64,000 bases of DNA from Candidatus Lustribacter sp. GTDB taxonomy: Bacteria; Vulcanimicrobiota; Vulcanimicrobiia; Vulcanimicrobiales; Vulcanimicrobiaceae. The stretch is taken from NCBI GenBank assembly GCA_965277805.1, contig OZ255842.1, positions 3,424,001-3,488,000 of the forward strand. Direction: 5' to 3'. The notes beneath the pieces are model-generated. The model ran no database searches. It was not told the origin of the DNA and saw nothing but the letters and a program-made list of their open reading frames with translations. Both the position numbers and the translations under genes were made by a program. Positions 1 to 64,000 of this stretch are shown here, one piece after another (position 1 is the first letter of the stretch; each line of letters opens with the position of its first letter).

Positions 1-326
1 TCTGCAAGCAACTCGCCGGATTCGAGTGCGAATCACGCGCGTCACAGCGCGAATCGAAGTCGGCCGTTGACTTCCGCTTTCGCCCGAACGGTTCTCGTAA
101 GTGGACGGTCGCGGCGATCATCATCGGGCCTTACCGCGATCAGAGCCTCTACAAGCTGCGCTTGGACGATTGGCTGATCAAGGCGCTCGGTTTGACGCTC
201 CTGTACGAGCGGGTCATCTTGGTCGCTCCTACCACAACGTTGAAGCGTCAGTGCACTGCGTGGCTACGCGCCCACAAGCTCGTGCTCCCCAATCTAGAAA
301 TACCGGTCATCACGCCCGTCCCGTGA
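1..326 (+). CDS. 3' end of a hypothetical protein (runs in from the window edge)
   Basis: Frame 3 is open from base 3 to TGA at 324-326 (CKQLAGFE...AVDFRFRPNGSRKWTVAAIIIGPY...YERVILVAP...LEIPVITPVP*). Globular-looking composition; not listed in the ORF track. Confidence 0.5.
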   Translation, partial: CKQLAGFECESRASQRESKSAVDFRFRPNGSRKWTVAAIIIGPYRDQSLYKLRLDDWLIKALGLTLLYERVILVAPTTTLKRQCTAWLRAHKLVLPNLEIPVITPVP

Positions 327-358
327 TCGCAGGGCTTCGTCCCGGCGGTTCCGTAAGG

Positions 359-364
359 TATGAT
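359..364 (+). promoter_or_regulatory. possible -10 element (TATGAT) for the 405-8229 operon
   Basis: TATGAT 40 nt upstream of ATG 405 in a GC-rich background; no clear -35. Confidence 0.3.
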
Positions 365-404
365 TCAGGCCGAATAGCGACCCGCGGACCCGCAAACGGG
401 GGAT

Positions 405-1664
405 GTGTACGTGGAACTCCTACAGCAGACCGAGGCCGAGAAACGCTACATCCCCCGCGAGCGGCGCCTCAGCCCCGCGCTCGGCCCGTTGAGCATCCCC
501 GCGTCGGGCTTCATGCACAACTTCATCGCTTCCGCGATTGAAACGCGTGCCCGGCCTTTCGTCGGCGTGAGGCGCCTGTCGGATCCGGAGCCGCCGCAAC
601 CGGCACCGCTGCGGTCGACCGGCGATTCCACCGCGTCGATGGTCGCGGCAGCACAGGCATTTCTGGATAGCCTATCGCTCGAGCAGCGCTACGGCTGTCA
701 CGTCGGCATCGAAAGCGACGTGTACCGTTCGTGGTGCAACTTCCACTCGTTTCTCTTTCGCCGCGGCGCGGTTCTACACGATCTCAGCGAAACGCAGCGC
801 GACCTCGCGCTCACACTGCTGAAGGAAAGCATGGGCGAGGCCGGCTTCGAGACCGCGCGCAACATCATGCGGCTCAACGAATACTTGGGCGATGTGACCG
901 GCCGTCCCGACGAATTCGGTCAGTGGTATTACTGGCTGAGCATCATGGGCATGCCCTCAGCCACGGAACCCTGGGGTTTTCAACTCGACGGCCACCACCT
1001 CAACATCAATTGCTTCGTGCTGGGCGATCAAGTCGTTCTGACGCCGACGTTCATGGGCTCGGAACCGGTGTCGGCCGACAGTGGGCCGTACGCCGGCACG
1101 CGCGTTCTCGCTGAAGAGGAAGCCCGCGCGCTGCGGCTGATGGAATCGCTGACTCCCGAACAAGCGGCCAAGGCCGTGGTCGGAACAGAACTGCCGTTCG
1201 ACGTCTTCGGGCACGCATTCAACGACGACTACGTCGTGCCGGACGAAGGCCTCAGCACTGCCGAGATGAGCCCGGCGCAACGCGAATTGCTGACCGATCT
1301 CATTCGCATCTACACCGCGCGCGAACGCGATGGGCAAAACCGGCTCGCCGCGGTGCTCGCGCACCTCGACGACACGCGCTTTACCGTGATCGGCGGATGG
1401 GAAGGCGAGAGCGCGTTCTACTACCGCGTCGACAATCGGGCGATCGTCATCGAGTTCGTCCATCAGCCCGGCGTGATGTTCGCCAACGATCTGCCGTCGC
1501 GCCGGCAAGCGCACACGCTGGTTCGCACGCCGAACGGCAACGACTACGGCAAGTCGCTGCTGCGCCAATACTACGAACGCGTGCGCGCCACGGCCGGCCA
1601 AGCTACGGAAACGTTCCACCGTCCATCGGAAAATCCGATGGACGATCTGCGCCGGGGCTCCTAA
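405..1664 (+). CDS. DUF3500 domain-containing protein
   Basis: Family motifs WGFQLDGHHLNIN, TPTFMGSEP, YYRV...IVIEF and HTLVRTPNGNDYG. Confidence 0.85.
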   Translation: MYVELLQQTEAEKRYIPRERRLSPALGPLSIPASGFMHNFIASAIETRARPFVGVRRLSDPEPPQPAPLRSTGDSTASMVAAAQAFLDSLSLEQRYGCHVGIESDVYRSWCNFHSFLFRRGAVLHDLSETQRDLALTLLKESMGEAGFETARNIMRLNEYLGDVTGRPDEFGQWYYWLSIMGMPSATEPWGFQLDGHHLNINCFVLGDQVVLTPTFMGSEPVSADSGPYAGTRVLAEEEARALRLMESLTPEQAAKAVVGTELPFDVFGHAFNDDYVVPDEGLSTAEMSPAQRELLTDLIRIYTARERDGQNRLAAVLAHLDDTRFTVIGGWEGESAFYYRVDNRAIVIEFVHQPGVMFANDLPSRRQAHTLVRTPNGNDYGKSLLRQYYERVRATAGQATETFHRPSENPMDDLRRGS

Positions 1665-1667
1665 GAC

Positions 1668-2849
1668 ATGTCGACGGCTGCGGCCGCCGGCGCGGCGACC
1701 TCGTCCGACGTCATCGCAGCAGCCTACGAACTCGTGCCCGTGCTGCGCGCCCAAGCGGCCGCGTGCGAGCGCGAGCGCCGCGTGTCCGACGCAACGATCG
1801 ATGCACTCCACGGAGCCCGCCTGTTCGATATCGTCAAACCGCGCCGCTATGGCGGCTTCGAACTCGGCTGGGACGTGTTTTGTGAAGCCGTGGTCGCCAT
1901 CGCGTCGGGCTGTGGTTCCACCGGCTGGGTCTATGCGGTCGTTGGCGGCCATGCGCCGGTTGCGGCCCGGTTTGGGACGGACTTCCTCGATGAGATGTGG
2001 GGCGAGAACCCGCGCGCGCTCATGTCATCGTGCCGCCGCGGCAGCGGCCAGTTGACTCCTGTCAGCGGCGGTTTTCGCGCGACAGGCAGCGGACTTTACA
2101 GCAGCGGTTGTTTGAATGCCGATTGGGTGATCGTCGAGGACATGCCCGTCGTCGGATCGGCGCAGACCGTGACGATGGTGATTCCGCGGCGCGATGTGAC
2201 GGTGCTCGACACCTGGCACGTGGTCGGCCTCTGCGGCACGGGCAGCAACGATCTCACGTTCGAGGATCTGTTCGTTCCCGGCCACCGCATTTGGTATCCC
2301 GGCAAAGCGCCGAGCGGCGCCGCACTCGAGGGCGCGCTCTTTCGCACGCCGCACCTTGGCGGCCCGTACGCCTTACCGGCAGTCCTGCTCGGCATTGCGC
2401 TCGGATCGCTCGAGCAGTTCATCGCATTCACCGCCAAGCGTACGCGCCGCGCGCTCGCCTTGAGCGCAACGGAGAGCATGCAGATGCGCGTGGGCGAGTC
2501 CGCCGCCGAATTGGATGCGGCGCATACGCTGCTGCGCGTGAAGCTGCAAGAGCTGATGGCAACCTGGGGTGGTCTCGAGCGCGACGACGACGGCATCTTA
2601 CCGGCCGGCGGCAAAGACGCGGGCTACGAGCACTTGCTCATGACGTTCGTAGCGCAAGCGTCGTACTCAGCGATCAATCGCCTGATGTTAGCCGCCGGCG
2701 CGAGTCAAATGAAGCTCTCGGAATCGTTCCAACGTTCGTTCCGCGACGTGCTGGCCGGCATCCAGCAGCCCAGCAACGATTGGGATCGCGGCCGCATCGA
2801 TGGCGGCCGGGCGCTCTTCGCGGCGCAGCGGAAGGCCTCCGATGCGTAA
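1668..2849 (+). CDS. acyl-CoA dehydrogenase-fold flavin-dependent monooxygenase (HsaA/C2-HpaH-like oxygenase subunit)
   Basis: ERERRV...PRRYGGFE, CGSTGW, YSSGCLNADW, DTWHVVGLCGTGSND, FQRSFRD. Confidence 0.85.
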   Translation: MSTAAAAGAATSSDVIAAAYELVPVLRAQAAACERERRVSDATIDALHGARLFDIVKPRRYGGFELGWDVFCEAVVAIASGCGSTGWVYAVVGGHAPVAARFGTDFLDEMWGENPRALMSSCRRGSGQLTPVSGGFRATGSGLYSSGCLNADWVIVEDMPVVGSAQTVTMVIPRRDVTVLDTWHVVGLCGTGSNDLTFEDLFVPGHRIWYPGKAPSGAALEGALFRTPHLGGPYALPAVLLGIALGSLEQFIAFTAKRTRRALALSATESMQMRVGESAAELDAAHTLLRVKLQELMATWGGLERDDDGILPAGGKDAGYEHLLMTFVAQASYSAINRLMLAAGASQMKLSESFQRSFRDVLAGIQQPSNDWDRGRIDGGRALFAAQRKASDA

Positions 2850-3651
2850 CATCGCCGATCCCGCGCTCAGCGCACCCGTAAACGGAGCGAGCGCGAGCGC
2901 TCCGCTCATCGAGTTCCGGAACACGAGCCTCACGCTCGGCGACCGTTCGATTGTGGACGACGTCTCACTGCGCATCAACAAGGGCGAGTTCGTCTGCCTC
3001 GTTGGTGCCTCCGGCTGCGGCAAGACCACGCTGCTGCGGCTATTGGCCGGGTTACTGCATCCGACGTCGGGCGCCGTGTTCTACGACGGCAAACCGGTGA
3101 CGCAGCCGCGCCGCGACATCGCGGTCGTGTTCCAGGATTACAGCAAAGCGCTGTTGCCCTGGCGCAATGCATTCGATAATGTCGCGTTGCCGCTGGAAGA
3201 TTCGCCGTTGAATAAGCACGCGCGCGTGGAGCGCGTGTTAGAGCTGCTCGCGTGCGTTGGCCTTGTCGCCGAGCAAAAGAAATTTCCCGCGCAGTTATCG
3301 GGTGGCATGCAACAACGTTTGCAAATCGCGCGCTGCCTCGCTCAAGACCCGGTCGCGCTGCTGATGGACGAGCCGTTCGGTGCGCTCGACGCGCTCACGC
3401 GCCAATCGCTTCAGGACGAGATGCAAGAGATCACGGCGCGCAGCGGCGCAACGATCTTCTTCGTTACGCACGATTTGGAAGAAGCGATCTACCTGGGCGA
3501 CCGCGTGATCGGCATGAAACCCGGGCGTCCGGTGACCGAATTCCTCGTCGACATTCCGCGCCCGCGCAATCAATTGGACACGCCGGAGCACCCGGAATTC
3601 TTGCGCCTGCGGCGCGCGCTCCTCGAGTTCATCAAAGGCGTCGCTCCGTGA
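2842..3651 (+). CDS. NitT/TauT-family ABC transporter ATP-binding protein
   Basis: Walker A GASGCGKT, LSGGMQQR, LLMDEPFGALD, VTHD. ATG 2842 overlaps the upstream gene end. Confidence 0.95.
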   Translation: MRNIADPALSAPVNGASASAPLIEFRNTSLTLGDRSIVDDVSLRINKGEFVCLVGASGCGKTTLLRLLAGLLHPTSGAVFYDGKPVTQPRRDIAVVFQDYSKALLPWRNAFDNVALPLEDSPLNKHARVERVLELLACVGLVAEQKKFPAQLSGGMQQRLQIARCLAQDPVALLMDEPFGALDALTRQSLQDEMQEITARSGATIFFVTHDLEEAIYLGDRVIGMKPGRPVTEFLVDIPRPRNQLDTPEHPEFLRLRRALLEFIKGVAP

Positions 3652-4394
3652 AGCGCCGCGGCTTCGATTGGCGCGGTGCGGTCGTCCCCATCGCCGCGAT
3701 CGTGATCGTGCAGGTTTACGTCATGACCTCACGCGTCAAGTTCGACAATATCGCAGCGCCCACGGCCATTGCGGTCGCCGGTTGGCACGCCGTCGCCGAC
3801 GGAACACTGCTCCGCGCGACCTTCGAAACGTTGGGGTCGGCCCTCGGCGGTTTGGCTATCGGCACGGTTTTGGGTTTGGCCCTGGGGTTGCTGTTCGGGT
3901 TATGGCCGCCGCTCAACCGCGCAATGCTGCTCAGCGTCGAAGCCGTGCGGCCGATTCCGTCGGTGGCGCTCGTGCCGGTGGCGCTGTTGATCTTCGGCTT
4001 CGGCTACCGCATGGAGATGCTGCTGGTGGCGCACGGCACCCTGTGGCCCGTGCTGATCTTCACGCGCGCCGGCGTGCGCGCCGTCGAGCCGCGGCTGCTG
4101 GAAGTCTCCCGGCTGCTGGGCTTCAATCTCTGGCAGCGCATCTGGCGCATCGTGCTGCCGGCAGCGCTGAGTCAGATCTTCGTTGGCTTTCGCGTTGCGG
4201 CGGCGCTCGCGCTCGTGATCGCCGTGACGGTCGAGATCAGCGCGAATCCGCTCGGCATCGGTAACGGCTTGATGACGGCCGAACAAACGCTGCGACCGGG
4301 ACTCATGTACGCCTTCATCGTGTGGCTCGGACTCATCGGCTGGACGCTGAACGTCGTGCTCGTGCAGGCGCAGCGGCGCTTGTGGGCGCGATGA
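3648..4394 (+). CDS. NitT/TauT-family ABC permease
   Basis: GTGA overlap with the ATPase stop; RPIPSVALVP; EAA-like loop LLEVSRLLG...IVLPAAL. Confidence 0.92.
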   Translation: MKRRGFDWRGAVVPIAAIVIVQVYVMTSRVKFDNIAAPTAIAVAGWHAVADGTLLRATFETLGSALGGLAIGTVLGLALGLLFGLWPPLNRAMLLSVEAVRPIPSVALVPVALLIFGFGYRMEMLLVAHGTLWPVLIFTRAGVRAVEPRLLEVSRLLGFNLWQRIWRIVLPAALSQIFVGFRVAAALALVIAVTVEISANPLGIGNGLMTAEQTLRPGLMYAFIVWLGLIGWTLNVVLVQAQRRLWAR

Positions 4395-5170
4395 ACGCGC
4401 GCCTGCTGCTCACCGCAGTCGCGAGCGTGCTCGTGTTCGCGGGGCTGATCTTCGTATGGAAAGTAATCACCGACGCCGGCTGGGTGTCGCCGATCTTCTT
4501 GCCGGGACCGGGCAACGCGTGGGCCAGTATCGTTACCGGCTTCACCACCGGGACGCTCGGGTTTCAACTCGGAGAAACGGTGACGCGCATGCTGGCGGGT
4601 TGGGTCATCGCGTCCGTCATCGGCATTGGTCTCGGTTGTCTCATCGGGATATCGAGCACGGCGAAAGCCTATCTCGGGCCGACGGTCGAGCTCATGCGCC
4701 CGGTGCCGGCGTCGGCGGTCGTGCCGGTCTGCATTGCGTTTCTCGGCCTCAACGATACGATGGCGCTCACGGTCATCGTGTTCGGTTCGCTGTGGCCCGT
4801 ACTGCTGGCAACGGTCAACGGTTTCGAGTCGGTCGAACCGCAGCTCTACGAAATGGCGCAAACGCTCTGCATGCGGCGCTGGGATGTCGCGCGGAAGATC
4901 GCGCTGCCGAGCGCGATGCCCGACATCCTGGCCGGCTTGCGCGTCGGCGTGACGCTCGCGCTCGTGTTGGCCGTGCTCGGTGAAATGATGGCCAGCCGCG
5001 ACGGGCTCGGCCAGTGGATCGTGTTCGCCGGCCGTTCATTCCATGCCGCCGATCTCTTCGCCGGCGTCATTCTTTTGGGACTCTTAGGGATCATCACTGC
5101 AAGCATCGTTGCGGGCCTCGAAGCCGTGCTCTTACGGTGGCGAGGAACCGAAACGGGGAGGTTTCCATGA
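4391..5170 (+). CDS. NitT/TauT-family ABC permease
   Basis: ATGA overlap; MRPVPASA; YEMAQTL...IALPSAMPDILAGLR. Confidence 0.92.
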   Translation: MNARLLLTAVASVLVFAGLIFVWKVITDAGWVSPIFLPGPGNAWASIVTGFTTGTLGFQLGETVTRMLAGWVIASVIGIGLGCLIGISSTAKAYLGPTVELMRPVPASAVVPVCIAFLGLNDTMALTVIVFGSLWPVLLATVNGFESVEPQLYEMAQTLCMRRWDVARKIALPSAMPDILAGLRVGVTLALVLAVLGEMMASRDGLGQWIVFAGRSFHAADLFAGVILLGLLGIITASIVAGLEAVLLRWRGTETGRFP

Positions 5171-6090
5171 CACGTTGGCTGCTCGGCGTTCTTACCGCAG
5201 TTGCGCTCATCATCAACGTTCCGGCCGCGCCGGCGAATGCGGACCCGGTGAAGCTCACGATCGGGCACGGCTTTACGAGCGACGTGGTCAGTATCTACGT
5301 GGCCAAAAACGAAGGCATGTTCGCCAAACACGGGATCGACGCGACGCTGACGCCGATCGGCAATCCGCAAAACCTGTTGACCGGCTTGTTCGCCGGCAGC
5401 TTGCAGATCATCATGAGCAATACGGTGCAGTTCTTGACCGCCGTCAACGGCGGGCTCGACTTCGTGGTCATCGCGGGCGGCAACCGGATGAACAAGAGCA
5501 ACGACCCGATCGGCCTCGTGTTGCGGCCCGACGCCAAGTACGCGTCGCCCGAAGACCTCAAAGGCTTGACGATCGCCGTGCCGGGCTTCAATAGCGGCAC
5601 GTTCATGCTCTTGAAGGAGTGGCTGGCGACGAAGCACGTGCCGGCCGAGCAGATCAACTTCGTGGAAAGTTCGATGCCCAGCGAAGGCGATATGCTCAAA
5701 GGACACAAGGTCGACGGAGTCCTGACCGCCGAGCCGTTTCGCACGCAGATCGTCGGCGCCGGAACCGGCAAGTTGGTGGCAAAGTTCTATACCGAGGTGA
5801 TTCCGGATCAGCCGGCGACCTTCTGGGTCGCGACACGCGCGTGGGCGCAAGCGAATCCCCAACTCGTCGCGGCTTTCCGCTCGAGCTTGGCGGATGCGTC
5901 AGCCTGGATTCCGGCCCACGTCGATCAGACGAAGGCCATCGAGCAACAGGCCTTCGGTTCGTCGGACGGCGAGATGCCGGCGTTCAACCCGACGGTCACG
6001 CCGAAGGATCTGGCAACGATCTACACGATCGGAAAGCAGCTCGGCATGTTTACGAAACCGATCGACGTCAACACGTTGATCGTGCGTTAG
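5167..6090 (+). CDS. NitT/TauT (SsuA/NMT1-like) ABC substrate-binding protein
   Basis: ATGA overlap, GGAGG RBS, signal peptide ending ANA-D; YVAKNEGMFAKHGID, DLKGLTIAV, AEPF. Confidence 0.92.
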   Translation: MTRWLLGVLTAVALIINVPAAPANADPVKLTIGHGFTSDVVSIYVAKNEGMFAKHGIDATLTPIGNPQNLLTGLFAGSLQIIMSNTVQFLTAVNGGLDFVVIAGGNRMNKSNDPIGLVLRPDAKYASPEDLKGLTIAVPGFNSGTFMLLKEWLATKHVPAEQINFVESSMPSEGDMLKGHKVDGVLTAEPFRTQIVGAGTGKLVAKFYTEVIPDQPATFWVATRAWAQANPQLVAAFRSSLADASAWIPAHVDQTKAIEQQAFGSSDGEMPAFNPTVTPKDLATIYTIGKQLGMFTKPIDVNTLIVR

Positions 6091-6093
6091 CCG

Positions 6094-7083
6094 ATGGCGC
6101 TCACAACACCGGAAGTCACCTTCGGCATCGGCACCGTCGTGCTCGGCGATCAGCCCGAAACCGCGGTCGTCATCGACGATCAGATGCTGACCTTGCGCGA
6201 AATCGTCAGGCGCTACTCGACCCCGCACGCCGTTGCGCCGCCGGTCCGTATCGTGCTCGACGACTGGGACCGCTGGTACGACTGGCTGCGCGGACTCGAC
6301 CTTCGCCCGTCCGTCGACGACGGTTGGAAGCACATGGACACGGTCAAGTTCACGATGCCGATCCCCGATCCGGTGAACATCTTCCACACGTTTCACAACT
6401 ACGTCCGGCCGAGCAGCACGACGGGCAAAGTCGATCCCCCCAAAGCCGAACGCGTGCTGCCCGATCTGTTTCTCGGATCGCGGTCGGCGCTGTCGGGCCA
6501 TGGCGATACGGTCGAACGCGAGCACGGCGGCATCGAGTTCGACTTTGAACTCGAGGTGACGGCAGTGATCGGCAAGACCGCATTTCGTGTGCCGGCCGAG
6601 CGCGCCGATGAGTACGTCGCCGGCTACACGATCGCGAACGACCTGACGATGCACTTCGGCTGGTGGCGAACGATCCGCCAGAACACGCGCCTCAACGACA
6701 ACATTCGCATGAAGAACTTTCCGGGCTACACGCCGATGGGCCGGGTGATCGTCCCGCGTGACGTGGTCGGCGACGCCAACGATCTTGCGTTGAAGGTGCG
6801 CGTCGACGGCGAACTGCGCGTCGACTCGAGCACCAGCGGCATGATCTGGAAAGTGAACGAGCTGGTCGAGTACTTGTCGTGGATCATGCCGCTCCATCCG
6901 GGCGACGTCATCCTCGCCGGCTCGCCGGAAGAATTGCCGCTGCCGCCGGGCGAGAAGCGCGGCCTGAAAACCGGTCAGACCGTGGAGTGTGAAGTCGAAC
7001 GGCTCGGTCGCCTCGCCACGCACATCGCGGAACAGTCGGCATTACAGCCCAACGAACGCCCCGTCGTCGACACACGGACATAA
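6094..7083 (+). CDS. fumarylacetoacetate hydrolase family protein
   Basis: DFELEVTAVIGK, GYTIANDLT, KNFPGYTPMG, LHPGDVILAGSP. Confidence 0.9.
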   Translation: MALTTPEVTFGIGTVVLGDQPETAVVIDDQMLTLREIVRRYSTPHAVAPPVRIVLDDWDRWYDWLRGLDLRPSVDDGWKHMDTVKFTMPIPDPVNIFHTFHNYVRPSSTTGKVDPPKAERVLPDLFLGSRSALSGHGDTVEREHGGIEFDFELEVTAVIGKTAFRVPAERADEYVAGYTIANDLTMHFGWWRTIRQNTRLNDNIRMKNFPGYTPMGRVIVPRDVVGDANDLALKVRVDGELRVDSSTSGMIWKVNELVEYLSWIMPLHPGDVILAGSPEELPLPPGEKRGLKTGQTVECEVERLGRLATHIAEQSALQPNERPVVDTRT

Positions 7084-8229
7084 ATGCTGAAGATTTATTG
7101 CGCAACTCACGAAGGCGTCGCCGTCTTGACGCCGCAGGGCACAACATGGACCGTCGCGAGCGAGTTCTTGCGCGGCAGCATCATCGACTGCGTCGAGCCG
7201 CGGCCGAACACGCCGGGTTCCGTTTTCGCCGGCGACACGCAGGGCGGGCTCTACCGCACTGACGACGGCGGAAAGAATTGGCGCAAACTCCACGACGGCC
7301 GCGTGCGCGCGATCAAGGTCGATCCGAGCGACGATCGCATCGTCTACGTCGGCACGGAGCCGGTGCAGCTCTTCCGCAGCGAGGACGCCGGCGAATCCTG
7401 GACCGAGATCGAGTCGCTGCAGCGGCTGCCGGAAGAAACGCGGGTCAAACTCGGCGTCGCGGCCGGCGCAGCAGATTACGACTTCTCCAAACCGACGTTC
7501 CGTCATGGCCGGCAAGAGTGGACCTTTCCGATCGCACCGTACATCGGCCACGTCACCGAGATCTTCGTGCGCCCGGACGACCCGAACGAGATTTGGTTAT
7601 CGATCGAGCATGGCGGCATCGCGCGCTCCGTCGATCGCGGCGCGACGTGGGACGACGCCAGCGCCGGCATCGACTACCTCGACATCCACAAGCTGATCCG
7701 GCTGCCGATGACGCAAGACTGCTACGTCGTCTCGTCGGCCCGCGGTTTGTACGCCGCGGCCGATCCGCTGGATGGCTGGTCGCGAGCGGAAAACGGCATC
7801 GACCGCAACTACTTCCACGAACTCTTGGCGCTACCGAGTGCGCCGGGAGCGGCACCGCCGCTGCTCGTGTGCACCGGCGAAAATTCACCGGCGCGGTGGG
7901 AAGCAACGAAGGGCGACGGTCAGTGGACCGCCGGAGCGCGTGGCGCGCGCTTTGCGCTCTTCCGCAGCGACGACGCCGCACGGTCGTGGCGCCGCATCGG
8001 CGTAGGACCAGATCTCCCCGAGGAAATGGATCCGATGATCTGGGCGCTGCGCTCGCATCCGACCGAACCGCGGAGCATCTTCGCGGCCGTCGGCGAGGTG
8101 GGACGCGGTTACGCGATGGGCTGGGCCGGCCGCGGCTGGGTGTTGCAGTCCGACGACGAGGGCGAGAGCTGGCGCCGCATCGCGGACGACTTGCCCGCGC
8201 TGCGGCAGCTGGCCGTAACCGAAGAGTAG
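7084..8229 (+). CDS. BNR/Asp-box repeat beta-propeller protein, no signal peptide
   Basis: Five Asp-boxes: RTDDGGKNW, RSEDAGESW, RSVDRGATW, RSDDAARSW, QSDDEGESW. Starts directly after the FAH stop. Confidence 0.85.
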   Translation: MLKIYCATHEGVAVLTPQGTTWTVASEFLRGSIIDCVEPRPNTPGSVFAGDTQGGLYRTDDGGKNWRKLHDGRVRAIKVDPSDDRIVYVGTEPVQLFRSEDAGESWTEIESLQRLPEETRVKLGVAAGAADYDFSKPTFRHGRQEWTFPIAPYIGHVTEIFVRPDDPNEIWLSIEHGGIARSVDRGATWDDASAGIDYLDIHKLIRLPMTQDCYVVSSARGLYAAADPLDGWSRAENGIDRNYFHELLALPSAPGAAPPLLVCTGENSPARWEATKGDGQWTAGARGARFALFRSDDAARSWRRIGVGPDLPEEMDPMIWALRSHPTEPRSIFAAVGEVGRGYAMGWAGRGWVLQSDDEGESWRRIADDLPALRQLAVTEE

Positions 8230-8233
8230 TTCG

Positions 8234-9163
8234 TTACTTGAAGATCAGCGAGCTCGTGTCGATGTTCTTCGTGAAAACCCCCTGCTGCTTGCCCATCACG
8301 TAGAACGTCTCGAGATCCTTGGGCGCAACGCCCGGCGTAAAAAATCCGAGAATCGGATCGGCCGAGCCGAACACGCTCACCTCGAGCGCCCGGGTCTTAT
8401 CCTGATTGGCATTGATGTAACGCGCCGCCTCAATTAAGCTCTCGCGAAACGCAGCGACGACTTGCGGGTTGCTCTGCGCCCACGCGCGGGTGGAGATCCA
8501 GAAGATCGACGGCCGGTCGGGTGCGAGGTCGTGCATGAAGTGCGAGATCAGCTTGCCCGCGCCGTTCTTCGGAATCTCGGAGAGGTACGGCTCGATCGCG
8601 AGCACGCCATCGAGTTTGTGCCCTTGCAGCAGATCGTTCTCCGCCGACATTTGCACTTCGACGAAGTGCAGTTGCGCCGGATCGACGTGCCGCTGCAGCA
8701 GCCAGCCTTTGAACGCCATGAAGGCCGCGCTGTTGAACCCGGGTACGCCGATCGAAAGCCCCTTGAGATCCGCCGGCGTGGAATATGGAACGTCGGTGCG
8801 GAGGTCGAGCCCGACCGGATCCTTCGCGGCCGTCACCCGCGTACCGCCGGCGATCACGACGAAGTCCAGGCCGCCGTTGACCGCGGTCAGGAGCTGCACG
8901 GGATTGCTCATCGCGATCTGCGTTTGCCCGGAGAAAAGACCGGTCATGACGACTTGCGGGGATCCGATCGACGTCAGCGTTGCATCGATGTGGTGCTTGG
9001 CAAAGAAGCCTTCGTTCTTGGCCACGTAGACCTCGATCGTTTCGCCGGCTAAGCCGTTCACGATGCTGACCGGCACCATCGCCGGCGGGTCGGCCGCAGC
9101 GGTGGCGGCAGTGAGTTGCGCCAGTAGCAGCGCGCAAATGAGCCAAGCCCCAAAACGTCGCAT
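8234..9163 (-). CDS. NitT/TauT ABC substrate-binding protein (paralog of 5167-6090)
   Basis: GAGAGG RBS before ATG 9163, signal peptide; YVAKNEGFFAKHHID, LTAVNGGLDFVVIAGG. Confidence 0.92.
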   Translation of the reverse strand: MRRFGAWLICALLLAQLTAATAAADPPAMVPVSIVNGLAGETIEVYVAKNEGFFAKHHIDATLTSIGSPQVVMTGLFSGQTQIAMSNPVQLLTAVNGGLDFVVIAGGTRVTAAKDPVGLDLRTDVPYSTPADLKGLSIGVPGFNSAAFMAFKGWLLQRHVDPAQLHFVEVQMSAENDLLQGHKLDGVLAIEPYLSEIPKNGAGKLISHFMHDLAPDRPSIFWISTRAWAQSNPQVVAAFRESLIEAARYINANQDKTRALEVSVFGSADPILGFFTPGVAPKDLETFYVMGKQQGVFTKNIDTSSLIFK

Positions 9164-9284
9164 CGTCGTACCTCTCGGGCGAAAATAGATATCGATCAAT
9201 GTTCGGAGAGCGCAAGCGGTTTCCGCCATTTTGCCGGACGGTTGCGCGCAGGCATTCAACCGCGCCGGCGGCGTAGTGTCAAGC

Positions 9285-10091
9285 GTGGAAAAGCTGCTGA
9301 TTCCCCATTCGTGCGGCTATGCCGACGTGAACGGCATTAAGCTCTACTACGAGGTGCACGGGACGGGTGAACCGCTCGTTCTTCTGCACGGCGGCCTGAT
9401 GACGATCGGCGAAATGTCGGCGCTGCTCGAACCTTTGGCAAAGAACCGCAAGGTGATTGCAGTTGAGCTGCAAGGACACGGTCGCACGGCGGACACCGAG
9501 CGTCCGGTTTCATTCGAGATCATGGGCGACGACATTGCCGCGCTGCTCGACGAGCTCGATATTCCGAGCGCCGATATCGTAGGCTTGTCGCTCGGCGGCG
9601 CCGTCGGTTTGCGCACCGCAATTCAGCATCCGGGAAAGGTCCGCCGGCTCGTCGTCATTTCGAATCCGTGTGCCAAGCGCGGATGGTACGCCGAAGCGCG
9701 CAAGGGCATGGGGAACGTCGGCGCAGCGATGGCCGAACAACTCATGCAGATGCCGACGGGGAAATTCTCGCTGCGATGGCCCGAACCGGAACGCTTTCCG
9801 CAGTTCCTCGACAAGATGGGCAAGATGATGGGCGCGACGTACGACTGGTCCGCCGAGGTGAAGAAACTGCCGATGCCGGTGCTGCTCGTCTTCGCCGACA
9901 ACGACTCGATTTCTCAAAAGCACATCGCGGAGTTTTTTGCCTTACTCGGCGGCGGCGTGAACGAACCCGGCTGGATAAACACCCAGTTTTCCAAGGCGGG
10001 CCTCGCAATCGTCCCCGGCTACAGTCATTATAATTTCGTGAAGGCGCCCGAAATCGCGCCGATCATCGACAAGTATCTTGCCTCTCACTGA
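9285..10091 (+). CDS. alpha/beta hydrolase
   Basis: LVLLHGG, ELQGHGRT, nucleophile motif GLSLG, C-terminal His (GYSHY). The GTG 9285 start is uncertain. Confidence 0.88.
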   Translation: MEKLLIPHSCGYADVNGIKLYYEVHGTGEPLVLLHGGLMTIGEMSALLEPLAKNRKVIAVELQGHGRTADTERPVSFEIMGDDIAALLDELDIPSADIVGLSLGGAVGLRTAIQHPGKVRRLVVISNPCAKRGWYAEARKGMGNVGAAMAEQLMQMPTGKFSLRWPEPERFPQFLDKMGKMMGATYDWSAEVKKLPMPVLLVFADNDSISQKHIAEFFALLGGGVNEPGWINTQFSKAGLAIVPGYSHYNFVKAPEIAPIIDKYLASH

Positions 10092-10909
10092 CGGAAAAAT
10101 GCAGTGACGAGGGCGTTGAATTCAGCCCGGCGCTCGATTTGCGTCCAGTGACCGCAGTGTCCAAAGATATTCAATTGGGCATTGGGGATCAGTTTGAAAA
10201 GCTCGTAGCTGACGTCGACTGGAATAACTCGGTCCTCGCGTCCGTGGACTAACAGGGTCGGCGCCGCGATGCGCTGGATGTCTTCAACCGGCGTTGCGAG
10301 ATCGTTCACGCCCTCTTGCCGCGGCGCGGGGAACATGCGGCTATACGATTCTTGAAATCCGGGCTGGATGCTCGCGGCGTAACGCAGCTCGACGAGGTCA
10401 TCCGTTACGATCGACCGGTCAAACGCGAAGTAATCCGCGATGAGTTGGCGCATCCGGCCGAGGTCGGGCTCATAACCCCATACCGCATCCAAGCCCGGCG
10501 TAATCGGAAACGGCAGACCCGTCGATCCGAGCAGCACCATCTTGTCGACGAGTTCCGGAGCGCGAACCGCTAGCGCGATGGCGAGCGCGCCGCCCATCGA
10601 ATTGCCGACGAGATGACAGCGTTTGATATTCTTTGCTTCGAGAAACGCCAGGATGTGCTCGACCCAGACGCTCTTGCTGTAACGAATTCCCGCCGGGCGA
10701 TCCGAATAGCCGAAGCCGAGCACGTCGAGCGCCAACACGTGATAATCGGCGGCAAACACCGGCAGCGCAAGGCGCCAATTCGCCCAGGCCGTTACACCCG
10801 GTCCCGAACCGTGGATGAACACCACTACATCGCCGGCGCCGGCTTCGTGATAGTGCGTCCGGTAGCTGCCGGCGTCGATGTAGTCGCCGGATTCCAGGGT
10901 GGTGTGCAT
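10085..10909 (-). CDS. meta-cleavage-product hydrolase (MhpC/BphD/XylF family alpha/beta hydrolase)
   Basis: HGSGPGV, GNSMGG, MFPAPRQ, HGREDRVIP, CGHWTQIE. Confidence 0.9.
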   Translation of the reverse strand: MHTTLESGDYIDAGSYRTHYHEAGAGDVVVFIHGSGPGVTAWANWRLALPVFAADYHVLALDVLGFGYSDRPAGIRYSKSVWVEHILAFLEAKNIKRCHLVGNSMGGALAIALAVRAPELVDKMVLLGSTGLPFPITPGLDAVWGYEPDLGRMRQLIADYFAFDRSIVTDDLVELRYAASIQPGFQESYSRMFPAPRQEGVNDLATPVEDIQRIAAPTLLVHGREDRVIPVDVSYELFKLIPNAQLNIFGHCGHWTQIERRAEFNALVTAFFRQ

Positions 10910-10919
10910 GGCCGTTAGC

Positions 10920-12452
10920 TTACGCCAGCGCGGTGAGTGCGGCCCCGTTCGGCGTGCCGAGGCCGGTACACGCATCCCAGCCGGGCCCGGCGGTATACGC
11001 ACCATTGTTCCCCGAGGTAATGTCGCGCAGCGCCGACGGGTTCGCGTACAAGATGGGGTTCAGCAAACCGAAAGGCTTGCCGGCGAGTTGATTGAGCCGG
11101 GCAACGAGCGCGGCCCACAGCGGCGCGACGGCGCTGGTTCCACCGATCACCGTGGACGAACCATCGACGCGTACCGCGTAGCCGGTTTCCGGATCGGCAT
11201 CGCCCGCCACATCCGGAACGCCGCGGCCGGTGCCGCCGTTTGCCGACGGCGGAACGTTTGCGCCGGCCTGCCACGACGGCACCGGAAACACGCTGCTGAT
11301 GCCGCCGCCCGTTGCACCGCCGGACGCGCCGTCGTTCCACACCACTTCAGATGCGATGACGCCGTTGGCGGCGCGCAGCGTCGTTCCGCCGCAAGCCAGC
11401 ACGTGCGGACTCGAGGCTGGAAAATCGACGTGCGCCTTGCCGTCGGTGACGCTGTCCGCCGATCCGCCGTCACCGGCTGCAACGCACACCGTGATCCCAA
11501 GCATCGCTGCGTCGGCAAAGGCGTCATCGAAGTTCGTCATCGCCTGTTGCGTCCACTCGGATTCTGCCGAGCCCCAACTGATCGAGATGATGTCGGGATG
11601 ATTCGCCGCGTCGTGTGTCGCCGTCGTGATCGCATCGAGAAACCCCTGATCGGTGTTTGGTCCGAAGTACACGACGACGCGCGCAGCGGGCACGAGCGCT
11701 CCCACCACCTCCACATCGAGGTCGACCTCGCCGTCCGGACCGCTCGCGCTCCCGGTCGGCGCGTTCGTGGCCTTATCGACGCTCACGCTCACGACGTCCG
11801 GCTCCGGGATGCCCAACGACGAAAAGTATGCGCTGAGGTCGGCCGCTTTGTAGCCGCCACCGAGCTCGATGAGCGCGATCGTCTGCCCCTGGCCGTCGGC
11901 ATTTGCCGGAAAGCCATAGAGTTCGCCAAGCTGTGGAGGCGTGTACGACACTTCGACAGCCTCAGGCGTCGCAATGCGAAAGTGCGTGCGCGCCTGCGGC
12001 CGCTCATCCAAGCCGAGCACGCCGGTGATCACGCCATCGAGGCCGGCCGGAACGGACAGCGCGCCGCTCCGCGCGCGGAATTCCGCGCCCTCAGATTTGT
12101 AGCGCCGAAGGTCGGTGCCGAACGCCGCATTAAGTTGTGTGACCGTTCCTTCGACCGTGACCATGCGCCGCTTAGCATCGCTCTTCTGCACCACGAGACC
12201 AGCCTGCCGCGCAAATTGCTCGACCAGTTTCAGATCCTCCGGGCGCGCGCCGCGCAGCTTCGCGAGTTCTTCCCGGCTGAGATAACGGCGCTCACTCAAC
12301 GACGCGGTGAAGGCCTGCGGCGACGGCGCGCTCGCCGGACGGACGAGAATCGTTACGCTCGTTCGCTCACCCGGGTCGGCAGCACCGATTTCGTCGGCAG
12401 CGGGACGCGCGCGTTCACTCCCCGCGATCGGAGTAGCATCATTCTCGTTCAT
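10920..12452 (-). CDS. S53 family peptidase (kumamolisin/sedolisin-like) with pro-domain
   Basis: GEVDLDVE (Glu/Asp), SISWG, AAGDGG oxyanion Asp, PDVAG, GGTSAVAP (Ser), GWDACTGLGTP. Confidence 0.95.
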   Translation of the reverse strand: MNENDATPIAGSERARPAADEIGAADPGERTSVTILVRPASAPSPQAFTASLSERRYLSREELAKLRGARPEDLKLVEQFARQAGLVVQKSDAKRRMVTVEGTVTQLNAAFGTDLRRYKSEGAEFRARSGALSVPAGLDGVITGVLGLDERPQARTHFRIATPEAVEVSYTPPQLGELYGFPANADGQGQTIALIELGGGYKAADLSAYFSSLGIPEPDVVSVSVDKATNAPTGSASGPDGEVDLDVEVVGALVPAARVVVYFGPNTDQGFLDAITTATHDAANHPDIISISWGSAESEWTQQAMTNFDDAFADAAMLGITVCVAAGDGGSADSVTDGKAHVDFPASSPHVLACGGTTLRAANGVIASEVVWNDGASGGATGGGISSVFPVPSWQAGANVPPSANGGTGRGVPDVAGDADPETGYAVRVDGSSTVIGGTSAVAPLWAALVARLNQLAGKPFGLLNPILYANPSALRDITSGNNGAYTAGPGWDACTGLGTPNGAALTALA

Positions 12453-12479
12453 CGGCGAACACGTACCCACGTCGGCTGC

Positions 12480-13889
12480 TCACCGCACCGCTCCGGCCGG
12501 AAGCACGTTGCGGAGCCGGGAAGCGCTCGCGAGCATTGCTATGAACGCGCACCCGCGCCCCAGCCAGAGCGCAGCATGAGCGGCCGGCGCAATCGAGGCG
12601 TCGGCTGCTGCGCCCGTGAGCGACGTCCCGAACGCCGCGAACGTGATCGCAACGAGCGTCGCGCCTACGGCCTGACCTGACTGCCGCACCGCAGCGAGCA
12701 CACCCGAAGCGCTCGAACTGAGTTCGCGCGGTGCGCTCGTCATCAACTCGCGATCGTTGGGCGATTTGAAGAGACCGAAACCGATTCCGCACACGGCGCC
12801 GGCGACGATAATCTGGAACGTTGCCGCATGCAGCGGTATGACGGCATAGAGCGCGAGCCCGCAACTGAGGAACCCGAGCCCCACCGTCGCCAGCAGACCG
12901 GGCGAGAAGCGATCGGAGAGACGGCCGGCCAGTGGAGACGTCAACCCGAGCATGATCGGCCACGAGATCATCAGCAATGCCGAGGCGAGCGGCGCCGCGC
13001 CATAAACCCGCTGAAACAGATACGGAAGGCTCACATACGCGAGCGCCTGCGCGGCGAACCCGGCGAACGACGTCGCGCCGGCCAACGAGAACGCCGGTAT
13101 ACGGAAGAGCCGTACGTCGAGCATCGGCCGCGCCAAGCGCGTCTGCCGCCGCAGAAACCAGCCGAATGTAAGCGCTCCCACAACGAGCGATGCCGCGGTG
13201 AGCGTCTGCGAGCCGTGGCGCGCAAACGAACCTAAGCCTGAAATCAACAGCGCAAAACCGAGCGCGCTCGCCACGGCGCTCGCCATGTCGAGGCGGCCTT
13301 CATTCCGATCGTCGCGCGGCAACACACGATTGAGCACGACGTTCGCGACGCCGAACGGAATGTTGATCGCATAGATCCACATCCACGGAGCGATCGCGAG
13401 GATGAACCCGCCCAGCGCCGGACCAGCCGCGGTGCTGACAGCAACGATCGTCGCGTTGATCCCGAGCGCCCGCCCGAGTTGGTCTCGTGGGAACACCTCG
13501 CGGTAGAGCGCCGGCGTAATCGCGAAGATCGCCGACGCGCCGATCCCTTGCAGAACGCGTCCCCCGAGCAGCAATCCGAAGTTATGCGAGAGCGCGCATA
13601 GCGCCGATGCGACGATGAAGGTGATGACACCCAGCCGGTACACGCGCGCCGGGCCGTATAGCTGGCCGAGCGCCGCAAAGGTGAACAACGATGCCACCGA
13701 CGCGATCTGGTATGCGTTGACGATCCAGATCGATGTGGCCGGCGCGATGTCGAGGTCTCGCGCGATCGCCGGCAGCGCCGTGTTGGCGATGTTGACGTCC
13801 ACGGTTCCCATAATGGACGCGAGAGCAATCGCTACGACCGCGAGCCGTCGCTGCGGCTGTGGCAGACCGTCGGCAACAGCTTCCGTCAC
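12480..13889 (-). CDS. MFS transporter, DHA2-like
   Basis: VDVNIANTALPAI, WIVNAY, GRVLQGIG, GPALGG, INIPFG; many hydrophobic segments. Confidence 0.92.
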   Translation of the reverse strand: MTEAVADGLPQPQRRLAVVAIALASIMGTVDVNIANTALPAIARDLDIAPATSIWIVNAYQIASVASLFTFAALGQLYGPARVYRLGVITFIVASALCALSHNFGLLLGGRVLQGIGASAIFAITPALYREVFPRDQLGRALGINATIVAVSTAAGPALGGFILAIAPWMWIYAINIPFGVANVVLNRVLPRDDRNEGRLDMASAVASALGFALLISGLGSFARHGSQTLTAASLVVGALTFGWFLRRQTRLARPMLDVRLFRIPAFSLAGATSFAGFAAQALAYVSLPYLFQRVYGAAPLASALLMISWPIMLGLTSPLAGRLSDRFSPGLLATVGLGFLSCGLALYAVIPLHAATFQIIVAGAVCGIGFGLFKSPNDRELMTSAPRELSSSASGVLAAVRQSGQAVGATLVAITFAAFGTSLTGAAADASIAPAAHAALWLGRGCAFIAMLASASRLRNVLPAGAVR

Positions 13890-13892
13890 GAC

Positions 13893-14615
13893 CTACGGCT
13901 GTATGTCGGCAACGAGGAAGGCTGCGGCGGCGATCAGGTAGTTCGCGCTAATTTCGTTCCAGTTGGCGAGCGTCGCCGGATGGGCCCCGATCATCGGCAC
14001 CCAAACCAAGACGCCGAAGAGCGCTACCATGACGCCGAGCAGGCGCATCGCGACCGACGCCAGGCGATTGATGAGCATCGCAGCTGCCGCAAGCGCAAAT
14101 GCGACCGTCGTGAAGTTCGTCCAAAACACTTGGTTCGGCAGCATCCACACCGGCACCAAGCTCGCGGTGTATTGGAGATAGACGACCTGCGCCCACGCAA
14201 ACGACACCGCGCACAAGCCGAGCGCAATGCGCGTTATTCGCGCGAGTACGACCGCCCGTGCCGGATTCGTCTCAAGCGCAGCGTACGACGCGAGTGCACC
14301 GCAGACAATCGCCAACTGTTCGAAACCGTCGATGTAGCCGCCGGGTTCGCCCGGAGCGGCGATGATGCTGCCGAGGCACGCGAGGACGTACAATCCGTAG
14401 GCGCCGGCGAGGGCGAGCGATGCCGCGCGCGCGGTCCCCGGAATGATGATCGCGACGCCGCCGGCAACTTGTACGATAACGACGCACCAGCCGACGATCG
14501 TACCCCCCGGCCAATGCAGGGGCTGCAGACGCTGCCACATATCCGAATCGCGCCAGACGAGCGCAACGACGCCGAAAACGATCGAGAACACTCCGAATAC
14601 GATTCGCCCGGACAT
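13893..14615 (-). CDS. membrane protein (DoxX-like)
   Basis: About 8 hydrophobic segments, LVPVWMLP..FW motif; ATG 14615 follows AGGA. Family call from memory. Confidence 0.65.
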   Translation of the reverse strand: MSGRIVFGVFSIVFGVVALVWRDSDMWQRLQPLHWPGGTIVGWCVVIVQVAGGVAIIIPGTARAASLALAGAYGLYVLACLGSIIAAPGEPGGYIDGFEQLAIVCGALASYAALETNPARAVVLARITRIALGLCAVSFAWAQVVYLQYTASLVPVWMLPNQVFWTNFTTVAFALAAAAMLINRLASVAMRLLGVMVALFGVLVWVPMIGAHPATLANWNEISANYLIAAAAFLVADIQP

Positions 14616-14706
14616 TTGACGCCCGTTCCTGAGATCGTATGCCTGTCCTGTCCTGGCGGTAGACCGAGCAAGGGCCTCGCTTGACCGGCGCCAATCTGCC
14701 AACGTC

Positions 14707-17706
14707 GTGCGGACTTTTGCAACCGGGCACCATGCCGATCAGAACCCGCGTGCCCGGGAGGATGCAGAGGCGGTAGTTCGCCGATTGCGTGAAGGTCAGT
14801 TACGCTCGGCCCGTTCGCTCGCGGCGCAGGCGCTCGAAGCGTCCGTGGGCGACCCCTACGCCGCCGGCGCCGCTTTGCTCGTCGCGCAAGCGACGGCCGA
14901 TCCCACGCTCGTGAGCGGCGTCGATGCGGCAGCGTGCTGGGAACGCGTGCTACGTGACGACGACGTTGGCGCGATCGCCTTCTTCGGCGGCGCCTATGCG
15001 AGCACGATCGGCGACGCATTCGCGGCGCGCGAGATCCTGGAGGCAGTATTCAGCCGGACGCCGCCGGTCGCGTCTTCGATCGAAGCGTTGCTGGCCGCAG
15101 CCGAGTGCGGTGACCGCGCTCTAGCGGCGAACGTGCTCGAGCGCATCGACACGATCGCCGCCGATGCGCCGCCCGAGCTGCGCGGCATTGCGGCGCACGC
15201 GACGGCGCTCGTCGGACGGGCCAGAGATGATAACGGCGCAACCCGTCCTGCCGCCCAAAAGGCCCAGCGCGACTACGCGCGCGCCGGCTGGGCATATTAT
15301 GCCGCGCGTGCGGCCGAACTCGCAGGCGACGTGCGCTCGGCGCAGAGCGCATACCGCCGCGCCGGTGCGGCACACGACGTTGCCCGGCTCGCGGCCGCGG
15401 AACACCCGAATGCGACCGACCCGCTTTCGAGCTTAGCGCGGCGTGAGCGCGACGTCGCGGCGCTGATTGCGGCCGGGCTCGCCAACAAAGAGATCGCCGC
15501 ACGCTTGAACATCAGCGTCAAAACGGTCGAAAAAAACGTCACCGCGATCTACTCAAAGCTCGGCGTCACTCGCCGCGTCCAGCTCGCGCGACGGCTAGCG
15601 CCGAAGCGCGATCGCCAAACCGTCACGACCGGCAACCTGCCGACACCCCTGACGTCGTTCATCGGACGCGCCGAAGAACTCGCCGATCTGCACGAGCGCG
15701 CGCGGCGCAACCGCTTGCTTTCGCTGGTTGGACCCGGCGGCAGCGGTAAGTCACGCTTGGCGTGCGAAATCGCACGACGCGAAGCCGGCACCTACCCCGA
15801 CGGCGCCTGGTTCGTCGACCTAACCACCATTGCCGAAGCGAGCGGAGTGTGGCCACTGCTTGCGGCAACGCTCGGCATCCCGCGCGATCCGCAGCGCGCG
15901 CTCGATGCAACCGTAACGGCGTGGCTCGCCGATCGCGTGATATTGCTCGTCCTCGATAACGCGGAGCATCTGCTGCCGGCCTTCGGACGCGCGGTGTACG
16001 CGCTGCTCCAGGCCGGCCCCGGCGTGCGCATCGTGATCAGCTCGCGCGAACGCGCCGGCGTATTCGGCGAGAACGTCTTTCGAGTCGGACCGATGCGTCA
16101 CACGGACGGGACCGCGTTCTTTCGCGAACGCGCAGCGGCCGCCGGCACGCCGCTCGCAGACGAACGGCTGGCCGGAACGATCTGCGATCGCCTCGACTGC
16201 ATTCCGCTCGCGATCGAACTTGCGGCGGCCCGCCTCTACGATCTCTCGATCGAAGCATTGGCGAATGCCGTCGAGGGCCACGTTCCGGTGCTCGCGACTG
16301 ATGACGTCGGCATCCCGCCGCGGCATCATTCGATCGACGCGCTGGTCGAATGGGGCTACCAGCCGCTGTCGGCCGCCGCCCAACGAGCGTTTCGTGGTGC
16401 CGCCGTCTTCAACGGCGCGTTTCCGCTCGCTGCAGCGGAAGCACTGCTCGGCGCCGATGCGCGCACCCATCTCGAACGGCTCGGCCACGCCTCGCTGATC
16501 GAAGTCTTGCCGTCGGGCGGCTATCGCATGCTGCAGGTCGTGCGCGACGTTGCGCTCGCAAAACTGCGCGCGCACGGTGACGACGGCGCCGCCTTCAGGA
16601 ATTTCGCTGCCTATTACGACGAGCTGCTGGCCATCGCCGACGACGAATGGTTCGTGCGCCCGATCGCTGCATGGCTCGAACCGCTCAAGGGCGACAGCCA
16701 TAACATCCTCGCCGCGATCCACTGGGCGCTCGGGCAAGAACGCGATCTCGAGCGCGGCGTTCGCATGACCGCCAACGCCGCCCGCATCTGGTCCGAACTG
16801 GCCCGCGAACCCGAGCTCGAGCCGTATCTGACGAAAGCCTTGCGCCACGCGGAGACGGCATTGCCGCGCGTACGCGTACGGCTCTGGCTCGCCCGCTCGC
16901 GCGCGCTCGATATCATGCGCGCCGGTGCGCAAGCGGTCGAGGCCTCGCGGCACGCATTCGCCGACGCGCTCGAAGGCGGCGACGCGGTCGACATCGCGAT
17001 GTGCCGGCTCGCGATCGGTTCGGCGTCTGCGACCCTGCGCGATATCGCGACCGCGCGCGAACATCTTGCCGGCGCACTCGCGATGTTCCGCGAGCAGCGG
17101 CTCAAACGGCCCGAAGCCTCAGCGCTCACCGCGCTCGCAATCATCGCCGAAACCGACGAGCAGCGCGCGGCCGACTTTCGTGACGTCCTCGCGATCGCGC
17201 GCGCGCTCGACGATCCGTTGCTCGAAGCGATCACGCTGAGCAATCTGAGCATCGTATCGACCGCACTTGGCGAAAGCGAGACGGCACGCGGGTTCTCGCG
17301 CGACGCGGCAGCGATCTTCGAGCGGCTGGCAGCGCCGATGCGGCTGGCCCGCGCACGCATCGACCTCGCGCGCGCCGAATTCGCCTGCGGAAACCTCGAC
17401 GGCGCGGCCGAGGCAGCCGGCGCCGCACTGCATTACTTCGCAAGCCTCGGCGCGCCGCTGCTGCGTGCAGAGTGCGCGACCTGGATCGCTAAAGCGCTAG
17501 CCCCGAACGCGCCGGAACGTGCAGCGCGTTTTTGCGGCTATGCGGCGTCGATGCGCCGGTCCGGCGGCGACGACGCGAGCGATCCGATCGACGATGCACT
17601 GCGCGAACGCTTGGGCGCGGAACGGTTCACCGAACTGGCATTGGACGGCAGCGCGCTCGACGCAAGCGTGCTGCTCGACGAGCTCAGTGCTTCCGGAGCA
17701 AACTGA
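14707..17706 (+). CDS. LuxR-HTH + NB-ARC/STAND ATPase + TPR-like transcriptional regulator
   Basis: LARRERDVAALIAAGLANKEIAARLNISVKTVE (LuxR HTH), GNLPTPLTSFIGR, GPGGSGKS, LLVLDNAEH, CIPLAIELAAAR, helical C-terminus. Confidence 0.9.
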   Translation: MRTFATGHHADQNPRAREDAEAVVRRLREGQLRSARSLAAQALEASVGDPYAAGAALLVAQATADPTLVSGVDAAACWERVLRDDDVGAIAFFGGAYASTIGDAFAAREILEAVFSRTPPVASSIEALLAAAECGDRALAANVLERIDTIAADAPPELRGIAAHATALVGRARDDNGATRPAAQKAQRDYARAGWAYYAARAAELAGDVRSAQSAYRRAGAAHDVARLAAAEHPNATDPLSSLARRERDVAALIAAGLANKEIAARLNISVKTVEKNVTAIYSKLGVTRRVQLARRLAPKRDRQTVTTGNLPTPLTSFIGRAEELADLHERARRNRLLSLVGPGGSGKSRLACEIARREAGTYPDGAWFVDLTTIAEASGVWPLLAATLGIPRDPQRALDATVTAWLADRVILLVLDNAEHLLPAFGRAVYALLQAGPGVRIVISSRERAGVFGENVFRVGPMRHTDGTAFFRERAAAAGTPLADERLAGTICDRLDCIPLAIELAAARLYDLSIEALANAVEGHVPVLATDDVGIPPRHHSIDALVEWGYQPLSAAAQRAFRGAAVFNGAFPLAAAEALLGADARTHLERLGHASLIEVLPSGGYRMLQVVRDVALAKLRAHGDDGAAFRNFAAYYDELLAIADDEWFVRPIAAWLEPLKGDSHNILAAIHWALGQERDLERGVRMTANAARIWSELAREPELEPYLTKALRHAETALPRVRVRLWLARSRALDIMRAGAQAVEASRHAFADALEGGDAVDIAMCRLAIGSASATLRDIATAREHLAGALAMFREQRLKRPEASALTALAIIAETDEQRAADFRDVLAIARALDDPLLEAITLSNLSIVSTALGESETARGFSRDAAAIFERLAAPMRLARARIDLARAEFACGNLDGAAEAAGAALHYFASLGAPLLRAECATWIAKALAPNAPERAARFCGYAASMRRSGGDDASDPIDDALRERLGAERFTELALDGSALDASVLLDELSASGAN

Positions 17707-19591
17707 GGCTGCCCGTACTCGTGACGCCGAATACATAGGCGATCTGCGTCTGGCTCGAGATGATGCCGGTCGCGAAGCGATAGTTGCTGTCGGTCTCCGT
17801 GTACGCCTGGCAGACCCAGCCGATACCGCCCGGCACGTAGTAATCGGTCTGCGTGCGAACGCGATACTGGAAGTTCGGGACGCGCACCGCGGCCTGCTGG
17901 TTCACGATCTCCCACGCCTGCGTCGCAATCGTCGAGGGAACGTTGCACGACCCGGGGATCGCGACCAGTGCCTCGGTATAGGTCCATGAGTAAAGCGGCT
18001 GCATCGGCGACCCGCCACCCGGGTACCAGTCGGCCGCCGAATACGTGGCAGCCGGCGCGGGCGACGGGCTCTGCTGCACAACCGGGATCACGTCGCCCGT
18101 CCCCGGCGGAGTTGCAGCAACCGGCAAACCGATCGTCGTCGTGACGCCGCCTTGCACGTTCGTGCCGCTGCCATCGGCAGTTTGTGTCAGCGAAATCGAC
18201 GCGGGCGAGCTCTCGCTGAACGCTGTCGATCCGTCGGCGTTGATCTGGAACGTCGCGGTTTCTGCCTGCGAGAACACCTCGGTGAACGGCACGGAGTTGT
18301 TCGCCCAGGTCGTACTCACATGGGGCAGGACGTCGTCTTCCCACGCACCCGGATTCGGGTAGGTGAAGAGCGTGCCGACCGTGCCGGCAAGGCTGCCGGT
18401 CATCGGCGAGGTGAAGCCGTCGTTGTTGGCGTCGAGCTCATTTTCGCCGTACCGGTAATAAATCGCGCCGGTGGACGTGAGCGTGTACGCCCGATAATCG
18501 TCGAGCGTGGTCATTTCAGGCGTTGCACTCGTTACCGGCGAGGTCTGTGTATACGTGATCACGTGATTGGTATCGGAGGTCGAGACGCCGTTGAAGGTCG
18601 CGCCGCCGTGTACGGTATCCACGGCGCTGATCGTATAGGCGTAGGTCGATGGGCTCGGCGACGGCGTGCCATGGACGTTGTACGTGGTAATCGTTGCCGT
18701 GCCGGTGCCGTTGAGCGTGCGGCTGAGACCATAGCCGGCGAAGCGGTCGGCGATGTATTGGAAGGTGCCCGCGCTCGTGTTCGACGCCGTGACGCCGCTC
18801 GCGCTCGCGCCGATCTGCGTGGCGCCTACCGGCAGACCGCTAACGGCGAGCACTCCGGTATTCGCGTCGCTCGGCGCATAGGTGAGCGTTACCGCGCTGG
18901 CGGGCGACGTCACGCTCGTCGTCGAGAGCGTCGTGACACCGGACGTGTCGGCATTGGTCAGCGTGATCGGATTTGCATACGGGTCGCCGCCGACGATCGT
19001 CGCACCGCCGGCATCCTTCGCAGTGATCACCACCGGCAGCGCGGTCGCGTAGCCGCCGGGGATCATGCCGTTCCCATTGGTCACGCTCACTGCTATCGAG
19101 GCAACGACGCCGTCGAGCACGATCGGAATCGTATTGTTCTGCGCGATCGTGACGCTGCCGGCAACGGTGGCCGTCGAGAGCACGCTGCCGCTCCCGTTCG
19201 CACCGGCGAACAACGTCACCGCAAACGTGTCGTTGCCGATCGGCGCCGGGACGACGATCGCGCAGGCGAGGCCGCCGCCGGTGGTGCTGCTGCACGCAGG
19301 CGACGTCGCGCTGAGGTTCACGGTCGATGCGGGCGCAGGCGAGCCGGTTCCGTTCGCTACCGCGATCGAGATCGATTGCGCGTTCGGCGAAACGAACGCG
19401 GGGTTGCGCGCGTTCGCCGCAGCTGCGCTGCGCGGCGGAATGGTGAGCGTGAACGTTGCGGAGCGCGTGCCGGCGGCGCCGTGCGCAGCGTTTTGCGACG
19501 GCAGCGAACCGTTCGTGCCGGTGCCGCCGCCCCCGCAGCCCGCGACGACCGCCGCCACGAGCAGGCACAGCAAGACGAAATAACTACGCAC
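17684..19591 (-). CDS. secreted lipoprotein, Thr/Ser-rich beta-sandwich domains
   Basis: GGAGG RBS, GTG start, lipobox VAGC followed by GGGG; beta-strand-rich sequence with Cys pairs. Confidence 0.8.
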   Translation of the reverse strand: MRSYFVLLCLLVAAVVAGCGGGGTGTNGSLPSQNAAHGAAGTRSATFTLTIPPRSAAAANARNPAFVSPNAQSISIAVANGTGSPAPASTVNLSATSPACSSTTGGGLACAIVVPAPIGNDTFAVTLFAGANGSGSVLSTATVAGSVTIAQNNTIPIVLDGVVASIAVSVTNGNGMIPGGYATALPVVITAKDAGGATIVGGDPYANPITLTNADTSGVTTLSTTSVTSPASAVTLTYAPSDANTGVLAVSGLPVGATQIGASASGVTASNTSAGTFQYIADRFAGYGLSRTLNGTGTATITTYNVHGTPSPSPSTYAYTISAVDTVHGGATFNGVSTSDTNHVITYTQTSPVTSATPEMTTLDDYRAYTLTSTGAIYYRYGENELDANNDGFTSPMTGSLAGTVGTLFTYPNPGAWEDDVLPHVSTTWANNSVPFTEVFSQAETATFQINADGSTAFSESSPASISLTQTADGSGTNVQGGVTTTIGLPVAATPPGTGDVIPVVQQSPSPAPAATYSAADWYPGGGSPMQPLYSWTYTEALVAIPGSCNVPSTIATQAWEIVNQQAAVRVPNFQYRVRTQTDYYVPGGIGWVCQAYTETDSNYRFATGIISSQTQIAYVFGVTSTGSLSLLRKH

Positions 19592-19624
19592 GACGATCCT
19601 CCGCGGGATGGGACGCTCGCACCG

Positions 19625-20629
19625 TCACTGGACGGGCAGCGTGGTGGTGGTGACCTGCACGGCGATCGTCGCCGTGCGGGCTTGCGCGTCACTGACGGTG
19701 ATGGTGGCGCTGCCGGCCGCAACTGCGGTGACGGTGACCGTCGTGCCGTTAACGGTCGCGGTCGCAACCGACGCGTTCGAGCTGTTCGCGCCGTAGCTGC
19801 CGGTGTAGCCGCTCGGATCTGCGATCGTCGACGTCGCGGAGGCACCCGGCGCCAGTAACGAAACCGCAGTGGTGCTAAGGGTGAAGGCGATCGGCGGCGC
19901 AGGGGGCGCGGCCGGCGTCGTTGCCGGTGCGGGTGTCGGCGCCGCTGCTTGTGCGCTCACCGCGTACACGGCGAGCGAGTACGGCACGTTCGCCGAAAAT
20001 GTCACCGGCGTCGCGGGGTTCGGAGCCGCGAACACGAGGGACGTCGCACCAACGGTTGCCGGGCCTTCGAAGCCGAGTTGCCAGCCGAGCGACGCTTCGA
20101 GCGGGTTGTAGAGCGCGAGATAGTAGCTTGCGGACGGCAGCCCGGACGGGACCGTAAACGTGAAGCCCGGTGCGTTGGGCGCGGTGAACGTCGTCGACGA
20201 TGCAACGTTCATATAGAACAGGGTCGAATGCGGCGCGACACTTTGCACGCTGCGCGACGTGGTGCGCAAAAGCGCGAGCGCCGGCACGCCCGCGCCGAGC
20301 GCCGCGTTCGAACTTGCGAGAGCGATCGCGAGCGTCGTCCCGGATGGAATCGTAGCCGGCGCGCTCAGCGACAGCGTGCCGCTATACGGGCCTGCCGATG
20401 GCAGCGCGACCGCGATCGTGCCGTTGGTTTGAGGCGCCGTTGCGAGCGACGTCGTTCCGATCGCCGAGAACGCGCCTTCGGCCGGTAGCGGCGGAGCAGT
20501 CGGACCGGCGGATGCGATCGGAGTCGTGCTTGTGGCTCCGCCACCGCACCCCGCGGCAACGGCGGCCGCAAGGACGAGGGCCGCGTGCCAGGGGGCGGGA
20601 CAGAGCCGGAACGATCGCGTCACGTGCAT
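19625..20629 (-). CDS. secreted lipoprotein with C-terminal Ig-like (Big_2-type) domain
   Basis: Lipobox-like AAGC-GGG, Pro/Ala linker, SSNASVATATVNGTTVTVTAVAAGSATITVSD. Confidence 0.8.
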   Translation of the reverse strand: MHVTRSFRLCPAPWHAALVLAAAVAAGCGGGATSTTPIASAGPTAPPLPAEGAFSAIGTTSLATAPQTNGTIAVALPSAGPYSGTLSLSAPATIPSGTTLAIALASSNAALGAGVPALALLRTTSRSVQSVAPHSTLFYMNVASSTTFTAPNAPGFTFTVPSGLPSASYYLALYNPLEASLGWQLGFEGPATVGATSLVFAAPNPATPVTFSANVPYSLAVYAVSAQAAAPTPAPATTPAAPPAPPIAFTLSTTAVSLLAPGASATSTIADPSGYTGSYGANSSNASVATATVNGTTVTVTAVAAGSATITVSDAQARTATIAVQVTTTTLPVQ

Positions 20630-20664
20630 GTTCGCAGATTAGCGGCACGCGATGAAGCGGCGAT

Positions 20665-20684
20665 ATGGGGGAAATCCCTACCAT
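20665..20684. promoter_or_regulatory. palindromic operator candidate GGGA-AA-TCCC
   Basis: atgggggaaatccctaccat, about 36 nt upstream of the lipoprotein ATG at 20629. Confidence 0.45.
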
Positions 20685-20800
20685 TAGCGGTCGCTCGATA
20701 GGTATGACAAGAGAGACGTCGTCAACTTGTCGATATCGCAACTGGGCGGATCGCTTCCCGCCGAGCGAATCCTTTGCCCCGGACCGATCGTCATCTGCGC

Positions 20801-21364
20801 ATGAGCGAAATCATCGTCATTCAATTCGTCACGATCGACGGCGTGACCCAAGACCCCGATGGTTCCGAGGGATCCGAGCATGGCCGCTGGGCGTTCCGTT
20901 ACGGACCGCAAGCCGTCGCAGGCGACAAGTTCAAACTCGGCCCATTGCTGGACACCGGTACGCTCGTGCTGGGCCGACGCACCTGGCAGCTCTTCGCAAC
21001 CCTGTGGCCGGCGCGCACCGACGACTTTTCACAAAAGATGAACGCGATACAGAAGCTCGTCGTGAGCCGCACACTCGAACGCGTGGACGCTTGGAACAAC
21101 TCGACACTGCTTACCGGCGACGCGATCGGCCAACTTCGTCGCCGGAAGGAACGCGACGATCTCATCATCATCGGAAGCGACAGCCTCGTCCAGCTACTGC
21201 GCGAATACGATCTGGTCGATGAGTATCGTCTCCTCATCTTCCCGGTCGCGCTCGGCAGCGGCCGGCGGCTCTTCCCCGAGGGCTACAGCCCGCGAGAACT
21301 CGAGATACGCAGCGTCGAGCAGTCCGGCGAAGCGTGCCTTTTACGGCTCGGCGTCACACGTTGA
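20801..21364 (+). CDS. dihydrofolate reductase family (RibD C-terminal) protein
   Basis: FVTIDGV, LVLGRRTW, KLVVSRTL, GSDSLVQ, LVDEYRLLIFPVALGSGRRLF. Confidence 0.92.
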   Translation: MSEIIVIQFVTIDGVTQDPDGSEGSEHGRWAFRYGPQAVAGDKFKLGPLLDTGTLVLGRRTWQLFATLWPARTDDFSQKMNAIQKLVVSRTLERVDAWNNSTLLTGDAIGQLRRRKERDDLIIIGSDSLVQLLREYDLVDEYRLLIFPVALGSGRRLFPEGYSPRELEIRSVEQSGEACLLRLGVTR

Positions 21365-21605
21365 TGCGGCACGATACGAGCGAAATGCCGGCGAGGGTGA
21401 CCAGACCGGCGCCCACCGGCACGACGGCCACGACCGCGCCCACCACGGCCCACGCAAACAAGTAGAGGGCTCCGAATGCGATGCCGCGGCGCTTGCAGTG
21501 CTGCACTGCGCCCGGCAGCATCATCACGACCATCATGGCAACCATCGTTGCCATCGACGTCGAGAAAACGGGCACGGCATCTGCCATGCCCGGCATTCCC
21601 GTCAT
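21354..21605 (-). CDS. short Met-rich membrane protein resembling the N-terminal part of DUF2182 (possibly truncated)
   Basis: ATGA overlap with the DUF899 stop; MTGMPGM...MATMVAMMVVMMLPG...YLFAWAVVG; only 83 aa. Confidence 0.6.
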   Translation of the reverse strand: MTGMPGMADAVPVFSTSMATMVAMMVVMMLPGAVQHCKRRGIAFGALYLFAWAVVGAVVAVVPVGAGLVTLAGISLVSCRINV

Positions 21606-22315
21606 GTCGCTTGGGCGGCTTCCAATACCGAGTTCCACTGGGGATCGGCATCGGCGCCGTAATTGTCGTGCCAGTTCCACCACGTGTACGGTTCGCTCTG
21701 CGGGTAACCCGGCGGCGAGACTTCCCACGTTTCTTGGCGTCCGAGCGGCGTCAGGTCGAGATAGCTCCACGTACTGCCCATCGCTTCGTCGCCGCGGCCG
21801 TTGATGAAGTACGTGCGGAAGATGCGTTCCCCATCGCGGAAAAAGACATTGTGACCGTGCCATTCATCGACGCCGTGATCGCGATCGAAGCTATCGGTGA
21901 TGCTGTACCACGGCATTTGCCAACCCATCCGTGCCTTGAGCCGCGCGATGTCCGGCTGCGGTGCGCGAGAGACGTACGCAAGCGTTGTGTCGCGCGCATT
22001 CAAGTGCGCGAGATGAGCGACCTGATCGGCCCCGAACGAGCAGCCGCGACAAGCATGCTCGGGCCACCCGAACACGTCCGGGTCGAAGAACGCGCGGTAG
22101 ACGATCAACTGAGGGCGTCCCTCGAAGAGGTCGAGGAGGCTCACCGCGCCGTTCGGTCCGTCGAACGCATACGGTCTCTCGACCGGCGTCCACGGCATGC
22201 GCCGCCGCTCGGCGGCCAGCGCATCGCGAGCATGCGTCAAGGCTTTCTCTTTCACGAGCAATTGCTCGCGCGCAGTTTCCCACTCTTCGGGCGTTACGAC
22301 CGGCGGCGTGTTCAT
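21602..22315 (-). CDS. DUF899 thioredoxin-like protein
   Basis: LLVKEKALT, RRRMPW, DLFEGRPQLIVY, CRGCS, LDLTPLGRQE. Confidence 0.92.
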   Translation of the reverse strand: MNTPPVVTPEEWETAREQLLVKEKALTHARDALAAERRRMPWTPVERPYAFDGPNGAVSLLDLFEGRPQLIVYRAFFDPDVFGWPEHACRGCSFGADQVAHLAHLNARDTTLAYVSRAPQPDIARLKARMGWQMPWYSITDSFDRDHGVDEWHGHNVFFRDGERIFRTYFINGRGDEAMGSTWSYLDLTPLGRQETWEVSPPGYPQSEPYTWWNWHDNYGADADPQWNSVLEAAQAT

Positions 22316-22770
22316 GATGCTTCCAACACCGTCGCCAGATGATCGATGATCTGGGTCCAGCCTTCCTCGTGACGCTCGCGCGACTCAACGCTCGCGAGCT
22401 TTTCATGCGTGAGCACGAGTTCGGTTGCGCCGTTGCGCTCGATGAAGTCGAGTGAGAGCAGCGACTCGTGTTCCTCGGCCGGATCGTCTTCTTCCCAGCG
22501 CCACGTCATCACGAGGCGCTGTGGCGCGTTGACTTCGAGATAGGTGCCGCGCGCGACGAAGCGTCCGCTTTCGGGCGTGTCCATCTCGATGCAAAATGCA
22601 CCGCCCACCTTGACGTCCATCTGACTGACCGTCGCTTTGATTTCGCCGGGTCCCAAAAAACGCGCGGCGATTTCGGGGTTGGTCCACGCGGCGAAAACAC
22701 GTTCGCGCGGAACGGGATAGGTGCGCCGGAGTACGAGTGCGGCCACCGCCGGCGACTGCAAGTTCGTCAT
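22312..22770 (-). CDS. SRPBCC/AHSA1 domain protein
   Basis: RERVFAAWTNP, DVKVGG, RLVMTW, TELVLTH, HEEGW. Confidence 0.92.
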   Translation of the reverse strand: MTNLQSPAVAALVLRRTYPVPRERVFAAWTNPEIAARFLGPGEIKATVSQMDVKVGGAFCIEMDTPESGRFVARGTYLEVNAPQRLVMTWRWEEDDPAEEHESLLSLDFIERNGATELVLTHEKLASVESRERHEEGWTQIIDHLATVLEAS

Positions 22771-23114
22771 GTTCTTTTCTTCTTTCGGGGAGCAGGTTCG
22801 TTGAGGACCTCGCCGAGCCGGTCGAGCGCGTGGTTCCAGAACGCGGTCTGCTTGCCGATCCAGCCTGCTGCAGCACTCATCGCCTCGGGCGCGAGGGTGC
22901 AGTGGTGAACGCGGCCGACGACGCGCCGGTCGAGCACGCCGGAATCTTCGAGCACGCGCACGTGCCGCGAAATTGCCGGCTGCGAGATGGGAAACTCGGC
23001 GGCGATCTCGCCGATCGTCAGCGGCCCGCGCGCGAGGCGCTCCACGATGCGCCTTCGGGTCGGGTCGGAGAGGGCGGCAAAGACCGCGTCGAGGTTTCCC
23101 GGACTGTTAACCAT
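22767..23114 (-). CDS. ArsR/SmtB family transcriptional regulator
   Basis: LDAVFAALSDPTRRRI, ISQPAISRHVRVLE. Confidence 0.92.
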   Translation of the reverse strand: MVNSPGNLDAVFAALSDPTRRRIVERLARGPLTIGEIAAEFPISQPAISRHVRVLEDSGVLDRRVVGRVHHCTLAPEAMSAAAGWIGKQTAFWNHALDRLGEVLNEPAPRKKKRT

Positions 23115-23140
23115 AATGTTATATAACCTTATCATTATAT
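23107..23140. promoter_or_regulatory. ArsR autoregulatory operator/promoter
   Basis: AT-rich island with two 16-nt tandem copies (TAACCATAATGTTATA / TAACCTTATCATTATA, 12/16 identical) and palindrome GTTATATAAC at 23118-23127; overlaps the ArsR start codon. Confidence 0.65.
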
Positions 23141-23144
23141 ATTG

Positions 23145-23640
23145 GCCCGGTCAAGCACCACCGGGACACCAGCGCGGGATCCAGCTTGGCAACCTTGGCG
23201 AAGACCGCCGAGCTCCCGAATCAGCCCGGCACGCACCGCGTCGGTCTTTTGCGGCTCGGTGATGATCGCCGCCTGGATGATGCCGCGCTGCAGCGATTAC
23301 CCCATCTCGCTGAACTTCAGCTCGATGAACTTCACTTTGTCGTGCGGTACCCTGTTCGCATCGAACCAGCCGAGAACGCTCAGCTGGTTGAAGTCGCCGA
23401 GCGTCGATACACCGATCGTCCCGGCGGCGAGATCGCGGGCCGACTTGATCGGCGAGTCTTTGGCGACAACGAGATTAGGATCGGCGTTTTTTCTTCGAAT
23501 AGAGCGATGCCGGCGCGATCATCTGCAGCGGCAAACCTTTGGCAACGGCAGCCGCGATTTGCGGCGCGTTACCCATGCCGACGTCGAGATCGCCGGCACC
23601 GCCGATTGCGGCATTCGAACGCGCGACCTGGAACACCACA
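23145..23640 (-). pseudogene. decayed NitT/TauT substrate-binding protein gene
   Basis: GDLDVGMGNAPQIAAAVAKGLPLQMIAPASLY, frameshift at the T6 run 23487-23492, then LVVAKDSPIKSARDL...KFIELKFSEMG, in-frame TAA at 23297-23299, then LQRGIIQAAIITEP and a further frame break. Confidence 0.85.
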
Positions 23641-23812
23641 TGGTAACGTCGCGCATGTCGTACTTGGCGGGCCACGTCTGCGGGACTAAATCCAAAGCGT
23701 ACGATTTTGCAAAGAGCCGGCCGATGATCGGCGACCGCTTCGTGATGATTAGCGTACCCATCGGCCACCGGTCCGTACCGGTGGCTCGAGGAGTACGCAA
23801 ACGACCGTCCCG

Positions 23813-24316
23813 TTAGGCCAATTGCGTGAGCAGCGTCTCCGCGTTGGACACTTCGAATTTACCGGGTTCCTCGACGTTCAGTTGCACGACTTTGCCGTTG
23901 TCGACCAGCGCCGAAAAACGTTTGGTGCGCGCACCCATCCCCGGCCCGCCTTGGACGAGTCCCAACGCATTCGACCAGTCGGCCGTTGCATCACCCAGGA
24001 AGCGGATTTTGCCGAGCGCCTTTTGTTCGCGGCCCCAATGCGCCATCACGAACGCATCGTTGGTGGCCACGCACCAGACTTCGTCGACGCCGGCCTTCTT
24101 CAAGTCATCAAAATGTTGGAGATAGCCGGGGACGTGCTTGGCTGAACACGTCGGTGTATAGGCACCCGGCACGCCGAAGATCGCGACCTTCTTGCCCTTT
24201 ACTGCATCGGCGACCTTAACGTCTTTCGGCGCCATCGCGCACGACGTGGCCGAGTCGAATTCCGTGGTCTCTTTGAGTTCGCCATCCGGTAGCTGGTCGC
24301 CGACTTTTACTGACAT
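23813..24316 (-). CDS. peroxiredoxin (Prx5-like)
   Basis: PGAYTPTCSAKHVPGY, NDAFVM, LNVEEPG. Confidence 0.93.
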   Translation of the reverse strand: MSVKVGDQLPDGELKETTEFDSATSCAMAPKDVKVADAVKGKKVAIFGVPGAYTPTCSAKHVPGYLQHFDDLKKAGVDEVWCVATNDAFVMAHWGREQKALGKIRFLGDATADWSNALGLVQGGPGMGARTKRFSALVDNGKVVQLNVEEPGKFEVSNAETLLTQLA

Positions 24317-24404
24317 GCGTGATATTCTCCAGTCGTTGCAATGTGTCTGGACGGACCCTTCGCGCTGTGGCGGATGATTCCACCCGTGGACGAATCTCTC
24401 AGCG

Positions 24405-25538
24405 ATGATTCAGCCGGCGTCCGGCTCTCGCAGCCGCGTATCCACCTTCAGCCGCAATGCGTTCAAACTCGGCCTCTTCGGGTTGAACCTTTCCTCCGGC
24501 CGGTCGGCGACCAAAGTGCCGGAACGCTGGTCCGGCAACTGGGACGATAACCTCAAGGCCGCCCAATTGGCGGACGACGCCGGGATGGACTTCCACCTGC
24601 CCGTCGCGCGCTGGAAAGGCTACGGCGGCGCGACCAACTTCGAAGGCGCGGGGTTCGAATCCACCGCGTGGGCGTGCGGCCTGCTCGCGGCGACGAAGAA
24701 CATCACGGTCTTCGCAACCGTGCACGCGCCGCTCGTTCACCCGGTGTTCGCCGCGAAGCAATTCGTCACGGCCGATCAGATCAGCCACGGCCGCTTCGGG
24801 CTCAATCTCGTGTGCGGCTGGAACTCCGATGAGTTCGAGATGTTCGGCGTCGAACAGCGCGAGCACGCGGAACGCTACGCGCACGGCGCCGAGTGGATCA
24901 CGGCGGTGAAGCGCATGTGGAGCGAAGCCGAACCATTCGACTTCGACGGCGAATTTTTCCAGCTCAAGCACGTTGAAGCCGAGCCCAAGCCCTTCGGTGG
25001 AACGCGGCCGATCATCATGAACGCGGGAACGTCGCCGCGCGGGCAAGAGTTCGCGGTAACGCACGCCGACATGCTGTTTCGTAACTGGCGCAGCCTGGAA
25101 GAAAATCGCGCGGACAATGCGGCATCTCTCGCGGCGGCCGCGGCAAGCGGTCGGGACATCGGAATCTACACGTCCGGCTACGCGGTCTGCCGGCCGACGC
25201 GTAAAGAAGCGCTCGACTACGAACACTACGTTGCCGACGAGAACGGTGACTGGGACGCGATCGATCACATGATGGAGCTATCCGCGGCCGGCAAAGTCGT
25301 GCCGATGGACAGCAATAACGAGATGATGATGCAACGGCGCCGGCGCATCGCGGTCGGACACGGCGGCTGCCCGATCGTCGGAACGCCCGACGAGTGCGCC
25401 GCCGGCTTGCAGCAACTGCACGAAGCGGGCTTCGCCGGGTTCGCGTTTTCGTTCGTGAACTACCTCACGGAGTTCCCGTACTTCCGCGACGAGGTGCTGC
25501 CGCGGCTCGAGCGGCTCGGACTACGCGAGCCCGGTTAG
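24405..25538 (+). CDS. LLM-class flavin-dependent monooxygenase (SfnG/RutA-like)
   Basis: LPVARWKGYGG, FATVHAP, GRFGLNLVCGW, NAGTSPRG, FRDEVLPRL. Confidence 0.92.
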   Translation: MIQPASGSRSRVSTFSRNAFKLGLFGLNLSSGRSATKVPERWSGNWDDNLKAAQLADDAGMDFHLPVARWKGYGGATNFEGAGFESTAWACGLLAATKNITVFATVHAPLVHPVFAAKQFVTADQISHGRFGLNLVCGWNSDEFEMFGVEQREHAERYAHGAEWITAVKRMWSEAEPFDFDGEFFQLKHVEAEPKPFGGTRPIIMNAGTSPRGQEFAVTHADMLFRNWRSLEENRADNAASLAAAAASGRDIGIYTSGYAVCRPTRKEALDYEHYVADENGDWDAIDHMMELSAAGKVVPMDSNNEMMMQRRRRIAVGHGGCPIVGTPDECAAGLQQLHEAGFAGFAFSFVNYLTEFPYFRDEVLPRLERLGLREPG

Positions 25539-27026
25539 CGCGCTTTCCAAGGCGGCGATGAGTACCGGCGGGTCGCCGGTGCCGAACGCGTAGTGGTCGG
25601 GGCGGACGAGCGCGCACGACGCCCCGGCCGAGGCGAACCACGCGGCGATGAACGGGTCGCGTTCCTCGACGAGGATGGGATCGGCAAGCGCGATTCCATC
25701 GCTTGCAAGTTTGACCGGGGTGATCCGGATGGCGCGGGTTGCCGTGATGTCGACGAGACGGAAGCCTTGCTGCACGTCATCGAAGAGCATTCCGCCGGAC
25801 GTCAGCGGCTGCGGGAAGATCGTGCCGGCGGCTGGTGAGGCGTGCAAACAGCCATCGGTCAGCGGCGGAACGATCGCGCTGCGAATCCGCACCGGCGGCG
25901 CGCCGTTGCCCTCCGCGAGCAGACGCGCGTCGCGCTCGCGAGCGGCCGCCGGATCGCGTTCGCCGATCAGTTCCCCGAACGTCTTTGCGACCAGCGTCGT
26001 CGCGCGCACGTGCGGCGCACGTTCGCGCTGATAGGTGTCGAGCAGCGCATCGCTCGCGCCACCTGAGAGTATCGCGTCGAGCTTCCACGCCAGGTTCGCC
26101 GCATCGCGCAAACCTTGGCAGAGGCCTTGGGTGAGAAACGGGGGCGTGACGTGCGCGGCGTCACCGGCCAGCGCGATGCGGCCACGGCGCCAGCGATCGG
26201 CGATGAGCGTGTGAAAGCGGTACGGCGCAACCCGCCACAAGGTCGCATCGGCGCGCGTGATCCAGCGCTCCAGCAAGCGCCACACGCCGGCCTCGGTCGA
26301 TGCTTGGAGCGGATCCTCGCCCGGCAACAACATCATCTCCCAGCGGCGTACATTGCGCGGACCGATCACATACGAACACGGCCGCGCGGGCTCGCAGTAT
26401 TGCACGTTCGTTTGCGGCAGCCGGTTTAACGCCGCGGCATCGACGTGCACGTCGGCCACGAGCCACGGCTGATCGAAGGCCAGATCCTCGAACGTCGCGC
26501 CGATCGTGCGGCGTAGGGTTCCCGCCGCGCCGTCTGCGCCGAGGACGTATTTCGAGCGCACGATTCGTGGGCGTCCGGCGCCGCCGCGCAATGTCAGCTC
26601 GACGGCGTCGTCGCCTTCGTTGCAGGCGATCATCTCGCAGCCGAGGGCGAGCTCCACGCTCGGATAGCTCGCAGCGGTCGCGCGCAATTCCGCTTCGAGT
26701 TCGGGCTGCACGAAACTGTAGTATGGCGCCCAGCCGGCGGCGTAGGGCGGCGGCGCGAACTCGATGCGCTGGATCGTCCGCCCGTCGATCCCTCGGTACT
26801 CGCTCGGACAGAAGCGGTCGACGATGCTGGCCACGCGATCGGCGGCGCCCGCAGCTTGAAAGATGCGCATCGCGTCGTGATCGAAGCCGATCGCGCGTGG
26901 CTTCGCGTAGATCTCGCGCTCGCGATCGACGGCGAGGACGCGGCGTCCGGCCCGGCCGAGCAGCGCCGCCGCCGTGACGCCGACGGGACCGAGCCCGACG
27001 ATCGCAACGTCGACGTCTTCAGACAT
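25521..27026 (-). CDS. FAD-dependent aromatic hydroxylase (MhpA-like)
   Basis: GLGPVG, PRAIGFD, VLGADG, LAGDAAHVTPPFLTQGLCQGLRDA, VRPDHY. Confidence 0.9.
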   Translation of the reverse strand: MSEDVDVAIVGLGPVGVTAAALLGRAGRRVLAVDREREIYAKPRAIGFDHDAMRIFQAAGAADRVASIVDRFCPSEYRGIDGRTIQRIEFAPPPYAAGWAPYYSFVQPELEAELRATAASYPSVELALGCEMIACNEGDDAVELTLRGGAGRPRIVRSKYVLGADGAAGTLRRTIGATFEDLAFDQPWLVADVHVDAAALNRLPQTNVQYCEPARPCSYVIGPRNVRRWEMMLLPGEDPLQASTEAGVWRLLERWITRADATLWRVAPYRFHTLIADRWRRGRIALAGDAAHVTPPFLTQGLCQGLRDAANLAWKLDAILSGGASDALLDTYQRERAPHVRATTLVAKTFGELIGERDPAAARERDARLLAEGNGAPPVRIRSAIVPPLTDGCLHASPAAGTIFPQPLTSGGMLFDDVQQGFRLVDITATRAIRITPVKLASDGIALADPILVEERDPFIAAWFASAGASCALVRPDHYAFGTGDPPVLIAALESALTGLA

Positions 27027-27035
27027 GCGCGCGCG

Positions 27036-27986
27036 TCAATCGCGATCGACGTGTTGCGGCCAGTGGTCTCCCCAGCCCGGACGCCGGCCGGCGTCTTCGT
27101 TCCGAATGAACCACGAACTCCCGCCGTGCGGAATGCTCTCGTGCTCTTGCGGTGTCCAATGATCGGTGATGTAGTCGATGTCGCAACCAACTTCCACCAA
27201 ACCGCCGGCGGGATTCTCGAAGTACCAGTACACGTTCGAACCGGCAACGTGCCGGCCCGGACCGACGTGCGAGCGCCAGCCGTTGGCTTCCATGTGCCGG
27301 CCGCAGAGCATGACCTCGTCGATGTTGCGCACTTCGAACGCGACGTGCTGAAAGCCGGCGTTGTTGCCGCGTGTTTGCAAGAACAGGTTGTGGTGATCGT
27401 GGCCGAGCGGTGCGCGGAGGAACCAGCCGACCCCGGTGACCGACTCCGTGACGTGGAAGCCGAGCACGTCGCAGTAGAACGCGCGCATCTCTTCGCGCTT
27501 ACGCGGCACCCACAGGACCGCATGAATCATGCGCTGCTGCCGCACGCGATACGGCTCGGCCGCTTCGGCGCGCCGATCGCGGCGGCCGATCGATCCGACG
27601 GTGTTTAGGGCGGCGTGCGGCGGCGTCAACGCGCGCGCGGTTGCCGGCGCGAACGCAAGCGCGTAGCCGAGCGGATCGACGGCGCGCACGGTTCCGTCAG
27701 CGCCGGTCTGCGCGCGTGCACCCAACGCGGCGCCCAGATCGCGCAGCGCAGCCGCCGATGCGACACCCCAGACGATCTCGCGGACGGTCGAACCGCCGAC
27801 AACGGCAGCGGGCAGCGCCGGATCGCCGGCTTTGCGCAAGCGAATCTGCGTCCCGTCGGCCAGCGCAAAATCGACGGCACCGGCCGCCTCGTGTGCGCGC
27901 GCAAGGCCCCAATCGTCATAGAAGGCGGCGGCACGCGGGAGATCTTCGACGCCGTAGACGAGTGCCTCCAAACCGACGATGCTCAC
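27036..27986 (-). CDS. VOC-family type I extradiol dioxygenase-like protein
   Basis: Two-domain VOC; candidate His/His/Glu ligands in MIHAV, FQHVAFE and GLVEVG; DHHN and GPGRH...YWYFENP. Confidence 0.85.
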   Translation of the reverse strand: MSIVGLEALVYGVEDLPRAAAFYDDWGLARAHEAAGAVDFALADGTQIRLRKAGDPALPAAVVGGSTVREIVWGVASAAALRDLGAALGARAQTGADGTVRAVDPLGYALAFAPATARALTPPHAALNTVGSIGRRDRRAEAAEPYRVRQQRMIHAVLWVPRKREEMRAFYCDVLGFHVTESVTGVGWFLRAPLGHDHHNLFLQTRGNNAGFQHVAFEVRNIDEVMLCGRHMEANGWRSHVGPGRHVAGSNVYWYFENPAGGLVEVGCDIDYITDHWTPQEHESIPHGGSSWFIRNEDAGRRPGWGDHWPQHVDRD

Positions 27987-28055
27987 GCGCTGTTCTCCGT
28001 CACCGCGATTCGCGGTTCCCGGGTCCGACAGCGAGATCGGCGAAGGGGAAGATTT

Positions 28056-29240
28056 ATGAGAGTGTCTGATTTCCGCGCGCTATCGGCGGCCTTGCTCGCT
28101 GCCCTGATCGGCACCGCGCCCGCACAAGCGCAGCCCGCGCCGATCACCATCGACGTCGTCTTACCGCTGACGGGCCCATCCGCGTTCGTGGGGCAGGCGC
28201 TCGCCCAAACGGTCGCCGCCTTTGAGAAGTACGCCAACGCGCATGGGGGCGTGCACGGCCAGCCGATTCACTTTTCCATCAGCGACGATCAAACGAGTCC
28301 CCAAGTCGCGCTGCAATTGGCAAACGCCGCAATCGCGCGGCACGTTCCGGTAATCCTCGGTTCCGGCGTTACGGCGACGTGCGCCTCGATCGGCGCCGCC
28401 GTCGCCGCGAACGGGCCGGTGGAGTTCTGCGGGTCGCCCGGCTACTCGCCGCCGCCGAACTCGTACGCGTTTGCCAGCACGACCACGATTGCCAGCTCCG
28501 CGCACGCGCAGCTCACCTACGCCAAACTGCGCAACTTTCGCCGCATCGCATTTCTGCTCTCGACCGACGCCACCGGCATCGCGTCGGCGGCGGTCTACGC
28601 CGCCGCGCTCAAGCAGCCCGATCTACGTGACATCGAGCTGGTCGCCGACGAGCGGCTCAGCAATTCGGACATCTCCGCCGCCGCCCAGATGGCGAAGATC
28701 AAGGCGGCGAAGCCGGACGTTCTCTACACGTCCACGACCGGAACATTGTTCTCAACCGTCATGCGCGGGATGAGCGATGCCGGCCTGAGCATCCCCGTCA
28801 TCACCACGACGGCCAACGCCAACCTGCCGCAACTGAAATCGCTGTCGGACGTGCTGCCGCACGAGGTCTTCTTCAACGGCTTCGCCCTGCGCCTCGGCGA
28901 TCAGCTGCGCGACAAAACCATTCGCGACCAGATCGCCGCGTTCACCGATGCCTTCAAACAAATCGGCGTCGTCCCGACCGATACGAACGGGCTGAATTGG
29001 GACGAACTCCAGCTCACGCTGGCCGGGTTCCGGCAGTTCGGTCCCACCATGACGGCCGAGCAACTCAAAACGTTCGTCCTCGGTCAAAGACACTTCGCCG
29101 GGATGAACGGCTACTATAATTTTTCGAGCGGCGATCAGCACGGTCTCGGGCCGGACGCGGTCGTCGTGATTGCCTACGATAAGGACAAAGGCGATTTTGC
29201 GCCGGCGAGCCAGCCTGGCGGAATTCCGCTCAAACGCTAG
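28056..29240 (+). CDS. branched-chain amino acid type (LivK-like) substrate-binding protein
   Basis: Signal peptide ending AQA; LPLTGPSAFVG, GGVHGQPI, DDQTSPQ. Confidence 0.9.
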   Translation: MRVSDFRALSAALLAALIGTAPAQAQPAPITIDVVLPLTGPSAFVGQALAQTVAAFEKYANAHGGVHGQPIHFSISDDQTSPQVALQLANAAIARHVPVILGSGVTATCASIGAAVAANGPVEFCGSPGYSPPPNSYAFASTTTIASSAHAQLTYAKLRNFRRIAFLLSTDATGIASAAVYAAALKQPDLRDIELVADERLSNSDISAAAQMAKIKAAKPDVLYTSTTGTLFSTVMRGMSDAGLSIPVITTTANANLPQLKSLSDVLPHEVFFNGFALRLGDQLRDKTIRDQIAAFTDAFKQIGVVPTDTNGLNWDELQLTLAGFRQFGPTMTAEQLKTFVLGQRHFAGMNGYYNFSSGDQHGLGPDAVVVIAYDKDKGDFAPASQPGGIPLKR

Positions 29241-29973
29241 CGAGTTTCGGAAACACCGCGCGGCAGATCAGTTCCGACGCGCCGGCGATCAGCAGTTCGG
29301 GCGCGCAATCGCGGCGATCGTACACGAGCTGCTTCACGACGCCGGCCGTCATGCAACTGATGCCGTTTGCCAGCACCGCTGCATCGCCGACATCAGCAAT
29401 GCCGGCCTCGTCGAGCCGCGTGAGGTAGGCGACGAGGCTGCGCAACACCGTCTCGCGGTTGGCGCGCGCCTGCTTCGCGCGCTCGGCGCCGACCTTCTCT
29501 CCCGAGAGCATCACGCGCTGAATGCCCGGCCGCTGCACGATCGCGCGCAACAGCGATTCAACCCAGGACGCCAAGCGCGCGCGTTCGCGCGGCGCCGAGA
29601 CGAGCGGCTCGTCGGCGCTGAGCGGCACCTCGAGCAGCTGATCGTACACGGATCCCACCGCCGCGCTGAGGACGGCGGCGCGCCCGGCGAAGTGCCGGTA
29701 GAACGTCGCGCGCGAAACGCGAGCCGAGCGAACGAGCACGTCGATCGTCACGTGCGAAACGTCGCGCTTGTCGAGCAAGTTGAGCGCGGCTGCGATGATG
29801 CGCGCGCGCACGTCGTCGCGCGAGCGCCGGCGCACCGCCGCAACCCCGTTTCCTTTCACGCGCCCTAGATACGTCCAGCGCTGCTTCACGCGCTTGGTCT
29901 TGGGGTCACGGAAGCCTTCGACGTGGTATCGGTACTCGCGGCCCGCGATCAGTTTCGTTACCTGATATGCCAT
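29230..29973 (-). CDS. TetR/AcrR family regulator with an extra N-terminal domain
   Basis: RARIIAAALNLL...VTIDVLVRSARVSRATFYRHF preceded by about 40 basic/aromatic residues. Confidence 0.85.
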   Translation of the reverse strand: MAYQVTKLIAGREYRYHVEGFRDPKTKRVKQRWTYLGRVKGNGVAAVRRRSRDDVRARIIAAALNLLDKRDVSHVTIDVLVRSARVSRATFYRHFAGRAAVLSAAVGSVYDQLLEVPLSADEPLVSAPRERARLASWVESLLRAIVQRPGIQRVMLSGEKVGAERAKQARANRETVLRSLVAYLTRLDEAGIADVGDAAVLANGISCMTAGVVKQLVYDRRDCAPELLIAGASELICRAVFPKLASV

Positions 29974-29993
29974 GGGGAAGAACCGCCCGCAGT

Positions 29994-30026
29994 TGGTAAG
30001 GTGGGTTTATCGTGTCTACTTTACCA
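29994..30026. promoter_or_regulatory. inverted repeat, probable TetR operator
   Basis: tggtaaggtgg-N11-ctactttacca (9/11 Watson-Crick) in the 57-nt gap between the divergent TetR and MFS starts. Confidence 0.55.
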
Positions 30027-30030
30027 CAAC

Positions 30031-31575
30031 ATGGCCGTCGCTAGCCCGCGGCGCTATGACGTATCGGAAACCGGCCTCCGGCGAATCCTGATTGTCCTGG
30101 GCGTGATGGCCGCGTCGATGCTGCAGAGCCTCGACTCGACGATCACCAACGTTGCGCTCCCCACGATCCAAGGCAACCTGGGCGCGAGCCAGGACGAAGC
30201 GACCTGGGTGATCACGGCGTACGTCATCTCCGCGATCGTCGTCATCCCGCTCACGCCGTGGCTGCAGAACCGCTTCGGCCGCAAGAACTACTTCGTCGCG
30301 TCGATCGCCGGCTTCACGCTCGCATCGGTCGCGTGCGGCTCGTCGGAATCGCTGACGTTCCTCATCATCTCACGCGCCGTCCAGGGCGCGTTCGGCGGCG
30401 GCTTGGTCGCGACGGGTCAATCGATCTTGCGCGATACGTTTCCACCGGAACAGCTCGGCACGAGTCAGGGCCTCTACGCGATCGGCGCAATCATGGGACC
30501 GGCGCTCGGTCCACCGCTCGGCGGCTACCTGGTCGATAACTGGTCGTGGAACTGGTGTTTCGACATCAATATCGTGCCGGGTATTTTTGCTGCGCTCGTG
30601 ATGCTCGCGCTGTTACGCGATCCCGAGCGCAGCAAGCCGACCGCGGTCGACTTCCCGGGCCTGGGCCTTCTGGCGATCGCGCTCGGATCGATGCAATTCG
30701 TGCTCACCGAAGGCGAGCAGCACTACTGGCTCGAGGATTCGACGATTCTCCTCATGACGGCCGTTTGCGCGATCAGCCTGGCGGCGTTCGCGTACCACGA
30801 ACTGTTCCGTACGCGTTTCCCGGTCGTCGACTTGCGCATCTTGCGCAATCACAGCGTGTGGGCCGGATCGCTGCTCGCCCTATCGCTCGGCGTCTCAGCC
30901 TTGGGCTCGAGCTACGTCCTGCCCCAGTTCAACCAAGGGCCGCTGGGGTTCACGCCGCAGCTGAGCGGTTTGCTCTTTCTGCTACGCGCCGTACCGATCG
31001 GATTTTGTACGCCGCTGATCGTCCGCGTTGCCGGCAAGGTCGATCCGCGCTTTATGCTCGGCTTCGGCTTCTGCCTGATCGCTTTTGCAAACTACATGCA
31101 AGCGTCGATCATGACCGCGCAAGCCTCGTTTTGGACGTTCGCGATACCGCTCGTGCTCTCGGGCCTCGGCTCGGTGACGCTCTACATCCCGATGACGATC
31201 GCCGTGCTCGGCTCGACGACGCCGCAAGACGGGCCGAAGGCCTCGGCGTTCATCAACCTCTCGCTGCAACTCGGCGGCTCGATCTCGGTCGCAATGCTCG
31301 ACGTGTTCATTCACCAGCGCGAGGAGTTCCACTCGACGATCATCGGCGGCACGCTGACGCAAGCGAACGTCACGGTGCGCGACTTCCTGGCCACCCACTC
31401 TCCGCTCACGCTCGCGAACCTCGCGTATACGCAGTCGACGATCCTGTCCTATGCCGACGCGTCGATGGCGATCGGAACGGTCGCCGTCGTGTGTCTGCCG
31501 CTGATCTTCTTGATGCGCCGGCGGCGGAACGCAGGTCCGCCGCCGAAGGTCGATATCGACGTCGAGCTGGCCTAA
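30031..31575 (+). CDS. DHA2 (EmrB/QacA) MFS efflux permease
   Basis: LDSTITNVALP, WVITAY, RAVQG, GPALGPPLGG, QLGGS. Confidence 0.93.
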   Translation: MAVASPRRYDVSETGLRRILIVLGVMAASMLQSLDSTITNVALPTIQGNLGASQDEATWVITAYVISAIVVIPLTPWLQNRFGRKNYFVASIAGFTLASVACGSSESLTFLIISRAVQGAFGGGLVATGQSILRDTFPPEQLGTSQGLYAIGAIMGPALGPPLGGYLVDNWSWNWCFDINIVPGIFAALVMLALLRDPERSKPTAVDFPGLGLLAIALGSMQFVLTEGEQHYWLEDSTILLMTAVCAISLAAFAYHELFRTRFPVVDLRILRNHSVWAGSLLALSLGVSALGSSYVLPQFNQGPLGFTPQLSGLLFLLRAVPIGFCTPLIVRVAGKVDPRFMLGFGFCLIAFANYMQASIMTAQASFWTFAIPLVLSGLGSVTLYIPMTIAVLGSTTPQDGPKASAFINLSLQLGGSISVAMLDVFIHQREEFHSTIIGGTLTQANVTVRDFLATHSPLTLANLAYTQSTILSYADASMAIGTVAVVCLPLIFLMRRRRNAGPPPKVDIDVELA

Positions 31576-31578
31576 GCC

Positions 31579-32511
31579 TCAGACGATCTTGTTTTCGAGC
31601 GTACCGATCGACGGCGACGAGATCGCGACCGTATCGCCCTTCTTCAGGAACAGGTCACGCGGGCGCGTGCCGTCGGCCGCGGGCTTGGTGCTGTCTTGCG
31701 CCGTGCCGGCGCCGGTTCCGCCGAGGATGACGTCGCCCGGAACGAAGGTGAAATCGACCGACAGAAACTCGAGGTACTCCGCAAACGAGAACACCATGCT
31801 CTTGCTGTTGTAACTCTGACGCACCGCGCCGTTAACGCGCGTTTCGAGCTGCACGTTTTGCGGATCGACGCCGTCGATCGCGATGCTCGGTCCGATCGAG
31901 AGCGAGAAATCGAAGTTCTTCTGCAAGTTGAAGCTCATCGCGCGCTGCGCGGCGCCGTGGTCGCGATTGCTCCAATCGTTCGCCAGCGTCACGCCCCATA
32001 CGTAGTCGTTGAGCTGAGCGGCCGGAATGTTCTTACCGCGCTTGCCGATGACGATCGCCACTTCGCCCTCGTAGTCGAAGTAGTCGGCGCGCGTCGGATA
32101 GGGGACCTCGGTTCCCGGTCCCGCGGCTTCATCGAGAACCTTCCAGAAACCCCAGTTTCCGGAGGCGCGGATTTGCCCCGCCATCTTCTCAAGCGTGATG
32201 TCTTTCGTTCCGCGATTGACCGCCATGCCGTACGAATGCTCGGCGTAGTTTCCGCCCGCACACGCAACGCGTTTTCCCGCCCACGGTGCGTGCAGCTGCA
32301 CGCCGGCAGCCGCCAGCACCTTCGTGCCGTCGACCGCAGCCCCGCGTACTTGCGCCACCGCTTTGGCAATGCGGCCTTTGCCGTCAGCACCGAGTTCGAT
32401 CAGCGGCAGCAGCGCCGCCGGCAGCTCAGCATCCGTGGCGTTGAGGTCGACGATGCGTTCCCCATCCAAAACGCCGGCACGGCGCGCGGGTCCGAAAACA
32501 ACAATATTCAT
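31579..32511 (-). CDS. fumarylacetoacetate hydrolase family protein
   Basis: GGNYAEH, DYEGEVAIVIGK, GVTLANDWS, KNFD, PGDVILGGT. Confidence 0.92.
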   Translation of the reverse strand: MNIVVFGPARRAGVLDGERIVDLNATDAELPAALLPLIELGADGKGRIAKAVAQVRGAAVDGTKVLAAAGVQLHAPWAGKRVACAGGNYAEHSYGMAVNRGTKDITLEKMAGQIRASGNWGFWKVLDEAAGPGTEVPYPTRADYFDYEGEVAIVIGKRGKNIPAAQLNDYVWGVTLANDWSNRDHGAAQRAMSFNLQKNFDFSLSIGPSIAIDGVDPQNVQLETRVNGAVRQSYNSKSMVFSFAEYLEFLSVDFTFVPGDVILGGTGAGTAQDSTKPAADGTRPRDLFLKKGDTVAISSPSIGTLENKIV

Positions 32512-32553
32512 GCCGCCGCTTTCTCCCATCCACTTGCGGGGCCTTTTAGAGCG

Positions 32554-33612
32554 TTAGTCGGCGAGCGCGCCGATCGTGTGGTAGTGATGCTGCCCGGTCC
32601 GCGACGGAAAGCCGCCGCGTACGGCACCGCCGCGTTGATCGCGATAGATGGTCGAGAACTGCGGGCTCAGCGTGCGGCTGTTCGGCACCGAGAGCCACAT
32701 GCGTAAGAGATGCCGCCGCCGGTCTTCCTCAGGATAATCCTCGAATGACCGCCGCGAGTGAAAGCACGTGTGATTGCAGAGCAGCTGAATGTCGCCCGGT
32801 TCGAACGACATCGACAGATGCACGTCGTCACGCCACGCGAGCTCATCGATGAGATCCATCGCTTCGATCTGACGTTGGGTCAAACGCGGCGCGTCACCGA
32901 AGCGCTGGCTGTTCTTCACGTGATTGCGAATGTAGCGACAGGCGAACTTACCGTCGTAGAAGCTGAAGAGCGGCTGCAGGTACCAGCCGGGTTCGCCCGC
33001 TGCCTCTTGCCCCTGCCAACTCCACGGAAAGGGCTCGTACAGCACGTCGAGCAGATCGGGCCGCTGCTCGGCGATCCGGTTGTGGACGTACAGCGAACTG
33101 GCAATCATGCTCGTCCCGCCGCTCATCGCCGTCCGCAGCACCATGAGCCCGACCACGTCGGCGGAATCGGTGTGAAACGACAACTGCTGTTTGCTCTTAT
33201 AGCCGCGGCCTTCGGCGCTACCGACGTCGACCCCGAAATTGCGGACGTCGCCGAGCAAATCGCCGTCTTTGCTTTGCGAAACCGCAGTGCCGAGGTGACG
33301 CCCGATGCCCCAATAGATCAAACGCAGGTCGTCTTTACTGTAGGGTGCCGTCGGCAAACCGCGCAAGACGTAAATGCCGCGCTGATTTTCGATGAACTCG
33401 CGCGCGAACGCGAGCCGTTCGCCGAATGACTGCAGCGGAAATGTCTCACGCGTGAGCGTGTCCAGCGTGGCACCCGCCTCGCGGGCAGTCCGGAACGCAC
33501 GATCGACATCGGCCACGTCGGCAGCGGTCAGGTGATACACCCAGTCGGTGCTTTCGGCTAATTCCGGACCCCGCCAATCAGCGGGCGAATCGATCGAACG
33601 GCGAGTCTGCAC
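32554..33612 (-). CDS. TauD/TfdA family Fe(II)/2-oxoglutarate dioxygenase
   Basis: FHTDSAD (HxD), GGTSMIAS, NHTCFHSR, RHLLRMWL; AAGGAGG RBS before GTG 33612. Confidence 0.92.
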   Translation of the reverse strand: MQTRRSIDSPADWRGPELAESTDWVYHLTAADVADVDRAFRTAREAGATLDTLTRETFPLQSFGERLAFAREFIENQRGIYVLRGLPTAPYSKDDLRLIYWGIGRHLGTAVSQSKDGDLLGDVRNFGVDVGSAEGRGYKSKQQLSFHTDSADVVGLMVLRTAMSGGTSMIASSLYVHNRIAEQRPDLLDVLYEPFPWSWQGQEAAGEPGWYLQPLFSFYDGKFACRYIRNHVKNSQRFGDAPRLTQRQIEAMDLIDELAWRDDVHLSMSFEPGDIQLLCNHTCFHSRRSFEDYPEEDRRRHLLRMWLSVPNSRTLSPQFSTIYRDQRGGAVRGGFPSRTGQHHYHTIGALAD

Positions 33613-33665
33613 AGAGACCCTCCTTCCGAGCGGCAACTGCCATTCCCGTCTCGAAGGCTGCGGCG

Positions 33666-34631
33666 ATGCGACGAATCGATTTCTGCCGGCGAGCCGGTAC
33701 CGCACTTGTTGCCGGCGTGGCCGGTGATCCGGCGAGCGTGCTTGCTCAGACAGCCTTGCAGCCGCTGCGGATCGTCACCGCGCCGACCGAGATCCCGATC
33801 AGCATGATCAACGCGCACGATCTGGGTTACTTCAAGGACGCCGGCATCGACGCGCAGATCATCTCGCTCAGCAATGGTCCGGCCGGCATCGCCGCGGTCC
33901 TGTCGGGTTCGGCCGACATCGGCTTCGCGAGTTCGCTCTCGCTCGTGATCGCTTACGACAAAGGCCTGCCCGTGACGCTGGTCATGGGCACTGACCTCCA
34001 CAGCGCAACGAATCCGGTCCAGGGCATTTTTTTGGCCGCCGCGTCCTCGCCGCTGCGCACAGGCAAAGACTTCAACGGCAAGACCATCAGCGTCCCGGGG
34101 CTCGGGGGTACGCAGAACTACGCCGTCCGGTCGTGGGTCGACGCCGGCGGCGGCGATTCGTCGACATTGCGCTTCGTTGAGATTCCCAACTCCTCGGTAC
34201 CGGCAGCGATCACTACCGGGCGTATCGACGCGGGCACGACCGACGCGCTAACGCTGCACTCAACCGAATCGCGCGCGCTGCGCGAAGTTGCCAACGTGTA
34301 CAATGCGATCGCACCGAAATTCCTCACCGGCGTCTGGTATGCGACGGCGCCGTGGGTCGAACAACATCGCGAACTCACGCAAACGTTCATCAAGGTGTTT
34401 CAGCGCTACTCGGCTTGGGCCAATAGCCACCCCGCCGACGAGGTCCGTTTCTATTCGAAACAAAGCGGCCTCTCGATCGACGATCTGCAAGCGACGCCGC
34501 GGGCCGTGTTCGCGCCCACCTTAACGCTCGAATCACTGCAGCCGGTCATCGACGTTGCCTTCCGCTACGGCGCGATCAAGCGCCGGTTTCCGGCCAACGA
34601 CTTACTGAGCCCCGCATCGCGCGCGAGATGA
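33666..34631 (+). CDS. NitT/TauT (SsuA/NMT1-like) substrate-binding protein, Tat-like leader
   Basis: MRRIDFCRR leader; GYFKDAGID, AAVLSGSADIG, DFNGKTISV, FVEIP. Confidence 0.9.
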   Translation: MRRIDFCRRAGTALVAGVAGDPASVLAQTALQPLRIVTAPTEIPISMINAHDLGYFKDAGIDAQIISLSNGPAGIAAVLSGSADIGFASSLSLVIAYDKGLPVTLVMGTDLHSATNPVQGIFLAAASSPLRTGKDFNGKTISVPGLGGTQNYAVRSWVDAGGGDSSTLRFVEIPNSSVPAAITTGRIDAGTTDALTLHSTESRALREVANVYNAIAPKFLTGVWYATAPWVEQHRELTQTFIKVFQRYSAWANSHPADEVRFYSKQSGLSIDDLQATPRAVFAPTLTLESLQPVIDVAFRYGAIKRRFPANDLLSPASRAR

Positions 34632-34660
34632 CAATGCGGCACCTAGGCGAAGCAGTGAAA

Positions 34661-35173
34661 ATGCGATATTTTACGGCATTTTTGGTCTTTTGCGCGGCGC
34701 TGACGCAAGCCGCGACAGCTCAAACCCCTCCGCCCCAGAACGGCGGTCAAATCGCGATTACCGGCTGGCGCGTCGAGTGCGATTCGCAAGCCGCGGGCTT
34801 GAATTGCCGCGTCACGGATCAAGCAGCGCAACAGAGCACGAACGTCGTCGTTGCCGGACTCGGCGTCACGCTGGCCGCCGATACGAAGAAGCCCGTCCTG
34901 ACGATTCAAGTTCCGCTGCAGCTGGCGGTCTCCGATCCGATCACCGTGAGCAGCGATAACATGTCGGAACCGTTTCCCGCGCTGACGTGCGACCGCCCCG
35001 GTTGTTTTGCGCGCGCGCCGATCACCGACGGCTTGCTCGAGAAAATGCGTACGAGCAAACAGCCCCTGAAGATCGCCTACAACCTGATCAATCCCACCAC
35101 GCTGGCGAAACAAACGATCACGGTGTCGCTGCCGCTCGACGGCTTCGCCGCCTCGCTCGACAAAATCAAGTAA
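34661..35173 (+). CDS. ialB: invasion-associated locus B (IalB) family protein
   Basis: Signal peptide; GWRVEC...CRV, VPLQL, TCDRPGCFA, LLEKMR, LPLDGFAASLDKI. The start could instead be 34628 (ATGA overlap). Confidence 0.8.
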   Translation: MRYFTAFLVFCAALTQAATAQTPPPQNGGQIAITGWRVECDSQAAGLNCRVTDQAAQQSTNVVVAGLGVTLAADTKKPVLTIQVPLQLAVSDPITVSSDNMSEPFPALTCDRPGCFARAPITDGLLEKMRTSKQPLKIAYNLINPTTLAKQTITVSLPLDGFAASLDKIK

Positions 35174-35175
35174 GC

Positions 35176-38100
35176 TTAGAAGCGCTGTTCCAGGTTGATT
35201 GAGGCCGTGAGGCCTTGCGAGCGCCCGGACACACGGTAGTCGCCGCTCAGGCGAACGTTCATCTGTCCGGGACGCTGGTTGGTCGACAGCGACGGCGCGA
35301 CGTCGAAGGCGGTTTTGTCGAACTTCGACGGCAGCTCGAAGTTCTGCACGCCCGCCGGAGCGCCGATCAGCGATCCGGCGACGGTCGTCTGCGGGTTGCC
35401 CAGCGACTGCGTCATCCCCAGGCGCAGCGACGGCGTGAAGCCGGTGTTGCCGATGCCGGCCCGCGGATCGATGTTGATGCCGGCCTGACCCGCGGTGAAC
35501 GTATCGCCGTGGCCGGCGAGATTTGCGGTTAGGAAGCCGGCGTTGCCGTGTTCCAGATCGTTCATCACATTGATGCGCGTCGCGCTGAGGTCAACGTACG
35601 GCGTGAATGCGGTCGTCGAGCGGTCGTACTCGTGCGCTAACCGCAGATGCGTGCCGATCACGCTCGACTGGAGCCGGCCCAGCGAGACGATCGACGGATC
35701 TGGATAGTTCACGTTGCGCTGCGTACTGTCGTCTTCCCAGCCGTAGGTAACGCCGGCGTTCACCGAGGTGCCGTGCGCCGTGCGGTGTCCGACGAACAAG
35801 CCGCCTTGCAGCAGATCGCCCGACGCCGACGCGACGCCGCCGTTGAGCGTCATCGAGTGCTGTTCGTACTGGATGCCGCCGCCCAGCGACCAGCCGCGGC
35901 CGATCGCCTGTTCGGAACCATAGTTGAACCCGGCCCCGAGCGATCCGACGCCGACGGTATTTGCCGTGACGGATTGGTTGAGCGCGAAGCTATCGAGGCT
36001 GCCCCATTCACACGAGCTCGCGATGTATCCGCAGCTCATCATTCTGTTGGCGAACTGCTGGCTCGAGGTCAGCGTGGTGAATTCGATCGGCGCGAGCGAT
36101 CCGGGACTGATGTGCGAGTACAAGTTCGCCAGCGTCGCACCGTCGGGGATCGCGAAGATCGAGGAGATCAAGTTACCGAACGCGGTGTTGCTGCCGGCGT
36201 TCTGGATGGCGGCAAGATAGTTGCCGAACATCGAGCGGGAGTAGCCGAGCGAGTCGCCGTCGAGGCCGAAGTTCGGCGAGTAGTTGATCGTCCACGTCAG
36301 GCGCAGATCGGTGTTGTTCACGGTGCTGAGCGCGTAGGTTGCGATCGCCGACACCGGCGCGTTCAGAACCACGTTCGGCGCGGTGAGGCCGCCTTGCGCC
36401 GTGACGATATCAAACTTGTACGTGCCCGGCAGCGCGGTCGGAATGTTCAGCAGCGTCAAGTCGATGTTGCCGCCGATTGAGGCGACCGCGTTCAGGTTGA
36501 GCTGGTCGGCGATCTTGTGGCTGAGGTCGAGATCGACGAGGCTGTCGCCGCCGAATTGCACGAAGCTGCCGGTCAGCGTCGTCACGCCGACGTTGCTCGT
36601 GCCGCCGACCGAGAACTGACCGAGGTTCGTGAACGTGCCGGTGCCCAGACCCAAGGTCGTGCCGGCAACGTAGCCCTTTGTGTTGGTGAGATCGCTCTTG
36701 CCCGTCCCGAGCGCGAGCGAACCGACGAGATAGCCGTTGTTCTGGATCGTGTTGTTGCCGTCGGTATCGGAGACGGCGGTGCCGTTCAGTCCGTCGGAGG
36801 TCATGATCGTGCCGTCGTTGATCAGCATGTTGTTCGCGCCGCCGACGAGCCGCACACCGACCGCACCCGGGCCGGCTTGAATCGTCGTGCCGTCGGTGAT
36901 CGTCACCGTGACGTTGCCGCTGTTGCTGGTTGCACTCGCGTCTTGCGGCGTTACCGTCGTGTTGTTGATGCCCACGCGCGAGCCTTGCACGGTGCGCACG
37001 TTGGTCGCGACCGATTGCGTGGCGGCGACCGTACCGCCGGTGCTCTGCGCGACGACGCCGTCCGAACCGGTGCCGAGCGCGACGACCGAACCGATCACGG
37101 TGACGTTGACGTTGCCGCCCTTGCCCTGACCGCCGACCGATTGCGCGAAGATGCCGTCGGCGTTCGCACCGCTCGTCGTGATGTTTCCGGTCTCGACGAC
37201 GTTCACGTCGCCGCCGGCGCCCGCCGCACCGGCGCTGCCCGCGAGTGCCAGCGCAGCAACTGCGGACGTCGCGGTCAAACTGTTGCCGCTGCTGCCCGCT
37301 ACGCCGCCGCCTCCGCCGATCGATTGCGCAAAGATGCCTTCCGCGCCCGCGCCCGCGGTAACGATGTCGCCGGTGTTGTTGACCGTGACTTTGCCGCCGT
37401 TGCCGCCGCCGCCGCCGGTGTTGCCGACCGCGATGCCCGAACCGAGGTCGAGCTTGCCGAGACCGCGATTGATGTTGCCGGCCGCACCGCCGCCGCCGCC
37501 GATCGATTGCGCAAACACGCCGTAGCCTGCGGCGCCGCCGGTCGTGATCATGCCGGTGTTCGTCACGGCCACGTCGCCGCCGTTGCCGGACGAGCCGCCG
37601 CTGCCGCCGATACCGATGCCGCCCTTGACGCCGGTCGAACCGGCACCGCCGACACCGCCGCCGCCGCCGACCGACTGCGCGAAGATCGCTTGCGCACCGT
37701 CGCCGGTCGCGAAGAGCGCACCGCTGTTGGTCACGTTGACGTCGGCGCCGTTACCGCTGCTGCCGCCGCTGCCGCCGACGTTGAGCTGCAAGTTCTGATA
37801 CACGCTCTGCTGTACGGATTGCGTTGCCGGCGCGGGCGTCGTTGCAGCTTCCGTTTGCGCACCGCCGACCGTTTGTTCGCTGCGGCGCGAACCATCCGAC
37901 GACGGCACACTGACGCCCGTGATGCCCACGAGCGCGTTGAGTGCCGGGCCGATCAAACCGTTGTTGCCGTCGCCACCGGTGCCGCCGCCGCCACCGACCG
38001 ATTGCGCGAAGATGTCGGCCGCGTCGCCGCCGCTCGTCGAGATCTGGCCGCCGTTGGTGACGGTGACCGCGCCGCCGTTGCTCGCGCCGGCACCGCTGCC

Positions 38101-41100
38101 GCCGATCGATGCAGCGAGATTCCAATTCTGCGTACCGCACGTCGTACTGCCCGCATCGCACTTCTTCGCATCGCTCAGTTGCGTGAACGCGCGCGAGCCG
38201 CCGCCGTTGCCGCCGCCGCCGCCGATCGATTGCGCGAAGATGCCCATCGCGCCGTCGCCGATCGTGACGATCTGACCGGTGTCGTGCGTGACCGTAACGG
38301 TGCCGCCGTCGTTGCCGGTGCCGCCGCCGCCGCCGACCGCCATCGCAACGCTGACGTTTGCGCCGCCTTTGTCGGTGTTGCGCAGCGACGAGCCGGCGAA
38401 CGAGAAACCGCCGTTGCCGCCGCCGCCGCCGATCGATTGCGCGAAGATGCCGTGCGCTTCGGCGCCGATCGTCAACACGTTGCCGTCGGCGTTGACGGCG
38501 ACGTTGCCGCCGGTGCCGCCGGCGCCGCCCGAACCGCCGACCGAGACGCCGATCTCAGCCTGTGCTTTGTTGCTGCCCGAACCCGCGCCGGCCGCGAACG
38601 ACATGCCGCCGTTACCGCCGCCGCCGCCGATCGATGTCGCCTCGATGCCGTACGACTTCGTGCCGGTGATGACGTCGGTCGTGGGATCGTAGCTGCCGGT
38701 GAGAACATCGCCGCTGTTGTTCACGGTCACGTCGCCGCCGTTGCCGGCGCCGCCGCCCGAACCGCCGAGCGCGACCGACATGTTCATGCCGCTGATGCCC
38801 GCCGCCACCGACAAACCGCCGCGACCGCCGCCGCCGCCGACCGACTCCGCATCGATGCCGGCCGCGTTGTCGCCGACCGTCGACACGGCGCCGGTGTTGT
38901 TCACGTTGACGTTGCCGGCGTTGTTGCCGGTGCCGCCGCTGCCGCCGAGGCTCAGCGAGAGATTCTTGTTCGCGGCATTGTTCGAAACGTCGGCCGTTAC
39001 CGAAACGCCGCCGTTGCCGCCGCCGCCGCCGATCGATTCCGCGTTGATGCCTTCGGCGTTATCCGTGTTGGTGATGACGTTGCCGGTATTCGTGACGTTG
39101 ACGTTGCCGCCGACGCCGCCGGTGCCGCCCGTTCCGCCGAGCGCAACCGAAACGTTCACCGCGCCCATCGTCGGCCCGATCGCGACGCCCAGCGCGAAGC
39201 CGGCGTCGCCGCCGCCGCCGCCGAGCGATTGCGCATAGATACCGGTCGACGCCGCGCCGCTGGTATAGACTTCGCCGTCGTTCTGCACGGTGACGTCGCC
39301 CGCCGCACCGCCGGTGCCGCCCGTTCCGCCGAGCGCAACCGCGACGTGCTTCGTGTCGGTGCCGGTGCCGGCAGCAAGCGTCGCCGCAAAACCGCCGGTA
39401 CCGCCGCCGCCGCCGACCGATTGCGCGTCGATGCCGTACGCGCCGTCACCAGAGGTCGAGATACCTCCGGTATCGTGGGTGACCGTCACGTCACCGCCGG
39501 TGTTGCCGGTGCCGCCCGAACCGCCGAGCGAGAGCGCGACCGTGTTCACGTCGGTCGTCGTCTTCGCGACCGAACCCGAGACGCTGCCGCCGCCGTTGCC
39601 GCCGCCGCCGCCGATCGACTGCGCGAAGATCGCGTGCGCGCCGTTGCCGCTGGTGACGACGTTGCCGCTGTCGTCGACGTTCACGTCGCCGCCGGTGCCG
39701 CCCGCAGCGCCGGTGCCGCCGACCGAAATCGCGACTTCCGCTTTCGCATCCGTGCTCGAACCGGCGTCGGCCGAAATTGCGAGGCCGCCGTTACCGCCGC
39801 CGCCGCCGAGCGATTCCGCGAAGATGCCGTACGAATTCGTGCCGGTGCCGTTCGTTGCATCACCGGTACCGACATCGCCCGTGTTGGTCACGCTGACGTT
39901 GCCGGCGTTGCCCGCATCGCCGCCGCTGCCGCCGAGGCCGAGCGCGATGTTCATGCCGCCGAGCGCACCCGACACCGCAAGCCCGCCGTTGCCGCCGCCG
40001 CCGCCTTGCGATTGCGCGGAGATGCCGATCGCGTTGTCGCCCGTCGTCACGACCGTACCGCTGTTGGTCACGGTGACGCCGGATGCATCGTTGCCGGTGC
40101 CGCCGCTGCCGCCGAGGCTGAGCGCGAGTTGCTTCGCGGTTTGCGAGGTCGAAATGCCGGCCGCAACCGCGAAGCCGCCGTTACCGCCGCCGCCGCCGAG
40201 CGACTGCGCGAAGATGCCGGTCGAATTATCCGTTGACGTCGAGACGATCCCGGTGTTGTTTACGGTGACGGTGCCGGCGCTGCCGCCGCTGCCGCCGTTG
40301 CCGCCGAACGACATCGATGCGTTCGTCGCGCCCGCGCCGTTGCTGAGATCCACGGCTAGTGCGAAGCCGCCGTCGCCGCCGCCGCCGCCCTGCGACTCGG
40401 CCACGATGCCGTTCGCCGCAGAACCGGTGGTCACGACGTTGCTCGTGTTCGAAACGCTGACGTTGCCGGCCGCGCCGCCGTCGCCGCCGGTGCCGCCGAT
40501 GTCGATCGCAACGTGCTTCGTGCTCGCACCGGTGCCGGCCGCGAGCGTGCCGCTGAAACCGCCGGTGCCGCCGCCGCCGCCGAGCGACTGCGCGTAGATG
40601 CCGTTCGCACCTTGACCGAGCGTGTCGATATCGCCGGTGTCGTGCGTGACCGTGACGTTGCCGGAATTCGTGCCGGCACCGCCGCCGCCGCCGAGCGCGA
40701 TGTCGAGCGCGTTGGCGTTCGACGTTCCGGCCGACGCGGCGAATCCGGCGCCGCCGTTACCGCCGCCGCCGCCGACCGACTGTGCGAAGATGCCGTGCGC
40801 GTCGGTGCCGTTGGTGATGATCACGCCGCTGTCGGCGACGGTGACGTCACCGCCGGTGCCCGCTGCGCCGCCGCTGCCGCCGATCGACAAACCGATTTGC
40901 GCGCTGCCGTTACCGGCGTCGGCGCCGATCGAGAGCCCGCCGTTGCCGCCGCCGCCGCCGAGCGATTGCGCGAACACGCCGTACGAGTTCGTGCCGCTGT
41001 TGGCCGTCGCGTTACCGGTCTCGATGTTGCCGGCGTTCGAGACGTTCACGTTGCCCGCGTTGCCCGCACCGGCACCGCTGCCGCCGAGTGCGAGGTTGAT

Positions 41101-44100
41101 GTTCGAACCGACGAGCGAACCCGAGATCGCCATGCCGCCGTTACCGCCGCCGCCGCCGAGCGACTCGGCCGCAATGGCCGCCGCAGCGTTGCCGGTGGTG
41201 ACGATCGTGCCGGCGTTCGTGACGCCAACCGTGCCCGCGTCGTTGCCGGTGCCGCCCGCGCCGCCGATGCTGACGCCGAGCTGCTTCGACGATGCCGCCG
41301 CGGTGATGTCCGCTGCAACCGAGAAGCCGCCGTTGCCGCCGCCGCCGCCGATCGATTCGGCCAGCACGCCGAGCGCGTTGTCGCCGGTCGTTGAAATCGT
41401 GCCGCTGTTCGTCACGTTGACGTCGCCGGCGGTACCGGCGCTACCGCCTTTGCCGCCGAGCGCGAGCGAAACGTTCGTCGAGCCGCTCGACGTGCCGAGA
41501 GCCATCGCGAGACCGAAGCCTGCGTTACCGCCGCCGCCGCCGATCGATTCCGCATCGACGCCGGTCGCCGCTTGTCCGGTGGTCACGATGTTGCCGGTAT
41601 TGCCGACCGTGACGTTGCCCGATGCGCTGCCGCTGCCGCCGGCGCCGCCGACGGTGATCGCGACGTTCTTCGCATCGGCGCCGGTGCCCGCAGCGAGCGT
41701 GCCGCTGAAGCCGCCGTTACCGCCGCCGCCACCGATCGATTGCGCGAGCACGCCTTCCGCGCCTTGACCGCTCGTCGCGATGTCGCCGCCGTGCGTCACG
41801 CTGACGTTGCCGCTGGTGTTGCCCGCGCCGCCGCCGCCGCCGATCGCAATCGTCAGCGCGATGTTCGCACCGCCGAGCGATGCATCGCCGGCGAACGACA
41901 TGCCGCCGTTGCCGCCGCCGCCGCCGAGCGATTGCGCGAAGATCGCGTGCGCGCCGGCGCCGGACGTCACGATCGTGCCGTTGTCGGTAACGCCGACGTC
42001 GCCGGCCGTGCCGCCGCCGCCCGCCGCGCCGCCGAGCGCGAGCGATGCTTGCACTTGATCGCTGCCGGCCGATGCCGCACCGGAGAACGATGCGCCGCCG
42101 TTACCGCCGCCGCCGCCGAGCGACTCGGCGAAGATGCCGTACGAATCGAGACCGGTGCCGTTCGCTGCATTGCCGGTGCCGATGTCGCCGGTGTTGTTCA
42201 CCGTGACCGCGCCCGCGTTGCCCGCATCGCCGCCGCTGCCGCCGAACGCGAGCGTGAGGTTCATGCCGCCGAGCGCGCCCGCGATCGCCATGCCGCCGCG
42301 ACCGCCGCCGCCGCCGATCGATTCCGCATCGATCGCCGCCGCGTTGTCGCCTTGCGTCACGATCGTGCCGCTGTTCGTTACGCCGACCGTACCGGAATCG
42401 TTGCCGGTGCCGCCGCTGCCGCCGAACGCGAGCGAAAGTTGACGCGCGCTCGTGACGACCGATGCATCGGCCGCGATCGACATGCCGCCGTCGCCGCCGC
42501 CGCCGCCGATCGACTGCGCGAGAATGCCGAGCGCGTTGTTGCCTTGCGTCGAGATGCCGCCGGTGTTGTTCACGCTGACGTTACCCGACGTGCCGCCGCC
42601 GCCGCCGCTGCCGCCGAATGCGAACGAAAGATTCGTCGAGCCCGACGACGGACCGATCGACGCCGCCAACCCGAAGCCGCCGTCACCGCCGCCGCCGCCG
42701 AGCGAAAGCGCATCGACGCCGGTGGCGGCGCTGCCGGTGGTGATGATGTCGCCGGTGTTCGTGACGCTGACGTCGCTCGACGCGCTGCCCGCACCGCCGG
42801 CGCCGCCGAACGTTGCGCTGATCGATTTCGATTCCGCACCGGTACCGGCCGCAAGCGCGCCGCTGAAGCCGCCGTTACCGCCGCCGCCTCCGATCGACTC
42901 CGCATCGATGCCGTACGCGCCGTCACCCGACGTTTGAATTCCACCTTGATGCAACACGGTGACCGTGCCGCTGGTATTGCCCGCGCCGCCGCTGCCGCCG
43001 AACGCGAGCGTCATCGTCGTATTCGCGCCGCCGGCACTGCCCGCGAGCAGCGAACCGGCGAACGTGAAGCCGCCGTTACCGCCGCCGCCGCCGAGCGATT
43101 GCGCGAAGATGCCGTGCGCCCCATCGCCGCTCGTCACGATGTTGCCGTTGTCGTTGACGTCGACGTTGCCCGCAGTGCCTGCGCCGCCGCCGGTGCCGCC
43201 GAGCGCGACGCTGATTTCCGCCGACGCATCGGAACCGGCGCCGGCCGATCCGGAGAACGCCATGCCGCCGTTACCGCCGCCACCGCCGAGCGACTGCGCG
43301 AAGATGCCGTACGACTGCGTGCCGCTCGTCGTGCTGCCGGTGCCGATGTCGCCGGTGTTCGTTACCGAAACGTTGCCGGCGTTACCCGCATCGCCGCCGC
43401 TGCCGCCGAGCGCAATGGTGAGATTCGTTCCGCCGATCGCGCCCGAAATCGCCATGCCGCCGTCGCCGCCGCCGCCGCCGAGCGATTCCGCATCGATGCC
43501 GCTCGCGGTGTTGCCCACGGTAACGATCGTGCCGGTGTTGGTGACGGAAACGTTGCCCGCGTCGTTGCCGCTGCCGCCGTTGCCGCCGAGCGTCACGCCG
43601 AGTTGTTTGCCGGTCGGCGAAACGCTGATCGCCGCGGAGATCGCCATGCCGCCGGTGCCGCCGCCGCCGCCGATCGATTGCGCTTGAATGCCGTTCGCGT
43701 TATCGCCGTACGTCGAAAGCGTGCCGGTGTTCGTGACGCCGACATCGCCGGCCGTGCCGCCGGTTCCGCCGCTGCCGCCGAGCGCAACCGACAGATCCGT
43801 TGCGCCGGTCGACACGCCGAGTTGCGCGCTGATGCCGTAACCGCCGTCGCCGCCGCCGCCGCCGATCGATTGTGCGACGATCGCCGATGCTGCGAGACCG
43901 TTCGTGTAGACTTGTCCGTCGTTGTTGACGGTGACGTCGCCGGATGCCGCACCGCTGCCGCCGCTGCCGCCGACGCTGATGCCGATGTTCTTCGCATCCG
44001 CACCCGCCGACGCTGCGAGCGTGCCGGAAAGCCCGCCGGTGCCGCCGCCGCCGCCGATCGATTGCGCGAGAATGCCGATCGCTTGATCGCCGGTCGTCGA

Positions 44101-47100
44101 GATAACGCCGCTATCGTGTTCGACCGTAACGGTCGAGCTCGTGTTACCGCTGCCGCCGGTGCCGCCGACTGCAACCGACAACGCAACGTTATCGCCGCCG
44201 GCGAGCAGCGATGCGCCGAACGCCATGCCGCCGTTACCGCCGCCGCCGCCGATCGATTGCGCGAAGATGCCGTTGCCTTGCGCGCCGCTGGTAAAGATGT
44301 TGCCGCTATCGCTGACGCTGACGGCGTTGCCGGTTCCGCCGCCCGCGCCGCTGCCGCCGACAGAGATGGAAAGTTGCGCGTTGCCGCCGACTCCGGCCGA
44401 ACCCGCGAACGCAAGTCCGCCGTTACCGCCGCCGCCGCCGAGCGACTGCGCGAAGATGCCGTACGATTGCGTGCCGGTGCCGGTGAGCGCGTTGCCGGTC
44501 GAAATGTCGCCGGCGTTCGTGACGGTGACGGTGCCCGCGTTGCCCGCGTCGCCGCCGCTGCCGCCGAGCGCAACGGTGAGATTCGTTCCGCCGATCGCAC
44601 CGGCGATCGACATGCCGCCGTTACCGCCGCCGCCGCCGATCGATTCCGCATCGACCGCGCTCGCTTTGTCGCCGGTCGTCACGATCGTGCCGGTGTTGTC
44701 GACGAGCACGTTGCCCGCGTTGTTGCCGGTGCCGCCGCTGCCGCCGAGCGAAATGCCGAGTTGTTTGCCGGTCGTCGAAACCGAAACGCCGGCCGAAACC
44801 GACATGCCGCCGTTACCGCCGCCGCCGCCGAGCGATTGCGCGAAGATGCCTTCGGCGTTGTTTGCGGTCGTCGAAATGATGCCGCTGTTCGAAGCGGTGA
44901 CGTCGCCGGCAACGCCGCCGCTGCCGCCGTGTCCGCCGAGTGCGACCGAAAGATCGACGGCGCCGGTGCTCGCGCCGAGATCGACCGCTAATCCGTAACC
45001 GCCGTCGCCGCCGCCGCCGCCGACCGATTGCGCGTACACCGCGGTGCCCGCAACGCCGGTCGTTTGAATTTCGCCGTTGTTCGCAACGGTCACGTTGCCG
45101 GCCGCGCCGCCGCTACCGCCAGTGCCGCCGATCGAAACGCTGACGTTCTTCGCATCGCTGCCGGTCGCAGCGGCGAGCGTTCCCGACAAACCACCGCTGC
45201 CGCCGCCGCCGCCCGCGCTTTGCGCGAACACGCCGTAGCTGTCGGTGCCGCCGGTCGTGATTTGTCCGGTGTTCGAAACGGTGACGTTGCCGGCGTTCGT
45301 GCCCGCACCGCCGCCGCCGCCGATCGCGACGTCGACCGAAGCCGCGTCAGCTGCCGACGGCGAACCGACCGAACCGGAAATCGCCAGACCGCCCGAACCG
45401 CCGCCGCCGCCGATCGATTGCGCCGCAATCGCCGCTGCGAGATCGCCGGTCGTCGTGATGCTGCTCTGATTGGTGACCGCGACGGCCTTGCCGGCGCCGG
45501 CGATGCCGCCGCTGCCGCCCATGCTGAACGCGATGCCGGTACCGTTATCCATCGTGCCCGCAACGCTCAAGCCGCCGTCGCCGCCGCCGCCGCCGATCGA
45601 TTGCGCGAGGATGCCGTCGGCGTGCAGGCCGCCGGTGAGGATCTCGCCGGTCGTCGGCGTCGCGCCGGAATTCAGCACGGTGACGGTGCCGGCGTCGCCG
45701 CCGGTGCCGCCCTTGCCGCCGAATGCGAGGCTCAGCGAACCGGTGCCGCTGAACGTGCCGTCGAGCGCGAAGCCGCCGCTGCCGCCGCCGCCGCCGAGCG
45801 ACTGCGCGAGAATGCCGTCCGACGTATCGCCGGCCGTCTGGATCGAACCGAGCTGCGTCACCGCGACATTGCCCGCGACGCCGCCGCCGCCGCCCGAACC
45901 GCCGAGCGTGAACGCGGTGTTCGCGGCCTTCGAAATGCTGCCCGAGACGGCCATGCCGCCGTCGCCGCCGCCGCCGCCGACCGATTGCGCGAGGATGCCG
46001 TCGGAATGATCGCCGGCGGTCGTGATCTGCGAGGTGCCGGTCACGCTGACGGCCGACGCGTTGCCGGCCGTGCCGCCCGAACCGCCGACGCCGATGTCGG
46101 CCGCGAGGCCGCTGCCCACGGTGCCGGTGATGGCCATGCCGCCGTCGCCGCCGCCGCCGCCGATCGATTGCGCCGCGATGCCGTGCGAATACTCTTGCTG
46201 GGTTGCGATCAGCGCGTTGTTCACGACGGTGACCGTGCCGGCGTTGCCGCCCGCGCCGCCGCTGCCGCCGAGGCTGAAGGCCGCTTGCGTGCCGACGCCG
46301 ATGCCGCCGCTGATCGCCATGCCGGCGTCGCCGCCGCCGCCGCCGACCGACTGCGCGAGGATGCCGTCCGAATGCGTGCCGGTGGTCGACGTGCCGGTCA
46401 GGATCTCGGTGCCGGTCACGTTCTGACCGGTGGTAACGGAAACAGCCGATGCATTTCCGCCCGCACCGCCGGCGCCGCCGAAGGCGAGGCCGATCTGGCC
46501 GCTGCCCGCGCTGATGCCGCCGGTCACGGCCATGCCTCCCGCACCACCGCCGCCGCCGATCGACTGCGCGAAGATGCCGTGCGAATCATTACCGTTGGTC
46601 TGGACGCTCGCGATGTCGTTCACCGCCACCGTGCCGCCCACACCGCCGCCCGCGCCGCTGCCGGCCATCGTCAAGCCCGCGCCGCCGGTGCCCGTCGAAA
46701 TCGTGCCGGCCACGGAGAACCCGCCGTCGCCGCCGCCGCCGCCGATCGATTGCGCCGAGATGCCGTCGGCGTGTTCGCCCGTGGTGACGATGTTGGCGGA
46801 GACCGTCACGCCGACGGCCTCGCCGTTGCTCGCGGTACCGCCGCCGCCGCCGATGGCGAAGCTGCCGGTGACCTTGTTGGAAGCGTTGCCCGAAATGCTG
46901 AGCCCGCCGGAGCCGCCACCGCCGCCGATCGACTGTGCGGCGATGCCCGCCGAGAAATCACCGGTGGTTGCGACCGCGCTCGAATCGGTGACGTTGACCG
47001 TGCCGGCCACACCGCCGCCTGCGCCGCTGCCGCCCATTGAGAAGCCGATCGACGCGCCGCTGCTGATGCCGCCCTGAACGCTCATGCCGCCGTCGCCGCC

Positions 47101-50100
47101 GCCGCCGCCGATCGACTGCGCCAGGATGCCGTCGGAATGGGCGCCCGTCGTCGTGAGGGCCGTCGCGGTGCTCGTGCCGCTGGTGACGTTGACCGCCGCC
47201 GCGCTGCCGCCGCCCGAGCCGTTTCCGCCGAAGGCCAAACCGATGTTGCCGCTGCCGGCCGTGATGCCGCCCGTGATCGCCATGCCGCCCGAACCGCCGC
47301 CGCCGCCGACCGATTCCGCAAAAATGCCGTTCGACTCATCGTCGAGGGTGCTGATGCTGTTGGTGCTGGTGACGCTGACCGCGCCGGCGTTGCCGCCGCC
47401 CGAGCCCGCGCCGCCCAGGCTGATGCCCGCGCCGTTGGCCGCCGTCAGCGCCGCTGCCACCGTGAAGCCGCCGTCGCCGCCGCCGCCGCCGACCGACTGC
47501 GCCTCGATGCCGTCGGAGTGCGCGCCGCCGGTCGAGATCAGGGCGCTGTTCGTCACGGTCACGGCGCCCGCGTTGCCGGCCGTACCGCCCGACCCGCCGA
47601 TGCCCATTGCGCCCGAGGTCTTGAGCGTGGCCGATGCCGCGATGCTGAACGCACCGTCGCCGCCGCCGCCGCCGATCGACTGCGCCATGATACCGGCCGA
47701 GTAATCGCCGAGCGTTCCGATGCCCGAATCGTTGGAGACCGTCACGGTCTTCGAATCGCCGCCCGTTCCACCGGTGCCGCCGATGCCGAGGTCGAGCGTT
47801 GCGCCGGTACCGGCCGAAGCCGCCGCGCCGAAGCCGCCCGCTCCGCCGCCGCCGCCGACCGACTGCGCGAGAATGCCGATGGAATTGAGGCCCGCAGTCG
47901 TGATGGTGGTCGTGCTGGTCGTCGTGCCGCTGTTCACGATCACGTCACCCGCGATGCCGCCGCTGCCGCCCGAGCCGCCGAGCGCGACCCGGAAACTGCT
48001 GCCGTCGCTGATGCCGCCGGCGACCGAGAACCCGCCGTTGCCGCCGCCGCCGCCGATCGACTGCGCTTCGATGCCGTGCGACCCGTCGAGAGCTGTTTGG
48101 ATCGAGGCCGTGTTGCTGACGGTGACGTCGCCCGCGCTGCCGCCGCCGCCGCCCGAACCGCCGAGCGTCAGGCCCGCCGATTGCGCGCCGTTCGAAATCG
48201 TGCCGGCGATAACGAAGCCGCCGTTGCCGCCGCCGCCGCCGATCGACTGCGCCGCGATGCCGACGCTCTGCATACCGGAGGTCGTGATGTTGCCGGAGTT
48301 GGTAACGGTGACGTCGTGGCCGTTGCTGGCCGCGCCGCCCGAGCCGCCGATCGCGACTTGGCCGGTGCGGCTGCCCGAGGCGATCGCCTGAATGGCGAAG
48401 CCGCCGTTACCGCCGCCGCCGCCCAGCGACTGCGCGAGGATGCCGTCGGAAATATCGTTGGTGGTGACGAGCATGCTCGAGTTCGTGACCGTGACGTTGC
48501 CCGAGTCGCCGCCGTTGCCGCCGGAGCCGCCCAAGCTGAAGCCGACCGCATACCCCGGCGTCGCACTGCCGGTGGCGACCAGCCCGCCGTTGCCGCCGCC
48601 GCCGCCGACCGATTGCGCCTCGATGCCGTTCGACGACGCGCCGGTCGTCATGATGAGCGCTCCCGTGCTCGTGACCGTGACGTCATCGGCGCCGCCGGCC
48701 GCGCCGCCGCTACGTCCGAGGCCGAGGCTGAGGGCGCTCGCCGCGCCGCCCGACGTCGTCCCGGCAAACTTGACCGTGATGCCGCCGTCACCGCCGCCGC
48801 CGCCGATCGATTGCGCCAAAATGCCGTTCGAGACGCTGCCCGTCGTGCCGATCGATCCGGTGCTCGTGACCGTGACCGTGCCGGCATTGCCGCCGGAGTC
48901 GGTACTGTTGCCGCCCATCAGGATGCCCATATCCGACTCGACGTCGCCGAGCACGCCGATACCGCCGTAGCCCCCGCCGCCGCCGATCGATTGCGCGAGG
49001 ATGCCGTCGGACTCATCACCGGTCGTCGTGATCTGCGAGAAGCTGCCGACCGTGACGGCCATGCTGTTGCCGCCGGCGCCGCCCGTGCCGAAGCCCATGC
49101 CGGCGCCGATGCCGGTCTTGGTGAGTTTGCCCTCGATGGCCATACCGGCGGCACCGCCGCCGCCGCCGATCGACTGCGCCGCCAGGCCCGCCGACTGATC
49201 GCCGGTCGTCGCGATCGTCGAATAGCTCTCGACGTCAACCGTGCCGCCGTCCTTGCCACCGCCGCCCGTCCCGCCTTCACTGAGGGGCACGACGCGCGTC
49301 GTCGCGAGGCCCGCCGCGACCGACATGCCGCCCGAGCCGCCGCCGCCGCCGATTGCCTGCGCGAGAATGCCGTCCGAGCCTTCGCCACCGGTGGTGATCG
49401 AGACGACACCGCCGGCCTGGCCGCTGTCGAGGATCACGTTGCCGGAATGCGCCCCGACGCCGCCCGCGCCGCCGAGTGAAATATCGGCGCTCGTGCCGTT
49501 GCTGACGCCGCCCGCTGCCGAAAAGCCGCCGTTACCGCCGCCGCCGCCGATCGATTGCGCCAGCAGGCCGACGCTCTGGTCGCCGCCGGTGCTGATCGAC
49601 TGCAAGCTGCTCAAGTCGACGTCGCCCGCGATCGCGCCGCCGCCGCCGCTGCCGCCCAGCGCGAGGGCGGCGCTCGATGCGTTCGAGACCGAACCCGAAA
49701 CCGCGAAACCGCCGTTACCGCCGCCGCCGCCGATCGACTGCGCCGCGATGCCCGCCGAAAACGCGTTGGTCGTTTGGACTTGGGTGTTCGCCGCAACCGT
49801 CACGTCGCCGGCCGCCCCGCCGAGCGCGCCGCTGCCGCCAAGCGTGACCGCGGCGTTGAAACCGCTCGACCCGGACGCGCCGACCGCGAAGCCGCCGTTG
49901 CCGCCGCCCCCGCCGATCGATTGCGCGAGGATCCCGTCGGCTTGCATGCCGCCGGTCACGATCGAATCGGCCACCGTCCCGTACCCGCTGATCACCGTGA
50001 CGTTGCCCGCATCGCTTGCGCCGCCGCCGCTGCCGCCCATCGTGACCGACGCGGCCTTGCCGGTGCTGCCGGCGCCCGCGACGCTGAAGCCGCCGTTGCC

Positions 50101-53100
50101 GCCGCCGCCGCCGATCGACTGCGCGAGGATGCCGTTGCTGAAATCGCCGGTGCCCGTATTGATGCCGGCGCCGGTGTTGGTCACGCTGACGTTGCCGGCC
50201 TTGGCCCCGCCGCCGCCCGAGCCGCCGAAGCTCAGCGCCGCGTCGCTGCCGTTCGCGAGCGTTCCGGCCACCGAGAAACCGCCGTTGCCGCCGCCGCCGC
50301 CGACCGATTGCGCCTCGATGCCGTTCGAGCTCGAACCGTTGGTGATAATCGTCGCGTCGCTCGTCACCGTGACGTCGTTGCCGGTGCTGCCCATGCCGCC
50401 GTTGCCGCCGAGGCTGACCGACGCGCCGGACCCGTTGCTCAGGTCGCCGGCCACGCTGAAGCCGCCGTTGCCGCCACCGCCCCCGAGCGATTGCGCGAGG
50501 ATACCATTGGAACTCGAACCGCCGGTCTGAATCGTCACCGCGGTCAGGCTGGTTACGCTCGCCGTGCCGGCTGCGCCGCCGGTGCCGCCCTTGCCGCCGA
50601 GCGAGATCGCCGCGCTCGTCCCGTTCGAGAGCGTTCCGGCCACGGAGAAACCGCCGTTACCGCCGCCGCCACCCAGCGACTGCGCGGCGATGCCGTCGGA
50701 CTCGTTGCCCATCGTCTGGATGTTGCCGGTGCTCGTGACCGCCACGTTACCCGATGCGCCCGCCGCGCCGCCCGTACCACCGGCGCTGATGCTGGCGGCG
50801 CTGCCGTTGGCGCCGGTTGCCGCGATGCTGAAACCGCCGTTGCCGCCGCCGCCGCCGATCGACTGTGCGAGAATGCCGTCGGACTGATCCAAGCGCGTGC
50901 TGATGTTCCCGACGCTGACGACCGTCACGGCGCCGGCCGTGGTGGAGGTGGCGCTGCCTCCGCTGCCGCCGAGGCTGAACGACGCCGAAGGAGCGTTGCT
51001 CGCGCCGCCGGCGATGCTGAAGCCGCCGTTACCGCCGCCTCCCGCGATCGATTGCGCCTGAATGCCGTCGGATTGGACGCCGCTCGTCGAGATGTCGCCG
51101 TAGTCGGTGACGCTGACCGCGCCCGACGACGCGCCGCCGCCGCCGCTTCCGCCGATGGAAAGGTTGATGCTGTTGCCGGCCGACAAGCCGCCCGCGACGC
51201 TGAAGCCGCCGTTGCCGCCGCCGCCGCCGATCGATTGCGCTTGGATCCCCGCCGCGCTGCTGCCGCCGGTCACGATGTCGACCGAACTCGTGGTCGAGCC
51301 GTTGGTGACGGTCACGGCGTCCGACGTGCCGCCGGCGGCGCCGCTGCCGCCCAGGCTGACGCCGATCGTGCGCCCGCTGCCCGAGATGTCGCCCACGACG
51401 CTGAAGCCGCCGTTGCCGCCGCCGCCGCCGACCGACTGCGCCTGGATGCCGACGGAACCGTTGCCGCCGGTGGTGATCGCCGTATTGCTGGTGACGGTGA
51501 CCATGCCTGCGGTGCCGCCGCTCGCGCCCGAACCGCCCAGCGCGACCGAAACGTTGGTGCCGTTGCCGATGCTGCCGCCGACGGCGAAGCCGCCGTTGCC
51601 GCCGCCGCCACCGATCGATTGCGCCTGGATGCCGGCCGAGCTGTTGCCGCCCGTGACGATCGCAGCGGCGCCGCCGTTGGCGCCTTGGCTTGCGACGGTG
51701 ACGTTCCCGGCCGTACCGCCGGCCGCGGCGCTGCCGCCGAGTGCGACCGACGCCGATGATCCGGTCGTCACGGTGCCGTCGACCGCGAAGCCGCCGTTGC
51801 CGCCGCCGCCGCCGATCGATTGCGCCTGAATGCCCGACGAGTCATCGCCGACCGTCATGATGATGCCGTCGTTGCCGGGCGCGGTGCTGGTCGTGGTGCT
51901 GTTGACGACGACGTTGCCGGCGTCGCCGCCCTGCGCACCGCCGCCGCCGAACGCCAATCCGGCTGCCGACCCGGTCGTCAGCGCGCCGTCGACAGCGAAG
52001 CCGCCGTTACCGCCGCCGCCGCCGATCGACTGCGCGAGAATGCCGGCCGAGTTGCTGTCGCCGGTCCCGATGTTGCCGGTGCTCGTCACCTTGACGAACT
52101 TGCCGTCGTCGCCCAAGCCGCCGTTGCCGGCAAATGCGACCGTGCCGGTCACGCCGGTCGTCAGAGCGCCGGCGACCGCGAAGCCGCCGTTGCCGCCGCC
52201 GCCGCCGATCGACTGCGCCGCGATACCATTCGATTCCACGCCGTCGGTCATGATCGAGCCGACGCTGGTGACCATGACCATACCGGCGTTCGAACCGGCG
52301 CCGCCCGTGCCGCCGAAGCTCGCGCCGAGGGCCGGACCGCCGGCGGCGACCGCGTCGACGCTGAAGCCGCCGTTGCCGCCGCCGCCGCCGATCGATTGGG
52401 CAAGGATGCCGTTCGAACGGTCGCCGTCGGTGATGATGTTGGAGATGACCGCCGAGCTGCCGCTGGTCACGAACACGTTGCCGGCGGTCGCGCCCGAGCC
52501 GCCTTTGCCGCCGAACGCGGCCGAGAGCGAACCGCTGCCGCTGAGCGAGCCCGTAATACTGAAGCCGCCGTTACCGCCGCCGCCGCCCAGCGATTGCGCG
52601 AGGATGCCGTTGGAATCGCTGCCGTCGGTCTCGATGCCGCCCAGGCTGTGCACCGTCACGGTCGAGGCGGTGCCGCCGTTGGAACCCGAACCGCCGAACG
52701 AAACCGACGCGGTGCCGCTGGTCGAGAGGCTGCCGGCGATCGCAAAGCCGCCGTTGCCGCCGCCGCCGCCGATCGATTGCGCCGCGATGCCGTCGGCATG
52801 CGAACCGTCAGTTTGGATCGTACCGGTGCTGGTCACGCTGACCGCCATGGCGTTGCCGCCGCCGCTGCCCGATCCGCCGAAACCCACCGAACCGGTGAGG
52901 CTCGTACCGGCAGAGGCCGCGATCGAGAAACCGCCGTTGCCGCCGCCGCCGCCGATCGATTGCGCTTGGATGCCGTCGGAGAAATCGCCGCTGCCGTCGG
53001 CGCCGGTATGGATGTTGGCCGCGCTGACGACCGTCACGGTGCCGGCGTCGGAACCGGTGCCGGCCTTGCCGCCGAAGCCGACCGCGATCGCCGGACCGCT

Positions 53101-56100
53101 GCCGGCCGATCCGGCCACGCTGAAGCCGCCGTCGCCGCCGCCGCCGCCGATCGACTGCGCTAAGATGCCGTCCGACCGCGAGCCGTCCGTCTGAATGATG
53201 GTGCCCGCCTCGGTAACCGAGACGTTGTTGGCGGCGCCACCGCCGGCGCCCTTACCGCCGAAGCCGAGACTCAACGCGGCGCCCGAACCGATGCTGCCGG
53301 CGATGCTGAAGCCGCCCGAACCGCCGCCGCCGCCGAGCGACTGCGCCTCGATGCCCGACGAGTCATCGCCGGTCGTGCCGATGCTGCCGGTGCTGCTGAC
53401 GGTCACCGTCGAGGCGGTGCCGCCCACCGAGCCGCTGCCGCCGAAGCTGAGGTTTGCGGTCGATCCCGCCGCCAGGCCGCCCGAGATCCCGAAGCCGCCG
53501 TCGCCGCCGCCGCCGCCGATCGACTGCGCCAAGATGCCGACGGAGTGCTCGCCGTCGGTCGTGATCTGTCCGGTACTGGCGACGAACACGGACAGGCCCG
53601 CTCCGCCGTCGCCGCCGCTGCCGCCGAAATTGACGTTGCCGCCCGCCGATAGCGTCGCCGAGGCCGCGACGCTGAAGCCGCCGTCGCCGCCGCTGCCGCC
53701 GATCGACTGGGCCCGAATGCCGTCGGAGTCGTCGTCCTGGCCGCTGCCCGTACCGGTTGCGATCGCGCCGTAGCTCTCCACGCTCACGGCAGCCGCATCC
53801 GAGCCGGCCGCTCCGGCGCCGCCGAAGCTCGCGCCGAGGGAGTAGCCGCCGCTCGCATTGGCCGCAACGCTGAAGCCGCCCGAGCCGCCGCCGCCGCCGA
53901 TGCTCAAGGCCGTGATGCCGTCCGACCGATCGCCCGACGTCGTAATGTTCGAGAGAACCGTATTGAGGTACGTGCCGGGGCCGGTCGATATCGTTCCGTT
54001 ATTGACGGTCACCGCCCCCGAGGTGGCGCCCGTTCCGCCCGCGCCGCCGAAGGACGCGCTCAGGCCGGCGTCGCCGGACGCTGTCCCGGCAATGCTGAAG
54101 CCGCCGCTGCCGCCGCCGCCGCCGACCGACTCCGCGTAGATACCCGATGAGTCATTGCCCAAGGTCGTGATGGAGCCGTAGGTGGCAACGGTGACCGCGC
54201 CGCCTTGCGCGCCGGTCCCGGCACCGCCGCCGAAGGTCAGGCTCGCCGATGCTCCGCCGCTGAGCGCACCCGCGGCGCTGAAGCCGCCGTTGCCGCCGCC
54301 GCCGCCGAGCGACTGCGCGAGGATGCCCGCCGAGTTGTCGCCGGCCGTGCCGATGTTGCCGACGCTGAACACCGAGACGCCCATGGCGACGCCGCCGCCC
54401 GACCCGTGTCCGCCGAAGCTCAGTGAACCGGACGCGTACGTGCTGGCGCTGCCGTCGATGCTGAAGCCGCCGTTACCGCCGCCGCCGCCGATCGACTGCG
54501 CGATGATCCCGCTCGAGGAGTTGTCGTCGGCGATGCCGTTGTCGACCAGCGCCGGAAGCGGGCCGCCCTCGAGCGACGTGGCGTACGGATTGTCGCCGGT
54601 ATAGATGTTGCTGTAGTTGGTGACCGTGACGGTACCGGCATTGCCGCCGGCCGCGCCGGAGCCGCCGAAGCTGCCGCTGATCGCGCCGTTCGCCACCGCG
54701 CCGGCCACGCTGAAGCCGCCGTTGCCGCCGCCGCCGCCGATCGATTGGGCGACGATGCCGGACGAACGCGAGCCGTCGGTCATGATCGTTCCCTCGAACG
54801 CCGTGCTGCCGTTGCCCGCGACGACGTTGCCGGCCGACGATCCCGTGCCGCCTGCACCGCCAAATGAAAGCGCTGCCGACGCGCCGGTGCTGAGGCCGCC
54901 GGCCACGCTGAACCCACCGTTTCCACCGGCGCCGCCGATGGATTGTGCAAGGATCGCGTCCGAATCGTCGCCGTAAGTGCCCATGTTGCCGACGTTGGTA
55001 GCGGTCACCGCCATGCCCTTACCGCCCGATGCGCCGCTGCCGCCCAGCGAGAGGCCGGCGCCGGCGTCGATGGTCAGGTTGCCGGCGATGCTGTAGCCGC
55101 CGTTGCCGCCGCCGCCGCCGATCGATTGCGCCTCGATGCCGTTGGCCTGCTCGCCCGCCGTGAAGATCGAACCGACGTTGGTGACGGTGACGATGCCGGC
55201 GTCGTCGCCGGAGCCGCCCTTACCGCCGATCGAGCCGGCAGCGCCGACCCCGAACGACGCGGATCCGGCGATGCTGAAGCCGCCCGAGCCGCCGCCGCCG
55301 CCGAGCGACTGCGCTTGAATGCCGTTGGAACTGTCGCCGTTGCCGGTGAACTTGCCGGTGGCCGGGTCGATGCCGGTCATGATGTTCGTGAAGCTCGTGA
55401 CCGTCACGTTGCCGGCGGTCGATCCGGTGCCGCCGCCGCCGCCGAGGGACGCGGCCAGCGACGCTTCACCCGAGCCGGCCGCGCCCACGCTGAAGCCGCC
55501 GTCGCCGCCGCCGCCGCCGATCGACTGCGCGAGGATACCGTCGGACCGCTGGCCCTCGGTGGCGATCATCGCTTCGCTGCCCGCGGTGCCGCTCGAAACG
55601 GTCACGGCACTACTAAATGAACCAGGACCGCCGGTGCCGCCGAACGAGGCGGCGAGTGCCGCACCCGCGCTCACCGCTGCCGAAATGCTGAAGCCGCCCT
55701 GACCGCCGCCGCCGCCGATCGATTGGGCGAGGATGCCGGCCGAGTCGTCGCCGGTCGTGATCACCGAGCCGGTGCTGCTAACGGTCACCGAGCTCGCCTG
55801 ATTACCCGTGCCGCCGGCGCCGGCGAAACTCAGGCTGCCGCCCGCCGCGGCCGCCAGCGAGCCGGCGACGGAGAATCCGCCGTTGCCGCCGCCGCCGCCG
55901 ATCGACTGGGCAGCGATGCCGTTGGCGCCCTCGCCGTTGGTCTTGACGGTGCCGTTGCTGTTCACCGTGACGTCGAGGCCCTTACCGCCGCCGCCGCCCG
56001 AACCGCCGAATCCGACTGCCGCGCCGGCCGTGGCCGAAAGATCGGCACCAACCGCGAAGCCGCCGTTGCCGCCGCCGCCGCCGATCGATTGCGCTAAAAT

Positions 56101-59046
56101 GCCGTCCGAGAAATTGCCCGAGCCGTCCTGGCCCGTCTCGACGTTGCCGTTGCTATAGACGTAGACGGAGCCCGCGTCGTTGCCCGAACCGCCCGCGCCG
56201 CCCATCGAAAGAGCGATGCTGGGACCGACCGAAGCCGCGCCGGCCACGCTGAACCCGCCGCTGCCGCCGCCGCCGCCGATCGACTGCGCGACGATGCCCG
56301 ACGCATACGCGCCGTTCGTCGTGATGTTCGCGGCCGAGCCGAGCCCGTTGTACACGGTGACGGACTGCGCGAATCCGCCGGCGGCGCCGCCGCCGCCGAT
56401 CGCAAACGACGCCGCGCTGCCGCCGCCGAGCGCCGCGCCGACGCTGAGCCCGCCGTTGCCGCCGCCGCCGCCCAGCGATTGGGCGAGGATGCCGTCCGAA
56501 TCGTCGCCGCGGGTCGTGATGCTGTTCGTGCTTTGAACGTAGACGTTATTTGAAGACGCGCCGCTGCCGCCGCTCCCGCCGACCGCGAGCGCCGCGCCCG
56601 ATCCGAACGAGAAGTTCCCGGCCACGCTCGCGCCGCCGTCGCCGCCGCCGCCGCCGATCGACTCCGCAACGATGCCCGAGGAGCGATTGCCGACCGTCGT
56701 GATCGCGCCGCCGCTGCTGAAAATCGTGACCGTGCTGGCCGTCTGGCCGCTGCCGCCCGATCCGCCGACGCCGACGGCCGCCGAGGCGCCCGCGCTGAAG
56801 TCGAGCGAGGCCGCCAGCCCGCCGGTCCCGCCGCCGCCCCCGACGGACTGCGCGAAGATGCCGTTCGAATCGTCACCCGTAGTGCCGATGCCGGCCGCGT
56901 TAAACACCGTGACCGATTGCCCGATGCCGCCCGCCGCTCCCGAACCGCCGTAGGCGAGGCCGGCCCCGACCGCCGAGATCGTGGCCGCAACGCTGAAGCC
57001 GCCGTTGCCGCCGCCGCCGCCGATCGATTGGGCGAGGATGCCGTTGGAGTCGGCGTTCGCGGTGTTGATTTGACCGCTGTTGTTAACGTAGACCGTGTTG
57101 CCGTCGCCGCCGTGCAGGCCGGATCCGCCGACCGCAAGTCCGCCCGCGGCGAGCCCGAGGCTGCCCGAAATCGCAAAGCCGCCCGAACCGCCGCCGCCGC
57201 CGATCGACTGCGCGAAGATGCCGTCGGACAACTGGCCGCTGGTGGAAATGGAATTACTGTTGATGACGTTGACCGTGCCGGAGTCGCCGCCGGCGCCGCC
57301 CGTCCCGCCGACGGAAATCGCGACGGCCGCCAAACCGACCGCAGCCGAGAAAGCGAAACCACCGTTGCCGCCGCCGCCGCCGACCGACTGCGCTTGGATG
57401 CCGCTCGAGCGGTCGCCGAACGTCTGGATGCTGGCCGAACCGGTCGTGTCGACGAACACGTTGCCGCCGACGCCGCCGGAACCGGCGTTGCCGCCGATCG
57501 CAATCGCGCCGCTAAACCCGGCGCTCGCGGCGCTTCCCCCATTGCCGCCGCCGCCGCCGACCGACTGCGCCAGAATCGCCGACGAATCGTTGGAACGGGT
57601 CTCGAGATTGCCGGAGTTCGTGACGTTGACGTTGCCGCCGTCGCCGCCTTCACCGCCGCCGCCGCCGACCGAGAACCAGCCGGTCGCGCTGCCGCCGTTG
57701 CCGCCGCCGCCGCCGACCGACTGTGCGAAAATAGCCTGAGCTCCGTACGTGGCCTGCTGGCCGTTGACGAACAGACTCGATCCCGTCGCCCAAGTCGTGA
57801 CGTTGGCGGAATTGGTGACGTTGACGGTGCCGGCGCCGCTCGTCGACGAGCCGGTGCCGCCGACCGCAAACGCGCCGCTGCCGTTGCCGCCGTCGCCGCC
57901 GCCGCCGCCGACCGACTGCGCGAAAATGCCCTTGGACGCCACGCCGTAGGTGACGATCGAACCTTGCGTGTTGACGACAACGTCGCCGCCCGCGCCGCCC
58001 GTTTGGGCCGCGCCGCCGAATCCGACCAAGCCGGAACCGCTGCCGCCGGAGCCGCCGCCGCCGCCGACCGATTGCGCCAAAATCCCGTACGAACCGTTGT
58101 TGGTCGTTTCGATGCTCGACCCGGCATCCATGATCGCCGTCGCGTTACCGCCCGAGCCGCCGTTGGCGCCGTTGCCGCCGAACGATGCGAGACCCGCAAC
58201 GCTGCCGCCGCTGCCGCCGAATCCGCCGACGCTCTGCACGAACATGCCGAAGGCGGAGACGCCCTCGGTCAAAATCGAACCGCCGGTCTGCAATTCGCCG
58301 GTGGCGCTGCCGCCAGACTGCGCGTTGCTGCCCGAACCGGCGCTTCCATAGAAGAGACCAAAGCCGCCGCCGCCGTTGCCGCCGCCGCCGCCGACCGACT
58401 CGATGAACATCCCGTGGGCGCCGTCGCCGTAGGTCTGGATGGCGGTCTGGACTTGGACGTTGATGCTGCCGCCGAGCCCGCCCGCCGCTCCGCCGCCGCC
58501 GTCGCCGACGAAGCCGTCACCATCGCCGCCGTTGCCGCCGACGCCGCCGTCGCTCGAGCCGAAAACGCCGTAGCCTTTCGTCCCGGTCGTCGTTATCCCG
58601 AGCAGGTTGCTCAAGTTGATCGTGGCCGTCAGCGAGCCGCCGTTGCCGCCCGATCCGCCGTCGGCACCGCCGCCGCCGAGATAGTACGTGCCGCCGCTGC
58701 CGCCGTTGCCGCCGTTGTCGAAGATCGCGAAACCGCTGCCCGACGACGTGAAAATTGCGGTGCCGGGATTGCCGCTGGAATAGTTGACCGGCGAGCCCGG
58801 CGATGCGCCGTTACCGCCGCCGCCGCCGCTGTCGGGCGAAACGAACAATGCGCCGTCGCGGCCGTTGCCGCCGTCGCCGCCGCTGTCGTTGATCGACTGC
58901 GCGCCGATGCATGAAATCGTGTAACCGTTCGGATTCGGCAGCGTCGAGCAGTCGGTTGGATTCGCTTGCGCAGCGCGCGGCGAACATGCTGCGATCAGCG
59001 TTGCAACGACGACCGCAACCGTTACCGCAAACGATTTATGTTTCAC
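35176..59046 (-). CDS. giant glycine-rich repeat autotransporter (7956 aa)
   Basis: Uninterrupted 23.9-kb ORF; N-terminal signal peptide; AQS(I/V/L)GGGGG repeats; helical linker then about 280 aa of amphipathic strands ending in Phe (INLEQRF), as expected for a type V secretion beta-barrel. Confidence 0.9.
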   Translation of the reverse strand: MKHKSFAVTVAVVVATLIAACSPRAAQANPTDCSTLPNPNGYTISCIGAQSINDSGGDGGNGRDGALFVSPDSGGGGGNGASPGSPVNYSSGNPGTAIFTSSGSGFAIFDNGGNGGSGGTYYLGGGGADGGSGGNGGSLTATINLSNLLGITTTGTKGYGVFGSSDGGVGGNGGDGDGFVGDGGGGAAGGLGGSINVQVQTAIQTYGDGAHGMFIESVGGGGGNGGGGFGLFYGSAGSGSNAQSGGSATGELQTGGSILTEGVSAFGMFVQSVGGFGGSGGSVAGLASFGGNGANGGSGGNATAIMDAGSSIETTNNGSYGILAQSVGGGGGSGGSGSGLVGFGGAAQTGGAGGDVVVNTQGSIVTYGVASKGIFAQSVGGGGGDGGNGSGAFAVGGTGSSTSGAGTVNVTNSANVTTWATGSSLFVNGQQATYGAQAIFAQSVGGGGGNGGSATGWFSVGGGGGEGGDGGNVNVTNSGNLETRSNDSSAILAQSVGGGGGNGGSAASAGFSGAIAIGGNAGSGGVGGNVFVDTTGSASIQTFGDRSSGIQAQSVGGGGGNGGFAFSAAVGLAAVAISVGGTGGAGGDSGTVNVINSNSISTSGQLSDGIFAQSIGGGGGSGGFAISGSLGLAAGGLAVGGSGLHGGDGNTVYVNNSGQINTANADSNGILAQSIGGGGGNGGFSVAATISAVGAGLAYGGSGAAGGIGQSVTVFNAAGIGTTGDDSNGIFAQSVGGGGGTGGLAASLDFSAGASAAVGVGGSGGSGQTASTVTIFSSGGAITTVGNRSSGIVAESIGGGGGDGGASVAGNFSFGSGAALAVGGSGGSGASSNNVYVQSTNSITTRGDDSDGILAQSLGGGGGNGGLSVGAALGGGSAASFAIGGGGAAGGFAQSVTVYNGLGSAANITTNGAYASGIVAQSIGGGGGSGGFSVAGAASVGPSIALSMGGAGGSGNDAGSVYVYSNGNVETGQDGSGNFSDGILAQSIGGGGGNGGFAVGADLSATAGAAVGFGGSGGGGGKGLDVTVNSNGTVKTNGEGANGIAAQSIGGGGGNGGFSVAGSLAAAAGGSLSFAGAGGTGNQASSVTVSSTGSVITTGDDSAGILAQSIGGGGGQGGFSISAAVSAGAALAASFGGTGGPGSFSSAVTVSSGTAGSEAMIATEGQRSDGILAQSIGGGGGDGGFSVGAAGSGEASLAASLGGGGGTGSTAGNVTVTSFTNIMTGIDPATGKFTGNGDSSNGIQAQSLGGGGGSGGFSIAGSASFGVGAAGSIGGKGGSGDDAGIVTVTNVGSIFTAGEQANGIEAQSIGGGGGNGGYSIAGNLTIDAGAGLSLGGSGASGGKGMAVTATNVGNMGTYGDDSDAILAQSIGGAGGNGGFSVAGGLSTGASAALSFGGAGGTGSSAGNVVAGNGSTAFEGTIMTDGSRSSGIVAQSIGGGGGNGGFSVAGAVANGAISGSFGGSGAAGGNAGTVTVTNYSNIYTGDNPYATSLEGGPLPALVDNGIADDNSSSGIIAQSIGGGGGNGGFSIDGSASTYASGSLSFGGHGSGGGVAMGVSVFSVGNIGTAGDNSAGILAQSLGGGGGNGGFSAAGALSGGASASLTFGGGAGTGAQGGAVTVATYGSITTLGNDSSGIYAESVGGGGGSGGFSIAGTASGDAGLSASFGGAGGTGATSGAVTVNNGTISTGPGTYLNTVLSNITTSGDRSDGITALSIGGGGGSGGFSVAANASGGYSLGASFGGAGAAGSDAAAVSVESYGAIATGTGSGQDDDSDGIRAQSIGGSGGDGGFSVAASATLSAGGNVNFGGSGGDGGAGLSVFVASTGQITTDGEHSVGILAQSIGGGGGDGGFGISGGLAAGSTANLSFGGSGSVGGTASTVTVSSTGSIGTTGDDSSGIEAQSLGGGGGSGGFSIAGSIGSGAALSLGFGGKGAGGGAANNVSVTEAGTIIQTDGSRSDGILAQSIGGGGGDGGFSVAGSAGSGPAIAVGFGGKAGTGSDAGTVTVVSAANIHTGADGSGDFSDGIQAQSIGGGGGNGGFSIAASAGTSLTGSVGFGGSGSGGGNAMAVSVTSTGTIQTDGSHADGIAAQSIGGGGGNGGFAIAGSLSTSGTASVSFGGSGSNGGTASTVTVHSLGGIETDGSDSNGILAQSLGGGGGNGGFSITGSLSGSGSLSAAFGGKGGSGATAGNVFVTSGSSAVISNIITDGDRSNGILAQSIGGGGGNGGFSVDAVAAGGPALGASFGGTGGAGSNAGMVMVTSVGSIMTDGVESNGIAAQSIGGGGGNGGFAVAGALTTGVTGTVAFAGNGGLGDDGKFVKVTSTGNIGTGDSNSAGILAQSIGGGGGNGGFAVDGALTTGSAAGLAFGGGGAQGGDAGNVVVNSTTTSTAPGNDGIIMTVGDDSSGIQAQSIGGGGGNGGFAVDGTVTTGSSASVALGGSAAAGGTAGNVTVASQGANGGAAAIVTGGNSSAGIQAQSIGGGGGNGGFAVGGSIGNGTNVSVALGGSGASGGTAGMVTVTSNTAITTGGNGSVGIQAQSVGGGGGNGGFSVVGDISGSGRTIGVSLGGSGAAGGTSDAVTVTNGSTTSSVDIVTGGSSAAGIQAQSIGGGGGNGGFSVAGGLSAGNSINLSIGGSGGGGASSGAVSVTDYGDISTSGVQSDGIQAQSIAGGGGNGGFSIAGGASNAPSASFSLGGSGGSATSTTAGAVTVVSVGNISTRLDQSDGILAQSIGGGGGNGGFSIAATGANGSAASISAGGTGGAAGASGNVAVTSTGNIQTMGNESDGIAAQSLGGGGGNGGFSVAGTLSNGTSAAISLGGKGGTGGAAGTASVTSLTAVTIQTGGSSSNGILAQSLGGGGGNGGFSVAGDLSNGSGASVSLGGNGGMGSTGNDVTVTSDATIITNGSSSNGIEAQSVGGGGGNGGFSVAGTLANGSDAALSFGGSGGGGAKAGNVSVTNTGAGINTGTGDFSNGILAQSIGGGGGNGGFSVAGAGSTGKAASVTMGGSGGGASDAGNVTVISGYGTVADSIVTGGMQADGILAQSIGGGGGNGGFAVGASGSSGFNAAVTLGGSGALGGAAGDVTVAANTQVQTTNAFSAGIAAQSIGGGGGNGGFAVSGSVSNASSAALALGGSGGGGAIAGDVDLSSLQSISTGGDQSVGLLAQSIGGGGGNGGFSAAGGVSNGTSADISLGGAGGVGAHSGNVILDSGQAGGVVSITTGGEGSDGILAQAIGGGGGSGGMSVAAGLATTRVVPLSEGGTGGGGKDGGTVDVESYSTIATTGDQSAGLAAQSIGGGGGAAGMAIEGKLTKTGIGAGMGFGTGGAGGNSMAVTVGSFSQITTTGDESDGILAQSIGGGGGYGGIGVLGDVESDMGILMGGNSTDSGGNAGTVTVTSTGSIGTTGSVSNGILAQSIGGGGGDGGITVKFAGTTSGGAASALSLGLGRSGGAAGGADDVTVTSTGALIMTTGASSNGIEAQSVGGGGGNGGLVATGSATPGYAVGFSLGGSGGNGGDSGNVTVTNSSMLVTTNDISDGILAQSLGGGGGNGGFAIQAIASGSRTGQVAIGGSGGAASNGHDVTVTNSGNITTSGMQSVGIAAQSIGGGGGNGGFVIAGTISNGAQSAGLTLGGSGGGGGSAGDVTVSNTASIQTALDGSHGIEAQSIGGGGGNGGFSVAGGISDGSSFRVALGGSGGSGGIAGDVIVNSGTTTSTTTITTAGLNSIGILAQSVGGGGGAGGFGAAASAGTGATLDLGIGGTGGTGGDSKTVTVSNDSGIGTLGDYSAGIMAQSIGGGGGDGAFSIAASATLKTSGAMGIGGSGGTAGNAGAVTVTNSALISTGGAHSDGIEAQSVGGGGGDGGFTVAAALTAANGAGISLGGAGSGGGNAGAVSVTSTNSISTLDDESNGIFAESVGGGGGSGGMAITGGITAGSGNIGLAFGGNGSGGGSAAAVNVTSGTSTATALTTTGAHSDGILAQSIGGGGGDGGMSVQGGISSGASIGFSMGGSGAGGGVAGTVNVTDSSAVATTGDFSAGIAAQSIGGGGGSGGLSISGNASNKVTGSFAIGGGGGTASNGEAVGVTVSANIVTTGEHADGISAQSIGGGGGDGGFSVAGTISTGTGGAGLTMAGSGAGGGVGGTVAVNDIASVQTNGNDSHGIFAQSIGGGGGAGGMAVTGGISAGSGQIGLAFGGAGGAGGNASAVSVTTGQNVTGTEILTGTSTTGTHSDGILAQSVGGGGGDAGMAISGGIGVGTQAAFSLGGSGGAGGNAGTVTVVNNALIATQQEYSHGIAAQSIGGGGGDGGMAITGTVGSGLAADIGVGGSGGTAGNASAVSVTGTSQITTAGDHSDGILAQSVGGGGGDGGMAVSGSISKAANTAFTLGGSGGGGGVAGNVAVTQLGSIQTAGDTSDGILAQSLGGGGGSGGFALDGTFSGTGSLSLAFGGKGGTGGDAGTVTVLNSGATPTTGEILTGGLHADGILAQSIGGGGGDGGLSVAGTMDNGTGIAFSMGGSGGIAGAGKAVAVTNQSSITTTGDLAAAIAAQSIGGGGGSGGLAISGSVGSPSAADAASVDVAIGGGGGAGTNAGNVTVSNTGQITTGGTDSYGVFAQSAGGGGGSGGLSGTLAAATGSDAKNVSVSIGGTGGSGGAAGNVTVANNGEIQTTGVAGTAVYAQSVGGGGGDGGYGLAVDLGASTGAVDLSVALGGHGGSGGVAGDVTASNSGIISTTANNAEGIFAQSLGGGGGNGGMSVSAGVSVSTTGKQLGISLGGSGGTGNNAGNVLVDNTGTIVTTGDKASAVDAESIGGGGGNGGMSIAGAIGGTNLTVALGGSGGDAGNAGTVTVTNAGDISTGNALTGTGTQSYGIFAQSLGGGGGNGGLAFAGSAGVGGNAQLSISVGGSGAGGGTGNAVSVSDSGNIFTSGAQGNGIFAQSIGGGGGNGGMAFGASLLAGGDNVALSVAVGGTGGSGNTSSTVTVEHDSGVISTTGDQAIGILAQSIGGGGGTGGLSGTLAASAGADAKNIGISVGGSGGSGAASGDVTVNNDGQVYTNGLAASAIVAQSIGGGGGDGGYGISAQLGVSTGATDLSVALGGSGGTGGTAGDVGVTNTGTLSTYGDNANGIQAQSIGGGGGTGGMAISAAISVSPTGKQLGVTLGGNGGSGNDAGNVSVTNTGTIVTVGNTASGIDAESLGGGGGDGGMAISGAIGGTNLTIALGGSGGDAGNAGNVSVTNTGDIGTGSTTSGTQSYGIFAQSLGGGGGNGGMAFSGSAGAGSDASAEISVALGGTGGGAGTAGNVDVNDNGNIVTSGDGAHGIFAQSLGGGGGNGGFTFAGSLLAGSAGGANTTMTLAFGGSGGAGNTSGTVTVLHQGGIQTSGDGAYGIDAESIGGGGGNGGFSGALAAGTGAESKSISATFGGAGGAGSASSDVSVTNTGDIITTGSAATGVDALSLGGGGGDGGFGLAASIGPSSGSTNLSFAFGGSGGGGGTSGNVSVNNTGGISTQGNNALGILAQSIGGGGGDGGMSIAADASVVTSARQLSLAFGGSGGTGNDSGTVGVTNSGTIVTQGDNAAAIDAESIGGGGGRGGMAIAGALGGMNLTLAFGGSGGDAGNAGAVTVNNTGDIGTGNAANGTGLDSYGIFAESLGGGGGNGGASFSGAASAGSDQVQASLALGGAAGGGGTAGDVGVTDNGTIVTSGAGAHAIFAQSLGGGGGNGGMSFAGDASLGGANIALTIAIGGGGGAGNTSGNVSVTHGGDIATSGQGAEGVLAQSIGGGGGNGGFSGTLAAGTGADAKNVAITVGGAGGSGSASGNVTVGNTGNIVTTGQAATGVDAESIGGGGGNAGFGLAMALGTSSGSTNVSLALGGKGGSAGTAGDVNVTNSGTISTTGDNALGVLAESIGGGGGNGGFSVAADITAAASSKQLGVSIGGAGGTGNDAGTVGVTNAGTIVTTGNAAAAIAAESLGGGGGNGGMAISGSLVGSNINLALGGSGAGAGNAGNVNVSNAGNIETGNATANSGTNSYGVFAQSLGGGGGNGGLSIGADAGNGSAQIGLSIGGSGGAAGTGGDVTVADSGVIITNGTDAHGIFAQSVGGGGGNGGAGFAASAGTSNANALDIALGGGGGAGTNSGNVTVTHDTGDIDTLGQGANGIYAQSLGGGGGTGGFSGTLAAGTGASTKHVAIDIGGTGGDGGAAGNVSVSNTSNVVTTGSAANGIVAESQGGGGGDGGFALAVDLSNGAGATNASMSFGGNGGSGGSAGTVTVNNTGIVSTSTDNSTGIFAQSLGGGGGNGGFAVAAGISTSQTAKQLALSLGGSGGTGNDASGVTVTNSGTVVTTGDNAIGISAQSQGGGGGNGGLAVSGALGGMNIALGLGGSGGDAGNAGNVSVTNTGDVGTGDATNGTGTNSYGIFAESLGGGGGNGGLAISADAGSSTDAKAEVAISVGGTGAAGGTGGDVNVDDSGNVVTSGNGAHAIFAQSIGGGGGNGGGSVSGSVAKTTTDVNTVALSLGGSGGTGNTGGDVTVTHDTGGISTSGDGAYGIDAQSVGGGGGTGGFAATLAAGTGTDTKHVAVALGGTGGTGGAAGDVTVQNDGEVYTSGAASTGIYAQSLGGGGGDAGFALGVAIGPTMGAVNVSVALGGTGGTGGVGGNVNVTNTGNVITNTDNAEGINAESIGGGGGNGGVSVTADVSNNAANKNLSLSLGGSGGTGNNAGNVNVNNTGAVSTVGDNAAGIDAESVGGGGGRGGLSVAAGISGMNMSVALGGSGGGAGNGGDVTVNNSGDVLTGSYDPTTDVITGTKSYGIEATSIGGGGGNGGMSFAAGAGSGSNKAQAEIGVSVGGSGGAGGTGGNVAVNADGNVLTIGAEAHGIFAQSIGGGGGNGGFSFAGSSLRNTDKGGANVSVAMAVGGGGGTGNDGGTVTVTHDTGQIVTIGDGAMGIFAQSIGGGGGNGGGSRAFTQLSDAKKCDAGSTTCGTQNWNLAASIGGSGAGASNGGAVTVTNGGQISTSGGDAADIFAQSVGGGGGTGGDGNNGLIGPALNALVGITGVSVPSSDGSRRSEQTVGGAQTEAATTPAPATQSVQQSVYQNLQLNVGGSGGSSGNGADVNVTNSGALFATGDGAQAIFAQSVGGGGGVGGAGSTGVKGGIGIGGSGGSSGNGGDVAVTNTGMITTGGAAGYGVFAQSIGGGGGAAGNINRGLGKLDLGSGIAVGNTGGGGGNGGKVTVNNTGDIVTAGAGAEGIFAQSIGGGGGVAGSSGNSLTATSAVAALALAGSAGAAGAGGDVNVVETGNITTSGANADGIFAQSVGGQGKGGNVNVTVIGSVVALGTGSDGVVAQSTGGTVAATQSVATNVRTVQGSRVGINNTTVTPQDASATSNSGNVTVTITDGTTIQAGPGAVGVRLVGGANNMLINDGTIMTSDGLNGTAVSDTDGNNTIQNNGYLVGSLALGTGKSDLTNTKGYVAGTTLGLGTGTFTNLGQFSVGGTSNVGVTTLTGSFVQFGGDSLVDLDLSHKIADQLNLNAVASIGGNIDLTLLNIPTALPGTYKFDIVTAQGGLTAPNVVLNAPVSAIATYALSTVNNTDLRLTWTINYSPNFGLDGDSLGYSRSMFGNYLAAIQNAGSNTAFGNLISSIFAIPDGATLANLYSHISPGSLAPIEFTTLTSSQQFANRMMSCGYIASSCEWGSLDSFALNQSVTANTVGVGSLGAGFNYGSEQAIGRGWSLGGGIQYEQHSMTLNGGVASASGDLLQGGLFVGHRTAHGTSVNAGVTYGWEDDSTQRNVNYPDPSIVSLGRLQSSVIGTHLRLAHEYDRSTTAFTPYVDLSATRINVMNDLEHGNAGFLTANLAGHGDTFTAGQAGINIDPRAGIGNTGFTPSLRLGMTQSLGNPQTTVAGSLIGAPAGVQNFELPSKFDKTAFDVAPSLSTNQRPGQMNVRLSGDYRVSGRSQGLTASINLEQRF
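37130..58600 (-). repeat. coding tandem repeat, unit about 61-68 aa: GIxAQSIGGGGGNGG-(strand)-(strand)-GGxGGxGGxxGxVxV...IxTxGxx
   Basis: Recurring gccgccgccgccgatcga(c/t)tgcgc on the + strand roughly every 190 nt; on the order of 110 units (estimated, not counted). Confidence 0.95.
38160..45240 (-). repeat. higher-order repeat: six copies of a six-unit block (about 1.16 kb)
   Basis: Marker (T/A)LAAxxGxxxK recurs near 45145, 43987, 42823, 41665, 40513 and 39346. Confidence 0.85.
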
Positions 59047-62000
59047 GGCGTCACGACGATGTTGATCGGCAACGTATGCGCGACGCCGCTCGGTCCGGTT
59101 GCAACGAGGCTGATGTTATACGTGCCCTGTTGCGTGTTGCCCGACGGTCCCGACGACGTTCCGGGCACGAGCGTACCGGCAATGACCGTGCCCGGCGCAA
59201 TTGCCGACGGCGTCACGACGCCGGCCGGCAGCTGATTCGTCGAGACCGCGCCGACTTGCCCCGTACCGGCGACGATGTCGCCCGTGCCGTTTTGCAGATT
59301 CGGTGTGCCTTGACCGGGGCCGGGCGTTCCGCCGTTGCCGCCGGTTGCCGGCGTCGGCGTCGGGAGCGACGGACCGCTGCTGCCGAAACCATTACCGCTG
59401 CCGACACCGGGCAACGTGCTTCCGCCACCACCGCCGCCGCACGCCGCCAATACGGCGACGCTCAAGATCGCTGCGCCCATCGCAACTTTGCGATTGCGGC
59501 GCCACAAGAATGCGAACAGCGTGAAGATGCCGCCGGCAATCGGAAGCGCGGCATGGCGAATCGCGCGTGCCATCGGCGTGACGGAACCGCTGTTCGATCC
59601 CGTCGTCGTCAGCGTCACGTTCACGCTCACGGGCGTCGTACCGGAAACCGTGACCGGCGATGACGTGCACACGGCTCCCGTCGGCAGTCCGGAACACGTG
59701 ACCGTTACCGTACCGTTGAATGAAGACGCGCCCGTCAACGTGACCGGAATCGTCATGCTCTGTCCGGCGCCCAGCGTTTGCTGGTTCGCGATCGTCGAAC
59801 CGATGGCGAAATCCGTGACGTTGCCGTTGGTGACGTTGAACGTAACACCCGACGACATCGACGATTGATTTTCGGAATCGCCACCGTAATTTGCGGTGAT
59901 CGTATGCGATCCGGCAGCTAGCGACGTGGTGGTCAACGTTGCGCGCGCGTGCCCGTCGAGCGACGCCGTGCCGATCGTCGTGCCGCCGTCCTTATATGTA
60001 ACGGTGCCGGTCGGGACATCGGGGACGCTGCCGGAGATCGCCGCAGTGAACGTTACCGGCGATCCGAGTGCAGCGCTGCTCGACGTCGCCGAAAGCGCCG
60101 TCGTCGTTGCGAACTGTGCAACCACGAACCCGACGATCGCTGAAGTGCTCGCACCATCATTGCTGTCGCCGCCGTACGTCGCGGTCAAATTGTGCGTGCC
60201 CGCTCCGCTGAACTGCGTGGTAATCGCTGCCGAGCCGCTGGCGAGCGTTTGCGTCGAGCCGATCTGCGTGCCGCCGTCGAAAAACTTGACGGTGCCTCCA
60301 TTGGGAGGCGATGAGCCCGTAACCGTCGCCGTTAGCACGACGTTCTGGGTCGGCGCAGCGGACGACGGTGCAACGCTCAATCCGGTCGAGCTCAAGCTCG
60401 TGCCGACGTTCTCGATCACGGATCCCTGAGCGGCCGTATTGTTCGTGTCACCGCTATACGCGGCGGTAATCGTGTACTGACCCGTGTTGAGGGTCGACAG
60501 CGACACGCTGGCCGAGTTGCCCGAGAGCGCCGGCGTCCCGAGCGGCGTTCCGCCGGGATTTTTCGTGAACGCAACCGTTCCCGTAGGCGACGCGCCGGTA
60601 CTCGTCACCGTCGCGGTGAAGGTGACGTTCGTGAACGGCGTCGTCGGGTTCGGGACCGCAACAACGTTCGTCGTTGCCGTCGCTTTCGAAGCGGTGAAGG
60701 TCGCAGTCGCCGTTGACCCGCCGTCTGCGCCACTATACGTTGCAACGATCGTGTGCGACGTGCCGGACAGATTGCTCACCGTCACCGATGCTTGGCCGCC
60801 CGAGAGGGCCGGGTTTCCGATGCCGCTGCTGTTGTCGGTGAACTGTACGTTGCCGGTCGGCGTCGAGCCGTCCGAAGCGGTGACGACGGCGGTGTAGGTC
60901 GGATTCGTTCCGAGGAACGGCGTCGCCGGCGAAATCGTCAGTGCGGTCGTCGTCGACGCGTTGCCGACGACCACGGTCTGCGCCGATGACCCCGAGCCGT
61001 TGAAACTCGTCGTCGCAGCGTAGGTCGCGGTGATGCTGTGACTGCCGGTCGGCGTCGCGGTCCAATTGTAGGTCGCTTGCCCGGCGCCGTTGACCGGTCC
61101 GGTACCCAGCGTCGTCGCGCCGTCGGAGAACGTCACCGTTCCGGTCGTCACGGGTGTCGTCGTCCCACTTATGGAGACCGTGGCCGTCAGCAGGTCCGGG
61201 GAGTTCAACCCGGGCGCCGTCGTTGCTGCGGCGAGCGTCGTCGCCGTATTGGCGGGCGTGATGGTGAACGCGCCCATCGTGCCGTGCGATGCGGCGAAGT
61301 TGATCGAACTCGAATAGCAGGCGGTGATCGTGTGCGAACCCGCGCCGAGTTGCGTCGTGACCAGCGTCGCCGTTCCGTTGGCGAGCGGCGCATTTCCAAG
61401 TACGTTCGACGAGCAATTGCTCGAGCCGTCGGCGAACGCAACGCTGCCGCCGGGGACGCCCGCCGATGACGTCACGCTCGCCGTGAGCGAAACGTTGGAA
61501 CCGGCCGTCGTCGTCGGAGGCGGCGTGCCGGCCGTCGTCGTGGTCGCCGCCTGGTTGATGGTCACGGTGAATGGCGACGCGGCGCTGGACGCGGAAAACT
61601 GCGAGACCATCGGCGGCACGTACGTCGCCGTGATCGAGTGCGTCCCGCCGCCGAGTGCGGTCGTCGCTACCGAAGCGCTGCCGGCGCTAAGCGGGCCCGA
61701 TGCGATGACCGTGACATTCGGACTCGTGCCTTCAGTAAAGTTGACGGTGCCGCTCGGCGTGCCGCCCGAGCTCGTCACGGTCGACGAGAGCGTCACGCTG
61801 CTTCCGAACGTCTGCGTTGTCGGATTCGCGCTGCCGGTGGTCGTGGTGCCCGTTCCAACCGTCACGTTGATCGTGGTCGCAAACACGTACGGCGAGCCGT
61901 CGGAGTATTGGAACGCAATTGCGTGAACGCCGGCTTGCGAAATGCCGGTCGTCGTGAACGTCATGACGCCGCCGGCTCCCACCGCGACACCGGTCGAGAG

Positions 62001-62615
62001 CGTCGTGCTGGTGAGGTTGTCGAAAATCGAAATGTTTCCGGTGGCCACGGCGGCGCCGGTTGCGGGCGACGTCGCGTGACACGTCAACGTTACGCTTTGC
62101 GACGGCGCGATCGTCGAGGATGACGCCGAACATGCGATGTTCACCGGCATGTCGACCGTATAGCTGATCGACGTGGAGCTGGCGGCGTTGTTCGCGTCGC
62201 CGGCATACGACGCCGTGATCGTGTGCGCTTCGGAGATCAGCGTCGTGGGCGGATTCGATGCGCTCGGAGCCGGCTGCGTGCCGGCCGACAAACTCGTTGT
62301 CGCGGGCGTCGTGAAGACGCCGCTGGCGACCGCGCCCGACCCGAGCGTCGTCGACGTCGTCGTGTCGGTAATCGTCGTCGTGGCCGTTCCGGTAACGACG
62401 ACGCCGGTCGACGTGACCTTGGTCGTCGCGGTGAACTTGACCGACGTGCCGTAGCCGTCGGGCGATCCCGGAGTGGCGGTGAGCGTCGTGGTGGTGGGGA
62501 CCGCCGCTGCCGAAGCGATTGCCGTCTGCGAGAGGCACGCTAGGGTGAGCGCAAACAAAACCCTGCATAGAGTTTCGCAAAACCGCGTAAGCGATTGCGT
62601 CGAAACCAAGAACAC
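59043..62615 (-). CDS. Ig-like (Big_3_5-type) repeat surface protein with internal hydrophobic segment and lipobox
   Basis: About nine TTT.L...G.H.ITA.Y.GD domains, then LPIAGGIFTLFAFLWRRNRKVAMGAAILSVAVLAACGGGGGG. Stop overlaps the autotransporter start (GTGA). Exact start uncertain (GTG 62615 or TTG 62609). Confidence 0.88.
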   Translation of the reverse strand: MFLVSTQSLTRFCETLCRVLFALTLACLSQTAIASAAAVPTTTTLTATPGSPDGYGTSVKFTATTKVTSTGVVVTGTATTTITDTTTSTTLGSGAVASGVFTTPATTSLSAGTQPAPSASNPPTTLISEAHTITASYAGDANNAASSTSISYTVDMPVNIACSASSSTIAPSQSVTLTCHATSPATGAAVATGNISIFDNLTSTTLSTGVAVGAGGVMTFTTTGISQAGVHAIAFQYSDGSPYVFATTINVTVGTGTTTTGSANPTTQTFGSSVTLSSTVTSSGGTPSGTVNFTEGTSPNVTVIASGPLSAGSASVATTALGGGTHSITATYVPPMVSQFSASSAASPFTVTINQAATTTTAGTPPPTTTAGSNVSLTASVTSSAGVPGGSVAFADGSSNCSSNVLGNAPLANGTATLVTTQLGAGSHTITACYSSSINFAASHGTMGAFTITPANTATTLAAATTAPGLNSPDLLTATVSISGTTTPVTTGTVTFSDGATTLGTGPVNGAGQATYNWTATPTGSHSITATYAATTSFNGSGSSAQTVVVGNASTTTALTISPATPFLGTNPTYTAVVTASDGSTPTGNVQFTDNSSGIGNPALSGGQASVTVSNLSGTSHTIVATYSGADGGSTATATFTASKATATTNVVAVPNPTTPFTNVTFTATVTSTGASPTGTVAFTKNPGGTPLGTPALSGNSASVSLSTLNTGQYTITAAYSGDTNNTAAQGSVIENVGTSLSSTGLSVAPSSAAPTQNVVLTATVTGSSPPNGGTVKFFDGGTQIGSTQTLASGSAAITTQFSGAGTHNLTATYGGDSNDGASTSAIVGFVVAQFATTTALSATSSSAALGSPVTFTAAISGSVPDVPTGTVTYKDGGTTIGTASLDGHARATLTTTSLAAGSHTITANYGGDSENQSSMSSGVTFNVTNGNVTDFAIGSTIANQQTLGAGQSMTIPVTLTGASSFNGTVTVTCSGLPTGAVCTSSPVTVSGTTPVSVNVTLTTTGSNSGSVTPMARAIRHAALPIAGGIFTLFAFLWRRNRKVAMGAAILSVAVLAACGGGGGGSTLPGVGSGNGFGSSGPSLPTPTPATGGNGGTPGPGQGTPNLQNGTGDIVAGTGQVGAVSTNQLPAGVVTPSAIAPGTVIAGTLVPGTSSGPSGNTQQGTYNISLVATGPSGVAHTLPINIVVTP

Positions 62616-62732
62616 CCTCTCGAATTAACGCACGAAAATGGGCGCCGCATTGAACCGAATGTCGTGGGTATCGTGCTGCGCCCGCTATCGTGTTAGGTTG
62701 CCTTCGGACCAAAGCCTTTGAGCTTTGTAAGC

Positions 62733-62758
62733 GTAGTGTAAGAGGTTTGTTACACTAC
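62733..62758. promoter_or_regulatory. perfect 9-bp inverted repeat upstream of the Ig-autotransporter operon
   Basis: gtagtgtaa-gaggtttg-ttacactac within an AT-richer 324-nt intergenic region. Confidence 0.6.
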
Positions 62759-62939
62759 CGATCCTGTATTTTGGCTGGCAAGTAACCGTGAGGGAACCTT
62801 GTACTCTCAGGGAAAAAATCAATGACGGATATCACCTTTTTCGCGAACGACGCAGCGCGCGGTCTCGATATACGCGCGTAAAAAGGGTTCATCCAGATAC
62901 GTCCTGTCGTAGGGATACTCTTCAGCGAACGCGCTGCGG

Positions 62940-64000
62940 CTATTTTTTAATCGGCACGCCGCCGGGCTTGCTCACGCTGAACCAATCGCTCTTGACCGGG
63001 TCCCAGCGGACCATGATGACGCCGCTTTCGCCGAGGCCGCGCTGCGGATAGGTCTTGAAATCGTAGCGGCCGTTCACGCCGGTGAAGTTTTGCAAATTCG
63101 CCAGGTAATCGTGCACTTGCGCGGCGGTCGCATTCGTGCCGAGTGTGCGCAGCGCTTGGATCACCTGAAGGCCCGGATCCCACGGCGTGCTCTGGGTGAC
63201 GTCGGGCTTGACGCCGATCACCGCCATTGCATCGAAGAACGCCTTTTGCGCGTTCTTCGTCGGACCGTCGGTTACGCCGTCGACCGCGGCGATTTCCGGG
63301 TTCGGGAAATACAGCTCCTTCGGTAGGAACGCCGCGTACTGTTTCATCTGCACGTGGGTCGAGTTCGCGTTCGAGGTGACGACCGGGATGTTGAGCGCGA
63401 CGTCTTGGATGCCGCGGAGAACCGTTGCGGCCGGCGTTCCCGCAGCCCATGCGATCAAGGCTTGCGGTTGCGCGGCCTTGATCCGCGCCAGTTGCGCGGT
63501 CACGCTCAGGTCGGCCGGGTTGAAGTGCTCGCGTGCGACGAGCGCGCCGCCGGTCGCGGCGAACGCCGCATCGATCGCGCGATCGGCTTCCTGACCGCTC
63601 GCATCGGTCGTCGTGATCGCGGCGATGCGCGAGAGACCGAGCGCCCGCAGATATTTGATCGAAACGGCGACGGTGTCGGTGATGCCGGTGCTGGCCGAGA
63701 ACACGTAGCTGCCCGGCGGCGGACGCAGCGCGGGCGAGAGGCAGTAGTCGACCGGTCCGTCTTTCGCGACGATCGGCAAGATGGCGCCGCACGTCGAACC
63801 GAACGACCCGCCGAAAATTACCGCCGGCTTCTTCGCGATCGCGTCGTTGGCGAGCTGTACCGCCGTCTGCGGGTTGGTCTGATCGTCTTCAAAGACGAAT
63901 TTCACCGGCTGGCCGTTGATGCCGCCGTTCTTGTTCACGTAAAGCTCGAGCGCTTGCAGTCCCTGTTGCGTCGTCGTGCCCACGAAGGCGCCGACCCCGG
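62940..64000 (-). CDS. LivK-like substrate-binding protein (5' end outside the window)
   Basis: GGINGQPV, DDQTNPQ, C-terminal SKPGGVPIKK; paralog of 28056-29240. Confidence 0.9.
   Translation of the reverse strand, partial: GVGAFVGTTTQQGLQALELYVNKNGGINGQPVKFVFEDDQTNPQTAVQLANDAIAKKPAVIFGGSFGSTCGAILPIVAKDGPVDYCLSPALRPPPGSYVFSASTGITDTVAVSIKYLRALGLSRIAAITTTDASGQEADRAIDAAFAATGGALVAREHFNPADLSVTAQLARIKAAQPQALIAWAAGTPAATVLRGIQDVALNIPVVTSNANSTHVQMKQYAAFLPKELYFPNPEIAAVDGVTDGPTKNAQKAFFDAMAVIGVKPDVTQSTPWDPGLQVIQALRTLGTNATAAQVHDYLANLQNFTGVNGRYDFKTYPQRGLGESGVIMVRWDPVKSDWFSVSKPGGVPIKK

What the first reader, a model, noticed from the sequence alone, without database searches (positions are those of the whole stretch)
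34661..62758. Candidate undescribed surface system: split-Ig lipo-anchored protein + 7956-aa Gly-rich autotransporter + IalB
Seen: 28 kb encoding three exported proteins; the Ig gene and autotransporter are coupled by GTGA (59043-59046); IalB converges with a 2-nt gap (TAAGCTTA); a palindrome sits upstream. Established: classical autotransporters rely on Bam/Tam rather than dedicated partners, and the molecular function of IalB is unclear. Inference: a giant adhesin or filament with two accessory proteins (envelope anchor and periplasmic helper).
Basis: partly seen in the sequence, partly recalled or inferred. Interest (0 to 1): 0.8.

Follow-up and report, generated by a model that had tools for sequence, protein, structure and literature searches.

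The report
Giant autotransporter paired with IalB
A soil bacterium of the little-known phylum Eremiobacterota encodes a nearly 8,000-residue glycine-rich surface fibre whose gene sits tail to tail with its only IalB gene, a pairing kept across many genera, which hints that the long-mysterious IalB protein works with this kind of secreted adhesin, while the neighbouring Ig-repeat protein is only a local add-on.

Summary
Three exported proteins are encoded: IalB (34661-35173, +), a 7,956-aa classical autotransporter (35176-59046, -) and a 1,190-aa Big_3_5 Ig-repeat protein (59043-62615, -). The 2-nt tail-to-tail junction, the GTGA overlap and the upstream palindrome are all present.

The three-part-system reading holds only in part. 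The genome (phylum Eremiobacterota) has one IalB gene and one autotransporter barrel, and they abut. In a 401-genome phylum sample, IalB occurs in 25 genomes. It lies convergent and directly beside an autotransporter barrel in 13 of them, 1-2 kb away in 3, and unlinked in 9. Flanking genes differ between genera, so the IalB-autotransporter junction is what is conserved.

The Ig protein sits upstream only in this genus, 2 of 11 loci examined. Three loci carry an unrelated beta-propeller lipoprotein there; the other six carry unrelated genes.

The passenger is a confidently modelled beta-solenoid. It belongs to a large family without a Pfam model (2,693 cluster representatives, up to 7,216 aa among the best 150).

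IalB beside trimeric autotransporters in Hyphomicrobiales is already in print, so this is a new variant of a known kind.

The Ig protein has a conserved internal stop-transfer helix followed by a lipoprotein signal peptide, the only internal one in the genome.

The scan had not noted an IalB-autotransporter pair before.

The parts
34661..35173 (+). IalB-family periplasmic protein: 170 aa from this start (an alternative ATG lies at 34628), Sec signal peptide ending AATA/Q, four invariant Cys
   Evidence: PF06776 E 3.3e-19. A profile of 23 orthologues hits PDB 3dtd (Bartonella IalB) at E 2.5e-12. Invariant residues are G35 W36 C40 C49 P85 L86 C110 G114 C115 F162. It is the only IalB gene in the 5.53-Mb genome.
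35171..35178 (.). Tail-to-tail junction TAAGCTTA: IalB stop, 2-nt gap, autotransporter stop
   Evidence: In 13 directly adjacent pairs measured, the space between the stop codons is -2, -2, 2, 2, 5, 6, 6, 9, 18, 57, 64, 131 and 259 nt.
35176..59046 (-). 7,956-aa classical (type Va) autotransporter gene, GTG start
   Evidence: It holds the only PF03797 barrel in the genome. The protein ends ...NLEQRF.
35281..35982 (-). C-terminal outer-membrane beta-barrel (translocator) domain
   Evidence: PF03797 covers residues 233-465 of the last 499 aa.
37147..58086 (-). Passenger: about 110-115 Gly-rich repeats of 61-66 aa (GIxAQSIGGGGGxGG...GGxGGxG...VxVxNxGxIxTxG), modelled as a beta-solenoid
   Evidence: Motif count and spacing are. 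The AF2 model of a 371-aa six-repeat block has pLDDT 88 and pTM 0.82. Best structural matches include autotransporter passengers: Vag8 Z 11.7, pertactin Z 9.8, UpaB Z 9.3. No Pfam or NCBIfam family matches.
58963..59046 (-). Autotransporter signal peptide (VKHKSFAVTVAVVVATLIAACSPRAAQA/NP) followed by a conserved Cys...Cys loop
   Evidence: Read. Six of the nine homologue N-termini printed show an SPase-I-like Ala-x-Ala site and four of them a C[ST][LV]...[YWF]x[IV]xC loop, none with a lipobox, so the LIAAC lipobox-like string is probably not used.
59043..59046 (-). GTGA overlap of the Ig-gene stop and the autotransporter start
59043..62615 (-). 1,190-aa exported protein with 8 Big_3_5 Ig-like repeats and an unusual C-terminal module
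   Evidence: PF16640 E 2.7e-113, 8 stretches. Six orthologous proteins including the window's own database copy, five from other contigs; all six aligned sequences, 47-89% identical to the window's protein, keep the C-terminal module.
59439..59549 (-). Internal membrane hairpin: stop-transfer helix (ALPIAGGIFTLFAFLW), RRNRK, then a lipoprotein-type signal (VAMGAAILSVAVLAAC) followed by GGGGGG
   Evidence: Coordinates are. C1059 and the G6 run are invariant in 6 orthologues. The same LA[AG]C-GGG signature marks 23 N-terminal lipoprotein-like starts in this genome, and this is the only clearly internal case. Codon 1037 is TTG, and two orthologues have Met there.
62733..62758 (.). Perfect 9-nt inverted repeat with an 8-nt spacer, 118-143 nt upstream of the Ig gene start; an operator-like site
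   Evidence: It is unique in the genome and conserved in G003.

Best explanation
The core of the locus is a two-gene module.

The first gene encodes a giant classical (type Va) autotransporter. Sec exports it, and its C-terminal 12-strand-type barrel is inserted into the outer membrane by the genome's Omp85/TamB machinery. Its roughly 7,000-residue Gly-rich passenger folds outside the cell into a long, rigid beta-solenoid fibre, of the order of 100 nm, most likely an adhesin or spacer.

The second gene is the genome's single IalB gene, placed tail to tail against the first. It encodes a small disulfide-bonded periplasmic protein. I infer that it acts as an accessory factor for this autotransporter in the periplasm, either holding the very long unfolded passenger or docking on the translocator region.

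The upstream, translationally coupled Ig-repeat protein is a genus-specific, co-expressed envelope protein and not part of the conserved module. It has its own oddity: a stop-transfer helix followed by an internal lipoprotein signal peptide. This would either leave a membrane hairpin or let signal peptidase II cut the protein into a membrane-anchored Ig stalk and a lipidated 130-residue tail.

Shown: gene structures, families, passenger fold model, conservation of the pairing.
Inferred: binding, chaperone or anchor role, cleavage, fibre length.
For: Families: barrel PF03797, IalB PF06776 with a match to PDB 3dtd.

Passenger: the model has pLDDT 88, and its top structural matches include the autotransporter passengers Vag8, pertactin and UpaB.

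Own genome: 1 IalB, 1 autotransporter barrel, 0 YadA anchors, 1 Omp85 and 2 TamB matches.

Near relatives: the same 3 of 100 genomes carry the autotransporter homologue and IalB, adjacent in each.

Phylum sample of 401 genomes: 23 have both IalB and a barrel, 2 have IalB only, 10 have a barrel only, 366 have neither.
- 13 of 25 IalB genes are convergent and directly beside a barrel. One of the 13 is G277, an unpublished genome.
- 3 more lie 1.1-2.1 kb from a barrel.

Genomes with a barrel but no IalB: in 8 of the 9 examined the autotransporters are not Gly-rich.

Every IalB-linked autotransporter fetched carries the S[IVL]GGGGG passenger, at sizes from about 900 to 7,956 aa.

Flanks on both sides differ between genera.
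- On the IalB side: NMT1, ornithine cyclodeaminase, racemase, aldehyde dehydrogenase, squalene synthase, phage integrase.
- On the autotransporter 5' side: Big_3_5, XdhC/MobA, Sortilin/BNR, NMT1, a SpoIIE sensor, a propeller lipoprotein.

The pair stays together at up to 75% (IalB) and 81% (autotransporter C-terminus) residue difference, and the two distance matrices correlate (Mantel r 0.90, 0 of 2000 permutations reach it).

Independent precedent in print: IalB genes (188 homologues) commonly lie next to trimeric autotransporters in Hyphomicrobiales (bioRxiv 10.64898/2026.01.22.700529, passage read). Brucella batA-ialB is reported as a bicistronic unit (PMC7688925, passages read).
Against: The two genes are convergent, so they are not co-transcribed. 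Nothing here shows co-expression or contact.

9 of 25 IalB genes have no barrel nearby.
- In 6 loci inspected (G203, G252, G225, G189, G395, G274) no Gly-rich ORF lies in the 20 kb fetched.
- G266's IalB is 260 nt from a contig end.
- G314 and G250 were not fetched.

IalB therefore persists without a neighbouring autotransporter. The three such genomes checked (G203, G252, G225) do carry a second-subfamily Gly-rich autotransporter elsewhere.

The same passenger repeat occurs in Acetobacter, Pseudomonadales and Deltaproteobacteria loci without IalB within 10 kb. A betaproteobacterial genome with a related autotransporter has no IalB at all.

In Hyphomicrobiales IalB is in 141 of 141 genomes at 1-10 copies. 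The preprint itself calls the adhesin link possibly incidental.

Related genomes are not independent, so the counts overstate the support.
Confidence: 0.55

Rival explanations
1. Hitch-hiking. IalB is a general envelope protein with no direct role in autotransporter biogenesis. It arrived in Eremiobacterota on the same transferred DNA as the autotransporter and has stayed next to it by inheritance.
For: Both genes are rare and patchy in the phylum and confined to one family, f1, which fits acquisition. A phage-type integrase lies beside IalB in G337. The genes are convergent and not an operon. IalB survives alone in 6 inspected loci. It is ubiquitous and multi-copy in Hyphomicrobiales irrespective of adhesins. 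The Mantel correlation shows co-inheritance, not co-function.
Against: Everything around the pair has been reshuffled between genera while the junction is kept, often with 9 nt or less between the stops. Non-Gly-rich autotransporters in the phylum occur without IalB. An unrelated class of autotransporters in another phylum shows the same neighbour (papers cited above).
Confidence: 0.3
2. The Ig-repeat protein (envelope anchor), the autotransporter and IalB (periplasmic helper) work as one dedicated machine.
For: The Ig gene's stop overlaps the autotransporter start (GTGA). The same order is kept in sister genome G003. A conserved palindrome lies upstream. In three other genomes a different exported lipoprotein occupies the same coupled upstream slot.
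Against: A Big_3_5 gene is upstream in only 2 of 11 loci, both in genus g1. Six loci have unrelated or cytoplasmic-type genes there. Outside G000, the 401 sampled genomes gave only weak matches (E about 1e-6, 7 genomes) to the Gly/Pro-rich part of the Ig protein's C-terminal module, and no orthologue. The propeller lipoprotein shares no significant similarity with it (best BLASTP E 4.6).
Confidence: 0.1
3. Artefact: the giant gene is a mis-assembled repeat array or a decaying pseudogene.
For: The G003 copy shows several frame breaks (8 TGA inside one match). Repetitive genes are prone to assembly error.
Against: The frame is unbroken over 23,871 nt, with signal peptide and barrel in place. DNA repeat units are only 70-79% identical. 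Independent genomes hold intact homologues with open frames of 7,905, 6,005, 5,958, 5,917 and 5,285 aa.
Confidence: 0.03

Closest known systems
Classical (type Va) autotransporters with beta-helical passengers, e.g. Bordetella Vag8 and pertactin, E. coli UpaB, Fusobacterium Fap2
   Same: Signal peptide, beta-solenoid passenger, C-terminal PF03797 barrel ending in Phe. The passenger model aligns to Vag8 (Z 11.7, rmsd 2.4 A, 145 residues), pertactin (Z 9.8) and UpaB (Z 9.3).
   Different: The passenger is about 7,000 residues of one 61-66-aa Gly-rich repeat with no Pfam or NCBIfam model. Foldseek found no PDB match at E <= 0.001. The host is Eremiobacterota. A conserved convergent IalB neighbour is present.
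The unnamed 'AQSIGGGGG' Gly-rich autotransporter family of Pseudomonadota and others
   Same: Same repeat and period in an Acetobacter orientalis locus (3,183 aa, 38 motifs), a Pseudomonadales locus and a Deltaproteobacteria locus. 2,693 cluster representatives match the repeat profile, 1,267 of them at E <= 1e-30. Look-alike clusters in the ESM Atlas are unnamed.
   Different: At 7,956 aa this member is longer than any of the best 150 representatives (2,087-7,216 aa). The proteobacterial loci examined lack an adjacent IalB.
IalB next to trimeric autotransporters in Hyphomicrobiales (Brucella BatA-IalB; Bartonella IalB, PDB 3DTD)
   Same: Same IalB family beside a type V secreted adhesin gene. 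The link was noted for 188 homologues (bioRxiv 10.64898/2026.01.22.700529, passage) and for Brucella (PMC7688925, passages).
   Different: There the partner is a trimeric (type Vc) adhesin, the genes lie on the same strand, and IalB is multi-copy. Here the partner is a monomeric type Va protein, the genes are convergent, IalB is single-copy and the phylum is different.
Dedicated helpers of trimeric autotransporters: TpgA-AtaA (Acinetobacter Tol5) and the enterobacterial trimeric lipoprotein (named in PMC7688925; SadB-SadA is my recollection)
   Same: A small envelope protein encoded next to a giant type V adhesin and proposed to aid its biogenesis or anchoring.
   Different: Those helpers are outer-membrane lipoproteins or peptidoglycan binders co-transcribed with the adhesin. 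IalB here has an SPase-I-type signal, shows no other Pfam domain and is transcribed from the opposite strand.

Membership tests
Classical autotransporter (type Va) | C-terminal outer-membrane beta-barrel translocator domain (Pfam PF03797) | tested here: met
   E 5.1e-19, 69.5 bits against a cut-off of 26, profile positions 11-242 of 255. Confirmed by genome search.
Classical autotransporter (type Va) | N-terminal Sec signal peptide | tested here: met
   By inspection only, with no predictor run: KHK n-region, hydrophobic core, AQA/NP site. Six of the nine homologue N-termini printed show comparable Ala-x-Ala sites.
Classical autotransporter (type Va) | Beta-helical or solenoid passenger | tested here: met
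   AF2 model pLDDT 88, all-beta with a regular strand pattern. VIA-align matches to Vag8, pertactin, UpaB, Fap2 and Pet. Z values of 8-12 count as middling for repeats by the tool's own note.
Classical autotransporter (type Va) | Passenger displayed on the cell surface through Bam/Tam | not testable with these tools
   Only the presence of 1 Omp85 and 2 TamB matches in the genome was shown.
IalB family (PF06776) | Match to the family profile above the curated cut-off | tested here: met
   69.7 bits against a cut-off of 22.1. A profile of 23 orthologues hits PDB 3dtd_A at E 2.5e-12.
IalB family (PF06776) | Exported small protein with conserved cysteines | tested here: met
   Signal peptides with AxA-type sites in the 19 orthologues printed. 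C40, C49, C110 and C115 are invariant in 23 sequences. Export itself was not tested.
Dedicated autotransporter helper (TpgA/SadB type) | Co-transcribed with the adhesin gene | tested here: not met
   The genes are convergent in all 13 directly adjacent pairs.
Dedicated autotransporter helper (TpgA/SadB type) | Physical complex with the autotransporter | not tested
   No experiment was possible. The complex prediction gave no verdict (see Tried and rejected).
Big_3_5 Ig-like repeat proteins (PF16640) | Tandem Big_3_5 domains | tested here: met
   8 stretches, E 2.7e-113.
Bacterial lipoprotein (for the internal signal in the Ig protein) | Positively charged n-region, hydrophobic h-region, lipobox L-A-[AG]-C | tested here: met
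   RRNRK-VAMGAAILSVAV-LAAC-GGGGGG. The Cys and G6 run are invariant in 6 orthologues. The form is the same as in 23 N-terminal cases in this genome. Its position is internal (residues 1039-1059), which is atypical.
Bacterial lipoprotein (for the internal signal in the Ig protein) | Lgt/Lsp processing and lipidation | not testable with these tools
   This needs mass spectrometry or globomycin assays.
   Residues 931-1022 match Big_3_5 profile positions 3-64 of 88 only at E 0.4. The single-sequence model has pLDDT 46.

The most novel reading that the evidence does not exclude
IalB is a dedicated periplasmic accessory factor of type V secreted adhesins in general. It is found with monomeric type Va fibres in Eremiobacterota (this work) and with trimeric type Vc adhesins in Hyphomicrobiales (in print). 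An earlier scan note, e1-4568203, which I did not check, reports it beside a two-partner (type Vb) block. If so, the classic 'invasion' phenotype of Bartonella IalB would be an indirect effect of adhesin biogenesis, and classical autotransporters would not always be 'auto'.
Probability: 0.3. Interest if true: 0.75.

Novelty: new variant of a known kind. Interest (0 to 1): 0.5.

Why it matters
IalB has been cited as an invasion factor since the 1990s without a molecular function, and classical autotransporters are taught as needing no dedicated partner.

This work adds a second sighting of IalB beside a type V adhesin, phylogenetically remote from the first. The phylum is different, the autotransporter class is different, and IalB is single-copy and otherwise almost absent there. 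That turns a link dismissed as possibly incidental into a testable hypothesis.

It also supplies small natural test pairs. G031, for example, has an autotransporter of about 900 aa with its own IalB.

Two further points matter:
- A very large Gly-rich passenger repeat family has no domain model.
- The Ig protein's internal lipoprotein signal may be a rare natural case of post-export splitting of an envelope protein.

Tried and rejected
1. Complex prediction of IalB (residues 21-170, 23-row alignment) with the autotransporter's last 499 aa (15-row alignment) returned 'no answer', ipSAE 0.00 in two runs, and the controls were not run. This is no evidence either way.

2. A single-sequence AF2 fold of the Ig protein's last 318 aa was too poor to judge the split-domain idea (pLDDT 46).

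3. Foldseek against the PDB gave no match at E <= 0.001 for the passenger model. VIA-align was needed.

4. NCBIfam gave nothing for any of the 4 proteins or pieces submitted. Pfam at E <= 1 gave nothing for 300-400-aa passenger pieces.

5. An adjacency survey of IalB against autotransporters in Hyphomicrobiales was abandoned. 141 of 141 genomes have IalB at 1-10 copies and the match list is cut at 150 rows.

6. A test for insertion or deletion of the block within genus g1, using the flanking genes, was inconclusive. Both flank proteins belong to families with about 36 to over 150 paralogues per genome. The right-flank orthologue is on a separate small contig in G007 and was not found in G002, whose best match is 54% identical.

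7. The idea that the autotransporter itself is a lipoprotein (LIAAC in its signal peptide) was rejected. None of the nine homologue N-termini printed has a lipobox, and six show SPase-I-like Ala-x-Ala sites.

8. My 3-sequence HMM of the autotransporter C-terminus missed the barrels in G284 and G256 that Pfam finds. Barrel counts therefore rest on PF03797.

9. Literature. Searches for 'Eremiobacterota' with 'autotransporter' found 0 papers. 'IalB' with 'autotransporter' found 26. A search requiring at least 3 of 'IalB', 'periplasmic', 'chaperone' and 'type V secretion' listed only one paper of ten that holds 'IalB' (PMC3557214, not read) and, by the titles and abstracts listed, none proposing IalB as a type V chaperone.

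10. Earlier scan notes. None held both 'IalB' and 'autotransporter', and no look-alike stretches were found.

Full report
**What is there.**
The window holds three genes for exported proteins exactly as described.
- IalB: 34628/34661-35173 (+). It matches Pfam IalB at E 3.3e-19.
- Autotransporter: a 7,956-aa ORF at 35176-59046 (-).
- Ig-repeat protein: a 1,190-aa ORF at 59043-62615 (-). It matches Big_3_5 in 8 stretches at E 2.7e-113.

The Autotransporter beta-domain (PF03797) scores E 5.1e-19 against the end of the giant ORF. It appears only when the last 499 residues are scanned alone. In the 1,499-aa C-terminal piece the hit was lost. NCBIfam names none of the proteins.

The junction features are all present.
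- TAAGCTTA, two stop codons 2 nt apart on opposite strands.
- The GTGA stop/start overlap.
- A perfect 9+9 inverted repeat at 62733-62758. It is unique in the genome and kept in the sister genome G003.

**The giant protein.**
It is 29% glycine. It carries 108 matches to the [AE][QEL]S[IVLQA]GG[GSAQ]GG motif, at modal spacings of 61, 64 and 66 residues.
- Neighbouring DNA units are only 70-79% identical, so this is an old, diverged array and not an assembly artefact.
- I aligned 11 in-register six-repeat blocks. The AlphaFold2 model of one block has pLDDT 88 and pTM 0.82, and is all-beta with five strands per repeat.
- Foldseek found nothing significant in the PDB.
- The exhaustive aligner placed the autotransporter passengers Vag8 (Z 11.7, rmsd 2.4 A, 145 residues), pertactin (Z 9.8) and UpaB (Z 9.3) among the top ten matches. 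Fap2 (Z 8.4) and Pet (Z 7.4) rank lower, and other beta-solenoids are interspersed. The tool rates such Z values as middling for repeats.
- I read the passenger as a beta-solenoid. If a repeat makes two rungs of 4.8 A, the fibre is roughly 100 nm long. That length is an inference, not a measurement.

The repeat family is not rare.
- A profile of the blocks finds 2,693 cluster representatives, 1,267 of them at E <= 1e-30. The best 150 are 2,087-7,216 aa long.
- The same motif and period occur in Acetobacter, Pseudomonadales and Deltaproteobacteria loci.
- Atlas look-alikes are unnamed clusters.
- Neither Pfam nor NCBIfam models the repeat.

**Organism and envelope.**
Record titles of related loci place the genome in Candidatus Eremiobacterota. 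The genome is 5.53 Mb in one contig. It has one Omp85 match, two TamB matches, one autotransporter barrel, no YadA-type anchor and one IalB gene.

**IalB and the autotransporter.**
*Near relatives.* Among 100 near relatives, the same three genomes have a homologue of the autotransporter C-terminus and an IalB gene, side by side in each. The other 97 have neither.

*Phylum sample.* In an even sample of 401 genomes, IalB is in 25 and PF03797 in 33, all within one family. 23 genomes have both, 2 have IalB only, 10 have a barrel only, and 366 have neither.

*Position.* By coordinates, IalB is convergent and directly beside a barrel in 13 of 25 genomes: G000, G020, G031, G149, G190, G277, G334, G337, G348, G353, G354, G382 and G384. 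G277 is an unpublished genome.
- In 3 genomes (G256, G284, G302) IalB lies 1.1-2.1 kb from a barrel. In G284 the gene in between is an MFS transporter gene.
- In 9 genomes no barrel is nearby.

*Gaps.* Measured stop-to-stop gaps in 13 directly adjacent pairs are -2, -2, 2, 2, 5, 6, 6, 9, 18, 57, 64, 131 and 259 nt. Those 13 pairs are 11 from the sample plus the loci L019 and L022.

*Passenger type.* All IalB-linked autotransporters fetched carry the same Gly-rich motif passenger, whatever their size. Open frames are 970 aa in G031 and 7,905 aa in G020, and range from 2,408 aa (G149) to 6,005 aa (G284) elsewhere.

*Autotransporters without IalB.* In 8 of the 9 barrel-only genomes I examined, the autotransporters are not Gly-rich (9-15% Gly, 0-1 motifs). 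The ninth, G361, has a second Gly-rich subfamily. The tenth, G249, was not fetched.

*Surroundings.* The genes around the pair differ from genus to genus.
- On the IalB side: an NMT1-type binding protein (G000), ornithine cyclodeaminase (G031), a racemase (G020), aldehyde dehydrogenase (G149), squalene/phytoene synthase (G190) and a phage-type integrase (G337).
- So the junction itself is what is conserved, at up to 75% residue difference in IalB and 81% in the autotransporter C-terminus. The two distance matrices correlate at r 0.90, and 0 of 2000 permutations reach that value. This shows co-inheritance, not co-function.

**Results against a strict partnership.**
- The genes are on opposite strands, so they are not an operon.
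- Six inspected loci have IalB with no Gly-rich ORF in the 20 kb fetched: G203, G252, G225, G189, G395 and G274. An MFS gene was verified beside IalB only in G203. G266's IalB is at a contig end. G314 and G250 were not fetched.
- The three such genomes I checked (G203, G252, G225) carry a second subfamily of Gly-rich autotransporter elsewhere. It is about 2,900-3,000 aa with 32-38 motifs. In G203 and G252, and in IalB-less G361, a conserved 470-500-aa gene follows it; the G203 copy gives weak esterase-type matches.
- Of the 10 loci found with the autotransporter C-terminus across species-representative genomes, the 3 Eremiobacterota loci have the adjacent IalB. The 7 proteobacterial loci have none within 10 kb.
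- One betaproteobacterial genome with a related autotransporter has no IalB at all.
- In Hyphomicrobiales IalB is in 141 of 141 sampled genomes, at 1-10 copies.

**The Ig-repeat protein.**
Its gene precedes the autotransporter only in G000 and its sister G003, where the autotransporter also spans about 24 kb. That is 2 of 11 loci examined.

The other upstream genes are:
- a conserved lipoprotein in G020, G337 and G284, 39-40% identical to each other, with weak Arylesterase-type hits in two of them; the sequence repeats look like a beta-propeller to me; its end overlaps the autotransporter start in G020;
- XdhC/MobA-like genes (G149);
- an ORF with no family (G190);
- a Sortilin/BNR protein (G334);
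- an NMT1-like protein (G384);
- a MASE4-PAS-GAF-SpoIIE sensor (G031).

Outside G000, the 401-genome sample gave only weak matches (E about 1e-6, in 7 genomes) to the Gly/Pro-rich part of the Ig protein's C-terminal module, and no orthologue.

The Ig protein is odd in its own right. After the Ig repeats come a hydrophobic helix, RRNRK, a second hydrophobic stretch ending LAAC, six glycines, a Gly/Pro linker and a short strand-like tail.
- The Cys and the six glycines that follow it are invariant, and the rest of the module is largely conserved, in six aligned sequences down to 47% identity. This is not a frameshift fusion.
- In this genome the LA[AG]C-GGG signature marks 23 N-terminal lipoprotein-like starts. 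The Ig protein holds the only clearly internal one.
- Codon 1037, just before RRNRK, is TTG, and two orthologues have Met there.

Three readings remain open: a membrane hairpin, cleavage by signal peptidase II into two chains, or an internally initiated small lipoprotein. Whether the tail completes an Ig fold is unresolved.

**Comparison with what is known.**
The autotransporter meets the defining features of type Va that I could test.

IalB is a bona fide family member. A profile of 23 orthologues matches the Bartonella IalB structure 3DTD at E 2.5e-12.

IalB next to adhesin genes is in print.
- A 2026 preprint reports IalB genes (188 homologues) commonly linked to trimeric autotransporters in Hyphomicrobiales, but suggests the link may be incidental (10.64898/2026.01.22.700529; I read the passage, and the supplements are closed).
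- A 2020 paper describes Brucella batA beside ialB and cites a report that they are bicistronic (PMC7688925; passages read).

I found no paper on Eremiobacterota autotransporters. By the titles and abstracts listed, I found none proposing IalB as a type V chaperone; one listed paper holding 'IalB' was not read. An earlier scan note (e1-4568203), which I did not check, mentions IalB in a two-partner-secretion block.

What is new here is a second setting remote from the first: a monomeric type Va partner, a different phylum, a convergent layout, and a single-copy IalB that is otherwise almost absent from the phylum.

**Verdict.**
The giant autotransporter is a new, very large member of a big unannotated family. 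The IalB pairing is a real, conserved two-gene module whose functional meaning is inferred (my odds about 0.55). The Ig protein is a lineage-specific neighbour. The complex prediction gave no verdict and is not used as evidence.

Noticed in passing
window 59439-59549 (within the Ig gene): An internal stop-transfer helix, RRNRK and a lipoprotein-type signal ending LAAC-GGGGGG. It is conserved in 6 orthologues and is the only clearly internal lipobox of this type in the genome. A TTG codon (Met in two orthologues) sits just before RRNRK, so a nested small lipoprotein is also possible.
   Followed up: partly
L014:7870-9708 (G020), L042:2190-4301 (G337), L047:7495-9480 (G284): A conserved lipoprotein of about 500 aa mature length (LAGC-GGGGS lipobox) lies immediately upstream of the giant autotransporter in three genomes. 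The three copies are 39-40% identical to each other. Two of them give weak Arylesterase-type hits, and the repeats look like a beta-propeller. The gene overlaps the autotransporter start in G020. It shows no significant similarity to the window's Ig protein.
   Followed up: partly
L058:2107-12210 (G203), L059 (G252), L060 (G225), L065 (G361): A second subfamily of Gly-rich motif autotransporters: about 2,900-3,000 aa, 32-38 motifs, ending KFDYK/KFDYR plus one hydrophobic residue. In G203, G252 and G361 a conserved 470-500-aa gene ending WTDSSTCGPMTY follows it; the G203 copy gives weak esterase or peptidase S9 hits. No IalB lies beside these.
   Followed up: partly
L041:2326-3678 (G337): A phage-type integrase gene lies directly beside IalB in one genome, hinting that the IalB-autotransporter block can sit on a mobile island.
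   Followed up: no
window 33666-34631 and 62940-63983; genomes G002, G003, G005-G007: The flanking NMT1-type and Peripla_BP_6-type substrate-binding proteins belong to enormous paralogue families in this genus. At E <= 1e-30 there are about 97 to over 150 and 36-95 matches per genome respectively.
   Followed up: no
window about 40795-44271 (residues about 4925-6084 of the autotransporter): In the C-terminal half of the passenger, six-repeat blocks of 384-389 aa start with nearly the same sequence. This suggests a higher-order six-repeat super-period from block duplication.
   Followed up: partly
G003:C9:326203-350180 (L017, L056): The sister genome's copy of the giant gene is broken into several frames, with 8 TGA inside one match. 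I did not determine whether this is sequencing error or decay.
   Followed up: no
window 32554-34631: A TauD-family dioxygenase gene and an NMT1/SsuA-like binding-protein gene lie just upstream of IalB. The binding-protein gene ends 30 nt before the likely IalB start, so IalB may be read through from a sulfonate-utilisation-type cluster.
   Followed up: no

Follow-up and report, generated by a model that had tools for sequence, protein, structure and literature searches.

Why should a membrane hairpin of two helices, closed by a lipoprotein-type cysteine, split the last Ig-like domain of an exported protein? Such is the arrangement found in the window analysed here, a stretch of 64,000 nucleotides, where a minus-strand open reading frame (59046-62615; GTG start, stop codon 59043-59045) is translated into 1190 residues containing, letter for letter, every string quoted in an earlier sequence-only reading. 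An N-terminal Sec-type signal peptide (about aa 1-36, 62508..62615, on the minus strand as are all features below), visible as the hydrophobic run RVLFALTLACLSQTAIASAAA and SP-like in a KD scan, precedes the Big_3_5 Ig-like repeats that make up the stalk (59829..62498, about aa 40-929; Pfam PF16640, E 2.7e-113, eight stretches, best 841-929). The split domain comes last, the codon of its first residue, D935, beginning at 59813. Its strands are followed by a spacer, TM1, a basic loop, an h-region, Cys1059, GGGGGG and a linker, and the chain then resumes with GTYNISLVATG...HTLPINIVVTP, up to residue 1190.

This split is not a chance event: a profile of the unsplit domain (102 positions, built from 794 uninterrupted copies) aligns with aa 935-1008 (59592..59813) through no more than its positions 2-78 (i-E 4.6e-14, 40.4 bits), and the same truncation-plus-hairpin is present in 38/38 cassette-bearing proteins examined, all distinct. 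These residues, about the first three quarters of the domain, form seven strands in the AF2 model (pLDDT 81-90). Uninterrupted domains pass straight into the GTY...H strands, as the sequence-only reading had stated and as is seen in P0012; in relatives with a single C-terminal TM the last strands precede the helix, whereas in cassette proteins they come after the hairpin. Here the last two beta-strands occupy about aa 1162-1190 (59046..59132), and a tail-strand HMM matches 1158-1188 (5.5 bits, i-E 9e-4 with Z=1). AlphaFold, the check initially proposed, predicts that 1164-1173 and 1179-1189 fold (pLDDT 78-89 in one run, 71-78 in another) although the linker stays below 50 (31-45 in both runs). 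Supplied as a separate chain, these strands were placed on the N-part of the domain with an ipSAE of 0.58 vs 0.01 for the best control, a prediction hinting that they may pack there, as had been suggested.

The hairpin begins after the spacer GSNSGSVTPMAR (aa 1009-1020, 59556..59591; 5/13 columns invariant in the family alignment). TM1, HAALPIAGGIFTLFAFLW (aa 1021-1038, 59502..59555; AF2 helix 1014-1040), would be a stop-transfer helix; its L-P-x-x-G belongs to a [hydrophobic]-P-x(1,3)-G motif found in TM1 of 20/34 cassettes and in TM2 of a single one. The loop RRNRK (aa 1039-1043, 59487..59501), probably cytoplasmic, has a net charge of +2 to +7 in all 34. TM2, VAMGAAILSVAVLAA (aa 1044-1058, 59442..59486; AF2 helix 1042-1058), is a signal-peptide-like h-region (14-20 aa across the 34) with the lipobox L-A-A at its end.

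There stands Cys1059 (codon tgc, 59439..59441; LAAC), a candidate for both diacylglyceryl attachment and the LspA +1 position. Its conservation, which the sequence-only reading had made decisive, is complete: it is invariant in family alignment A2, and a Cys closes the second helix in 39/39 stored entries (38 distinct sequences), in hairpins found without asking for one. Its surroundings are lipobox-like, with A/G/S at -1 in 36 of the 38 proteins and Gly at +2 in 34, and the genome encodes Lgt, LspA and Lnt. Lipidation of the internal lipobox, with cleavage by LspA, may be envisaged; yet Arg occupies -1 in the remaining two relatives, a point against cleavage being obligatory. Were cleavage to occur, the N-terminal piece would retain its own two-helix hairpin, so it does not follow, contrary to the earlier proposal, that the lipid by itself would fasten the stalk to the membrane. 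That proposal is supported in part, by the split, the predicted fold of the last strands, the invariant Cys and the presence of the enzymes that would process it.

The 1190-residue protein stands apart on three counts. Its nearest relative among public sequences carries the label Eremiobacteraeota, and a sample of 150 further genomes from the phylum yielded neither the tail nor the domain; similar tails do occur in Acidobacteria, as the sequence-only reading had said. The Gly6 run and Gly/Pro-rich linker (104 aa, aa 1060-1163; mapped as aa 1060-1161 at 59133..59438) are as conserved as the Ig-like domain itself, with 45/99 invariant columns vs 29/77 in the Ig strands, and 57-74% vs 51-55% identity to three distant homologues. 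Finally, the stop codon overlaps (GTGA) the GTG start of a downstream gene lying outside the cassette (35176..59046, minus strand), coding for a 7956-aa Gly-rich autotransporter with PF03797 (Autotransporter beta-domain, E 1.7e-18) in its last 1000 residues; relative L021, 94% identical, has the same overlap.

That no mechanism of this kind had been characterised holds insofar as neither experimental work on such anchoring nor the term 'invert_tail' was found in the literature searched; the module itself is recognised. NCBIfam has a model, NF058595 ('invert_tail', lipo-invert putative C-terminal anchoring domain), which the canonical tails match, and the kind is thereby already catalogued. The 1190-residue protein reaches 20.4 bits, below the 37-bit cut-off, and the part of the model matching the h-region also matches ordinary lipoprotein signal peptides of the same genome. 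Compared with the canonical form, its tail is a divergent version of this putative anchor, tethered by a long linker.

The window's exported Ig-like protein, P0001, is encoded at 59046-62615 (-) and translates into 1190 residues. It opens with a hydrophobic, signal-like segment, continues with eight Big_3_5 stretches in a Pfam scan (E 2.7e-113) and ends in an Ig-like domain that is split by a hairpin of two hydrophobic segments. On the same minus strand, this last domain starts at D935 (59813) and runs up to ...VNVTLTTT. A spacer of 12 residues follows, then TM1 (HAALPIAGGIFTLFAFLW), which carries L-P-I-A-G, then the basic loop RRNRK and the h-region of the second segment, TM2 (VAMGAAILSVAVLAA), which leads to Cys1059 (codon tgc, 59439-59441). 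After the cysteine come six glycines and a Gly/Pro-rich stretch, and the chain closes with its C-terminal strands, GTYNISLVATGPSGVAHTLPINIVVTP, which begin at G1164 and precede the stop codon at 59043-59045. The sequence-only reading had described precisely this anatomy, a split domain around a lipobox cassette, and the translation places every element where it had been located.

An HMM of the unsplit domain (102 positions), made from 794 uninterrupted copies in 151 fetched proteins with the window's family excluded, matches P0001 over residues 935-1008, where the match is confined to positions 2-78 of the model (40.4 bits, i-E 4.6e-14). In each of the 38 distinct cassette proteins the last match to this HMM before the basic cluster stops at position 68-89 of 102, and in 30 of them a second, separate significant match (about positions 70-99) is found beyond the cysteine, at the extreme C-terminus. 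The other eight are five members of the window's family together with P0035, P0072 and P0112. Among relatives with a single C-terminal TM segment (seven comparators, five of them scored), the domain reaches position 85-100 ahead of the helix in all five. P0012 is a case in point, as it combines an unbroken penultimate copy of the domain (...TLTISTLTTTPFGNSTVTINSTAGSLVHSTTVALAV) with a last copy in which the hairpin is inserted between TLTIST and TPAGTFPITVTATSS; the contrast with uninterrupted domains, to which the sequence-only reading had pointed, is present within a single chain. On P0001, an HMM of the tail strands (33 positions) gives a weak match at 1158-1188 (5.5 bits, i-E 9e-4 with Z=1), the best chance match in the six-frame translation of the window (112,251 residues) being 3.7 bits. 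A search of P0001 with hmmscan against Pfam and NCBIfam found nothing beyond Big_3_5; the tail gave He_PIG at E 0.21 only, plus a chance match to SslE. The base domain itself is very common, with 28,992 cluster representatives at E<=1e-3.

Structure predictions were obtained with AlphaFold2 for residues 930-1190. With the alignment of the seven tails P0008-P0014 the model has seven strands (pLDDT 81-90), helices at 1014-1040 and 1042-1058 (pLDDT about 70-81) and, beyond a disordered linker, the two final strands (pLDDT 78-89). With the six-member alignment of the window's own family, the mean pLDDT is lower (52.4), the last strands are at 71-78 and the linker is still without a fold, its pLDDT being 31-45 in both runs. 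The sequence-only reading had expected the terminal strands to complete the sandwich in such a model: the strands are indeed predicted, as judged from pLDDT, and their packing on the domain is putative. When the two parts were supplied as separate chains (residues 930-1009 and 1158-1190), ipSAE was 0.58, while the best of three controls reached 0.01; the result is graded as 'weak support'. At least 90% of the contacts recur between runs, and the partner pLDDT is 76. The ipSAE mark is reached by 58 of 80 solved complexes and by 2 of 110 mismatches; values of 0.60 or less account for both of these mismatches but for just seven of the complexes. Given the high prior from homology, the two-chain result is read as modest support. 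Foldseek against the PDB returned generic Ig/MG-type matches only, none at E<=1e-3, over the first 75-81 columns and without the last strands.

The hairpin and its cysteine recur in many proteins. The last 330 residues of 164 stored proteins were scanned by hydropathy for two hydrophobic segments, with no cysteine required. Such tails were flagged in 41 proteins, 38 of which have hairpins with a short basic connection; the other three were set aside as beta-strand false positives, and P0113, scored as a single segment, proved to be a 39th hairpin. The cysteine, on the conservation of which the sequence-only reading had made its proposal depend, ends the second helix in 39 of 39 entries (38 distinct sequences). 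The rule for a lipobox is [LVI][ASTVI][GAS]C, preceded by a short h-region and, ahead of that, by a basic n-region. P0001 conforms, with RRNRK, VAMGAAILSVAV and L-A-A-C, and 26 of 34 cassettes satisfy a PROSITE-like version of the rule, P0001 among them. These 34 are the distinct cassettes covered by the parser; in the remaining four the -1 residue was read by eye. Position -1 is Ala in 21, Gly in nine and Ser in four of the parsed cassettes, and G, G, R and R in the others, which amounts to a small residue (A/G/S) in 36 of 38 and Arg in two (P0012 and P0141), both of which retain the cysteine. Leu occupies -3 in 20 of the 34 parsed cassettes; Gly is found at +2 in 31 of the 34 (34 of 38 overall) and at +3 in 28. 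The h-regions of the same set are 14-20 residues long, with a net loop charge of +2 to +7. In P0001 the lipoprotein-like signal is internal (residues 1039-1059 of 1190), not N-terminal. A signal-like segment is seen by hydropathy at the N-terminus of 20 of the 38 cassette proteins, the remainder looking N-terminally truncated. The passengers are many and varied: S53 peptidases and FG-GAP, PQQ-like and galactose-oxidase-like proteins, among others, carry the same tail.

Short matches need separate treatment. The canonical tail is matched by eighty proteins of 30-250 residues, whose lengths cluster at 81-88. About 30 metagenome gene calls of that length (P0165-P0200) start from a Met conserved in TM1 (M[WL]LP.GGLALLG..RKKK..) and extend through the rest of the tail. 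These calls are probably forced ATG starts in truncated, Met-poor Ig-repeat ORFs; stand-alone split genes or a real internal start are less likely. In the window's own family, six shorter matches are fragments or frameshifted chimeras, all of which keep the cassette. Two chimeric or frameshifted database entries of this family, P0245 and P0248, show an AMP-binding enzyme N-terminus joined to the tail in one and Arg-rich out-of-frame runs in the other; these oddities look like assembly errors rather than biology.

Tails of this kind are already curated, if uncharacterised. NCBIfam has a curated model, NF058595.1 'invert_tail', with a name that includes 'putative' ('lipo-invert putative C-terminal anchoring domain-containing protein'). 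It matches the seven canonical cassette proteins tested (7/7, 63-135 bits); in P0149, a protein with uninterrupted repeats, it matches at model positions 74-113 only, which are the tail strands. P0001 lies below its cut-off, with 20.4 bits against 37 (model positions 2-85, window 59400-59627), and hmmscan of the whole protein and of its last 265 residues gave no NF058595 match at E<=1. A phmmer search with residues 926-1190 reaches P0008-P0014 (E 3.7e-7 to 2.6e-4), in the alignment of which the cysteine, an Arg and the Cys pair of the domain are invariant; P0012, the sole scanned member of that set, scores 93.8 bits on the model. P0001 has TM1, the basic cluster, TM2 ending in Cys and a Gly run near its C-terminal end, as in the NF058595 type, and it shares the succession that leads from an Ig-like domain cut off near its end through TM1, the Arg/Lys cluster and TM2-Cys to the Gly-rich run; the two C-terminal strands are predicted in P0001, with weak sequence similarity and 104 residues beyond the cysteine. 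It differs in the conserved linker of about 100 residues after the cysteine, where most others have 30-60 residues in all, and in a nearest relative labelled Eremiobacteraeota, not Acidobacteriota. P0001 may be called a long-tethered variant that falls below the threshold and occurs in a phylum where it was not expected. In the literature searched there was no mention of 'lipo-invert', and the same literature gave no description of an internal lipobox in lipoproteins. A preprint on Cys-containing C-terminal tags (Haft 2023, 10.1101/2023.06.07.544157) does not contain Acidobacteri-, lipobox, hairpin, Lgt or invert. The statement of the sequence-only reading that it knew of no characterised mechanism agrees with this literature, in which no experimental work on the tail was found, yet NCBIfam models the canonical form.

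What follows the cysteine sets the window's protein apart. The linker, 104 residues from Cys to strands, has 45 of 99 columns invariant among the six members of the family, and the Ig strands have 29 of 77. Against three distant homologues the identity is 57-74% in the linker and 51-55% in the Ig strands, and further fragments of the family retain cysteine, lipobox and linker. Judged by this conservation, the linker is not a loose spacer. Across cassettes, tether lengths go from 30 to 134 residues, the total length after the cysteine being 30-60 residues in 30 of 38 relatives. In P0011 (residues ~1347-1480) and P0135 (~1514-1640), two unrelated cassette proteins, a whole extra Ig-like domain (..VSVSPRTATPFPGQQQQFNATVTGSTNTAVTWQVNG..) stands between the cysteine and the last strands, so that folded insertions are tolerated at the tether position.

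The host of the gene is an unusual one. Its closest public relative, L021, found as one locus with a single-protein query of genome contigs, comes from a MAG labelled Candidatus Eremiobacteraeota and is 94% identical in the tail; it shares with the window the upstream Peripla_BP_6 gene and the overlapping downstream ORF. Scans of metagenome contigs with the family alignment A2 and with P0179 found no relative. Among 151 sampled genomes of the phylum, none has an NF058595 match over the cut-off, and the seven-tail profile at E<=1e-6 finds the window's genome only, which has one full cassette. In the ESM Atlas, Acidobacteriota is the group with the most look-alike clusters, and the sequence-only reading had named Acidobacteria for similar tails. 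Horizontal transfer was considered from composition and set aside: the gene, at 62-67% GC, does not differ from the remainder of the window (63-68%, Gly-rich autotransporter ORF excluded), hence no signal of recent transfer. The downstream ORF is that autotransporter (35176-59046, -), 7956 residues made nearly entirely of Gly-rich repeats (..GILAQSIGGGGGNGGFSVAG..). It opens with a lipoprotein-like signal, MKHKSFAVTVAVVVATLIAAC (...LIAAC), and closes with an autotransporter beta-domain (E 1.7e-18 for PF03797). In the sequence GTGA, its GTG start codon overlaps with the stop codon of the Ig-protein gene. The counterpart in L021 is only 952 residues long and has no Pfam match, which may be due to repeat collapse or to a break in the MAG.

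The enzymes of lipoprotein maturation are all encoded in the window's genome: Lgt (198.6 bits), LspA (117.5 bits) and Lnt (255.1 bits). With its TM2-Cys-Gly part, NF058595 also matches ordinary N-terminal lipoprotein signal peptides of this genome, two of them in the window (VAGCGGG and AAGCGGG). Tandem ordinary lipoprotein genes occupy 17684-19591 and 19625-20629 (-), with signals ...VVAGCGGGG and ...VAAGCGGG, and the end of the upstream one (..IAVQVTTTTLPVQ, stop) together with the next signal gives, read through the stop codon, a 24-bit match to NF058595. Such a mimic of the cassette hints at a route of origin by fusion of neighbouring genes. As for destination, LolA (Pfam model) was not found in the genome at E<=0.01, and LolCE had no match at the TIGR02212 cut-off (best 74.6 bits against 362). 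Outer-membrane targeting by Lol was therefore dropped from the main explanation, and no outer-membrane destination is argued. It may be recorded, on its own account, that Lgt, LspA, Lnt and a giant autotransporter coexist in this genome with LolA not found and LolCE below its cut-off.

An even chance seems right for the reading in which P0001 ends in a divergent, long-tethered lipo-invert envelope anchor, with lipidation of Cys1059 and cleavage by LspA. Its N-terminal signal peptide would direct the export of the Big_3_5 stalk and of the greater part of the last Ig-like domain. TM1 would then act as a stop-transfer segment, leaving RRNRK in the cytoplasm, and TM2, built like a lipoprotein signal peptide with its n-region, h-region and lipobox, would re-export the last 131 residues, as the positive-inside charge and the helix predictions suggest. 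Lgt would add diacylglycerol to Cys1059, and LspA would cut between Ala1058 and Cys1059. The lipidated small piece would comprise the cysteine, Gly6, the conserved tether of about 100 residues and two strands, and it would be retained because those strands, by homology and prediction, supply the edge that the last Ig domain lacks. The end product would be a nicked domain, with the lipid on the small fragment and the helical hairpin on the large one. Housekeeping enzymes alone would suffice for this, and, the full cassette being the sole one in the genome, general machinery would have to serve. The likeness of TM2-Cys-Gly to ordinary signals, the invariant cysteine and the small -1 residue argue that Lgt and LspA see the site. 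The strongest indirect argument for cleavage is one of architecture: in the hairpin-Cys form only, the two last strands are placed after the anchor, as though the part beyond the cysteine needed to keep its hold unaided. Tethers of 30-134 residues, with even a whole domain among them, are also more in keeping with a flexible lipopeptide than with a rigid insertion in a loop. To be sure, Arg at -1 should block LspA by established lipobox rules, and the two cassettes of 38 that have it count against cleavage; besides, the large fragment would keep TM1, loop and TM2, so that the lipid looks redundant as an anchor. The complete proposal, in which LspA acts on an exported protein at an internal lipobox beyond residue 1000 and the lipopeptide stays bound by donating the last two Ig strands, is less likely than not.

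Those same two Arg cassettes, which still keep their cysteine, lend weight to an uncleaved protein, a serious possibility if short of an even chance. The two helices would form a membrane anchor inserted in a loop of the Ig domain, the chain remaining whole, with Cys1059 unmodified or lipidated without LspA cleavage, at the membrane interface. The predictions show the two helices as a hairpin joined by a basic loop; an insertion with closely spaced ends finds a natural site in a beta-sandwich loop; and the hairpin would anchor the large fragment in any case. However, a plain anchor needs no invariant Cys (39/39), small -1 residue (36/38) or +2 Gly (34/38), plain single-TM relatives leave the domain unsplit (5/5 scored), and tethers of about 100-130 residues or a whole domain after the cysteine remove the geometric reason for a loop insertion. 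TM1 could itself be a substrate: an exosortase-, sortase-, rhombosortase- or CPBP-like enzyme would cut at its L-P-x-x-G / FYAxWLP-like motif with the Arg cluster, and the stalk, released from the inner membrane, would then be retained by the lipidated strand-donor only. The motif is semi-conserved, [hydrophobic]-P-x(1,3)-G being present in 20 of 34 parsed cassettes in TM1 (as L-P-I-A-G in P0001) against one in TM2, with Pro in 27 against five, and the succession of motif, helix and Arg cluster is that of known C-terminal sorting tags, as outlined in PMC11980579. Against this, neither exosortase (PF09721) nor sortase (PF04203) was found in a 95%-complete, single-contig genome, and no candidate for a dedicated sorting enzyme turned up among eight nearby ORFs scanned. 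P0001 lacks a PEP motif as well as LPXTG, its L-P-I-A-G within TM1 being without Thr. Since the genome has this one cassette and the family did not turn up in the 150 other genomes sampled from the phylum, an enzyme kept for a single substrate is unlikely here, and this explanation as a whole is improbable. The tandem lipoprotein genes with their 24 bits across a stop codon give some colour to an artefact, in which an Ig gene with a C-terminal TM segment and a small lipoprotein gene were joined by an assembly or sequencing error, or else to an evolutionary fusion without function. Yet the frame is open, the cassette is present in 25 of the best 150 profile matches, it is retained at 54-94% identity in independent assemblies (P0003-P0007 and L021, also P0246 and P0247), and the piece after the cysteine consists of the missing strands of the preceding domain, not of a protein of its own. 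Assembly error is refuted by the conservation of the cassette, and the artefact explanation, in either form, has almost no chance of being right.

If cleavage and strand donation do take place, they provide a route, using housekeeping enzymes, to a C-terminal lipid anchor held in trans and invisible to lipoprotein predictors that consider the N-terminus only; should LspA cut internal sites, both these predictors and the definition of the lipoproteome need extending. The conserved tether of about 100 residues would place the lipid tens of nanometres from the domain. It could connect a stalk anchored in the inner membrane with another envelope layer, or with the translationally coupled giant autotransporter. 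Because the base domain is common and the passengers are many, one tested member would explain the anchoring of a large class of envelope proteins of soil bacteria, and engineering could make good use of a lipid anchor built on a naturally split Ig domain. The window is a convenient test case, with a single genomic copy, no dedicated sorting enzyme apparent and a long conserved tether that parts the elements cleanly.

Among known systems, MYXO-CTERM/myxosortase and other tripartite C-terminal sorting tags with an invariant cysteine invite comparison. According to PMC11980579, the MYXO-CTERM cysteine stands before the one helix of the tag, which has a cytoplasmic end and is cut by a dedicated CPBP protease. 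Both are C-terminal tags on exported proteins, with an invariant cysteine predicted to be lipidated, a TM helix and an Arg-rich cytoplasmic stretch; P0001 departs from that layout in a cysteine placed after a second helix with 131 residues beyond, in a split domain and in the lack of an evident dedicated enzyme. The signal itself is like that of a classical lipoprotein: a basic n-region (RRNRK), an h-region of 15 residues, L-A-A-C and a Gly-rich 'mature' start, closely resembling the N-terminal signals of the two lipoproteins of the window (VAGCGGG and AAGCGGG). Unlike those of classical lipoproteins, it is internal, behind an exported passenger of 1000 residues and a stop-transfer helix, and the 'mature lipoprotein' would be 131 residues long, only two strands of which would fold, and into the domain of another chain.

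Strand complementation occurs elsewhere. Cleaved GAIN/GPS domains of adhesion GPCRs and SEA domains of mucins stay together in this way, after autoproteolytic cleavage, and pili use donor-strand complementation, by means of the pilus machinery. None of these systems is known to go through the lipoprotein pathway, nor is any homology with the hairpin-Cys tail known. If LspA does cut, the likeness to GAIN and SEA would be one of architecture: a nicked beta-sandwich kept together non-covalently by its last strands, its small C-terminal piece being the one attached to the membrane.
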